A DNA stretch of 44,728 nt, filler included, from Jimgerdemannia flammicorona (taxonomy: Eukaryota), in the NCBI GenBank assembly GCA_003990765.1. It is 2 parts of 2 records of this genome, joined end to end, with 100 filler letters (N's around TTAATTAATTAA, not from the genome) between each part and the next. Parts side by side here need not be neighbours in the genome. Positions count along the whole stretch, not along the records: positions 1 to 22,315 come from RBNJ01001304.1; positions 22,416 to 44,728 come from RBNJ01001305.1. One strand, written 5' to 3'. The position numbers and the translations under genes are program-made. The notes under the pieces were generated by a model. The model saw only the letters and a program-made list of their open reading frames with translations, searched no databases and was not told the DNA's origin. Within the stretch, counting starts at the first letter, position 1, and each line of letters starts with the position of its first letter. Of this stretch, positions 1 through 44,728 are shown in pieces.

Positions 1-288
1 TTCCAAGGCCCAAGCATCCGGGTTAGATCCCCCCAAGACCCCACATTTGTCCCCTATTTTGTGGAAGAGAACCTCATAGACTGGAGAGCTCCAGACCTTG
101 TTCCCGATTTCCCCGCCACACCCGAACGTGATGACGTCATCGATGACGTCATCCTGCGCAACATCGAGGCACGCGAAAATGACGAAGTATGCGAGACGTG
201 CGACCTACATGACGAATTCGCGGACCTCATCTCCTTCAGTGATGATGATGATGATGAAGCTCCCATGATCCTGAACTTTCTGCTCTAA
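1..288 (+). CDS. C-terminal part of the LTR-A-encoded ORF (acidic tail), open frame, 5' end outside window
   Basis: Frame 1 is open from base 1: FQGPSIRVRSPQDPTFVPYFVEENLIDWRAPDLVPDF...DLISFSDDDDDEAPMILNFLL*. It is the same frame and sequence as the end of the ORF at 27069-27909. Confidence 0.7.
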   Translation, partial: FQGPSIRVRSPQDPTFVPYFVEENLIDWRAPDLVPDFPATPERDDVIDDVILRNIEARENDEVCETCDLHDEFADLISFSDDDDDEAPMILNFLL

Positions 289-308
289 AAGTTCTTTGTT
301 ACATTAGA

Positions 309-460
309 TAATGCCAGCACCGGTATTCTCATGTAACACTGAATAATGCCAGCACCAGTATTCTCATGTAACACTGAATAATGCCAGCACCGGTATTCTG
401 AGGTGACACGAAATTGTTCCAGCACCGGTATTTTGATATGGTACTAAATAATGCTAGCTC
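309..460 (+). repeat. 35-bp tandem repeat (~4.4 copies) inside LTR A, between ORF stop and TATA box
   Basis: Unit TAATGCCAGCACCGGTATTCTCATGTAACACTGAA starts at 309, 344, 379, 414 and (partial) 449. Confidence 0.9.
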
Positions 461-533
461 TGGAACTCAGTAGTTTTAGTTATTGGAGTTTATATTTAGC
501 TTTATATCTTAGTAACCATTGAATTATATTTTG

Positions 534-543
534 TATAAATACC
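534..543 (+). promoter_or_regulatory. Putative LTR TATA box (TATAAATACC)
   Basis: The same TATAAATACC motif occurs at the equivalent position in LTR A copy 2 (26851-26860, minus), LTR B (41632-41641, minus) and LTR C (28572-28581, plus). Confidence 0.65.
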
Positions 544-774
544 TCCCTTATTTCCTCTGAAATAAAGTCAGTCAAGTTTCAGTTCACTTATACACACTTC
601 CTTGCAAGCAATCTAAGAGATAACAAGACAGTTAAAGATAAGAAGTTTGAGGACTATAAGACCTTGGGAAGGCACTCCAATAAGAACTTGCTTATAACAA
701 CTTGAGTTAGTCTAAGAGATATACCTTGAAGAGAATCTGGCATATTTGAAGGACTCAGCGACCACTATGTGATA

Positions 775-1990
775 TTATAAATAATAAATCTGATTTAGTA
801 TTAGGTAAGAAGTTATATTATAAATCTGATATACTTTTTGATTATATTGTTTTGCTTTTGATCTTCTTCTTTTTTAGTAAGATAGAGTAGTGCTTTTTTG
901 ACCAGATGGATAATTACTATTTCTTATTCTTTTTTGATTTAGTTATACTGAATTTATTCATTATATTATAATTTTTTATCAAATAGATAATTTTTTACAA
1001 TAGTATCCTTAGAGATAATATTGGTAGTATATTTATACAATTTAGAGTATATTCTAGTTAACTTTGAGTTTTGTTCCAAAATTATATCTTGAGCTTATCT
1101 AAGAGTAGTACTAATTTGTTGAAGTGTTTTTTGACTTTGACAGTTTATTTAGCTTTTTTTAGAAGTTATTATTATTATTGATATCTCTTGATATTTTGTT
1201 TGGCACTAACAGTAACTTTTTATTTTATCAAAACTTATTCTCTATTATTGAAAGACTCTTCATTACTAACTAGAGATAGTAATGAGATTTCTTCTATTTT
1301 AATTATATAAAACAATTCTTTAATAACTATAATTTATATTTCTTTCTATATTATATATATATATAATAAATAACTAGATTTTATCAATAGTATTAAGAAT
1401 ATTATATAGAAAATCAGAATAGTTGAGTTATTGTTCTATTTTGTATTTATTTATCAAAGTAAATTTTCTAAGCCTCAAATTTTATTACTCACTCTGATGC
1501 TCTTTTTCAATATCTATCCATTTAAGTATAACTATAAGTAGTCTCAAATAGTGGTCTTGAGTAGTAATCTTAAGTAGTCTTAAATAGTGATCTTAAGCAG
1601 CCTTGAACAGCACCATTGAGTAGTCTTAAATAGTGATCTTAAGCAGCCTTGAACAGCACCATTGAGTAGTCTTAAATAGATACCCTTGGTCTTGAAGTAT
1701 ATTGAGTAAGTTGACTTTATAATTAAAGCCAAATTTTGAGATATACTCTGAATATCTATACTGTATATATATATAAAAATCAAAGTACTAGTGATCAGTA
1801 AGTGAAAATGGAGAAAATTTTTCTGATAAAAGTTGCTCAGAATGTCAACATAGAGAAAATTACAGCTCTGTTTTATACTAGTGGTCTGTGTCAAAAGTTA
1901 CATATCAAAAGTCAGTAGTCCAAAAGAAATTTTATATAAAAAGGAAGTACTTGTTATGGCTGGCAGAATTCTGGAGCTAACTGTGTACTT
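775..1990. repeat. Heavily decayed AT-rich repeat relic, family not identifiable
   Basis: CpG-free, TpA-rich composition like the decayed TEs elsewhere in the window. No recognisable motif. Confidence 0.4.
1574..1679. repeat. 46-bp perfect tandem repeat (2.3 copies)
   Basis: GTAGTCTTAAATAGTGATCTTAAGCAGCCTTGAACAGCACCATTGA at 1574 and 1620, partial at 1666. Confidence 0.9.
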
Positions 1991-2972
1991 GGTTTTGTAA
2001 AAAAGTGATTATTGAAAGATATCCTAGATGTGGAAGGTGTTTCCATATTTAGCAGGCAGCCCTATGAATTTATCTACCATGATTTTAGTAGAAAGCAGTT
2101 ACATGGTGAGGTATACCTGCCAAAATCGTCTGCATTACGCGAACAAGAGAACCACTAACCCTTGTAATTTGCTTCCATTGAGCCAGCACGTTACAATACT
2201 GATCCATTTAAATATCAGCCAAAATAAGACCAACGATCAGCAGCAATCTTCAACGATCATAAAAATCAATGTTGATCCGATTGACATCGGCTGGTGTGCT
2301 TTGTCCCAGCGAACTTATATAAGATAGAATTCCAAATTCCAAAGAGGTGAAGCTTTAGATCGCAATTTCTTCCAGAAGGTTTGCGATGTAACCAATATTG
2401 GGGAAACATGTCATCTTGCATAGCTTTTTAAAGTTTTCCAGAGGACGATCTGACTATGCCTGACACGGCGATGTCAGATTCAGTGATTCATGTGGTGCCT
2501 GTTCTGACTAGACACAACAACTGTATGTATGGAACAGAACCTTATACCACTTGGGTGTGTGTGTGGTTATCCGTATTTGGCTCGATACCGGTGATATATA
2601 ATTACAAGGAGCCTGGTTATGGCCTAGATTGCACTGGATGCGCGGAAGTACGGATTCGGCTGGCGAATATGACGGAATATGCTAAATGGACGTACAATAA
2701 GATTGATACGACCTTATTGATTGTCGAGGTGTAACTCAATTCGGAAACTTTACGGATAAGGAAACGTCATTGCAAGTAAATTCTGAATAAATATTTAATT
2801 GTCCGGCCTGTTGCTTACAAACAAATAATTCCTATGGGTTCATAAATAATTCTTGCGTCGTGATTACAGGGAAAATGAACTTTACTATAATTGACCTCCA
2901 AGGTAATCTACGATGGTACATATATTTTAAGATCGTGGGCATCGCGTATAGAAAACTCTAAAATGAGTAGTA

Positions 2973-5041
2973 TTACTCTAACGGCTTAATCCCGAATGTA
3001 TAATGCAGGTTTCCCAGCGTCTTGCATTCCTTCATCTCTATGTACGCCTGTTCAACCATTTCTTTGTATTCTTCCTCCGTCATCTCCATGAACGGTCGTA
3101 GCATGGGCCTTAGGGTTTCCACAATCTTCTTGATGTTATCTCCTGCCATACCGCCGAGACGGCCGCCCCACCGAATTGGGTACGAGACGTAGTCGCAGTG
3201 AATTTCTTGGAAGTACGGCTCCAGCAGCTCCCCAAGATCATCCGTGACATCTACGTAGACGCCACGCCTTTTGAGTATCTCATAAACTGAAAGAGGTGTG
3301 GAAAAAGGGTTTGGGGTGGTATTGAGTCGTGGGGAATGAGTATTGAGTATGTAAACATGCTATCGATGGTGTGAACTTACATGCATTGTTCCACTTTGTG
3401 TAGTTTGGTCCCCGTTCGTATTGTCGGACCTCGCTTTCGACTGTAATAAAGGCATAACAGAGTTGAAATATATTTCATCACAGCATCATAGTTTGCCGAA
3501 GAATAAATAAAATCCTTACTTATTTCCACGATGCCACCCGGTTTCGCAACCCGGACCATCTCTTTCACAGCCATTTTCCATTGTTCTTCTGTGAACACCG
3601 TGACCATTAACCTGTTTTACAGAAATATCGTATCATGACATCATATAACATGAGACACGCGAATTGAAACCGATTTCGAAATCGCGTACTATCACAACAA
3701 AGAAAAAAGAAGAAAAAAAAAAAGGAGAGGGGGGGGGGAAGAGGGGAGGTATTACCTCTGCATCACGTAGTCAAAGGTGTTGTCCTCGAACGGTAACCCC
3801 AAGGTGTCTGCGACAATGAACGTGACATTTGGTCGCGTGTGGTTGCGTTCAGTGTCGAGAATGTCGGAGCCGGTAAAGTGAGATTTTGGAAAATCTGCGG
3901 ACAATTCCTGGAACATGGGGTGAGAGGGAAATTGTCGTATGTGCTATATACGTGAAGATGCGTCGTTCCGGAATAGGCAGGTGGCTGGGAAAACGAAAGA
4001 GCGGCTTACCAAAATCCATGTGCCGGATCCGCAACTTAGAATGATATAAAATAATTGGTAGAATGTTCTTTAGTCCCAGATCTAGATGATAGAATATACG
4101 GCGGGCGGCGGGCAAGGATCCGTACTTACCCGACGTCGAGCACCTTGATCCCTCTTTCTAGTTTTTCGTCCATTGGGGCCGTGAAGTTCCTGGAGAACTC
4201 CCATAAAAATATTGTCAAACTCCATCAACGTTGCGAAATCATTTCAACATAAACAATCAATTATTAAAGTGGGCGCATCTCAACGAACAGACACATACCC
4301 CTGAAAAGTTTGTCTACGGATGTATGATTGGCATGAAGCAAGTAAGAAGTCAGAGTCGAGATAGGTAGTCGAAAAAACGGGAATATCAACATGGTAGATA
4401 AACCCACCTCAGCATATAGTGCTGGAATTCCAGCCTCATCAACTCGTCATTATCACTCGGCAACATAAAATTTTTGTTCTCGAGGAATCTTCTCCCGTCA
4501 ACAAACTGGAAACGACTGGTGGTAGGTATCCTTCGCGTGTGAACTTTGGGAACACGAGGTTCTTCTACTACAAGATGGAGTAGTGCAAGAAATACGCATG
4601 GCATTGTGAATCAGACTGGAAGCAACACCCAAACTTTATGGGAAAGAGGAGCTGCAAGAGAATGAACGCACACCATCGGGACTTATGGTTTCAGGATCGG
4701 GGTCCTCTGGTAAGATATACGTGCGGACGGTAAGGGAAAACCGTACGTTTTTGGGTCTTCTCTTTGAGCGGCTTCCGTTTTCGGAAACGGTTTCGGGGCT
4801 CCTGAGGATACCGGAGCCGCTGCGAGGGCTTCCTTCTATGGGAACACAGGACGAGGACGAAGGCGGGACTGTAAGAGAAGTGGCAACGCTGTCTGCGGAT
4901 CAACAAACACATCAATGAGCGACACTCAAGGCCGGAGAAGTGTTACGCAACACCGTACGGCAAACTGGGGGGGGGGGGGGGGGGGGGAGGTGGGAAGATA
5001 GACGCACCAGCAGGAAGGCTTTCAGTGCCATGGTCGCCCAT
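2973..5041 (-). CDS. Class I SAM-dependent methyltransferase (LaeA-like / Methyltransf_11-25 type), 10 exons, 376 aa
   Basis: Exons 5041-5008, 4892-4674, 4567-4408, 4313-4299, 4189-4130, 4034-4010, 3907-3756, 3611-3520, 3440-3381, 3286-2973. All introns are GT-AG and phase-consistent, giving 1131 nt. Motifs: GRRF..FMLPSDNDELMRLEFQHYMLR, VLDVGCGSGTW (motif I), FTGSDI, LPFEDNTFDYV, EMVRVAKPGGIVEIIE. Confidence 0.92.
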
Positions 5042-8000
5042 ACCGGACGAGGTTTCCGCGCAGTTGTGTAAACGAAAAAGGGTAAGGTAGGGAAAAAGGT
5101 CTTTCTTGGGGGGATTTGTTTGCTGGTCGCTGTACGACCCAGTGACCCTATAATGTGATCTGTCACCACACACGCGAGTGAAGGTTCAATTCAAGGCAAT
5201 GCCACGAGGACGCGACGATCCAAATGCAAGCGCCACAAAACAAAACCTACGAACGTGATTCAGTCCGTCGTGCAGTGCACGATCCAGAGCGCGGTTCAAT
5301 CCCTTTCTGACCCATCGCCGTCAGCTTCAGTCTGCTTTGGCATCCAGCTCCTTACCCCCTCCAACCCAACAAACCGAAATCCGGGCGAAGACTAATTATA
5401 ATCTGGGGGTTGTGCATATTTACGTCTTAAAAAAATATTAAGGCTTCATAAAACGATCGGTGGCATCAACACTGTAACACTTTAAAGATTTCATATTAAG
5501 ACCAATCGACGCGAAATTAAAACCCTTTGCAGGACCCCGACTTTCTGCACTCTTTGCAGAATACTCGGGGCATTAATATTGCAGTCACCACACCAGATAT
5601 CTAGAGATTCCACTAACTAGGAACAGTGCGTTCGTATCACGTAACAAACGTGTACAATATATACCAATCTAGCTAGAACAAGTGCTGCGCGTTTGAAACA
5701 AGGCAATACAGGTTTGTCAGAAGTATTTAAAGGAACCTGCAAAGCACGTCCGGCGGCGCGAAGACAATTGTCAATTATGTTGGGCCCCTGTTTGTTCTTG
5801 GACAAAGATATCTTCCCTCAAGGCTCCTACGTCCCCCACCCAAGGAACTTCGTTCCGTGACTGTTGGTCCAAGTTCGTCCAACCATTGGCACAGGAATTG
5901 TGTGGATTCGGTTATGTGCATGATCGTATGACCAAGATGCACGGTTCAGTGTCTCGTGTAATGCCAGGCCGAAATTCTGGCCAATTTATATTTCGAAACT
6001 ACCAAAGAAAATGCTCCCCGGGGGTCAGGCTTGAAACCTAGTATGCGAATACTTTGTGTTATGGCGGCTGAAATACATAAAGACCGATTATTTGATAACC
6101 CAGCAGCATTGCAAAATCGGATTCTTTTGTTCTATTTGAAGGGCTTTTTCTATACGGAGAGTAATTTCCGGTATTTTAGATGGTCAACCCGAATTGGGAA
6201 ATGGGGCTGAAGAGCGTCATCCTGCAACATGCCATCATGAAGTAGTTTTCCTCTCTCCTATTCGGTTACCAAAAATGGACTCTTCAAGGTGTGAAAGTGC
6301 TCATGTAGAGATGACCTCTTCGGATTCTTTTCATTTACGGTACGATTCGTGCAATTGCGAGAAATAATACACAGACTCACCGCGTGTCAGCTCACTAATC
6401 ATGTAATACGCTTACAGAAAAGATATTCCAAAAAAAAAAAACTAGCAGGGTATACAACACCATCCCTTGCAGCCAACGCCAAGTTTGCGTTGCATAAGTT
6501 ATTTGTGTTGAGTGTTAGTAATATCATTTATTGATGCTGACATCTTGAAACTCGTATGCTCCATCCCATCGAGGACAGGCTGTTGAGGAAAGTAATATAT
6601 GGAATTAGTCAGTGTCATAAAACGATATATATATACCTCAACCAACATCATTAGTTTCTGCTACCATTTAACCGCTTCCACTTAACACAGTAATGCCCAT
6701 CACGTAACGGCTGTTAAAAACTCCTCTTCCCTTTTGAAAATATATTTGGTTCCCGTTAGCCCAGGCAAAATGACCATCCTCCACAAATTCAGGGTAAACA
6801 TTTATATCTCGTAATCGACACGGGAGGAAGGGTCATCACATACAACTGCGCCGCCTTGTGACCTAAACAAAAATAAACAAGAGCCAATTTTGATCAGGCG
6901 CAAAATAATAGAAAGTTCACATAACGTTCTATTTATGTGAAGCACACTTCTAGTCTGGTGGGTGTTGTTTGACCTTATTCTGTGGTTTGATTGTCTTCTT
7001 TTTGGCTGCACTCCGTTCTCTAATTAGGATAGTTGTCATGGTGACTTCAGAGAGTGCGCAAGCCGCCCTTGAATAATTATGTAAGCGATGTTATTTTAAT
7101 TATTTTATTTCGTGAGGGATGGGTTCTAAAATTAGCCTTGCAATTGGAAAATCTCATATATTTTTTTTATTTTTTTTTTTTTTTTAAATTTAATTTGGAG
7201 TTCTTAAATAGTATTAAAAATCGAGCAAAAAGGGAATATTGTTGTCATTGCTACACGATAACCCCTTCAGGAAAACGAGCGTATTGGGCAAAAGTTTGTG
7301 TTTCTGTGCCGTTTTTGGCCATATTGTTATCGCCGAATTTTCTGTCTGTGTAATAAGGACTTCAACTCTTCACCGAGAATAGCCTTCCTCGAATTCTATC
7401 ACTGAAAGAAACGAAAAAATGTGTTAATATGTATGTTTCATTATAACGGAAATTCAGTGAACCAACCAAGAGACAATACTTCGAACCTATGATAACAATT
7501 ATGCTAGCTTTTCATGAATGACGTTGGCGAAACCGGTTCTAGGATGACAAATGCAGCCATTTAACTTGTTCGTCGACTTCCTATCCGAACGAATGACAGA
7601 CTACATAAAATGAGACTGGGAGATGACTCTATTGTTAAGCGTGAATGAGCTTTCATATATTTTTAGCACAATAAATAAATAATAAAGTTGGTTTTCGTTT
7701 ATTCACGCGTGGGATTTTGAAGCTCCTGCTTCTTGTAGCTTGTCACGGGAACATTCTTGCAATGTGTATCCTTAGAAAAAGAGGAAAAAAAAGAAAAAAA
7801 AAAAAGCATTATATAAGATAAGCATAAAATAACATTTATTATGAGCGTCATAACCAGAAAGATGCAATAAGCTCACGATCACGAGTGAGCAATCGGATCA
7901 TGTACATACCTTTATGATTTGTCGATTGAAGTCATATCAAATTGAAAAGGTGGACATGAAAGGCACTTAGAAAAGGTCAAAGACATTGCTTTCACACCAA

Positions 8001-8758
8001 AATCAAAACAGCGTTAGCCGTTGGATCAGGTGTTCTCTTCGCTCCAGATTTTTAATTTTGCAATCGTAGGGGCGTGGCCAATGGGTACCCATGACTTCCA
8101 TATCCGAATGTAGTGGTGAACCGCGCCGGTGTGCTTTGCGATGGAAGGAGACGCAAATCCGTGTCACGTCAGGGATCCGGGGTGGGTCAAAAACCGAATG
8201 GCAGGAGCTGATTGTTATGCACGACGCTTATTCATGAGCGAATTGTGTTACCAATTTAAGAAAAAGCAAAAGAGTTCCACCACAACCTGTCTAGCAACTT
8301 CGTAATCATTCGAGGCTAAGAAAAATTACCATTCAGGAGGTCTGAAGCGTCATTGCTTGTTGCTCTACATCTAGCTGTCCCCACAACTATAGTCATATCC
8401 ATTGGCGGCCCCTATTCGGCAGAACACTAGAAACGGAACGTATTTCGCCTCTTAAAAATAAAATGATGCAATAATGATCGCTTAACCAATGAACTCGAGA
8501 CCAAGTCGAGGTGCAGTGTGGAAACTATGGGGGATAACTAATGCGATATCAGCTTTATAGTAATCTAGATCGTTTGCACGATCGGGTACGCGAACAGTCA
8601 TCGATATACCATTCGGAATGAAACCAGTCCCACATCCAGCGCCCAACAAACCCTTAAGAACCACCAGTGGCCCCGTGGCATGACATTTTGGCTGGGTTTT
8701 GGCCCGTAGTTAGTTAGACCATCATTATTTAACTTGCACTTCGAAAAGGTAAGTACAG

Positions 8759-10054
8759 TGTAATAAAACAATACACTGATAGGATTAATATGTTGTAGAT
8801 AATCAAGATTGATTATCAGCCCTAAGTTCTGAGTTCTTGTGAGGAAGCACTGAGTTCCAATTGCCTGTCATGGCAGTGTAACCCAAGTATTGCTTTTGGG
8901 TTCTTGTGCTGGTGAAAGTTCTGTACTTGTATCCCAAGTTGATCAGGCTTGGAATTGTTAATAAGTCAGATCTGAGGGTTCTGTGATAAGAATACTGCTT
9001 TATTCTTATATTCAGAGAAAGTGGAGCTGAGGTTACAATATACTTAGTATAGAAAGTAATTATATAGATTTGATGCTATAACTAAATATAGAGTGCTGGA
9101 TATGTCTATATGTATTTATATATACTATATTCAGTATCTATGACTACTAGTTAGAAATTTCTATTGAAAATTCTAGTAACTTGTAGATATATAATGATTC
9201 ATTATATCCTTCCTTTCTTTATCTAAACCTATTTATTAGATTTAGTACTAAACTCTAGATACTTATCAACTAAAGTGCAGTATACTGGACTACTTGAAAT
9301 ATAATATTGCTCTATTTTTTATTACTCAAATTAGCAATATTCTCAGAGGATACTCTATAGAGATAGTCAAGGACTTGAGGTTGGGTGCAGAAAAGAACAT
9401 AGAGTCTCTTGGTAATAATATGGATATGGTTGTCAATGAAAAGACAGACTTATTGCTTGATACTACTGAGAGTAGCTTATTGATAGATAAGATATCTAAT
9501 CTTATAGTACTCTTTTAGTTTTTATTGATAATAGAAGGCTAATTCTTTCAAGATATTGTTAGACTTTATTTGAGTCTGGGTCTCCAGAGATTTGTATATT
9601 GATAGAGAGTAGTTTGATAGAATTTTATTAGTATTCAATAGTTATAAATAATCTTGTTCTTAGTTTGTTTTTAGTATCTTTACTAGGTACTCATATTGTA
9701 GTGGGTTTTTTGTATAGAATTTGTTTATATTATTTATACTTATCTTTATTAGAGATATTTAGAGATATATATAACTGTCTTTTGAAAATTCTATTGAAAT
9801 TTTCATTATATCAGATGTCTGTATTGAATTACTACTTCTTTTATATTAGGTAAAGATTATCTTCTTTTTTTCCAGATAGTATTGAATGAGCTTAAGCTCA
9901 TCTAAATTAGTAATCCTTATAATTCAGAATATAATTAACTTTGTATTTTAGTTTTTAATTAATAATAAAAGATGTTTTTAATATATAGCTAGAGTTGATA
10001 TATGTGAAATACTGGATATATTTTTTCTAGAGTTGCTGGAAGATCTAACTTATA
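8759..10054 (-). mobile_element. Solo LTR, family C (1296 bp), decayed
   Basis: Termini TGTAA...TTATA (=TTACA with C->T). Flanks TACAG (8754-8758) and TACAA (10055-10059) form a near-perfect 5-bp TSD. The left ~730 bp is homologous to the reverse complement of 28152-28875. Confidence 0.8.
9190..9760 (-). pseudogene. Decayed LTR-C-encoded ORF (ends approximate)
   Basis: From 9512 the minus frame reads EYYKIRYLIYQ*ATLSSIKQ*VCLFIDNHIHIITKRLYVLFCTQPQVLDYLYRVSSENIANLSN, which aligns with the LTR A and LTR B ORFs. Confidence 0.7.
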
Positions 10055-10269
10055 TACAATAGGACTATACTTTACTAAGATCTTAAATAGTCGCACAAAG
10101 TTATGGCTAATGAGTTTATGCATGGCTTATTAGGTTCATAGTTAGCTTTGCTTTCTGACTTGGGAGGCCTGATCTTTATGATGCTGGCCGGATTAACCCA
10201 CCAGTTCAAACTATCTAAGAACTGGAAACTACTCTTGCTGGTAAAAAAAAAAAAAAAAAAAAAAAAAAG

Positions 10270-11170
10270 ATATTATATAGTCTAATATAATAGAGTTTAG
10301 GTTTCTTCTTCGGTCCTATATTATTTAGAGTCAGATATTATATACTGAGTAATACCTATTCACCTTTTTCATATATAACTTTTCTTCTATTTTTATCAGT
10401 ATATACTACTTATATTCTTTATACTTCTATAAGAGTATTATATACTTAATAGATGATATCTTATATATTATTAATGATTTCTTATACTACTGGCACTATT
10501 ACTCATATGTATAATAGTTGTGGGGGTTCAGGAGTATTATCTATGGTTCAGATAGAATGGAGTCATTTTTATACTTATACTTATACTATTATTATATATA
10601 AATTTAGTTAAGATCAGATTTTTGTCTCAATTATTCTACTTGTTATCTACTTCAGAGTTTAATTAATTCATTCTGTTTAGCTATCTATCTATGAGCAATA
10701 GACAATATATATATTAAGTTATACTCCTAATTCTTTGAAGAGTATCTGCTAGAAGTTGCTTGTAAACATTATATCTCTATCAGAGATAATTGCTGATAGT
10801 AACTTATAGAGATAAAATATATTATCAATAAATAATTATACTATTTCTGGAGCTGTTGTAGTAGTGGTTATTGTAATAAAATAAGTCTGCTTACTGAGAT
10901 AATTAATAAAGACAATAATTACATCTCTTCTTTTTTTTATTTTTAGCAGTTAGATAATGAAGTCCATTCTAATGTAGTTTTAATTTTGGATAGGAATTAG
11001 TAGTGACTATAGTGTTCTAGCTAAGACTTGATTGCTAGGCTTATATCTTTGGTAAATATTATAAGATATAATATAGTTCTTAATATTAGCTATTATCTTA
11101 GATCAGTAGAAATCTTGAGTAATATATTGATATATCTTGTCAAATCTCATATAATTAGCTATGGCTTCTA
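10270..11170 (-). pseudogene. Ty3/Gypsy integrase relic
   Basis: Stop-riddled minus-strand translation retains MDFII.L, IIVFINYLSKQTYFI, AIISDRDIMFTSNF*, *TE*IN*TL, PFYLNH and YTDKNRRKVIYEKGE*VLLS, i.e. the rve core and the downstream Gypsy region. Confidence 0.85.
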
Positions 11171-11179
11171 ATGAATAGA

Positions 11180-14100
11180 GTATCCATAGTGATGGCAGTT
11201 GAGACAAAGAGGAGAGTAGAGGAGATTATAAAGAAATTTAGCAATATAGTAGATATTGGATTTTGGGTCTGAGAGAGAATCTCATTTCAGACTGAAAATA
11301 TAAATATTCAGCTCTAGCTTACTAGAAGAGAGACTACTGAGAAGACTCAGAACTAGCCTTTAGTGCTGATGTAGAATACTTTTATCTATAAGATAATGAG
11401 GGTAAAAGATAGTGAGAAAGAGGAGAAAGATCTGCTAGAGATACTAAAGGAACTCAGTAGAGTAATAGAGTATCAGATAATAGTATGAAAGACTTATATA
11501 GTTTCAATATATCTGGAGATAATCAATAGAAAGTATATTCATATAGATAAGATATTATGGGAGAAGGTCTAAGGGAGAAAATAGCTGTAGGATCTATTGG
11601 CAGATTTGAAGAAGAAGATGATAGCTGGAACTAGAGAGGGCTCAGATAGAGTATAGGTGAGTGATTGGACTAGAGCTAGAGCAGAGAGGAAGAAGGAGGG
11701 TATAGAGAAGAATAAGAGACAAGATATCAGAGATTCTATAATGATGGTATACTTGAGGTCTGGAAGAAGAAGAAGGACTGTATAGTGAGGACTGATGCTT
11801 TGGTAGAGAAGACTGAAGAGAATGTAGAGATAAGAAATATTCATAGAGTTTATTTTGGGGTACTCAATATAGCAAAGAGAGAGTAGATAGTTGGGATCAA
11901 GGAGGATGAGCTATAGGATATTCAGAAGGAGGCATGAGATAAGTCTGTAAGTACTGGCACTGATATTATAATATCAAGAGAGAGGAGACTTGTAACTTCT
12001 AGGGGAAAGAATATCAGTGATCTGCACTGAATGAGTACAATGTTGAATGATTTGACTATAGAGAAGCTAGAGAAAGTAAACTTGAGAATTATCAGTAAGG
12101 AGTACTGAGCAAGAGTATTGCAGGATGATAGAGTGATAAAGAAGTTGAAGGCTGAGGTATTGGCTATATTTCTGGAGAAAAAAGGTTATGAGGTTGACAT
12201 AATAAGGAAAACTGAATTAGTAGTAACTACTGGGGAATATACTGTCTTCTAGTAGAAGTAGAGATATAGATTGCAACTTTGGTAGAAGATATGTGTAGAG
12301 TATAAAGAAGAGATAGAGGCTAAGGATGATAAGATAATAGCTGAGATGCTGGCTGAATTGAAGGCTAGGAAGGCTGAAAAGAAGGAGACTATTATAGAAT
12401 GTAATCTAAACTTGGCTTGTAAGAAGATGAGTATAGAACTGTAAGAAGATTAGAAATACTATATAAAATTATTTATTATGAACAATATAACTAACATTTT
12501 ATCACTAAATGTGAATAATCTGAGTAACTCTGTGAGGCATCAAAACATTTTTGCTTACCTGAGAAAATTGAAGATAGATCTTTTTCTATTATAGAATATA
12601 TACTATAAGAGAGACTTGAACAGACAGAAGTGGGCAAAGGAATGGGGCAGTGCAGCAGTTTAGAAGAATAAGATGAAAATTCTGATATAAAAAGATAGAA
12701 GAGATCTTTGTGAGATTAGAGGTTGAGAAGACTACTTAGTTTAAGAAGAGTGGCAGAGATCTGAGTGATAGCTGATAGTTATTAGCTCTTACTATTGCCC
12801 AGCAGTTAGGGGTGACTAAGTAGAGTAGATAGATAGACTCTATGAGTATAATATACTTGCTGAGACTGATATAGATATACTTAGTAGTGATTTTAACATA
12901 GTATAGAATGTACTATTGGATAGAACTAATAGTGAGAGAAGTACTGAGAATTATAGTAGTGGTCTGGATATCTAAGAGAAAGTAGAATATCTAAGTTCTT
13001 TAGTGGATACTGGTAGGGTGATATAGAGAGATAGGAGGGTTTATACTCATTGAGTGAATGGACTTGAGATGAGAATTAACTGGATGCTAACTACTGACTA
13101 CCTAAGGATAGATATCTGAGTAGATCTGGAGGTTAAGTAATACCCATAGTCAGATTATTGAGGACTATTGAGGTGAGAGAAGTGGAGATATGTAGGTCTG
13201 GATATAGTATCTTAATTCCTTCTTGCTGGCAGAGATAGAGTTGTGGGAGACTTGGGTAGAGGACATTAAATTGAAGATTGTTTGCTAGAATCATAAGAGA
13301 TCTCTTATAGAGTCTGCTGGATGAAGTTGAAGGAGACTGCTAGAGTATTTTGAGATGAGGCTAGTAGGTTCAAAGAGGTACAGTAAAGACAGAAAGTGAG
13401 GAGGGCTTCCTATTAGTTAGAGAGATTGTAGCTAAAATAGGCTGGTATATTAGGCCAGAAGATTATAGAGAATTGATAACTAGAATGAGCTCAGATAGAG
13501 GTAAAGGAGTTGAAGAGAGTATTGAGAGAGGAGGAGGAGAGATATAGCAGCTCAGCTATAGTAACAGAGACTTGAGGAAGACAAGAGGCCTACTAAGTAT
13601 CTGACTAGACTTCTTTAGATAAGAAGGGTGAGATAGTAGTAGGAGAGGGAGGGTACCCTAGTAAATGAGATATAATAGATCTTAAGTTCTTTGAAGGATT
13701 GATAGGGAGGTCTGTGGAGTGAGAAGGAAGAGAGTATAGATGAAGAGGCTATTGGGTACTCTCTGGAGGATTAGAACTCTCCACAGATTGATGATCTCAA
13801 GGACCTAATTCTGCTGGTCCAGAAGAATATAATTTTGAGTATCTTATTGGCTATAAAATTAGGCATAACTCCTGACAAGAATGGTCTAATCTGGGACTTT
13901 TGGAAGAAGATGATGAGAGTTTCAGAAGTATTGAGAGAGATGATAGTATTTTGTGACTTTATTCTTATAACTAGAGAGTAGGTTGGAGGACAGAACCTTG
14001 GTCTGATAGTACTACTATATAAAGACAAGAGCAGGAGAGAGATTTGAAAGAATTAGAGACTAATTATACTTTGGAATATAGACAGAAAGTTGGTCACTAA

Positions 14101-16070
14101 AGTGATTGTTGTAAGATTGCAGAAGGTGACTCAATAGATATTAAGAGATAAGTAATAGAGCTTTATTGAGGGCAGTCTGATTAGAGATAAGATGGCATAG
14201 ATATACAATATAATTTAAGAGATGAAGGCTAGTGAGCTAAATAGAAAGTTGGTCTTTCTGAATCAGAAGAAGGCCTATAATTGAGTTTAGTGAGTTTAGC
14301 TAGAAAAAGTATTAGAGAGGATTGGTGTCTCTCATTAGTTTTGGGTATTGATAATTAGTCTATTAAAGGACAGTAGAGTAGTAATTCTGTATAATGGTCA
14401 TTATAGTGCTATATTCTTATTAGAGAGGAGAGTATTTCAAGAAGATCCACTGTTCTCTATCTTATATACTTTATTATTAGAGCTATTGATAGATAGAATT
14501 TACTATGAGATATTAGAACTTCTAGTACTCAGAGTAGTCTGGAAGATTGGAGCTTTTGCAGATAACATAGTGGTTAGACTCAACTTGGTTACTGATATAG
14601 GTATATTGAGAGAGTAGTAGAATAGTACAAAGAGTACTCTGGGGCAAAGCTCAACTGATATAAATGTGAGATGATAGTACTGGAAGATAGTTTGATAGAT
14701 AGAGATATTATTGGGACTATTGTCTCTATAGGAAAGACAGTACAGTATCTGGGCATATTTCTATTAATGTATAGATCTGTCTTATCCAGAGCTTGGTGGG
14801 AGAGGAAGGTGGTAAAATGGAGAAATGTTCTTTAGAGTTGAGGGGAGTACCATATCTCTTTTACTGAGCAGATATCAATTCTGAATATCTACTGATTATC
14901 AAAGCTCTAGTATCTAGTATACTACTTGAACTTTCCAGCATAAGTGGTAAAGAGATTGCTGAAGATAGCTAAGAAATGAATTTGGGCTAAAAGGAGGAGC
15001 CAGATAAGTTGAAAGGTCCTGGTGACTGAAGAGAGCTATCAAGATATAGAGAGGAGGATAGATGTCTTTAATGTAGTGAGTCTGGGGGATAAGGTTTTCT
15101 CCTAGAGAATTCTCTGGTAATTTACTAGCTATGGTTAAACTATAGAATAGTTGATATTTATAGTACTGAAGATTCTAGTGGAGAGTGGTAGAGGGGGCTT
15201 ACTACATTGGTTTTCAGTAGTATGATAATAAAGGAGAAGTCTAATAGAGTTCTATATTATAGAGATGGGACAGACTTCTATTGAGCAGTTTACTGCTGGT
15301 GGACTTTAACATTAAGATAGATATAGAGTATCATTGAGGGGTAGGTCAGGATTTGTGGCCATTGGGCTGATAGATAGCAGATATTAGTGAGGCTTAAGAC
15401 TGAGTTAGAGTATGGTCTTGAAGTACTAAGATACAGCAGTAGCTTTCTCTGAAGTTCTGAGTAGTATAGTGATATATTTTGAGAAGGAATGATATATTGA
15501 ACTTTAGGTTAGGACACCTAGTGGTGAGAGGCAGTTTTGAGTATAAGGATTGTTTTAATATAGAGCAGAAAAAGAGATTATACAGATGCCTGAATATTGA
15601 CTGAGTGAGTATAAAGTATTTAGTAACTTCTGGAATTAAGTTAGGAGCTATCTATAAGTGAAGATAGTAAAGAGAGTATATGGAATGACTTAAGAGAGTA
15701 GTTGGTAGAGTGTATTGGTAATGAGTAGCTTACTATTGAGGAAATATTAGTAATATGGATAGAGTTGGCTGGCCATTGGTTTTATGTATTTGAGGATAGG
15801 AGATAGATAGTCTTAGAGGAAAAGATAGTGAGATAAGAGGAGCTAATAGTAGATATACTGTCCAGCTAGTAGAGGGGGTGGGGTCCTCAGGATAGTCACT
15901 ATCAGTATCTGATAAAAGTGATTTATAAGAAGAGTAATAGGTGAATTATAGTAGTTAATAATATGATTTGGGGTGGGTTGAGTTGAGGCTACTGATATGG
16001 TATAAGGACTATGTATTTGTTGTTATAGATTAGTTAATAAAGAAGTCTTGTGCAAAAAAAAAAAAAAAAA
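11180..16070 (+). mobile_element. L1/Tx1-like LINE, 5'-truncated, heavily decayed, poly(A) tail
   Basis: Colinear with 17300-22300. ORF2 start MNNITNILSLNVN at ~12478, WKIGAFADNIVV at ~14540-14575, AATAAA followed by an A-tract ending at 16070. 5' boundary approximate. Confidence 0.9.
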
Positions 16071-16613
16071 CTTAAAAACTATTCAGCCTGAGAAAACTGA
16101 AGTTATTAAAAAGACTAGTGAGTCAAAAGTATTAACTAGAGTACAGGTTAAGTATAGTAGACTTGCTTATAGTAGTAGGCTTTTTTTTAATAAAAGTGTG
16201 ATATTTTTAGCTAACAGTTCCTAAGAACTGTTAGTATTTATAATAGTATAGGATAGATTTTTAATTTCTAGTCTTTTTTCTCATATATACTATATAGTAA
16301 TATAATAATACTTATTTCAACCCCTCTCATATTCTTAGATAACTTAGGTAATAAGATATTACTTAGGAACTTGATATATATATATATATATATTAAAAAG
16401 TCTTTTAATTGTTCTTTTACTTTATTATATTTATTAAAATTGAGAAAGTATAGTTTCTTTATAATAAAATAAAGATGTTATTCTTCTTTAGTAATAATAG
16501 TTACAAGGAATATATTATTGCCATGTCTTCATGCCTTTCTCCACTACAATTCACATTATACACACTTTTACAACATACTTTCAACTTGTTTATTAGAGAA
16601 AGATATTAAGGCA

Positions 16614-18650
16614 ATGTCAACCAGCAAGTAAGCTGATGTGCATACTAGGTCAGATGGACCTGGGGCCTTCAACTGACAGTATGTCAGGAGAGGGTATGGG
16701 CTGGGGATGGAGTCTTTCAGTGGCTCAAGAGGACAGGACAGCTTGGGCAGTAGAGACAGTGCTGGTGGGGGGGCTGGAGGGCAGCAGGGTAGGAGCTTTG
16801 CAGACATACTAAGGATGGGGGGTTGGCCAATGGGAGCCCGCAGTGGACAGGCAGGAGGAAAGGGGAAGCAGAAGAATGGAGATGCTGGGGGATGCTGGGC
16901 CTTTGATGGTGGGAGGTAGAGGAAGTGGAGTAGCTGCTGGGGGTAGTGGCAGGACTGCTGATAGTGGCATGATGGCAAATCAGAAAAAAAAAAAGAGATA
17001 TGATAGCTGATGGCCAGGGGGGGCAGGGGTTCCCAATGTAAAAGAGGGATCTGGTAGATAGTGTAATGGGACTGGCAGTGGCCCTGTTGCTCAAGAAGTC
17101 AATCTCAGAGTTCATGGCTACCTTGTGCTTCTGGGGCTTGGCAGTAACAGTGAGGATAGTCCTGGGGCTTATTTTGAAGCAAGTGGCTAGGGTGGCCTCA
17201 GTGAAGTTCTTGAAGGGTCTGGAGGGGGTTGAGGTGGGCTTTGAGGAGGCAGGCCCACTGGACAAGACTCTGAAGACTGGAGTAGTGGTTGGGAGATAGT
17301 GGTCCCCATGGTGAGGTGCTTAAGATGGGACCCCAGGGTGGTGCAGTTTCTAGTGAGGGGGGTGCCCATGGTGACTAAGGAGGAGACTAGGAGGAGGGTG
17401 GAGGAGGTGATGGTAGAGTATAGTAACATAGTAGACATTGGCTTTCAGATGTGAGAGGGGACAACATTCAGGACAGATAATATCAATGTCAGGATTCAGC
17501 TAGCAGAGAAGGAGGCCACAGAGAAGACAAGTGACTTGCCCTTGGTGCTGATGTGGGGGGCCTTTGTCTGTAAGGTATTGAGGGTAAAAGAGAGTGAAGA
17601 GGAGGAGGAGGACTTGTTGGAGGCACTGAAGGAGTTGAGTAGTACTGTGGAGAGGAGGGCAAAAGCCTGGAGGCTGTATGAGAAGTCAACACATCTGGAG
17701 GTTGTAGATGGAAAGTGTATCCATACTGACAGAAAGCAGTGGGAGTGGGTCCAGGAATGTAAGAGGTAGAGAGAGCTGTTGGCAAGTATAACAGAAGGGG
17801 TGAAGAAGAAGTTGGTTGGAGCTGAGGAGTCTGGAGGCATCAAAGCCAGTGTCTGGGCTAGCAAAGGAGGAGAGGAGGTAGAGGCAAAGGAGGCAGGGGC
17901 TGGGAAGATGCTGGATAAGGATCTATATGCTGATGGTACCTTTGAAGTTTGGGAGCAGGAGTTGGATGCCACCCCCCCCCCCCACTTATCAGGAGGGGCC
18001 TGGCTGGGAAGAGAGGGACGATGGAGGATATACTGATGCAGGGGGCCCAGCAAGTACACTTTGGGGTCCCTGATGTGGCAAAAGGGGGCCAGGTAGTGGT
18101 GGTTGGTGAGGATGAGCTGGTGGATGTCCCTGAGGAGGAGTGGAATAAGACTGCCAGTGTAGGAGCTGACACCACAATATTGGATACAGAGTGGCTGGGG
18201 ACTCCAGGAGGGAAGGAGGTGGGCAACTTGTTGTGGATGAGCAAGGTGATGGATAACCTCATGGCAGAGGCATTGAGAGAAGTGGACCTGTGGGTAATGC
18301 CTGAGGAGTATTGGACGCAGATTCTGTACAGTAATGGAGTAGTAGAGGCACTGAAGGTGGAGATTCTTGCAATATTTCTAGAGGAGAAGGGATATGAGGT
18401 TGATGAGGCAAGGAAGGCAGAGCTGGTGGTGGTCGCTGGTGAGCAAGCAGCCTACTATTGGGCAGAGCATCATGGTTTGCAGCTCTGGCAGGAGGCCTGT
18501 CTGAAGTATTGTGAGGACTTTGAGAAGTGAGAAGATGGGGCAATGGTAGAACTTCTGGGAGTGTCGGAGGCATGGGAAGCTGGAGAAAGAGAACTAGCTG
18601 CTGAACATGACTTGGACTTGGTGCAGGAGAAGCTGAATGTGGACTTGTAG
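16614..18650 (+). pseudogene. LINE ORF1 (RRM-like region plus acidic helical C-terminal domain)
   Basis: The ORF-track pieces 17066-17299, 17536-17769, 17779-18036 and 17949-18530 are homologous to ORF1 of the copies at 22695-24612 and 38422-40349. Confidence 0.8.
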
Positions 18651-18681
18651 AGGATGGAATCACGATATATCATTATTCCTT

Positions 18682-21600
18682 ATGAACAGTACAACCAACA
18701 TTTTCTCTTTGAATGTGAATGGGTTAAGGGGCTCTAGGTGGTATAAGAACATTTTTACTTGGCTCAAGAGATTGGAGGCTGATCTTTTTTTACTACAGGA
18801 TGTTTGGTGTAAGGATGAGGATAATCGGGTTGAGTGGACTAGAGAATGGGGTGGGGCTACTGCTTGGTTTGGAAAAGTGGTGATTCTGGTGAGGAAGGGT
18901 AGAGGAGACTTGGGGGAATCAGGAGCTGGGGTGATCGCTTGGTCTGGGGAGATTGGCATTGGCCAGGGTGGGAATCAGTGAAGGTGGACTCTTGCTACTG
19001 CTAGGCAGCTAGGGGTGAGAGAACTGTGTGGATTAGGGAGCTGCTGGAGGAGGGTATTCTCTTGGAGGAAGGGGTTGATGTTCTCAGTGGGGACTTTAAT
19101 ATGATTCAGGATCAGCATCTGGATAGAACTGATGGAGGGAGGAGTGCAGGGGGGAGAAGTGGAGGTCTGGATGCATGGGAGGAGATGGAGAAGTTGAGCT
19201 CCTTGGGGGATATGGGCAGAACATGGTGGGGTGATACCAGGGTCTACACACATTGGGTGAATGGCTTGGATACAAGGATTGACTGAATTCTGACAGCAGA
19301 GTACTGGGGTTCAGATGTTTGGAAGGCATTGGAGGTAGAGTGGTGCCCATAGTCTGATCACTGGGGACTGTTGGGGCAGGGGCAGTTTGGAGGAAGTGGA
19401 GATGGACCTGGACATTGGTGCCTTAACTCCTCCCTGCTGGCTGAGAAGGAGTTGTGGAAATCATGAGTGGAGGACATTCAGGTAAAGGTTTCTATCTAGA
19501 GGCATGAGGGTTTATCTGTGAATATCTATTGGATGAGATTGAAAGAGGCTGCAAGGGTCTATTGGGGAGGGGCTGGTAGAGAGGCTGGGAGATGGAGGAG
19601 GAAGTACATGGGGTGTGCTTCCAGCAGGTTGAGGAGACTATAAATAGATTGGGTGGATTTGCTCACTGCTGATGGAGTGGAGGACTGGAGGATAGAGAGG
19701 GCGAAATTGAAGATAGTGGAACTACAACAGGTGTTGAGAGAAGAGGAGGAGACTCATATGTGAGATATGGCTGCTAGGCTATGGTGGCAGGAGCTTGAGG
19801 AGGGTGAGTGGCCTACTAGGTACTTATCAAGACTCCTCAAAGCTAGGAGAGTGTGACATTGGTGGGATGGGGTCCTGGGTGCTGATGGGGATATGGTGCA
19901 TGGTATACAACAAATCTTGGGAGTTTTGAAGGAGAGATGGCAGGGTTTGTGGAGTAAGGGAGAAGGGGGTGCTGATGAGGCAGCGATTGCAGATACTCTA
20001 GAGGAGTGGGGGCCACCACAAGTAGCTGGACTGGGTGACTTGATCTTACCAGTGCAAGGAGAGGAGATCCAGAGTATCCTTGCAGCAACTAAACTTGGAA
20101 CAGCACCAGGGGAGGATGGATTGCCATGGGACTTCTGGAAGAAGATGGTAAAGGTCCCCAGAGTTTTGGGTGAGATGGCTGCTCTCTGTGACCATGTTCT
20201 TCAGAGTGGTGAGTGGGTTGGAGAGCAGGACCTTGGGCTGGTAGCCTTATTGTACAAAGACAAGGGGAGGAGGGAAGACTGGAAGAACTGGAGACTGATC
20301 ATGCTTCTGGATATAGACAGGAAGATGGTAACTAAGGTGATTGTCACAAGGCTGCAGAAAGTTGCCCAACAGGTACTGGGGGAGAAGCAGCAGGGCTTTG
20401 TTGGGGGCAGACTTATAAGAGATGGGACTGCATGGGTACATGGTGTCATTAAAGGGGCCCAGACCTGTGGACTGGATGGAAGGTTGGTCTTTTTAGACCA
20501 GGAGAAGGTCTATGACCATGTATGGCAGGTTTGGCTGGGCAAGGTGTTGGATCAAATTAGTATTCCTCCAAGATTTTGAATCTCTATATTGAATCTGTTA
20601 GAGAGCAGTCGGGTGGTGCTGATATGTAATAAATACCATAGTCTGGTATTTTTCTTGGGAAGAGAAGTTCCTCAGGGGGACCCTCTGTCCCCTATTCTCT
20701 ATGCCCTTTCACTGGAGCCATTGATGGATAGGATTTGCCAGAAGGTGGTAAGGCTCTCTATATATGGTATAGTGTAGAAGATGGAGGCCTTTGCTGATGA
20801 CATGGTGGTTGGACTTGGGTCTGTGGCAGATGTAGAGGTACTTAAGAAGACAGTGGAATGGTATGAGGCTCACTCTGGGGTGAAGCTCAACTGGTATAAG
20901 TATGAGACAATGGTGCTAGAGAATAGGCTAGTGGGTGGGGACATCATTGGAACAATTGTCTCTACTGGTGAGGTGGTGTGGTATCTGGGTATCTTCCTTT
21001 CTGTATATGGTTCTGTTTTGCCACAAGTGTGGTGGAAGAGCAGGGTGACCATTTGGGGGGAGGCCCTTCAAGGCTAGAGAGGCCACCATATCTCTCTGGC
21101 AGGGCGGGTGTCAATTCTGAATATATACTGGTTCCCCAAGCTATGGTACATGGCCTATCACCTTGACTTCCCAGCATGGGTGGTGAAGAGACTGACAAAG
21201 GTGGCTAGGGATTGGATTTGGGCAGGGAGGAGGTCCCAGGTCAGTTGGGATACTCTTGCAACACTGGTGGTCAGGGGAGATCTTGGCCTTGTAGATTTCC
21301 CTAAGAGGCTACACTGCTTGTGAGTCTGGTGATTGAAGAGAGCTGCTGAACTGCAGGGTGGGGGTTGGGTGCCTCTACTGCAGAAGGTGTGGGAGATGAG
21401 AACCTCCCCTTGAGGTTCCTCTAGAGAACTGCTCTCTTTGGTAGGGCTGAATGGAAATCAGCAGCTGTGGTTCAAGGGCTTTTGGTGAGGAGTGGTAGAT
21501 GGAGTATACTGAATTGGTCTACACTAGCAAGGTAATGAGAGGGAGGTGATGTGGGGGCCTGATATGTGGTAATGGGATAGACTGCTCCTGGGGGGTGCTC

Positions 21601-22198
21601 TACTTACTATGTTCGATATTGGGAATAGAGTAGAGTATCAGCAGGGTCTTGGCTAAGATCTTTGGCCAAGTGGCTGGCAGGCAGCAGGGATCGGCAAGGA
21701 GTGGGACTGGGCAGATATCTGGTTGTGGAGTGCTGAGGTGTGGAGGTGGCTTCCTCCCAAGTTCTGGGTGGTATGGTGGTGAATGCTGTGGAGGAATATC
21801 ATGTTGAATTTCTATACTGGGTATCTGGAAGATGGTGGCCATTTTGATTATGAGGAGTGTTACAATGTAGGGCAAGCTGGGGGTCTGGTGCAGATGCCAG
21901 AACACTGGCTGGGAGAGTGTGAGGTATTGGGGGACTTCTGGGTAGTAATAGAGAATAGATGGATGTGAGGCAAAGGCTAGCGGGTAAGGGGGGCCACTGG
22001 GAGAACTTGAAATCTCAGCTAGTGGGTGGGGTAGGTGATAGTTGGCTCACTGTAGAGTGGGTGTTAGCAGTGTGGGTGGGACTGGCAGGTCATTGGCTCT
22101 TTGTATTTGAGGAGGGGTGGCAGATGGGACTGCAGGAGAAGGTATTAAGGTGGGAGGAGCTGTTGGGGGATCTGCTGACTGGATGGTGGATTGGTTAG
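18682..22198 (+). pseudogene. LINE ORF2: APE endonuclease + reverse transcriptase
   Basis: IFSLNVNGLR, LFLLQDV, SGDFN, TRID*IL, SDH (endonuclease); APGEDGLP, NWRLIMLLDIDRK, FLDQEKVYDHV, VPQGDPLSPILYALSLEPL, AFADD, YLG (RT); EHWLGEC (zinc knuckle). Confidence 0.93.
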
Positions 22199-22315
22199 GG
22201 CCCTCAGGGGGGATAATGTCACAGTTTGGTAGCTAGAATCTGTGAGCAGAGTAGTGGGAGAGTGGGGATTGTGTTGGATAAAGTGGTCTTTCATCAGGAA
22301 GGGGTAGAGGGGGGG

Positions 22316-22415
22316 NNNNNNNNNNNNNNNNNNNNNNNNNNNNNNNNNNNNNNNNNNNNTTAATTAATTAANNNNNNNNNNNNNNNNNNNNNNNNNNNNN
22401 NNNNNNNNNNNNNNN
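22316..22415. other. Assembly gap / artificial contig linker
   Basis: 100 positions: N runs around TTAATTAATTAA (22360-22371), a six-frame stop linker. Confidence 0.95.
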
Positions 22416-24710
22416 CCAATGTCCAATGTCCCCAATGCCCCCATCCCTTTCTGAACAAGAATACACACTTTCCCCCTCCAAACTACTGTACCCCCCCATT
22501 CCTTAGTCCAATCCTATAAGTCCACATCTGCCTCATAATGAACAACCTGCAACAAAAAGTGATCTGCATCCAGGCCCTTAAGCCAACCAAATATATACTT
22601 CCTCCTAGCCACCCCCCATAGCCTATTAATGTTCAGTGAGAATATCCTAGTTGTACTGTTCATATTGAAGAAATGTTGCAACAAAGACCCCAATCTATAA
22701 TTCCATGCTCATCTCATCTCCTGCCAGATCTAAGCGCTGTTCAGCTTCCAAGTCACCCTCTGCAATATCCTGAGCATCCAGTGCCCCCAAGATTTCCTGA
22801 CATTTCACCCTATCCACTTCCTCCATATCTGCCTGGTAGTCCAAGCAGACTGCACGCCACTTCGCCAGTCCCTTTCTCAAGTTCCACAAGAAAAGTGCCC
22901 TGTCACTTGCAATCTTCCTAAGTTTCTCCTCCTGCTGACCATCAACCTGATATTCAATTGACTCCAGGAGGACAGCTAGGATCTCATTCCTTATCTTCCT
23001 TGGCACCTCCTCCCCCCATAGGATCTCCTCCCAGTGCCTCTCCTCTATCACCCAAAAGTCCTCACCACCTAGTTCTTCAGCCACTACCCCTTCCAGGGTC
23101 TTCCACATCCACTTCTCCTCATCCACTACCTCTGCCGCACCCTGAGCAATTCGTCCCCCATCTACCTCAGAGTCCACTAGCATGCTCCTCCTTACTGACT
23201 CATCCCACTCTTCATCTGGTACATCCATCAGCTCCTCCTCCCCCTCTGCTCCATCCGGAACACTATACTGAGGGCACACACCCTCACCCATTTTGGCATC
23301 TGCTTCCAAATTGCCCTCCCTCTCCTCCCCCACTCCAATCTGAGCCCCACTCTGAGCCATCTCTCCCCCCTCAGCCCAGGTGCTTTCCTGCAACCCTGCA
23401 ACTCCCTCCCCTGAGCTTCCACCAGCCCTACTCCCACTCAACTTCGCCAATAGCTCCTTCTGGATCTGCCTCCCCTGCATCTTCTCCCAGGCCCCCTTCT
23501 CCATCCGGACCCTCTTCCCATCTACCTCCCCCACTACTGTCCTGGCCTCAAACTCCTTCCAGGCTAATCTCCTCCTCACAACCACCCCTTTCAGATCCTC
23601 CAGAGCCTCCAACAGGTCCTCCTCCTCCTCTTGAGTCCCCTTCACCCTTGCGACCTTATACTCCACCGGTCCCCATCTCAACGTTGCTGGCCAGTCCCTC
23701 GACTTCCCCATATTCTCCTTCCCAGTCAGCCTCACCCTGACATCAACATCACTAGATCGAAGCTCCATTCCCTCTCAGACCTTGAACCCAACATTGACAA
23801 TCTTGCCATACTCCTGGATTGCCACCACAATCAACTCTCTGGTCCTCTCCTTCGATATGGTAGGGAGATCCAATACCATCAACTATACTACTCGCGGGTC
23901 CCAGTATATATACTGGGCCATAGGGACCATGACCCCACCAACCATCAACCCCTTCTCCATAGCTGCCAATAAGGTGTCTTCCTCCTCAAACCCCACCTCA
24001 ACCCCTTCCTTTCCCCTCAAAAACTTCACCAATGCTACTCCCTTAGCCTCCTGTGTCACTAGTCCCAAAATCATCCTTGCCATCACCACCAAGCCCCGGA
24101 AGTACATTGTGACCACGAATTCTGACCTCGACTTCTTGAGTAATGGGGCCGACACCATGCCTGTCACCCCATCTGCCAGGTCCCCAGGCCTCATGCCCAC
24201 ACCCAGTCCCAAATTGCCAACTGCCATTACATCTGGATTTTTTTGCCAGATCTCCAGTCACAGCCTCATCAACAGTCACATCTCCAGCCCCTACTCCTAC
24301 TCCTCCCCTGCTACCTGAGACTCCCCTGGGTGCACCTCCCTGTCCCCCAGCAGCAGCCATCAATGCCATCCCCAAGCCCAGCCAACCATCAAGGCCTGAG
24401 GCCATCTTGCTCATTCTGACCTTGTCAGCAAAGGTCAACCTCTCCCCTTCTCTCTGCCTCAGCCTGCCCCTCCCTCTACCACCAGGACCTCAGCTAGCCA
24501 TTGAGGCCCCCGGCATCCCCAAACCATCTCCCCTCCTCTCCACCTGCTGCCAGCCAAAGGCGCTGTCACCCCCCTGGCCAGTATGCTCACTAGTTCGATC
24601 ATTGCCATCCATATTGCTAGTCGCTAAATACCAAAAACATAGTAAAAAGTGTTGTCTGAGTCTTGTGTCACCCAAATGTTACCAGTGAAAGATCAACGAA
24701 CAGCGTGACC
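22416..24710 (-). mobile_element. 5' half of a young L1/Tx1-like LINE inserted into a Gypsy element; cut by the gap
   Basis: Closely colinear with ~38140-40425. ORF2 start MNSTTRIFSLNINRL at 22663. Confidence 0.92.
22695..24612 (-). pseudogene. LINE ORF1, best-preserved copy
   Basis: A 357-aa open stretch at 22695-23768 plus upstream pieces (23883-24227, 24043-24438). RRM-like VLDLPTISKERTRELIVVAIQEYGKIVNVGF. Confidence 0.8.
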
Positions 24711-26502
24711 TCTGTGTTTTCTTCATCTCCTTCCTCTATATCTGGTAAGACTCCTTTGTGGACATTGATAGAAACTCATACCTTTCTTCCTCTGTAGTTG
24801 ATCTGCATCTTCTGGGCATTGAGGTCAATGATGGCCTTGGCCTTGTGAAGCCATTGATTGCCAATGAGAATGTCATAGTTGGTGGTGCTTGTAATAATCA
24901 CATCTACTGGGATAGTAGCTCCTCCTATCTTGATGGGGACTTCTCAGATTTTGCCAAGATGGGTAGCTTGTGTACCATCTGCTGTAAATAGACCATCTTG
25001 GTGGACTCTTCAATGTCCCAACCTAGGCAGTCAATTGCCTTCTTGCTCATAAGGCATTCTCGAGCACCAGTATCAATGATGGCATCAAAGATACAGTCTT
25101 TGATCTGGCAGGGGGTATAGGCTGATATCTTGCACTGGTCTTCGGATTCTTCACCTGAGTTCTCAGATTCTTCTTGTGTATTGTGAGATTCTATAATCTT
25201 GTACTCTTGATTCTTGGCAGTAGTTGTAAGTCCTACTCTCAACTGCTGTCTAAAGGCAGGGACTTCAGCTAGCTGCCCAAAAGTAGCATTGACCTTCTGT
25301 TCCTTGAGGTCCTTGTAGATGTCATACTGGTGGATCTTGGTCTTGCACAGCTTCTGTTCCTTCTTGCTCTTGCTTTCTCCTGAGACTGGAGTAGTGCCTT
25401 CAATAATTTGGCAGACAGCTTCGTCTAACTCTATGTCTTGATCAATCTCCTTGGGTTAGGTCTTGCTTTGAATAGTGACAGCTGGAGTCTTCTTTGGTCT
25501 TCTAACTGGCTTGCTATTGCTCTTCTTGTCATAGGGCTTGGACTGGGTTCTGGTACCTTCAGTAGCAGGGTAGAATTTGAACTCCTCGTAGTATTCTTTG
25601 TCATCAGTATCACTGATCTCCTTGATGACTACTGCATTGGCTTGTTCTCTGGTTCTGCTAGCATTGCTTGGTTGGGCTTTGCATCTCATTTCGGTCATGC
25701 AACTCTTTGCATAGTGGCCTTCTTCTCAACATCTGAAGCATGTGATATTATGTTCTTCTGTAGCAGCTGCAAATCTCTGCACTGGTCTCCTGTTGGCACT
25801 TTGGACTTCTCTAACAACATCACTGAGATATGCAGTCATCTCAGCAAACTGCTTGACAAGTTCTTCCACTGGGTCAGCTTTGGCTGTCTTGGGGGTAGGT
25901 GGGGTTGGTTGTCTGTTTACAACTGTGGCAGGTAAGATACTAGTTGGCTTTGATAGCTCCATCTTGATGCCAGTTATTTTCTCTATTGAGTGTTCAGCAG
26001 AGTGTCTGGCAGTCTAATATCTCTGTACAAAGACCACTTTCTGATCAAGAGTCAGTGCAGCTGGGGTAGACTGGATTGCTAGGGCAATTTCAGGGTGAAC
26101 TCGTTTGAGGAAGATTGAATCTGCTATTTGTTCCTTGAGGCAGTCATCTGAGCCAGCTGAGACAATCTGGTGGCAGATTCGGGTATAGAATGAGTTGGGA
26201 TCTTCACTAAGTCCCTGGCAGATAGTATTGAGTTGATCCTTGAGAGCTTGCTTGATCTCTTTGGTATAATATGTTGTTCTGAGGATGACCTTCATGTTGG
26301 TAAGTTTGACTGCATCAGTACCAGCAATGGTGGCTGCATTAAACTTGTCTCTGGCAGGTCCTCTGAGACTGACTGGTAGAAGGGCCAATTGAGCATCTAC
26401 ACCTAGGGCTTGTATGGTGGCAAATTGTTCAAAGTCTTCAATGAAGGTCAGGATTGACTCTTCAGTAGTATATCCATAGAATGTGGGGGGATACATTTCC
26501 AT
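24711..26502 (-). pseudogene. Ty3/Gypsy gag-protease (truncated before RT)
   Basis: Gag MEMYPPTFYG...FIEDFEQFA...LRGPARD...ICQGLSEDPNSFYTRI; CCHC knuckle CFRC*EEGHYAKSC (~25700-25745); aspartic protease AIIDTGARECLMS (~25045-25085) with downstream YDILIGNQWL. Confidence 0.9.
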
Positions 26503-26602
26503 CTTATCTTGAATTCTTACAGGGATGACTCTTGTAGTCAGGGTAGTTGTTGTGGGGGTTATTCGTTTTTCAGCTTGAAAGTGAGGGATTCATCTTGAAT
26601 CA

Positions 26603-26619
26603 CCAGCCAATAGGTACCA
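26603..26619 (-). promoter_or_regulatory. Putative primer-binding site TGGTACCTATTGGCTGG
   Basis: Begins with TGG 3 nt after the LTR end and lies before gag. It is absent after the other LTR A copy. The cognate tRNA is not assigned. Confidence 0.65.
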
Positions 26620-26622
26620 AGT

Positions 26623-28151
26623 TGTCATGTAGTGGTCGCTGAGTCCTTCAAATATGCCAGATTCTCTTCAAGGTGTATCTCTTAGACTAACTCAAGTTGT
26701 TATAAGCAAGTTCTTATTGGAGTGCCTTCCTAAGGTCTTATAGTCCTCAAACTTCTTATCTTTTAACTGTCTTGTTATCTCTTAGATTGCTTGCAAGAAA
26801 GTGTGTATAAGTGAAACTGGAACTGACTTTATTTTAGAGGAAATAAGAGGGGTATTTATACAAAATATAATTCAATGGTTGCTAAGATATAAAGCTAAAT
26901 ATAAATTTCAATAACTAAAACTACTAAGTTCCAGGGCTAGCATTATTTAGCATCACATCAAAATGCTGGTGCTGGAATAATTTCACATCACCTCAGAATA
27001 CTGGTGCTGGCATTATCCAGTATTATATGAGAATACTAGTGCTGGCATTATCCAGTGTAATACAGAACTCAAAGCAGAAAGTTAAGGACTATGGGAGCTT
27101 CATCCTCATCATCATCATCACTGAAGGAGATGAGATCCACAAATTTGTCATGCAGGTCATGTGTTTTGTGTCCGTCGCATGCTTTGGGTATGTCATGTGG
27201 GATGATGTCATCACCAATAACGTCATCACATTTGGCTGTGGTAGGAAAATCAGGAACAAGATCTGGAGCTCTCTAGTCTATGAGGTTCTCTTCCACAAAG
27301 TAGGAAACAAATGTGGGGTCTTGGGGAGGTCTAACCTGGATGCTTGGACCTTGGAATACTGAGATCAATCCTTGCAGGAATTAGTCTGGGTTGTCCTGAA
27401 GGATAGGGTACCAGAAGTCTTCTACTTCTTCACTGTTGAGGGTGATAGTAGACCAAGCTTCTGTAGCCACTCTGGCTTCTAGTACATTGATATGGCAGGA
27501 TGATAGATCTCTGAAGTCTGAGACTCTAACATACTCCAAGTTGGGGATCGACCATGGTACATGCCTGAAGATCTGATGGATCTTCTTAGCTGTCCTTGTT
27601 TCGCGTATATATATCCATGAGAGTGGCATCTTGTAGCTCTTGGGTACTGGCTTGTAGGAACTCTCAGTAGAGGAGGTTTCCTATTTCATACTCCTGCCAC
27701 ATTTGGAGGTATTTGGTAGCAATAGTGATCCTTGTTTCCATTTCACAGCAGTAGAGAATGAAGTGATAAGGGTCTGCAGTATCCAGGTTAACACTAGGAG
27801 TCCTTCTTGAGCAGGTCCTCATGACTCTTCTGATGTCTTGGAACATCCTTTCCTTGACCGAGATACCTTGGTGATTCCTTGATCTTGAGGTTTGGTGGGC
27901 AGCAGGCATTTCATTTGTAGTAAGTCTTTGAGCTATTTTGGGATTGGTGGTTCTTGTTAGTTGCTACTACTGTAATTCCTTGATCCTTCTTTTATATTCT
28001 TCAGGATGCTTGTGCTGTGGTCACAATGACTCACAGTTGGTCATCATTGCTCATCTCATATGCTGTATGATCTTCTTGTGTTCCGATCTGGTGGCTTGTA
28101 AGGAAAGACTGTCTCCAGTGCTGATGTCATCATTCTGAAGTCACTATTATA
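26623..28151 (-). mobile_element. 5' LTR (family A, ~1529 bp) of the Gypsy element
   Basis: Starts TATAATAGTG (TG->TA decayed) exactly where LTR C homology is interrupted and ends CACTACATGACA, followed by PBS and gag. No polypurine tract or internal boundary seen between the ORF and the LTR end. Confidence 0.82.
27069..27909 (-). pseudogene. LTR-A-encoded ORF (~280 aa), unknown function
   Basis: Runs from ATG 27909 to TGA 27069. Lesions: TGA 27664-27666, a frameshift in the TA run near 27606-27614, TAA 27381-27383 and TAG 27273-27275 (TGG in the copy at 1-288). Confidence 0.8.
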
Positions 28152-28875
28152 CTATCAATAAGCAACTCTTAGCAAAGCTAAGCAACTGTTCAATCTATTT
28201 ATTAACAACTATATTTATATCATTGCAAAAAGGTTATATATTCTTTTTTGTACTCAACCTTAAGTTCTTAATCACCTCTATAGAGTATCTCCTGAGAATA
28301 TTATTAATTTGACTAATAAATACTAGAGTATCACTACTTTTCAAGAAGTTCAATATACAGCCCTCTAGTTTGATGAGTATCTAGAATTCAGTATTAACTT
28401 TAATGAGTAGATTCTGATAAAAAAGAAAAAGATATAATTGTTTATTATATATTAATAAGCCACTGAAATTTCTAATAGAAATTTTAATAAGTAGTTATAA
28501 GTACTATATAATATAACTATATATATATAAATATATCCAATATACTGTATTTAGTCATAACTTGGAATCTGTATAAATACCCTCTATAGTGAGTGAGTTA
28601 TAACCTCAGCTCTACTTTTTTCAATATAAGAATAAGGTAATATTCTTATCAAAGAACTCTCAGATCTGATATATTAATAATTCAAAGCCTGATCAACTTA
28701 GAATATAAATATAGTGCCTTTATTAGTATAAAAACCTAAAAGCAATACTTGGACTATACTACTGCAACAAATAATTGGAACTTAGTGCTTTCTTACAAGA
28801 ACTCAGAACTTAGGGCTAATAGTTATCTTGATTATCTACAATGTATTAATTCTATTAGTATATAGTTTTATTATA
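28152..28875 (+). mobile_element. 3' part of a family C LTR, interrupted by the Gypsy/LTR A insertion
   Basis: Reverse-complement match to 8759-9487. The frame from 28153 reads YQ*ATLSKAKQLFNLFINNYIYIIAKRLYILFCTQP*VLNHLYRVSPENIINLTN. TATAAATACC at 28572; ends TTATTATA. Confidence 0.85.
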
Positions 28876-30026
28876 TAATAGCTGTCATATTGCTGGCCTC
28901 AGTGCTGACCTAGTTGGCTGATTATTTTTATTAATATATATCTTACCTAGTAGATCTATGATAATATACTCATAGTTCATAAGTCTTATATTATAATTAT
29001 AGTTATAATATTTATTTCTCAATTCTTTTATTTTTTTTGTAATTTATTACTTTATAAAACTTTAAGTTTATTTCTGAATATAACATTTTGATCAGTAACT
29101 TAATTAGATAAATTTATATAATATCAATACTCTCTTATATAAAATTATAGATACTACTAAGAAAAGAGGTTTTTATATATTTACTACTTCATTACTATCA
29201 GTAATTCATTTGCTGTTACCAAATAAACTTAGATATATATTGATATCTATCCTACCCCTCTCTCACTTCTAACTACCATATATGTCCTACTTTAATACTT
29301 TGTATTTGTGTATTGAGCCAACTATATATAGAGTGAGAATTTGTATTATTCAATCTAATTCAAAATGTTCTTCATAGATATTGGCCAGAATATAGTATAA
29401 AGCTAGATGAAGTTAGATTATATGACTAGTTATGATTAGTTAGTCTATTCAATATCAATATTCTGAAAATTGTGAGAATATTAACATAGTTTTATAAGAT
29501 TTATCTAACTAGTTATTCTCATAATAATATCCTTATTATAAATAATATCTTGTATGTTTCTTATAATTATACCTACTCTGTCAACATTCTTTCCCTCTCT
29601 ATTCTATACATACTCCTCTATTCTACTTATCTACCTCTTATTATTATGATAACATTTACCTTTCTATCTTAATTACTATAGTCTACTATTTATAAGTAGA
29701 GAGTTATTATTATAAATGAAAATATATAAGATATTATTTTTAGTTTAGCTTTTCTCTACTCTCTCCTCCCTCTACATATACTCAGATATATATAAAAAGC
29801 TTCTATATATCTTTGCTCTTTGACTTCCAATTATAGATCTCTAAGATGTTCTATTATTATTATATGTATAGATAAATAAGAGTCTTATAGAGAAATAATT
29901 ATAAATATATCAATTGGTCTAATGTGAGATATAATTGCAAACCTTATATAATGAAATGTTAAAGATCCAAAAACTACTATTTTGATAATGAGTTTTTAGT
30001 ATGTAATAAAGATATATATATTAGTA

Positions 30027-30052
30027 ATATATATATATATATATATATATAT
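30027..30052. repeat. (TA)n microsatellite at the 3' end of the old LINE
   Basis: Direct reading. Confidence 0.9.
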
Positions 30053-30749
30053 TTTATAGTCACTTAGACTTCTTTATTACCCTAACATAAATCTATATAT
30101 AATATATAAAGCTACAAGTTTCACTAGCCACCAATAAAGGCATTTCTAAGAAGACACCAATTGTTTTCCTAGAAGAGTATTAACTAATACTGACTTTCTA
30201 CTATACTCTACTATCACTCAATACTAAATGCCCTCAGCTCTCTAAAACAATATTCTATATCTTCTTCACTGTCTCAACCTCCAGCTGCTTCCTCTGATAC
30301 TACTACCCTTATACTATCTCTCAAAAAAGCCATCTCTATCTCTCTATCAATTCTCTAATTCTCATCTATAGAATATCCTCAAAAACCTACTACTAGTATG
30401 AGGTCATCAAGATCTATACTCCTAAAATCTGACCAAGACTACCCCAAACATCACCAACCTCTCCCACCAGATGTCTCTATATTACTACACTGATAGAATC
30501 TCTGGAATAAGCTGCTAAGATATACTCTGATATCTGAACTATCTCTCTATAGAGCTCAGCATATCACTTATAATCCCAACAGCCATCTATCTCCATTCAG
30601 TCCATCTGATAGCACAGTATTACATTCCTCCTCAAAAATCTCCACTATACTACCCAGTATTGAGAGGGTACTACATATCTAATGCAAAGCAGCTATCCAA
30701 TATCAGACCCATCTCTATTTATATATCTTACTAATTCCAGCCATCTGCC

Positions 30750-31347
30750 TAGTGCTCCTAATAAGTCAATTTAATCTAGATTAGATTCAGATTGATTTGA
30801 ATCAACTATTGTTTTGATTTTCAAATTAGACAATTAAATATTTACATCAATAACTCAATGAATAATTATATAATTTTGATGATCTTGGTGTCATTTGAAG
30901 CCCTTAATAAGGCCTATCTAATGATACTAAGAATATTGAAATCAGATCATATATTGCTGAGTTATAAAGGAAAACATCTGAATTACTAATTTTGGAAATT
31001 ATTTGATTTGTTGATTTTGGAAATTTCATCAAATAGATCATTTTTCTTAATATCTTAGCAATGTATAATCCTATTTTAATATTCTTGGTATTATTAGAAA
31101 GGCCTTATTAAGGGCTTTCATATAATACCAAGATCATCAAATATGGATGATTATTTATCGAGTTATTGATATAAATATTTAATTGTCTAATTTGAAAATC
31201 AAAACAATAGTTGATTCGAATCCATCTGGATGGGATTCAAATCCCATTCAAGTTGATCCAGATGGGATTTGAATCCCATCCAAGTTGATCCAGATGAGAT
31301 TCAAATTCCATCTGAATTCTATTCAGATTGACTCATTTAGAGCACTA
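30750..31347. mobile_element. Non-autonomous hAT-type MITE (598 bp), largely palindromic
   Basis: Termini TAGTGCTC...GAGCACTA; 8-bp TSD CATCTGCC (30742-30749) / TATCTGCC (31348-31355); long inverted arms ~30790-30990 vs ~31030-31230. Confidence 0.88.
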
Positions 31348-34300
31348 TATCTGCCAACCAACTAGCCATCTCTCAAGAGGCCATATCCTAGCTCATTTTA
31401 TTGCCTCTACTAAGAAATACTCCTCCAATGATCTATCACTCACCCTGAGTAAATCCAGTCTCCATCACTACTGCTCAGAGTTGACAACCTCCCCAACATC
31501 AGGCCCAGGTATTCTATGGCCAGTCAGACCTCCACAATACTCTACCAGAATCCTTTATTTCACAATCTGTTAACCCTCTCCACTTAGAGCAGTCTTCTCA
31601 TATTTTTCCACTCCTCACCCCTGGGGCAGAATCTGATCTCTCAATTTTCCATCACTAGCCTACCCTATCCTCCCTTACTCAGTTCTATAAGGTGATATCC
31701 TCACCAGCTCTGAAGTGTCTTCAACTATTGCCAAAAGTCCACCAGCCCCAGGCCTCTATTAGTCATCTGTAGAATCAATGACTCTTAGTTAATCTATAGT
31801 TACCTCTTTTGCCACAGCTACTCTTTAACAGCCTTCTTCAACCACTGTACCACCCACTTAGGGAAGTCTAAGTAATATCTCAGATACTACAACTTATGCA
31901 ACCAATATACATTTAAAACCACTACTTGGCCCACCAGAGAGAAATTCCACCCAGATCAGTCTGTCAGTATACTCTTCTATTTCTGTATCATCTCTTATCA
32001 CCACTCTCTTAGCAGAACTGTTTCATATACTGAGAACTAAATTCCAAGATACTAAACAGTCTCTCCAGCAAGCATAACTTACTCAAACCCACTCTCTACC
32101 TCTAAACTAGTACTAAGCTCCAGAGTCTCACATTTTCTTCAGTTCAACTTTACCTCAGCCAACCTCTCATAATGTTCAATTCCTTTCTACAAAATGTCCA
32201 CATCCTCAGTACAACTTAGCCCAACTATTATATTATCTGCAAATGCCCCCAACTTCCAAACCACCTCACCCAAATACAATCTAGTTAGCTGTCTCTTTAG
32301 TTAGGCCAATACCAGTTTCAAGAAAAGAATATAAAAGAGGAGAGAGAGCAGATCTCTCTGTAAAACTCCTCTACCTAAGACAAACTCCAGACCATATCAA
32401 TCATTCATCAGAACTGCTACCTGATAGCCATATACCAAACCCATAAGCCTTTCAATCTCCCCTGCACTGAACCCAGCTTTTCTCAATATAATTTCCAGAT
32501 AATTCTACTATACTCTATCATACACCTTCTCTTGATCCAAGAAGACCATTCTCTCATTAACCTGATAACTCCTACAGTATTCTAAGATATTTTGCATCTA
32601 GGCAGTATTATCATTGATCTGCTGCTCCTTCACAAATTCTCTCTACTCCTCATCTACCAGCCTGCCAATTTATTGCTATATTCTCTCTACCAAGATCTTT
32701 GAGATCAATTCTCTATCCACATTTAATAACATAATTAGCTACTAGTTCTGCTATATCCTCCTATCACTCTTTTCCTTATATAATAAAGATACTAATTATA
32801 AATCACCATTTCCAATCCATCTATCTCCTTTCAGTATACAATTCACTATCTCAATAAGCCAAGCACTAAATTAAGTATAGAATTTCTTCCAAAACTCCCA
32901 AGGCAGCCCATCTTCTCTAGGTGAAAAACTACCCAGCACCTCCTACAGAACTCTCAATATCTCTTCCAGAGATACTCTGCTCATTACAGCAGTACTCATC
33001 TCTGGCAGTGCTACTACTGGCCAGCTCTATACCAAAGAGACAATCCTAACATCTAATACACCATTCTCTCCATCCTCACTATTATCACTCAGAGAGCCTA
33101 TCACTATCTAGAGATCTTCTTAAGTATATCAGCAATGCCAAAGACCTCAACCCCATTCTTTTATAAGACCAACACTTAGCTATACTATACCCTCCTGGCC
33201 TTTAAGATATCAGAAAGATACTTAGTTGGCTGCTCTCCTTTCTCTAACTGCCAGGTCAATAGTTGAGCCAGTAGGTCATTTATTACTCTATTCTCTACCT
33301 CTCTCATATCTGACCATAATTCTATTATCTCCTTAATGAGCTGATGATGAATCTCTCTTGTCAGTATCTCTTTCAACAATTGCAACTACCACTGCAGACT
33401 CTTATCAATCCTCCTCTCCTTGTCCTTCTGCTCCTTTCCAGCCACCTTCCCAATATCCCACTAAGAGACATCTGTTAAGTACTTAAATCTATCCCACTAC
33501 TCTACAACTAATAGCCCTCCATTCTTTTATTATACTACTTCTCTCTTGGCCAAGATCACAAAGTGTTCTCTCTCTATCTACCATCTGAGCAAGACTATAT
33601 AAGGTACCAGTACTCTCTCTCACCTCTTATAGTCTGAAATCTTCCTCACATCTCTACTTTCCAATGATCCTACCATGGGCACCAATATACTTCTACAATG
33701 TTCAATACATTACTCCAATGTTCTGCTACTAGCATCCAGTCAATTCTTGTTCTCACTAGCTCATTACTAACTTAGTACTATCTGGTAAAGGGCTCTGACC
33801 TATCTCCTACTTACAACTGTATACCATCCACCAGCCTCAAACCTTTCTCTGTCTGAAGCCACTGAGAAAGTCTCTGAGAGACAGCTGCATTAGCTCCATC
33901 ATCAGACCTATTTAGTATATGATTATATATTATATTAAAGTCTTCTTCCAAAATGTCCAACCCAATAGCCTCCCAATTTTTCTATACTTACTACTCCTCA
34001 ATCTATTGCTTTTGCTCTCTGCCAACTACTAGTAAGTATGCAGAGTCCACCAATAGTCCATTATCTGCTCCTTTCTTCAATCTACTCCAAACTAGCTAAT
34101 TACTATATATGTTCACATCCACCAGCTCACCCTTGCCAACTCTAACTAGAATACCAACTTACTTATTCCAACCAGTACAACCAAACCATTTCTCACTCCA
34201 CTCCTCATAGTCAATTATATTATAAGCTCAAACATTCTGAAGAAGTGCTACATTATATCTTCTGACCTTCAGCTATCAAAATAAATACCACTGCTTAACC

Positions 34301-34879
34301 CTATCTCTCAGACTACTAATATTGAGTAATAAAATATATAAACTGTTTATCATCAAGAGACAAGTATTTATAAAACTACTGCTACTGTCACTATCTTCTC
34401 AGCCCTGCTCTTGATGATGTTCTGATGTTCTTTACAGTCTACACTCTAGATGCACTCTCAATTCTCACTACTACAAAAAAGGTCCACCTGCTCTGATACT
34501 ACCTTTTGAATATCTATTATTCTGCTATTATCAATCTTATATCTCTCATTCTCTAAGAGGGCAGCTACCATTGCTATTATCAGTTTTGACCTCTGTATCA
34601 CCATATTGAGAAACTCTTCTCAAGCCTCCTGAGATCAATAAAACACATCTACTTTTTTTTTTTTTTTTTTTTATAGTCACTTGGACTGCCCTTTATTACT
34701 GAAGTCTATAGTTCTAACAATACAATGTCACCCCCACCCTCAACCAATGCCCCATAGACCCCACCCTCCCCTCTCGACCTCCCCCTGCCTGAGCACTACC
34801 CAATTACCCACTACTCAAATCCTCCCACCACTCTTATGGGAGATACACTGCACTAAACCCCTGCAGTACCCCCCACCCA

Positions 34880-37800
34880 GTCCCCAACCCCGCCACCAGC
34901 TATTCAAAATGTCCAATAGCAACCATTCCCATCATGCCACCTTGTCCCCAACCCCAACCTGATGCCCTTCCTCAAAAACATAAACCCAATACCCAGCCAA
35001 CCCAACCCACATAGCCAAAGCCCAACCAAGGGTCAGCCATTTGTCTCCAACCCCACCCACCAGTCACTGGCAGAGCTCTCCCTATCTCCCCCCACCCTCT
35101 CCCTCTAAGGCACCCTGCCCTACCCAGTCTATAATACATCTCCAAAACTCCTCTAAAACCTCACACTCACTAAGCCAATGTTCAGGCGTTTGTACCACTC
35201 CTCCCTCCTGGCCAATGTTGAAACAATCCTCACACTCAAATACTCCACCATCTACCAAGTGTCCAGACTGATAGTTCAACATCACATTCCACCATAGGAC
35301 ATGCCACCACACCACCCAGAACTTGGGGGGCAGCCACTGCCTCACCCTTTTGCTCCAAAGCCAGAGTCCATGCCAATCCCACTCCTCACCAATTCCAACC
35401 CTCTGCCAGGCTTCAGGCCACAGGTCTCCACCTAGGTCTCACAGATACTCCAGACCCTCACCAAGCTGAAAGTTCTCCACCAGAACACCACCCAGTAGAA
35501 GCCTGTCTCACCGCCACATCCATGGTCCCCAATCCTCCTTGGCTTCATCACCTTGCCACCGAAGCCCAATTTTCTTAGCGCCATCCACCACCTCTCACCA
35601 GAAGCCTGTAAACTGCATCCTCCTGCTCCCCTCCATGGCCACCATCATGAGCAGGTCACCTGAGTCATCATGTGGGGAGTACCGAACCTCCCACAACCTC
35701 TGCATGAGTGGCACCCACTCCCGACCCTGAAGCTCACTCACCTGCTACAACCACCAAGCTCTCAGACATATAAGCCACTTAGTAAAGTCCACTAAGCCCA
35801 GCCCACCTCTTTCCAAGAGCAGTGTGAGCACCTCCCAATCAACCTGGCTTCACCGCCCTCACCAGATCCATGACCTCGCCATCCTCAACAACCCCTTGAC
35901 CACCTAGGTTGGGAAATCCAAATGATATCCCACATACCACAGCTTCGGCATCTAATACACATTCAGCACCATCACCCTACTGGCTAGGGACATATGCTGG
36001 CCTCTATATTACAGCAGAACATTTCCCACTCCAGAAGCTAATGGTCCCACCATGCCTGGGGAAGAAGAGACCCAAATACCGAGAAGTAGATCTCCAAATA
36101 TTGTACTGGTTCACCAGCTGGTACCACTGTCCCAATGACATCACCCCCAACAATTCCAGCACCTAGCACCAGAGTCTCACATTTGTGCCAGTTTAGTTTA
36201 GCACCAGAACCCCTCTCATACCAGTCCACAGACCTCTGTAACTCCCCCACATCCACCAAGGAGCCCAGCTCGACCACCATATCATCAGCAAAGGCCCCCA
36301 CCTTCCAATTAATCCCTAAAATGTCCAAACCCCCAATCTGCTGCTGAAGTCTGTCCAGTAGAGGCTCCAGGGAAAGGGCATACAATATGGGCAATAATGG
36401 GTCCCCTTGTGGTACCCCATGTCCCAGGGGAAACATCTCCCCCCTGTGGCCATTGATGACCAATGCTGCCTGACTGTCCTCCAGGAGGCCAATTAATGAT
36501 CCTCGAAACCCTGGGGGAATACCGATTTATTTCAACACTCCCTCCAGCCATATCCTCTACACTCTATCATAGGCCTTCTCTTGTTCCAGAAATACCAATC
36601 TGCCATCCATCTCTATTGCCCGGATACCTTCAATCACTCCATGAACCCAAGCTGTTCTATCTCAAATCAACCAACTATCAACAAACCCATGCTGCTCCAC
36701 ACCAAGCACCTGCTGAGTGATTCCTTGCAGCCTCATCACTAAGATCTTTGTCACCAGTTTGCGGTCCATGTTGAGAAGCATAATTGGCTGCCAGTTCTTC
36801 CAGTCCTCTTGCCTCCTCTTATTCTTGTAGAGGCCCCAAGCTCTGTCCCCCAATCCAAGCACCAGACCGAAGAACTCCATCACACATAGCAGTCATTTCC
36901 TCTAGCACCTTGCCCACCCCAGCCATCTTCTGCCAAAAATCCCAGGGAAGTCCATCCTCTCCTGGGGCTGTCCCCTTACACATTGCAGCCACAACTCTGC
37001 AAATTTCCTCACCACTCACCAGATCCTCCAATGCCCTAAGTCTCATTGTAGGGTCTGGGTACCAATCCCCCAGCTGTCTTTCAACATCCAGAGCATCCAT
37101 TCCGCCTTTCTCCTCACTCCATAGATTCTCCCACCAGATTCTCAATAGGCCCAGAATCACCAGAGTCCCCACCACCAGCTCGCTGTTCTCATCCAGAACT
37201 CCCTCCCACTGCTGTTTTGTTTGTCATGCTTATAACAACCACATCAAAAACCTAGTAGGCCTCTCCCCCTCCTCAAGCCCCTGCCACCGCAGTCAGACCA
37301 CCATGCCCTATATCTTCACCTCTTCCTTTCTTTGCAACACTCCTTTAAGCTCCTCTACCTCCTGCCAGATTCTCACAATACACCAATCCATCAAGTCCCC
37401 ATCGTCCTGCACATCTGTCCATCTCTCCATGAGTGCAGCCAGATGCTGCGAGGCCCACAACATCCTCTGCCTTCACTGAGCATACTTTCCTTTCCCTGCC
37501 TCCCTCCAATACCCCTGAGCATTTGCCTTCAATCATCACCAGTGGTCCTCAATCCCAAGGCCTTGTTCCCACCACCTACTAATATTTCCCACCACCTCCT
37601 TTTCCCAACCCTTCCACAACATCCTGTCCTCTAACAAGGAAGAATTTAGCTGCCAATGTCCAGACCCATCCTCATTTCCCCCAAACCTCTCCCCTCCAAG
37701 CAGTCCCCAGTGATCAGACCATGGACACCATACTACTTCCAGTGCCAACCAGACATCTGCTCCCCAACACTCAGCCATCAGAACCCAGTCAATCCTGGAG

Positions 37801-38390
37801 CCCAGCCCTGCCACCCAGTGGGTGTATGCCCACCATTTGGCCCAAAAATGTCTTCCCGAGTCCACTAAAGCACACAATCTCTCTGTCTCTATCCAGTCCC
37901 CCAACCCACCACTTTCGCTCCGCATGCCTCTCCCTCCATCTGTTCTATCCATCTCCTTATCCCATATCATATTGAAGTCACCCCCCATACAGTCCAGCCC
38001 AACTTCCCCCAATACACCAGCCTCTTTCAATCCGTGAATCCAATCCACCCTCTCCCCTCTCTCAGCTGGGCAGTAACAAGACCCAACTGTCAACAAGCCC
38101 CAACCAGGCCTCCTCCACCTACCCCATACCACCCAAGACCCCCAATGTCCAACGTCCTCAATGTCCCCCATCCCTTTTCGAATGAGAATACACACTTTCC
38201 CCCTCTATACTGCTGCACCCCCCCATTCCTTAGTCCAATCCTGTAAGTCCACATCTGCCTCATAACGAACATCCTGTAACAAGAAGAGGTCCACATCCAG
38301 TCCCTTAAGCTATCCAAAAATATACTTCCTCCTAGCTGCCCCCTGTAGCCCATTAACATTCAACGAGAATATCTTAGTTGTACTGTTCAT
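34880..38390 (-). pseudogene. LINE ORF2 (APE + RT + CCHC); 3' end approximate
   Basis: LFLLQDVR, MGGDFN, SRIDWVL, WSDHW, APGEDGLP, VPQGDPLLPILY, AFADD, CEDC..EHWLSEC. Confidence 0.9.
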
Positions 38391-38421
38391 ATTGAAAAAA
38401 TGTTGCAATAGAGACCCCAGC

Positions 38422-40349
38422 CTAGAATTCTATGCTCATCTCATCCCCAGTCAGATCCAAGCACTGTTCAGCTTCCAAGTCACCCTCCACATTAGCCTGA
38501 GCATCCAGTGCCTCCAAGATTTCCTGGCATTCCACCCCATCCACTATCTCTATATCCAACCAGTAGTCCAAGCAGACTGCATGCCACTTCTCCAGTCCTT
38601 TTCTTGCATTCCACAAGAAAGTTGCCCTATCACTCGCAATCTTCCTAAGTTCCTCCTCCCACTGATCATCAACTTAATATTTAACCAACTCCAGGAGGAC
38701 AGCTAGGATCTCATTCCTCATCTTCCTTGGCACCTCCTCTCCCTGAAGGATCTCCTCCCAGTACCTCTCTTCCATCACTCTGAAGTCCTCACCCCCCAGT
38801 TCTTCTACCACAACCCCTTCCAGGGTCTTCCACATCCACTTCTCCTCATCTACAGCCTCCACTACACTCTGAGCAATTTGTCCCCCATTTACCTCAGGTT
38901 CCACCAGCATGCTCCTCCTCACTAACTCATCCCATTTCTCATCTGGCACATCCAGCAGCTCCTCCTCTCCCTCAGCTCCACCCGGGACACTATACTGAGG
39001 GTACACACCCTCACCCATTTTGGCATCTGCCTCCAAATCACCTTCCCTTTCCACCCCCACTCCAATCTGCATCTCACCCTGGGCCATTTCTCCCCCCTCA
39101 GCCCAGGTGCTCTCCTACAACCCTGCAACTCCCTCTCCTGAGCTACCACCAGCCCCACCCCCACCCAACTTCGCCAGCAGCTCCTTCTGGATTCTCCTCC
39201 CCTGCAACTTCTCCCAGGCCCCCTTCTCCATCTAGACCCTCTTCCCATCCACCTTCCCCACCACCATCCTGGCATCAAACTCCTTCCAGGCCAATCTCCT
39301 CCTTGCAACCATCCCTTCCAGATCCTCCAGTGCCTCCAATAGGTCCTCCTCCTCCTCCTGGGTCCCCTTCACCCTTGTGACCTTACACTCCACCTGTCCC
39401 CACCTCAGTGCCACTGGCCAGTCCCTTGACTTCCTCATATTCTCCTTCTCAGCCAGCCTCACTCTGATATTGACATCACCAGTCCTAAGCTCCATGCTCT
39501 CCCAGACCTTGAACCCAACATCTACAATCTCTCCATACTCCTTGATCACCTCCACAACCAACTCCCTGGTCCTCTCCTTTGACACAGTAGGGAGATCCAA
39601 TACTGTCAACTATACCACTCAGGGGTCCCAGCACATGCACCAGGCCATAGGGACCACAACCCTGCCAACCATCACCCCCTTCTCCATGGCTGTCAACAAG
39701 GCATCTTTCTCCTCAAATCCCACCTTGACCCCTTCCTTTCCCCTCAAAAACTTCACTGATGCAGCTCCCTTAGCCTCCTGTGCCACCAGCCCCAAAATCA
39801 TCCTTGCTGTTACTGCCAAGCCCTGGAAGCACATCATGACCACGAATTCTGACCTCGACTTCTTGAGTAATGGGGCCGACACTATGCCTGTCACTCTATC
39901 TGCCAGGTCCCTGGACCTCATGCCCACTCCTAGTCCTGAATTGTCAACTGCCGTCACATCTGGATTTTTGGCCAGATCTCCAGTCACAGTCTCATCAATA
40001 GTCACATCTCTAGCCCCTACTCCTGCTCCTCCCCTGCCACCTGAGACTCCCCTGGATATACCTCCCTGTCCTCCAGCAGCAGCCATCGATGCCTTCCCCA
40101 GCCCAGCCAACCATCTAGGCCCAAGGCCATCTTCTCCATTTGGACCTTGTCAGTGAAGGTCGACCTCTCCCCACCTCTCTGCCTCAGCCTGCCCCTCCCT
40201 CTACCACCAGGACCTTAGCTAGCCATCAAGGCCCCCAGCATCTCCAAACCATCTCCACTCCTCCCTACCTACTGCCAGCCAAAGGTGCCAGCACCCCCCT
40301 AGCCAGTATGCTCACCAGTTTGATCATTGCCATCTATGTTGATAGTCAT
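38422..40349 (-). pseudogene. LINE ORF1
   Basis: ORF-track pieces 39619-40110, 39232-39609, 38674-39087 and 38422-38616 are closely similar to the 22695-24612 copy. Confidence 0.8.
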
Positions 40350-41154
40350 TGAACACTGAAAACATAGTGAAAAGTATTGTCTAAGTCTTGTATCACCCAA
40401 ATGTTACCAGTGAAAAATGATCGAACACATCCACTTCCTTGATATACTTCTCTACAAACTCCTCAAGTATTGCCTAGAACTAGCTATCAGCTATAATTGC
40501 CATTGGTAGGCCTAGAGGTTCTGCTCAACTCCTGTAGCAATTCTCTATTTATAGAAACATCAGAGGTGACCTCTACTAATTCATTCTCCTTAGAGACCTT
40601 TTTCAGCTATACCACCTTGCTAGCCTCAGGATATTCCCAGTAAATATTCACAGCCCTAACTATATGAGCATCCTCTACTGATGTCTCAGAGACCATCTCA
40701 ATGACCTCCTCAAAACCCCCCTCTCTTACCTCCTCCTTATCAGTCTACTTTCTCTTCACTAATATATATAAAGAGTCACCTATACCCCCTAGCTGCAAGA
40801 AGGACACCTCAGCTACCTCTACTCCTTTCATTCTATTCTAGTCAATTTCAGCCCTTATGGCCTCCTCCTCAGCAGACCCCTACAACACAGCCTGCAAATG
40901 CTCCTAATTCTCCTTAAGCCACTATCTCCTCTTCCTATCTGCCTAAATCCAGACCCAGTCTATCATGAACTCTTTCTACTTTCTTTTTTGCAAAGCCTTC
41001 ACCTTCTCTCTCTCCTCTAGAGTAATTAGCAACTCTTCTTCTTTCTGTTTGAATACTTTCCTCCTCCTGATTCAGTACTTCTGCTCTTTAACTTAAATAA
41101 TCTCTAGTCAGTCCTATTCTACCCTATCACCTCCTTCTTTTCTAACTATACCAT

Positions 41155-43222
41155 TATAAGGGGGTTACTTTTTGGGGTAACTATTATGTAGTTCTAGAAA
41201 GGTTTTCTGGATATTCTGGGTATTCTGGAAGACCATTTTCTTATGGTCAAGATCAATTTCGTATAGAGTACATCCTCTACACTTATTGATTTCAAGATCA
41301 GGTTGATGTCTTAACCAAAGTCCTTTTTTGGACTAGTTCTGGATGTTCAGGATTTTCCGTATTTCAGGAAGTTCAAGAAACTAAGACCAGCTTAGTTGAA
41401 TTGGTGTATCGCTGCAGACAATACTCAATTAGGAAATTTCGTGATGGAGTTAGGAGTAGGACCTAACAGGAAGCAGATTTACTTAAGAGTGGTTTGTGGG
41501 TTATGGAATAGGTTTATTTGCTATTCATGATATTGCTATACTAGGAGTATTTGTATGAAGGGGTATTGTGGGGAAGTATTCAGGAATGTTCTTGTGTGTT
41601 TGAGTCTGAGATTCTGAGGTCTGGGGGAGGGGGTATTTATACTAGTGAGGGGCTATCTGGACTATGCTAGATATGGATGTAGCACTAAGTGCTTTTCTGA
41701 GTCAGAATGCAGTCACATAGTACAAGTGTGATCTGACATGTCAAGAGATCGTCTGACTGCTGAGTCAGTTCACAGTCACATTGTACAATGCTAATCGAAC
41801 TATACTATGACTGCTAGGCTATTTATGGGATTAGGCACTGTCTGGATAGTCTTCGATGACATCACCATCAATTGCATCATCTCTGATGAAGTAGTCATCT
41901 AGGAAGAGTGGTTCGCAGATTACTTCTCCTTGTTCACTGAGGTAATACATAGTACATTGGAACTTTGTCTCCGTCCCACAGGATAGCATCATCTGTCTCG
42001 TATGCTGGGTAAGGTGTTGGTGGGTAAAGGATGGGTGTATTGTCTTCACTTTCGTCAGATTCACTGTCTGCATACCTTCTATAGGTTATGGCACTATGAG
42101 TTGCAGGATTGTAGTAAGCTGGTGGCTGTGGTTCATATCGCTCATACTCAGGTAGTGGAGTGGTTGATTCAATCTCGAGGGTTGTCTGGAGGTACAGGTT
42201 GTATTCTCCGGTTTCTTCATTGTAGTTAAAGTAAACAGGAGTGAATACGGGTTGGTATTTGTGCCAGTGGTCATTGTCCCAGTAAGCCTCATATATAGTT
42301 ATGAACTGTTGTAAGTTCATTGGCAAGGTTGGCGGAGTGATCAGGGTTGGCAGAGATCCTTGGCTAGAGGTCATGTCAGCATCAGAGGGATCATTATCTT
42401 CTGCTTCATCTTCAACAAAGTGGATTATATCATAGATGTCCTTCATGGCATATCCAACTTGAGGCATTTGCAGGATGTGATCATTGGGGTATGGGAAGGT
42501 TCTGTCTGTGGTCTCGATGTACTTGAGGTACTTGTGGTTGAGTTCTTGTATTATGTCATCGATTTGGCCATAGGACAGAGTAGTAACCATTTCAGCTGTG
42601 GTAACTCGGAGGCGGGGAATAAAGGTACTATACTCATAGAAGAGTTCTCAATGTTTGCGGGTGATGAGCTTCTGGTGTTGAGACATCTGGGTAATGTCTG
42701 TATCATGGTGGTGTTCGACCATGTCTTCCAGGAGGTGGCCAATCTGGTAGTAGCTTGAGATTTGTCTGATTCGGTAGGCCTTGCTAAGCATGTTCAGAGC
42801 ATTCCATCAGGCTTCCACGAAGTAGAGTGGTACCAGGCTATGGATATTCATGAGGGGCAGAGGGGGTGTGGCTCAGTTGACCATGGCATTCCAAATGTCA
42901 GCATGGATACAGTTGTAGATCTCTGTGGTCATGTTTGTGTATTTGGAAGTTGTGGTTGTTTGTTTGTTTTTGGTTTTCTGATTTGATGTGTCTCAGTACT
43001 CGGTATATATGCATTTAGTCCTGATTGGTAAGATTCTGTTTGTGTAAATCTTGTGTTCCGTGACTTCGTATTGACTCAGCTTTGTGCACTGTGACTTTGG
43101 TTTGACTCAGCTTTGTGATCAAGCAGGTGATTTCCAGATCTGTTTGGAGGTCGCATGTGATTTCAGTGGCTTGTTCAGAGGGTGATATATAATTTCAGTG
43201 GCCTGGAGGTTGTGCACTTACA
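41155..43222 (-). mobile_element. Solo LTR, family B (2068 bp)
   Basis: Termini TATAAG (=TGTAAG) ... CTTACA; perfect 5-bp TSD ACCAT at 41150-41154 and 43223-43227. No gag or pol inside. TATAAATACC on the minus strand at 41632-41641. Confidence 0.9.
41831..42932 (-). pseudogene. LTR-B-encoded ORF (~364 aa when repaired), unknown function
   Basis: ATG at 42932. One frame with three TGA codons (42873, 42807, 42648; consistent with CGA->TGA) joins the 218-aa ORF 41934-42590. A 7-bp near-duplication ATGTACT/ATGTATT (41957-41944) shifts to the frame ending at 41831. Confidence 0.85.
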
Positions 43223-44728
43223 ACCATTGTCTCATAATTGCCATTTCTCAGCTTTATGCTCTTCTAGAATATGAAATCAAAATCCACCATCTTATCAGAA
43301 TCTTCCAGAGCCTTAGTCATCTCCTACCTGCTCAGTGTCAGTAACTCTTCAACGACCAGATGCATCACACATAGGTCCTACCTCAAGTATCTTGCAATCT
43401 CCACCTTGACATTCCTGACCATCACCCCTTTCTTCAGAACTTTCACTATTACATCCTTCTCAACAAAACCAATCTCAACTATCTCTACTAATAGAATAAA
43501 TCTCAATAACTATATCTCAGCAATTTTCTCATTCACTTATCTCAGAACTTCTCTGGCTGACAGCTCTAGCTCCAGGAAGTTGGCAGAAATTATCTATGTT
43601 AATACTAACTTATAAAAGAATAGATATACTACCAGTTTTCTAGTTCTAGCTATCAAAGTCATCCTGCTCTTATCTTCTAAAACTCTAGCTACTACCTCTT
43701 TAGCTATCACTACTCTACCAGCAGTCATACTACTAGCCACCAACTCAGCCCTAGGAAAACCAGTCTCAGCAGTCCTACTACCAGACCTCTGACCCTTGAT
43801 AGGCATCTGATCAGTCATCTGACTCATTACCTAACTCTCTCTCCTATTAATACTATATCTCTCCAACACTCCAACTATAGGCCTAGAGACTGCTCTTCTG
43901 TTCTCTACTATAGTATATCAGCCATTTACTTCAGTAGCTCATCTCTGATTACTAGTTCTTTTTACTACATCTCCAGCTCCAGCAGTAGTAGTAAAAATCT
44001 TAAAAAGGTTCAGACCAGGCTTCCTTCTCTCTAAGCACTCAGAGCCCAAGAAACTTTAGCTTTTCATAGTACTAAAACTTGACAAATTTCAATAAAACTT
44101 ATTATATATTTTAGCTAGACTTCTACTATATCTAGTATATTAGTATAAGTAAAGTAAAAACTTGAAAATATATTTTTTTTGCAAAAAGATATCTGAGTAG
44201 CTTAGCTTACTTTAAGTAGTTTGAGCAAAAGAAGTCTCTACATACTATAAATACTCCACTATACTATATAGATATAATAAGGTACTTAGTATACATTTTA
44301 AGACCAAGAGCTAGTGATATAGTATTCTATATTCTGAGAGTATATATAGTTTCAGATCTGTTTGCTTTGAGAATATATCTAGTGCTAACTATTTGGCTAA
44401 TTAGGAGATAATTGCTGTAATCAAAGAGGCTGTTAATATGGGTTAGTTTAGTAAAATGAGGTGGCTGTTATATAAATATCTCTCTGATTTGATAAAATAA
44501 AGTATAGAGTTAATCTTGGCAATATATATCAGAAGTATAAATATATATTTTGACTTATTAGAGTTTAGCTAAGCCACCTATATTTAATGATAAGAATAAT
44601 AATTAATATATAAAAGTATATACTCATCTCTTTCTCTACTATTATATCAGTTACAAGATTTTGGTAGACAATCTTCCAAGTTCCTTTTTTATAACTTTTA
44701 CTAAGTAAGTTTACTATACCTATTTTTT

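Follow-up and report, generated by a model that had tools for sequence, protein, structure and literature searches.

The window analysed here, a 44,728-nt stretch of the Jimgerdemannia flammicorona genome joined from parts of two assembly records, contains decayed copies of three divergent LTR retrotransposon families, designated A, B and C. The family A LTR (26623-28142, minus strand; ~1.5 kb) is bounded by 5′-TG...CA-3′. Its 5′ end, the TG at 28142, adjoins a truncated family C copy (C2) at 28143-28147, and its 3′ end, the CA at ~26623, is the point where a second copy of the LTR stops matching. This second, partial copy (A2; 1-767, plus strand) covers the repeat from the acidic tail of an ORF to the LTR end with 83% identity to 27356-26630; it runs off the window start, and its match to A stops abruptly at the other end. 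With TG...CA bounds and more than one copy in the window, the family A sequence has the marks of a terminal repeat. The A LTR carries an accessory ORF (27070-27910, minus strand; intact relatives P0006-P0011), decayed by a frameshift near 27605 and by in-frame stops. An N-terminal domain shared with family B occupies 27474-27861 (minus strand; matches to a joint A+B HMM at 27861-27607 and 27611-27474, and hhalign against B). Between the ORF stop and a TATA box, a 26-nt direct repeat in two copies (26995-27055, minus strand) can be read from the sequence and may be enhancer-like. The TATA box itself, GTATAAATACCC at 26850-26861 (minus strand), is the putative core promoter of the A LTR.

Past the LTR end, a TGG follows 4 nt on, which is PBS-like by position, and then gag. 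Profile matches to zf-CCHC and gag-asp_proteas define a gag and aspartic protease region at 24988-26502 (minus strand), with a CCHC knuckle at 25746-25696 (E 5e-4; at 20.5 bits, below the cut-off of 20.8) and the protease at 25113-24988 (E 0.014). A LINE at 24702 interrupts the element, as do assembly gaps at 22316-22415; no 3′ LTR is seen, and its reverse transcriptase (RT) and integrase are absent from the window. The RTs within the window are those of APE-carrying LINEs, and both LTRs of one element were nowhere seen within the window. Element A is taken as an LTR retrotransposon of the gag-protease type, probably Ty3/gypsy-like.

The family B accessory ORF (41831-42932, minus strand; relatives P0004 and P0003) is broken by a frameshift near 41940 and by three stops, each a CGA-to-TGA change. 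Its stop codon is the TAA at 41833-41831, to which the P0003 alignment extends, and the shared N-terminal domain lies at 42546-42932 (minus strand; A+B HMM, hhalign against A). The ends of the B LTR were not found within the window because a LINE sits ~600 nt past the ORF. Family C is represented by two copies. C1 is a decayed remnant of the shared domain with both of its conserved blocks (9300-9524, minus strand; HMM positions 55-130). A stretch at 8761-9490 (minus strand), terminating in ..ACA at ~8761, is common to C1 and C2 at 76% identity. C2 (28147-28873, plus strand) retains block 2 and lacks block 1, its 5′ part having been removed by the insertion of A. Since C1 continues upstream past the point equivalent to the C2 cut, block 1 included, and C2 is cut at the TG of A, position 28142 is an insertion boundary.

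The seven peptides on which the preliminary description was built were all located on the expected strands, exactly or within a few bases of where it had placed them. Family A block 1 (27696-27667) and block 2 (27593-27501) lie on the minus strand in two frames because of the frameshift near 27605. Blocks 1 and 2 of family B (42755-42726 and 42665-42573) and of C1 (9512-9483 and 9416-9324) are also on the minus strand, and block 2 of C2 (28222-28314) is on the plus strand. The motif GTATAAATACCC recurs as an exact 12-mer in B (41631-41642, minus strand, ~190 nt past the ORF stop) and in C2 (28571-28582, plus strand), and with 1 mismatch in A2 (533-544, plus strand); 0.31 matches are expected, and four were reached in none of 100 shuffles. 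The motif is on the same strand as the peptides and always downstream of them, about 190-260 nt from the gene end (190-210 nt from the ORF stop in A and B) and 240-300 nt from the LTR end. Because the ORF lies upstream of the shared TATA motif, the gene is placed in U3, with a putative transcription start and poly(A) site taken from motifs. The evidence tips in favour of each family carrying a sense-orientation gene inside its LTR, upstream of the LTR promoter, the embedding in the LTR being well supported for family A only; for B and C, the placement follows from the same architecture as in A.

Metagenome protein sets yielded intact relatives of both ORFs. The A ORF has six and the B ORF two, with open frames 58-85% identical to the window copies; these are protein sequences from gene callers, which report open frames only, and they form a biased sample in this respect. 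The A relatives (P0006-P0011) are 138-271 residues long at 58-80% identity. Indels in their tails preserve the frame, the same stop is kept at ~60% identity, and five of the six end in LN[FI]LL. For B, P0004 covers the N-terminal part at 85% identity and reads arginine at all three in-frame TGA stops of the window copy, and P0003 covers the C-terminal part at 65% identity. The window copies were inactivated via C-to-T and G-to-A transitions. Intact frames in the relatives, frame-keeping tail indels and the restored B stops bear out the earlier proposal of a real, conserved accessory protein. A cluster look-up returned no name other than ‘hypothetical protein’. Two further candidates were set aside: P0005, a repeat protein, matched B residues 112-148 weakly and with repeat inflation (E 1e-4), and a metagenome locus found by scanning with the A profile (L001; 30% identity over 78 residues) was judged spurious because its contig is phage-like and has neither repeats nor retroelement genes. 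Among sequencing runs, parts of B occurred only in soil metagenomes and in one organism, and the word share was at most 0.26.

The predicted product has ~270 residues in A and ~370 in B, with a shared N-terminal domain of ~130 residues. The tail that follows is fast-evolving, disordered and strongly acidic. In A it contains 30-32% D+E and has a net charge of -14 to -15 over 57-60 residues; in B the net charge is -27 to -36, with -19 over the last 100 residues. The strongly acidic tails noted at the outset are thus confirmed by composition, and an acidic region of the kind expected of a Tas-like trans-activator is present, by composition only. Of the small helical domain proposed alongside them, helices are predicted in the N-terminal part at low confidence only. 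AlphaFold2, run twice with the merged A+B alignment as input, reached pLDDT values of 34.9 and 48.5, which are unusable for assigning a fold, and the agreement of helix positions between the two models is not independent support, as the same alignment was used. Pfam searches with the window copies and four intact relatives returned nothing at E <= 10, a profile search of PDB sequences reached a best E of 0.18 with unrelated enzymes, and the ESM Atlas gave nothing usable, its models having pLDDT 0.35-0.39. No membership in a known accessory-protein family was found in Pfam or among PDB sequences. The domain therefore deserves the term unrecognised that it had been given: Pfam, PDB sequences and the Atlas provide no name, and in A gag and protease lie separately downstream. 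Our data indicate a conserved, genuinely coding accessory protein gene of no recognised family, its product consisting of a predicted helical N-terminal domain and an acidic tail.

The preliminary description had also claimed that one homologous domain is shared by all three families, to be judged against shuffled controls. Block 2 alone scored at chance level in pairwise Smith-Waterman comparisons with shuffles (z -0.03 to 2.6). Longer segments gave z 0.42 for A-B (score attained by 322 of 1000 shuffles), 0.04 for A-C1 (469 of 1000) and 2.27 for B-C1 (41 of 1000), which overall is chance, and phmmer with a single intact B relative as query retrieved no match to A or to C with E <= 10. The pairwise tests were dropped as a basis for homology. 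Profile comparison of the A and B families with hhalign gave P 0.0038 for whole proteins and P 0.0013 for the N-terminal domain, where the score of 25.4 compares with a mean of 11.9 and maximum of 23.1 for column shuffles and was reached by none of 300. The profiles, shallow at Neff ~1.3, are collinear over ~119 columns with an hhalign probability of only 9-18%, and MAFFT independently found the same A-B register. When the A+B HMM was run on the six-frame translated window, C1 was the best non-self match (11.5 bits, E 0.0058; next 2.1 bits). A reversed database peaked at 3.6 bits, and none of 40 locally shuffled databases reached 11.5. C2 was outside the top 40 matches, hhalign of C against A and against B was noise (66 and 83 of 110 shuffles attained the score), and among 44 candidates in a protein search for family C none had E <= 1. 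The claim is supported at the profile level for A and B and, by HMM, for C1, and is not supported by pairwise alignments, by hhalign of C or for C2. The age given to the protein, ‘ancient’, would follow solely from the divergence between families.

Placement in U3 suggests how such a gene could be maintained and expressed. Reverse transcription would copy it to both element ends, and it would stay in solo LTRs. Expression could use the 3′ U3 portion of the element RNA or a small promoter of the gene itself, which may correspond to the TATA-like motifs at ~27997 in A and ~43008 in B, 75-90 nt upstream of the ATG. The protein may be a trans-acting regulator whose N-terminal domain would bind and whose acidic tail would activate transcription of its own LTR; composition and position suggest this function, which we hold weakly. 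An unlikely, more far-reaching version takes each LTR as a self-contained gene in which a small promoter of its own at the U3 5′ edge and the ORF for a trans-acting protein precede the enhancer repeats, the TATA box and the poly(A) signal of the LTR, so that solo LTRs across the genome could go on providing a factor by which the family is activated or protected against silencing. Just as doubtful is the extension of this idea to a ‘complex retrotransposon’ that would parallel complex retroviruses with a domain not seen elsewhere.

With some possibility, though a low one, the same gene at the same location acts otherwise, as an RNA-binding or export factor (Rev- or Rem-like), as a protein that suppresses silencing by the host, or in targeting or as a chaperone. 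Arginine is abundant at the A N-terminus (RRAMRTRTRR in P0008), but this stretch is not shared by B. The hydrophobic conserved A C-terminus, LN[FI]LL, also speaks for another mode of action. The C-to-T and G-to-A transitions that disabled the window copies imply that the host attacks these elements; however, none of these roles has a family or fold match behind it.

A different reading of the promoters would put the ORF within a very long R, transcribed from the TATA-like motif near the LTR 5′ end, and make it the first cistron before gag, as is the extra ORF1 in Ogre elements of plants. The TATA-like motifs before the ATG in A and B fit this, as does a sense-oriented ORF 5′ of gag. It is nonetheless improbable, as R would be ~1.1 kb, to our knowledge far above any known R length, and conservation across A, B and C falls on the downstream TATA box rather than on the motifs before the ATG. 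Less probable still is that the ORF lies outside the LTR, as a 3′ internal gene that follows pol and precedes a short 3′ LTR of ~450 nt, with the A layout representing two tandem elements that share one LTR. The order of parts in A2 at 1-767 (tail of the ORF, LTR, flank) is just as compatible with this, and the window is without a complete element; against this, the TG of A starts exactly at the C2 cut-off, 28142 is only 232 nt before the ORF ATG, and pol was not found upstream. That the families resemble one another through chance or composition, with no shared domain and with frames open since the copies are young, is very improbable despite the chance-level pairwise tests, the noise in hhalign of C and the shallow profiles, given the A-B score that no shuffle attained, the isolation of C1 in the HMM search, the same position relative to the TATA motif in A, B and C, and a frame and stop kept in relatives at ~60% identity.

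A gene inside the LTR, the reading preferred here, is an unusual location for a retrotransposon gene. Retrotransposon LTRs are regarded as non-coding control regions and masked by annotation pipelines, and a conserved U3 protein gene common to families with non-alignable LTRs would routinely escape annotation. In the open-access full texts searched, we found no description of a retrotransposon LTR that contains a protein gene. Duplication with each LTR and persistence in solo LTRs would alter the view of the dosage and persistence of element factors. Should the protein act on its own LTR as a regulator, or oppose silencing by the host, retrotransposons would have an equivalent of the accessory genes of retroviruses, and the gene would offer a handle on how such elements evade genome defence.

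The position proposed here resembles that of sag, which encodes the superantigen of mouse mammary tumour virus (MMTV) within the U3 of its LTR: a whole sense ORF lies inside a U3 of >1 kb and is hence duplicated in both LTRs. However, sag is a gene of a mammalian retrovirus and encodes a membrane glycoprotein, whereas the elements here are gag-protease retrotransposons and the protein is acidic and predicted to be helical or disordered; Pfam, with nothing at E <= 10, showed no sequence relation to sag. Foamy virus Tas/Bel1 and the other 3′ accessory trans-activators of complex retroviruses are likewise element-encoded and acidic in their C-terminal part, with genes situated in or next to the 3′ U3 portion of the genome. 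The analogy to Tas, drawn in the preliminary description, fits position and composition, but the Tas gene only overlaps U3, whereas here the entire gene is placed inside the LTR, and no sequence or fold match between Tas/Bel1 and this protein was found.

Extra ORFs of LTR retrotransposons, such as ORF1 of Ogre and those in the Tat elements of plants, are located in the internal region. Bdelloid rotifer elements reportedly carry captured ORFs there too. For Botrytis Boty/BcGypsy1, brtn is described as an internal-region accessory gene in antisense orientation (PMC8365987, which cites Zhao et al. 2011). All of these resemble the present gene as accessory genes of function not known beside gag and pol, but they are internal, and brtn is antisense, whereas the gene here is sense and inside the LTR. 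The crapaud LTRs of Podospora have a U3 that diverges into subfamilies before the TATA box, a conserved TATA box and 3′ half, and a non-coding length of 339-443 bp (PMC10787394). The pre-TATA U3 is similarly divergent here, with the TATA motif alone common to the families, but the LTR is ~1.5 kb and its U3, as placed here, is protein-coding. The earlier statement that the LTR nucleotide sequences show no alignment was nearly right, the exception being GTATAAATACCC as the sole stand-out common word. Shared 10-mers for A-B, A-C2, A-C1 and B-C1 were inside the block-shuffled null range, and the TATA motif was the only word common to all three families. B and C2 share 17 10-mers against a null mean of 1.9 and maximum of 9, in runs on different diagonals.

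A conserved coding frame common to families of decayed LTR retrotransposons lies upstream of a shared TATA box in the LTR of family A. On the minus strand, this LTR starts with TG at 28142, exactly where C2 (plus strand, 28147-28873), one of two copies of family C, loses its 5′ part. Because the other copy, C1, extends upstream of the point equivalent to the cut and carries the first of two conserved peptide blocks (block 1) there, 28142 is an insertion boundary. The open reading frame (27910-27070) is followed on the same strand by two 26-nt direct repeats (27055-26995), the 12-nt TATA motif GTATAAATACCC (26861-26850) and, about 17 nt after it, AATAAA. The repeat unit ends with CA at about 26623, where the match to a second copy (A2, window 1-767; 83% identity, rising to 97% towards the end) abruptly breaks off. 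TGG stands 4 nt past the LTR end. The gag region, with its CCHC knuckle (E 5e-4), starts near 26502, and downstream of it an aspartic protease (E 0.014) is encoded before the element is cut at 24702 by a 5′-truncated LINE. From this layout of TG...CA ends, second copy, TGG, gag and protease, the frame of family A therefore lies inside a 1.5-kb LTR. Embedding of the gene in an LTR is observed in family A only; in family B the frame is followed after about 600 nt by a LINE, and LTR ends of B were not found in the window.

Intact relatives were obtained for both frames. With the window copy of B as query (P0001, stops read as X), a search of the full protein library gave three matches. P0004 (128 aa, 85% identity) covers the N-terminal part and has arginine at all three positions where the window copy has TGA, and P0003 (247 aa, 65-66% identity) covers the C-terminal part and continues past the frameshift of the window copy to the TAA at 41833-41831. 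The third match, P0005 (436 aa), is weak (E 1e-4 against B residues 112-148, TLSYGQIDDIIQELNHKY); in this protein a unit containing LSFDKIADFIEKLNNGY is repeated six times in tandem. The repetition may have inflated a chance match, or the two proteins may make distant use of one short helix motif. The A query (P0002) gave six relatives (P0006-P0011; 58-80% identity). The start of P0008 (271 aa) corresponds to the ATG at 27910, the C-terminus LN[FI]LL is found in five of the six, and gaps in their acidic tails preserve the frame. All relatives of A and B come from short metagenome contigs and are annotated no further than 'hypothetical protein'. Judged from their sequences these are real coding frames, with the caveat that gene callers list open frames only. 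Family B is partly represented in soil metagenomes and in one coded organism. A metagenome scan with the A profile returned a sole locus, on a 13-kb phage-like contig whose large ORFs resemble those of structural proteins; the match (30% over 78 residues) looks spurious and we do not count the locus as a homologue. Wherever an intact relative allows comparison with the window copies of A (27070-27910) and B (41831-42932, both minus), all in-frame stops are transitions: arginine to TGA three times in B, glutamine to TAA and tryptophan to TAG in A. The C copies have a GC content of only 25-30%. The decay looks like a C-to-T/G-to-A pattern, as by cytosine deamination or a RIP-like process.

No Pfam family was matched at E <= 10 by the window copies or by four intact relatives; searches of PDB sequences gave nothing below E 0.18, and the Atlas gave nothing. 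Low-confidence AlphaFold2 models (pLDDT 34.9 and 48.5) contain helices only. The strongly acidic tails of the preliminary description were confirmed: in A they consist of 30-32% D+E with a net charge of -14 to -15 across 57-60 residues, and B has a net charge of -36 across 247 residues. The N-domain is near neutral, and an arginine-rich N-terminus is present in A and absent from B. The protein might, through its acidic tail, be a trans-activator of its own LTR, which we offer as a rather doubtful guess; by composition, its nearest analogue is foamy virus Tas, without sequence relation to it. A role in RNA export or anti-silencing would be a rival reading. By position, the nearest analogue is MMTV sag, likewise without sequence relation. 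The extra ORFs known from LTR retrotransposons (Ogre ORF1, Tat additional ORFs, rotifer ORFs, Boty brtn) lie in the internal region or are antisense, and the open-access full-text literature searched yielded no description of a protein gene within a retrotransposon LTR. The feature is real and unusual.

Exact copies of the motif GTATAAATACCC are present in A, B (41642-41631) and C2 (28571-28582), and the copy in A2 (533-544) differs at one position. In every case the motif lies on the strand of the peptides and downstream of them; its distance from the ORF, or from what remains of the ORF, is 190-260 nt, and the LTR ends 240-300 nt further on. By chance 0.31 matches are expected, and four were reached in none of 100 shuffles. 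No other word was common to all three families in an LTR 10-mer comparison, and of the pairwise counts B-C2 alone exceeded the block-shuffled null. This is the expected place of an LTR core promoter. For crapaud (PMC10787394), LTRs that diverge ahead of the TATA box but are conserved from there on have been described, and our families follow the same pattern. Because of this likeness and the downstream position of GTATAAATACCC, we infer that the gene is in U3. A location in R is a less likely rival reading. A gene at the 3′ end of the internal region, in tandem arrangement, is another less likely rival, against which the insertion boundary at 28142 speaks. Because of its probable U3 location, the gene would be copied into both LTRs and kept in solo LTRs. 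Its expression might start from the 3′ end of the element RNA, or a small promoter might belong to the gene itself; TATA-like motifs occur 75-90 nt upstream of the ATG in A and B. A second 12-mer, CGGAACACAAGA, is exact in A (28074-28085, minus) and B (43049-43060, minus), where it precedes the start of the ORF by 115-165 nt on the same strand. It was chosen post hoc, and the shuffle count (two matches in one of 100 shuffles) therefore gives no more than a hint of a shared cis element.

The preliminary description assigned one domain to all three families, and its seven quoted peptides are present where it placed them. Unprofiled pairs of these peptides do not resemble each other more than shuffled sequences do: z ranges from -0.03 to 2.6 for block 2 by itself and, for segments of about 135-160 residues, is 0.42 (A-B), 0.04 (A-C1) and 2.27 (B-C1), and a phmmer search of the six-frame window with an intact B relative missed both A and C at E <= 10. 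With profiles, hhalign aligned the whole A and B proteins collinearly over 116 columns (P 0.0038, probability 8.8%) and the N-domains over 119 columns (score 25.4, P 0.0013), a score reached by none of 300 column-shuffled B profiles (mean 11.9, sd 2.5, maximum 23.1). MAFFT on the mixed A/B set gave the same register and added matches before block 1 that are absent from the preliminary description (DI..AM, P..N, P..F). Against either A or B in hhalign, the profile of C, built from two decayed AT-rich copies, stayed at noise level, its top-scoring alignment being the block 2 register described before. An HMM of the A and B N-domains, with C left out, was searched against the six-frame window, and C1 (9524-9300, minus) ranked first after A and B (11.5 bits, E 0.0058), matching positions 55-130 with both blocks; the runner-up had 2.1 bits, a reversed database peaked at 3.6 bits and forty locally shuffled databases at 8.7. 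C2, which lacks block 1, is absent from the top 40 matches, and no protein relatives of C were found in the database. We conclude that families A and B share a homologous domain, to which C probably adds a third, decayed member. Taken literally for pairs, the shuffled-control criterion of the preliminary description would refute the homology claim; for profiles the claim holds, with moderate statistics. Chance resemblance, which the pairwise scores would allow, is argued against by the shuffled-profile and HMM controls.

The window consists of dead retroelements nested in one another, with assembly gaps at 22316-22359 and 22372-22415. LINE-like elements with APE endonuclease and RT are located at about 11.2-22.1 kb (plus), 24702-22416 (minus) and about 41.2 to 32 kb (minus); several such non-LTR copies carry Exo_endo_phos and RVT_1, and those at 22416-24702 and 38142-40427 share 86% identity. 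In the sense strand of these LINE-like copies G is extremely abundant and C scarce, and GC skew reaches about 0.5 across kilobases. A near-perfect palindrome (30785-31231; inverted arms of about 115-450 nt, 81-88% identity) lies within an AT-rich decayed stretch. Inside a higher-GC stretch (2000-8700), a weak methyltransferase-domain match at about 3750-3890 (minus; Methyltransf_11/25, E about 2e-5) may represent a host gene beside the repeat nest.

Follow-up and report, generated by a model that had tools for sequence, protein, structure and literature searches.

Mouse mammary tumour virus (MMTV) carries a superantigen gene, sag, in the U3 of its LTR, and this gene encodes a membrane glycoprotein. 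In complex retroviruses, transactivators are encoded by 3'-end genes and act on U3 repeats, as HTLV Tax does with 21-bp repeats; foamy virus Tas is a second example. Extra ORFs of LTR retrotransposons usually lie internal to the element, after pol and before the PPT. In the available text of two papers, such extra ORFs appear as ORF3, env-like or 'add. ORF' (PMC5408684, PMC2864245). The same available text reports a dUTPase between PR and RT in gypsy elements of basidiomycetes and bdelloid rotifers, the examples being PosPlaTy3-5 of Postia placenta and Juno, Vesta and TelKA of bdelloid rotifers (PMC2864245, PMC5408684). The accounts of dUTPase-bearing gypsy elements contain, in these parts, no mention of an ORF inside an LTR (PMC2864245, PMC5408684). 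A phrase search for an ORF inside the LTR of an LTR retrotransposon returned no described case, although such a search is weak and misses other wordings and subscription journals.

We analysed a window of 44,728 bases (the whole stretch of DNA under study), which consists of TE-rich, eukaryote-like DNA. With a probability of about 0.8, the locus on its minus strand would be the 5' third of a dead Ty3/gypsy-type LTR retrotransposon whose 1.5-kb LTR carries a selected accessory gene wholly in U3. On that strand the LTR (28151-26623) is followed by a TGG-type PBS, a gag with a CCHC knuckle and a DTGA protease. The features of the element are as follows.

27989-27996, minus strand: upstream TATA box TATAAAAG, 80 nt before the gene ATG; GAATATAAAAG is also present in the diverged metagenome locus L001
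26623-28151, minus strand: 5' LTR, 1529 nt, delimited by a homology break, the end of copy B and metagenome contigs
27069-27909, minus strand: accessory gene inside U3, decayed, delimited by relatives and frame analysis
26936-27040, minus strand: 35-bp tandem repeats, 3 copies, between the gene stop and the TATA box
26853-26860, minus strand: main LTR TATA box TATAAATA, inside a 16-nt stretch identical in L001
26828-26833, minus strand: AATAAA, 20 nt after the main TATA box, conserved in L001
26603-26619, minus strand: PBS-like sequence with a TGG start, three bases past the LTR end, by inspection
24928-26502, minus strand: gag with CCHC knuckle and first half of an aspartic protease (DTGA), by Pfam and tblastn, with three in-frame stops
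24698-24991, minus strand: second half of the protease in another frame, and end of the element; tblastn match to residues 519-616 of the polyprotein P0008, 42% identity over 98 aa

A preliminary description of this DNA had listed a TATA box, a TGG-initiated PBS and 35-bp repeats, and all three are present; the TATA box is at 26860-26853, the PBS-like sequence at 26619-26603, and the repeats occur in 3 copies here and in 3.6 copies at 308-432 of a second LTR copy, copy B.

The accessory gene lies in sense orientation wholly between the first base of the LTR (28151) and the promoter, with its ATG at 27909, its stop at 27069 and the TATA box starting at 26860. The preliminary description had given this stretch as an ORF. 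Its ATG and frame are the true start, because the relatives open with the same MPAA...QTSRSR, but the stretch is not open under the standard code. The frame from 27909 ends after 81 codons, and the frame from 27914 is nearly open over the later part. Since the relatives start in the 27909 frame and continue in the second one, the window copy has shifted frame once, near 27615-27606, and contains premature stops at three sites (27666-27664, 27383-27381 and 27275-27273, the latter two in the continuing frame). In copy B, the gene tail (1-285) is open. Nine further database proteins and one metagenome locus are related to the gene, and those shown reach 342 aa. Five proteins of 161-271 aa are 58-80% identical to the gene product (E <= 0.01, among 316 candidates). 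The metagenome locus L001 (1345 nt) contains an intact 323-aa ORF of the family; window and locus are collinear over 27978 to about 26715, with GAATATAAAAG before the ATG and TGTATAAATACCCCTC and AATAAA behind. Viral contigs and prokaryotic genome contigs yielded no relative of the gene family. Judged by these relatives, the accessory gene is a real gene and the window copy a pseudogene.

A non-standard genetic code, suggested by the in-frame occurrence of all three stop codons, was considered and rejected. Only one stop of each kind occurs in about 525 gag-protease codons, glutamine is CAA or CAG throughout, the relatives carry sense codons at the stop sites, and the window copy shows CpG decay.

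The kind of decay was apparent when the window copy (copy A) was compared with copy B. Over 730 aligned sites, the two differ by 80 transitions and 18 transversions. CpG dinucleotides number 4 in A versus 24 in B, and 18 of the CpGs of B are TG, CA or TA in A. This pattern of mainly CpG-type transitions in the window copy is the kind of decay that a dead, methylated copy would be expected to undergo. The indels that separate A from B within the coding part have lengths divisible by three, and dN/dS between the two copies is 0.24 (codon-threaded, 89 codons). Against L001, a codon-threaded comparison of 274 codons gave a dN/dS of 0.11, with dS saturated. Differences from L001 are most frequent at third codon positions: in the raw DNA alignment, positions 1/2/3 differ at 26/20/40 sites (98 compared for each) in the N-terminal part, and at 37/21/59 of 111/110/111 sites in the middle part. 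The gene core is the best-conserved part of the LTR in this comparison (65-71% identity to L001, versus 63% in the TATA region and 42-56% in other LTR parts). By these codon-level measures, the accessory gene is under purifying selection in live relatives.

This selection bears on a different account of the gene, namely that it is a host gene, or a fragment of one, captured by a single LTR family and useless to the element. Capture would suit an accessory protein that has no retroelement domain and belongs to no Pfam family, and LTR elements are known to capture foreign ORFs (PMC5408684, in the text available). Against it stand the purifying selection on the gene and the make-up of its family. 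A profile search of 1.84 billion representatives found five proteins at E <= 0.001, all of 138-342 aa and collinear, with identities down to 29% to the family protein P0005, and no longer or differently built relative among them. Members at 29-46% identity retain the start, the middle motifs and the acidic tail. L001, the one relative with DNA, keeps its position before the LTR TATA box and AATAAA. We therefore regard capture of a useless host gene as unlikely, and favour a gene that belongs to the element lineage.

We then considered the carrier. The preliminary description had tied the gene to a Gypsy-like element with a CCHC-knuckle gag and a DTGA protease. Both coding features are there: gag starts with an ATG at 26502 and its knuckle matches Pfam zf-CCHC at E 4e-4 with 20.8 bits, exactly at the cut-off; the DTGA motif is present, with Pfam protease matches at E 0.0024 and 0.011 that lie under the curated cut-offs. 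The gag-protease reading frame is broken by stops at 26016-26014, 25728-25726 (within the knuckle) and 25458-25456, and changes frame near 24997-24991. Two database relatives of the gag-protease were found, of which P0008 (1263 aa) is the long one; it was the sole match among 8000 scored candidates (E 2.9e-58, 30% identity over 88% of the query). In tblastn, residues 21-616 of P0008 span 26379-24997, continue in another frame over 24991-24698, and then the match ends. A LINE-like repeat truncates the element at about 24700, and what is left is its 5' part.

P0008 runs from a zf-CCHC knuckle through protease, dUTPase and RVT_1 to RT_RNaseH, with no integrase between protease and RT, and itself ends before any integrase. 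By this domain order, it is a Ty3/gypsy-type pol. Neither RT, RNase H nor integrase of the element was found in the window, either by Pfam in 150 of 154 segments or by tblastn. Since the window holds no RT or integrase, the Gypsy label rests on the gag-protease homology to a P0008-type polyprotein; to this extent the earlier assignment is supported, indirectly. The Pfam scan covered 150 of the 154 stop-free segments of at least 70 aa, all but three past 43,000 and one that extends into the N run. Of these 150, six match a Pfam family at E <= 0.01: one endonuclease and three RVT_1 segments of LINE-like elements, one aspartic-protease segment and one plainly spurious segment. A weak tblastn match to the RT region of P0008 was also seen at 8568-8720 on the minus strand (E 0.03, 31% over 51 aa), which may be a remnant of another gypsy-type element beside the repeat described below as repeat R.

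A carrier from another LTR class (copia, Bel/Pao or retrovirus-like) would equally possess the gag, CCHC knuckle and protease seen in the window, which are common to all LTR classes, and the Pfam protease matches are weak (E 0.0024-0.011). Such a class is at odds with P0008, in which the protease is followed by dUTPase, RVT_1 and RT_RNaseH and no integrase stands between protease and RT, and at odds with the dUTPase between PR and RT reported, in the text available, for basidiomycete and bdelloid gypsy elements (PMC2864245, PMC5408684). We judge it very unlikely and retain a Ty3/gypsy-type carrier.

The other sequences of note in the window are as follows.

28152-28873, minus strand: repeat R, target of the LTR-element insertion, 76.2% identical over 732 nt to a second, uninterrupted copy at 8761-9490 (plus strand)
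1-774, plus strand: copy B, the 3' half of a second LTR (3' or solo), clipped by the window start, on the other contig, 83% identical over 773 nt
22416-24702, minus strand: G-rich LINE-like repeat, 5' part, truncating the element, 86% identical to 38142-40427
22316-22415, no strand: artificial linker N44-TTAATTAATTAA-N44 of the six-frame-stop type, joining two contigs

The linker joins two contigs, so that adjacency across it is not real. Repeat R is an AT-rich sequence of 0.73 kb, called 'LTR C' in the preliminary description, and ends ...TTGATAG on the minus strand, adjoining the LTR. Its homology to 8761-9490 breaks exactly between 28152 and 28151, in agreement with the LTR start proposed earlier. 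Because homology with the flanking repeat breaks there, the first base of the LTR lies 242 nt upstream of the ATG, and the earlier placement of the gene within the LTR is borne out. The LTR end at 26623 (...GACA) is likewise corroborated: copy B ends on the identical base, and one contig of metagenome run X5 diverges at 26623 and continues into 255 unrelated letters. As had been described, no TGG-type sequence follows the shared end base in copy B; unrelated AT-rich DNA follows instead. The LTR termini are TA...CA in the window copy, with a TG start in a less decayed foreign contig. Within the window, we found no second LTR of the element, no PPT and no TSD, and no second copy of the continuation of repeat R past 9490 (the 'missing half' expected earlier).

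LINE-like elements span 11000-22117 (plus strand) and 30000-40427 (minus strand) and also 22416-24698 (minus strand). Their recognised domains are an endonuclease at 18637-18978 and RVT_1 at 19857-20576 and 36041-36892. They show a strong strand bias, the sense strand having 36-40% G versus 13-14% C; in the AT-richer blocks at 11000-16900 and 30000-34900 these values are 25-27% G versus 10% C. GC skew is 0.31-0.54 across about 11 kb on each contig in the LINE-like regions, and 11201-15011 matches 17383-21247 at 66-69% identity.

Metagenome data extended these observations. For the stretch 26400-28300, 21 runs are listed (16 soil metagenomes, 2 coded organism A and 3 coded organism B), each sharing at most 0.24 of the sampled words. 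Contigs from four of these runs (X1, X2, X5 and X9) were aligned to 25900-28900 at 80% likeness. Over the consecutive bins 28021-28121, 28122-28222 and 28223-28323, summed contig depth, which is a poor measure, falls from 1460.6 to 201.4 to 4.24 in X1. The corresponding values are 172.5, 18.5 and 0 in X2, 32.6, 8.37 and 0 in X9, and 64.2, 17.4 and 1.71 in X5. The X1 contigs reach a summed depth of 355.9-933.3 over gag; within the LTR, 14 of the 15 bins have 335.5-2372.6, and past 28223 the values are 1.03-13.2. Depth being a poor measure, we used it for two statements only: that the repeat family would stop at about 28150, and that the gene appears to behave as the LTR does, unlike the flank. 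The sole low LTR bin in X1 (27112-27212, depth 18.1) coincides with the variable tail of the gene. The gene stretch 27112-27260 (minus strand), which separates the conserved IDWR motif from the acidic tail, is, among the relatives, hypervariable in both length and sequence, and nearly all foreign contigs drop out over it.

One X2 contig departs from the window at 28144. Its loose letters equal the next seven bases of the window save for three transitions, and are followed by a stretch of 10 pyrimidines on the plus strand. On the element strand, this contig thus has a 10-purine tract directly before TGTAACGG..., where the window reads TATAATAG... By its letters, the junction in this single short contig, which ends short of the gene, is the canonical PPT|TG of a 3' LTR. 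No LTR start downstream of the gene, between its stop and the TATA box, appears among the 24 of 242 loose ends listed.

That the gene is instead the last internal gene of an upstream element, in a tandem sharing a short LTR that truly starts after the gene near the 35-bp repeats, is extremely unlikely: extra ORFs after pol are common in LTR elements (PMC5408684, in the text available), a single LTR of the element is available, and copy B is clipped by the window start with its 5' limit out of sight, but the repeat family stops where repeat R adjoins it, 242 nt before the ATG, contig cover falls at that LTR start in the aligned runs, a foreign contig has a PPT-like tract directly against 28151, the gene has no pol sequence before it, and depth over the gene bins, though a weak measure, resembles that of the rest of the LTR at about 1.7-3.2 times gag in X1, X2 and X9.

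Our reading of the locus is thus that an element comprising LTR, PBS, gag and protease would have inserted into repeat R and would later have been cut off by a LINE-like element. Its lineage would carry a sense-strand accessory gene of about 270-340 codons wholly in U3. Reverse transcription places a copy of U3 at both ends, so that each complete element would hold two gene copies and each solo LTR one.

Only two sense-strand TATA-box matches occur in the LTR (27996-27989 and 26860-26853), both of which are kept in L001. The upstream one is conserved in this one other sequence only, whose contig begins right there. AATAAA at 26833-26828 is likely the polyadenylation signal, which would be read only in the 3' LTR, since it begins 20 nt past the main TATA box and so probably lies at or before the RNA start. 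From the positions of the TATA box and AATAAA, U3 probably extends from about 28151 to about 26830, and R plus U5 from about 26830 to 26623, which gives a U3 of about 1.3 kb holding the whole gene and the 35-bp repeats. The window contains no tRNA gene and no Rfam family. None of the 21 listed runs containing the 26400-28300 stretch is on record as RNA. In X5, a small run of coded organism A, high-depth short contigs (up to 270.3) cover only the N-terminal part of the gene, 27608-27943. They stop about 30 nt upstream of the ATG, a position compatible with transcription beginning past the upstream TATA box; the RNA status of the run is a guess, and these contigs are not usable as transcription evidence.

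Two routes of expression can be envisaged. By the first, transcription would start from the gene's own TATA box, 80 nt upstream of the ATG, and end at the LTR AATAAA, so that the LTR would be a self-contained cassette; this route would work in either LTR and in solo LTRs. By the second, the gene would be the 3'-most ORF of the genomic RNA and would be expressed from a subgenomic message, as is the U3 gene of MMTV.

The predicted protein matches no Pfam family at E <= 1. P0005 has a net charge of +8 in its first 45 residues and -29 in the remainder, and the acidic tail of the accessory protein ends ...LNFLL. Its maximal 19-residue hydropathy is 0.74, which indicates no membrane segment. AlphaFold2 with 6 sequences gave a mean pLDDT of 35.5 and predicted helices over about residues 18-184. 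Searches of the Protein Atlas yielded no match above noise level (best feature score 0.83, TM <= 0.33; the Atlas model has a pLDDT of 0.35). From these features, the protein looks like a soluble one, with a basic head, a helical middle and an acidic tail, and not env-like. It could be a soluble nuclear regulator of the element's own expression, a tentative proposal with the odds against it. Given no Pfam match and a poor fold model, this function is suggested by composition, and the 35-bp repeats beside the promoter could be the target of the protein. It is doubtful, though conceivable, that the LTR is a portable gene cassette (TATA box, ORF and polyadenylation signal) whose protein is a trans-acting regulator, with either the 35-bp repeats (Tax/Tas-like) or RNA (Rev-like) as its target.

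A conserved, selected gene in U3 would be doubled with each insertion, would outlive the element in solo LTRs and may have its own promoter. Such genes would escape annotation pipelines in which LTRs are masked as non-coding, and LTRs may be the source of short stand-alone 'hypothetical proteins' like those met here in metagenomes. If the LTR were a cassette, each insertion would contain two expressed copies and each solo LTR would retain one, a strategy of complex retroviruses in a non-vertebrate retrotransposon. If the protein were to regulate its own LTR, this would be a parallel to complex-retrovirus transactivators in a retrotransposon of a soil eukaryote.

Compared with known systems, the carrier is closest to the dUTPase-bearing gypsy elements PosPlaTy3-5 and Juno/Vesta/TelKA, which, in the published text available, have the same domain order as P0008, the closest long gag-protease relative. 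It differs from them in that its gag-protease has 30% identity to P0008 and in that the window copy ends before the expected position of a dUTPase. The accessory gene resembles the extra ORFs of LTR retrotransposons in being accessory, lineage-specific and 3' of pol, with functions that are unknown or varied in that group. In contrast to these ORFs, the gene here appears to have the PPT/LTR boundary upstream of it, and would therefore be duplicated with the LTR and survive in solo LTRs. With HTLV Tax and foamy virus Tas, the gene shares a 3'-end location, a basic and acidic protein and tandem repeats immediately before the LTR promoter, a likeness that serves as a working analogy only. The nearest analogue is MMTV sag, with the same position and an unrelated protein. 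Both are sense genes wholly in U3, so that each LTR has a copy and the genomic RNA carries the gene at its 3' end. However, sag is a gene of a vertebrate retrovirus, and its product is a membrane glycoprotein, whereas the gene described here belongs to a retrotransposon without env and encodes a protein without a membrane segment or a Pfam match.

Follow-up and report, generated by a model that had tools for sequence, protein, structure and literature searches.

A decayed protein-coding gene in the putative U3 region of a probable solo LTR

The window, by which we mean the whole analysed stretch of 44,728 nucleotides, contains a 2068-bp insert that carries on its minus strand one decayed open reading frame (ORF) together with promoter-like and polyadenylation signals. 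The insert, its borders and its internal features, the latter listed in the sense direction, are as follows.

41155..43222, minus strand (sense): the 2068-bp insert, taken for a solo LTR on account of its target-site duplication, its terminal inverted repeat, the skew flip and the lack of terminal direct repeats
41150..41154, no strand: left copy of the target-site duplication, ACCAT, 5 bp (direct reading)
43223..43227, no strand: right copy of the target-site duplication, ACCAT (direct reading)
43051..43112, minus strand: two tandem 31-nt motif copies with TGAGTCA in each, about 40 bp upstream of the TATA-like box of the ORF
43003..43009, minus strand: TATATAC, a TATA-like box and putative ORF promoter, 77 nt upstream of the ATG
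41831..42932, minus strand: decayed ORF of about 366 codons, from the ATG at 42932 to the TAA at 41833-41831 (reading and relatives)
41697..41788, minus strand: two more TGAGTCA motif copies (29 nt, 63 nt apart) in the opposite orientation to the upstream pair, lying 55-150 bp ahead of the LTR TATA box
41630..41642, minus strand: GTATAAATACCCC, the sole canonical TATA box in the insert and putative genomic-RNA promoter at the presumed U3/R border
41513..41518, minus strand: AATAAA, single in the insert and 123 nt past the TATA box, putative poly(A) signal of R/U5

The ACCAT duplication is perfect, abuts the insert at both borders and lies within the 4-6 bp expected of a solo LTR. The plus strand of the insert reads TATAAG...CTTACA and the minus-strand ends thus TGTAAG...CTTATA, a terminal inverted repeat that matches at five of six positions and was scored as being of the TG...CA type, although the 3' terminal dinucleotide on the minus strand is TA instead of CA, which counts against a solo-LTR reading. 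GC skew is -0.60 at 40850-41149, ranges from +0.18 to +0.49 within the insert and returns to -0.56 at 43250-43549, and this flip at both junctions indicates that the 2068 bp interrupt a compositionally uniform C-rich repeat. The observed/expected ratio of CpG in the insert is 0.32. Its two ends are joined by no direct repeats, the sole repeats being motifs of 14-31 nt that are inverted between the ends, so that the insert is not a small deletion derivative of the LTR-ORF-LTR kind. Its 464-aa reading matched no Pfam family, gag and pol included (E <= 0.01). The initial annotation had described a discrete insert free of gag and pol, and on both counts it was borne out. Two other element classes were compared with the insert and did not match it: TRIM or LARD elements, as it lacks the pair of terminal direct repeats that would enclose a non-coding core, and TIR DNA transposons, as the inverted ends measure only 6 bp and a transposase domain was not detected.

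The ORF spans 1102 nt and is interrupted by three in-frame stops, all of them TGA (first bases at 42875, 42809 and 42650). The frame that opens at ATG 42932 terminates at the TGA at 41936-41934, and a frameshift near 41949-41957 has left the true C-terminus, up to the TAA at 41833-41831, in another frame. A HMMER search of 1.84 billion representatives, searched in full, returned two relatives with E <= 1e-10, both metagenome proteins: P0002 (128 aa) matches the N-terminus of the ORF at 85% identity, and P0001 (247 aa) the remainder at 65%, the out-of-frame C-terminus included. A further candidate, the repetitive protein P0003 (E 1e-4 over a 37-residue stretch), was put down to chance or low complexity. 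Read against these relatives, the ORF is the decayed copy of a real gene. P0002, the closer relative, has arginine at all three TGA positions, which points to CpG decay and not to a changed genetic code, and of its 19 differences from the ORF across 128 residues, 9 can each be accounted for by a single CpG transition.

That the organism might read TGA as an amino acid, which would leave the gene of the insert intact, has one observation in its favour, namely that the frame from 43217 to 41823 contains 11 TGA and neither TAA nor TAG in 464 codons. However, the residue in P0002 at the within-gene TGA positions is not Trp or Cys, the 3' run of TGA codons falls in the wrong frame past the frameshift while the true C-terminus ends in TAA, the region upstream of the ATG has no relative, and CpG is strongly depleted in the insert. 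We regard recoding as extremely improbable, and a sense reading of TGA in this ORF as refuted by the relatives, the CpG-type differences and the frameshift. The span of about 366 codons agrees with the repairable sense ORF of ~364 aa described in the initial annotation. With three stops and one frameshift, the copy in the window is dead and is not an expressible cassette today.

A single canonical TATAAATA (41641) is followed by a single AATAAA (41518), both downstream of the ORF and on its strand, and ~190 bp separate the end of the ORF from the TATA box. The position of the ORF ahead of the sole TATAAATA and the sole AATAAA corresponds to U3, and the succession of TATA box and poly(A) signal on one strand is that of U3-R-U5, as judged from consensus motifs alone; from these motifs we infer the promoter, R and U5 of the insert. 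The four TGASTCA sites of the insert lie within four motif copies of ~30 nt, two ahead of each TATA, and chance would provide about 0.25 such sites per 2 kb by our own arithmetic.

The same window contains a second family with a comparable arrangement, here called element B, and two partial copies related to it.

26623..28873, minus strand: LTR-like block of element B, ~2.25 kb; copy C sets its start (TGTAAT), copy A its end (ATGACA)
27072..27909, minus strand: ORFx, decayed, ~280 codons, inside the B block, with four intact relatives (P0019-P0022, 67-80% identity)
24617..26505, minus strand: coding stretch of element B that follows immediately downstream of the block, with gag, CCHC zinc knuckle and aspartic protease
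1..774, plus strand: copy A, which covers a B-type LTR in its 3' part and shares its terminus with B
8759..9490, plus strand: copy C, which covers a B-type block in its 5' part at 76% identity and starts with TGTAAT

The start of the B block is common to copy C and its end to copy A, the flanks differ in each, and the termini (TGTAAT / ATGACA) form an inverted repeat matching at five of six positions. ORFx has the orientation of the block and is preceded by a TGAGTCA (28033) and a TATAAAA (27996), the latter 87 nt before its ATG at 27909. The 13-mer GTATAAATACCCC recurs identically at 26861-26849, after ORFx and thus in the place equivalent to that in the insert. Three nucleotides past the end of the block comes a stretch starting with TGG, a candidate primer-binding site, and then gag, zinc knuckle and protease. 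A LINE-like fragment truncates element B near 24670, and the element lacks its 3' half, so that the block is known at the 5' side of the element alone. Copy A contains an intact, CpG-rich C-terminus of ORFx (1-288) and is flanked past its terminus by AT-rich non-TE DNA, with no gag. Copy C matches B over 28873-28147 only and stops 14 nt short of an upstream ATG in B, with no continuation found past a poly(A) insertion, where the score was no better than that of shuffles; the shorter unit 28873-28147 could be separate from the rest of the block. Neither a tRNA gene nor an Rfam family was detected in the window.

In 69 well-aligned codons, ORFx of copy A differs from that of B by 8 synonymous and 6 nonsynonymous changes outside CpG, set against ~44 synonymous and ~157 nonsynonymous sites, which we take as a sign of purifying selection; this count was used in place of the raw dN/dS of 0.24, which is confounded by CpG decay and was set aside. 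Intact relatives form an ascertained sample, proteins being called from open frames only. By its analogy, the layout of element B, which is the same as that of the insert, supports the reading of the insert independently.

DNA similarity between the flanks of the insert and of element B was not above that of shuffles (28/500 and 107/500 reached the real score). Comparison of the two ORF families was suggestive at most, with P 0.0074 and a probability of 5% in hhalign, and in hmmsearch the shuffle counts were 3/1000 and 41/1000 in one direction and 106/1000, 200/1000 and no score in reverse. Both protein families turn from neutral or basic to strongly acidic and reach, close to the C-terminus, a net charge of -9 to -10 per 30 residues.

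No further copy of the insert was detected in the rest of the window by blastn and tblastx, nor by tblastn with P0001 and P0002 (best E 0.77), and a paralogous empty site for the insertion point was not found. Scans of metagenome, viral and genome contigs, the viral ones also with the gag of element B, yielded no confirmed DNA relative, and neither the window nor these outside scans contained a full-length element with the 2-kb sequence at both ends. None of the sequencing runs listed (at least 20) contains half of the sampled words, the best share being 0.23, and there is no RNA run containing them among those listed; the runs are uninformative on habitat and expression.

Searches for the function of the proteins returned no Pfam family for P0001, P0002 and P0019-P0021 (E <= 5), no homology in Pfam of the insert ORF family or ORFx to Sag, Nef or another known accessory protein, and no Pfam match of the insert ORF to a transposase or integrase. 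Sequence matches in the PDB were not significant (best E 0.37 for one ORF family, no match for the other), the Atlas search gave no usable match, and the AlphaFold2 models have a mean pLDDT of 34.3 and 36.2. The N-terminal half of the insert protein is helical and neutral to basic, the C-terminal half strongly acidic and rich in aromatic residues, and our guess is that the protein would be a trans-acting factor of the element, most likely an acidic transcriptional activator.

We consider it probable, if well short of certain, that the insert is a solo LTR whose long U3 holds a complete accessory gene. This had been proposed in the initial annotation; the termini, the target-site duplication, the size, the lack of gag and pol, and the position of the ORF before TATA box and poly(A) signal all fit it, while the assignment to U3 stays an inferred one. 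A solo LTR might also hold the ORF as a mere passenger, a captured orphan or host-derived sequence never expressed from the LTR and devoid of function, with boxes that are there by chance or serve genomic RNA only. The dead state of the copy in the window would agree with this, as would the failure to find a family, fold or function for the protein and the recovery of just two relatives from very large protein collections. Such a sequence would hardly be expected to retain an open frame of 247 codons in a relative of just 65% identity, to have as counterpart another ORF at the same place in the B block, with four intact relatives and a synonymous excess, or to show the same pair of 30-nt motifs ahead of both TATA boxes, and we judge a functionless passenger unlikely.

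The scenario that the initial annotation itself had named as fatal to its reading, short LTRs with an internal ORF, is opposed by element B, where the block with ORFx is followed by gag and protease. In its terms, the insert would be rearranged or internally deleted, and in B the stretch 28873-28147 would be the LTR and ORFx a first ORF upstream of gag, comparable to ORF1 of Ogre elements. Copy C, which matches exactly this stretch, ends just before the ORFx region and does not continue after the poly(A) insertion, is what would be expected of such an arrangement, and internal extra ORFs are a known pattern in Ty3/gypsy elements (PMC6431247). Against it, the insert has a perfect target-site duplication and yet no direct repeats from end to end or flanking the ORF; in B, neither a CA terminus nor a TGG-start stretch follows 28147, whereas ATGACA and then TGG are found at 26623; copy A stops exactly at a terminus of the 26623 type, without gag after it; and the TATA 13-mer GTATAAATACCCC lies between ORF and gag, as expected for a genomic-RNA promoter. 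An internal position of the ORF thus appears decidedly unlikely to us. The insert may, on a further reading, be no LTR at all, and instead be a small DNA transposon or integrase-mobilised cassette with 5-bp duplications, ends of the TG..CA type and the ORF as cargo. Retroviral-type DDE integrases of DNA elements also yield TG...CA ends and 5-bp duplications, and the single ORF without any retrotransposon domain would suit such a cassette. We hold this to be very improbable, since the terminal inverted repeat has just 6 bp (5/6 matching), no transposase or integrase match was obtained, and both the order of TATA box and AATAAA and the similarity to element B, with its adjoining gag and protease, speak for an LTR.

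Under the preferred reading of a solo LTR with a gene in U3, the insert would have integrated into a C-rich LINE-like repeat, generating the ACCAT duplication, and its internal part would presumably have been lost later through LTR-LTR recombination. From 5' to 3', the LTR would consist of the TGTAAG end, the two TGAGTCA-bearing 31-nt motifs, the TATA-like box, the ~366-codon ORF, the two inverted motif copies, GTATAAATACCCC as genomic-RNA promoter, R with AATAAA, U5 and the CTTATA end. As a logical consequence of its place in U3, the gene would be put at both ends of each new insertion by reverse transcription and would persist once a solo LTR forms. Synthesis of the factor might be driven by a promoter of its own, and its target might be the motif ahead of both TATA boxes. 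A wider proposal, tentative and on balance doubtful, is that in a clade of LTR retrotransposons, probably in a mucoromycote fungus, a complete, self-promoted U3 gene would make every LTR an autonomous transcription unit, the 45-kb window holding two highly divergent forms of this layout. Its product would be an acidic transactivator-like protein that binds the ~30-nt TGAGTCA motif, as a retrotransposon counterpart of the Tas and internal-promoter circuit of foamy viruses, and solo LTRs would be a dispersed reservoir of the factor.

Solo LTRs are usually regarded as gene-less regulatory relics. If each LTR in such a clade held an entire gene, the copy number of an LTR-borne gene would scale with twice the number of elements plus all solo LTRs, a trans-acting factor could outlast its elements and serve or repress related copies, and many orphan "hypothetical proteins" of repeat-rich genomes could be LTR-borne. 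A layout familiar from a few retroviruses (sag, nef, tas/bet) would then be found also in retrotransposons that lack env and live in a non-animal host, with implications for the origin of accessory genes.

In a limited literature search, we found no case of a U3-type accessory gene in LTR retrotransposons. Among the closest known counterparts, the sag gene of mouse mammary tumour virus, MMTV (the "LTR ORF") encodes a protein of a few hundred codons inside U3, in sense orientation and hence in both LTRs, and the insert ORF is likewise a sense ORF of a few hundred codons in a putative U3. In contrast to sag, with which it has no sequence relation in Pfam, it belongs to an env-less retrotransposon in what is probably a fungal host, ends ~190 bp before the TATA box and has a TATA-like box and motif pair of its own. 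Foamy virus Tas/Bet and HIV/SIV nef are accessory genes at the 3' end that reach into U3, and in foamy viruses a second promoter, inside the genome, drives a transactivator whose targets are both promoters. The same logic may apply, by analogy, to the two motif-plus-TATA units of the insert; tas/bet and nef, however, overlap U3 with only part of their length and would not be whole in a solo LTR, and no homology to them was found. Among retrotransposons, the Cassandra TRIM elements carry in each LTR a 5S RNA gene, which is transcribed independently and duplicated along with the LTR, as the insert gene would be, but is a Pol III RNA gene as opposed to a protein gene with putative Pol II signals. 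Ogre elements have LTRs of 1.9-6.5 kb and one or two extra ORFs, and captured ORFs are placed downstream of pol in a review (PMC6431247). The extra ORFs of Ty3/gypsy elements, comprising Ogre ORF1, plant aORFs and the captured ORFs of bdelloid rotifers, resemble the insert ORF in being orphan ORFs without an assigned function in long-LTR retrotransposons (PMC6431247; see also PMC5408684), and differ from it in that the insert ORF lies inside a unit bounded by a target-site duplication and free of an internal region.

The insert at 41155–43222 (minus strand) was delimited by direct reading of 41000–43400, which bore out the initial annotation of a 2068-bp insertion with TG-type termini and a perfect duplication of its target site. 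Exactly 2068 bp separate the two copies of ACCAT:

41150–41154 and 43223–43227: target-site duplication (TSD) ACCAT, directly bordering the insert on both sides

On the minus strand the ends read TGTAAG...CTTATA, an inverted repeat matching at five of six positions, with TA at the 3′ end where CA is canonical. In a fine composition profile the GC skew is −0.60 just left of the insert, +0.18 to +0.49 within it and −0.56 just right of it, and these jumps at both junctions indicate that the insert breaks up a uniform C-rich repeat. This host repeat is a minus-strand LINE-like element with a reverse transcriptase at 36038–36526 and a weak endonuclease-family match at 37308–38204 (E 0.0079, below the Pfam cut-off). 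Neither a second copy of the insert in the rest of the window nor a paralogous empty site for the insertion point in the window was found.

Judged from its protein relatives, the open reading frame (ORF) of the insert (42932–41831) is a real gene that is dead in the present copy. From the ATG at 42932 on the minus strand its frame holds three stops, all TGA, and terminates at the TGA 41936–41934. Among 5.8 billion proteins searched by word index, one relative was found in the near length range (P0001) and one in the shorter range (P0002), both metagenome proteins; HMMER, run in full on 1.84 billion representatives, gave three proteins at E ≤ 0.001, of which these two are real relatives (E 1e-85 and 1e-64, respectively) and P0003 (E 1e-4), a repetitive protein, was discounted. 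P0002 (128 aa, 85% identical) spans the N-terminus of the ORF and carries arginine at all three TGA positions, and 9 of the 19 differences over its 128 residues could have arisen through a single CpG transition in a codon for the amino acid found in P0002. The insert has an observed/expected CpG ratio of 0.32, and over 10–44 kb of the window the ratio ranges from 0 to 0.21. P0001 (247 aa, 65% identical) spans the remainder, with a C-terminus that matches another frame, one ending at the TAA 41833–41831, which points to one frameshift near 41949–41957 and makes the TGA run at the 3′ end of the ORF out-of-frame noise. The longer frame 43217–41823, whose 464 codons include 11 TGA but neither TAA nor TAG, hinted at TGA as a sense codon, a reading rejected on the arginine residues of P0002 together with the frameshift. 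The description of a repairable ORF of ~364 aa was correct: the two relatives cover it, leaving one frameshift and three TGA stops to repair.

The initial annotation had further placed the ORF upstream of the LTR TATA box, hence in an inferred U3, within an insert devoid of gag and pol, and both statements held. The insert gave no gag or pol match and has no direct repeats between its ends, so it is not a small LTR-ORF-LTR derivative. Its ORF strand contains exactly one TATAAATA, at 41641 inside GTATAAATACCCC, and exactly one AATAAA, at 41518, both downstream of the ORF stop; such an order matches a U3 end followed by R and U5, and would place all of the ORF in U3. The insert holds four copies of a TGAGTCA-bearing motif of ~30 nt:

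43112–43051, minus strand: tandem pair of the TGAGTCA motif, ~40 bp before the TATATAC box
43009, minus strand: TATATAC box, 77 nt before the ORF ATG
41788–41697, minus strand: two further copies of the TGAGTCA motif, inverted, 55–150 bp before the LTR TATA

Motif pairs thus precede each TATA and form two promoter-like units of like design, of which the first precedes the gene and the second lies at the expected start of the genomic RNA; from their motifs, both are putative promoters. A solo LTR with a gene in U3 is the best explanation of the insert and a moderately probable one.

Independent support for this layout comes from element B, identified as a truncated LTR retrotransposon of a second family by three features:

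26505–26014, minus strand: gag
within 26013–25456, minus strand: CCHC knuckle
25455–24617, minus strand: aspartic protease

A LINE-like fragment ends the element near 24670, and its 3′ half is missing. Upstream of gag lies an LTR-like block of ~2.25 kb, whose start at 28873 was set by homology to copy C (8759–9490, plus strand, 76% identical, beginning TGTAAT) and whose end at 26623 (ATGACA) was set by copy A (1–774, plus strand). These termini form an inverted repeat at five of six positions, and the flanks of the block differ in every copy; copy A stops at the block terminus and continues into AT-rich DNA rather than gag, while in B a stretch starting with TGG lies 3 nt past the terminus and the gag ATG ~120 nt further. 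The block contains ORFx (27909–27072), which is decayed in B and has four intact relatives of 215–271 aa (P0019–P0022), all from metagenome protein sets. TGAGTCA (28033) and TATAAAA (27996, 87 nt before the ATG) lie upstream of ORFx, and downstream are a 35-bp tandem repeat and then GTATAAATACCCC at 26861–26849, a 13-mer identical to that of the insert. In both B-type copies the 35-bp repeat (~3.6 copies; 297–471 and 26926–27069) lies downstream of the ORFx stop and upstream of the LTR TATA, the place occupied in the insert by the inverted TGAGTCA pair. In copy A the ORFx C-terminus is intact and CpG-rich. The block has the layout of the insert, joined to gag in 5′ LTR orientation, which is indirect evidence, and the best available, against the initial annotation's refuting case of short LTRs with an internal ORF. 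Copy C halts at 28147 and a continuation beyond that point was looked for and not found, so 28873–28147 may be a separate unit.

Selection could be gauged for ORFx from copies A and B, which give a raw Nei-Gojobori dN/dS of 0.24 over 88 codons, a value in which CpG decay inflates synonymous change, with 19 CpGs in copy A vs 3 in B over 288 nt. The non-CpG differences in 69 well-aligned codons comprise 8 synonymous (~44 sites) and 6 nonsynonymous (~157 sites), a roughly five-fold synonymous excess per site on small numbers. For the insert ORF, the 247-codon open frame of P0001, at 65% identity, is suggestive of selection in what is an ascertained sample.

A relationship between the two proteins is not established by these comparisons. 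Alignment of the families by hhalign matched residues 6–108 of one to 19–123 of the other (P 0.0074, probability 5%); against the ORFx profile, P0002 was beaten or matched by 3 of 1000 shuffles and P0001 by 41 of 1000, while the reverse profile gave 106/1000, 200/1000 and no score whatever. Likeness between the non-coding flanks of the insert and B was no greater than that of shuffles. In both proteins the first half is predicted to be helical and is neutral to basic in charge, and the tail is strongly acidic and rich in aromatic residues. Searches found no Pfam family for either ORF family, no usable Atlas match and no significant PDB sequence match, and AlphaFold2 models reached mean pLDDT values of 34 and 36. 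Because of the acidic tail and the motif common to both promoter-like units, the putative product may, with low confidence, be an activator-like factor that acts in trans and is expressed from a promoter of its own.

Much of the remaining window consists of LINE-like elements, at ~11000–22400 (plus), 22438–24670 (minus) and ~30000–41150 plus 43223–44150 (minus), with these domains:

18598–19338, plus strand: LINE-like endonuclease
19644–20777, plus strand: LINE-like reverse transcriptase

These elements have extreme strand bias (absolute GC skew ~0.3–0.5), almost no CpG (0 vs ~50 expected in 12001–16000) and very Trp-, Gly- and Glu-rich ORFs with in-frame TGA codons. Transposon CpG methylation, documented in an arbuscular mycorrhizal fungus (PMC8647823), would fit the CpG decay seen in the window. 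Normal CpG content (observed/expected ~1.0) is confined to 2000–8000, where minus-strand ORF pieces (2973–3359, 3377–3616 and 4386–4610) without a Pfam family are probably an intron-containing host gene; the nearest Atlas cluster of 2973–3359 lies among Mucoromycota (score 0.95), a lead to the host's affinity. Nested inverted repeats, without a tRNA or Rfam match, occur within 30785–31312 (30785–30899/31117–31231 and 30898–30974/31041–31117), and after them comes a 32-nt tandem repeat with a short palindrome in its unit. A 23/46-bp tandem array occupies AT-rich DNA downstream of copy A (1520–1693). At 9496–10268 (plus) copy C seems to have received a poly(A) retroposon: this stretch of ~770 bp has a 26-base A run at its end and AAGATAT on both sides, at 9489–9495 and immediately beyond the A's.

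Known systems comparable to a gene in this position include foamy-virus Tas, HIV nef and Cassandra. In a limited literature search, no published case turned up of an LTR retrotransposon with a protein-coding gene lying entirely within its LTR. Published papers describe the "LTR ORF" of MMTV, and PMC6431247, PMC5408684 and PMC8278194 concern extra ORFs of internal regions.
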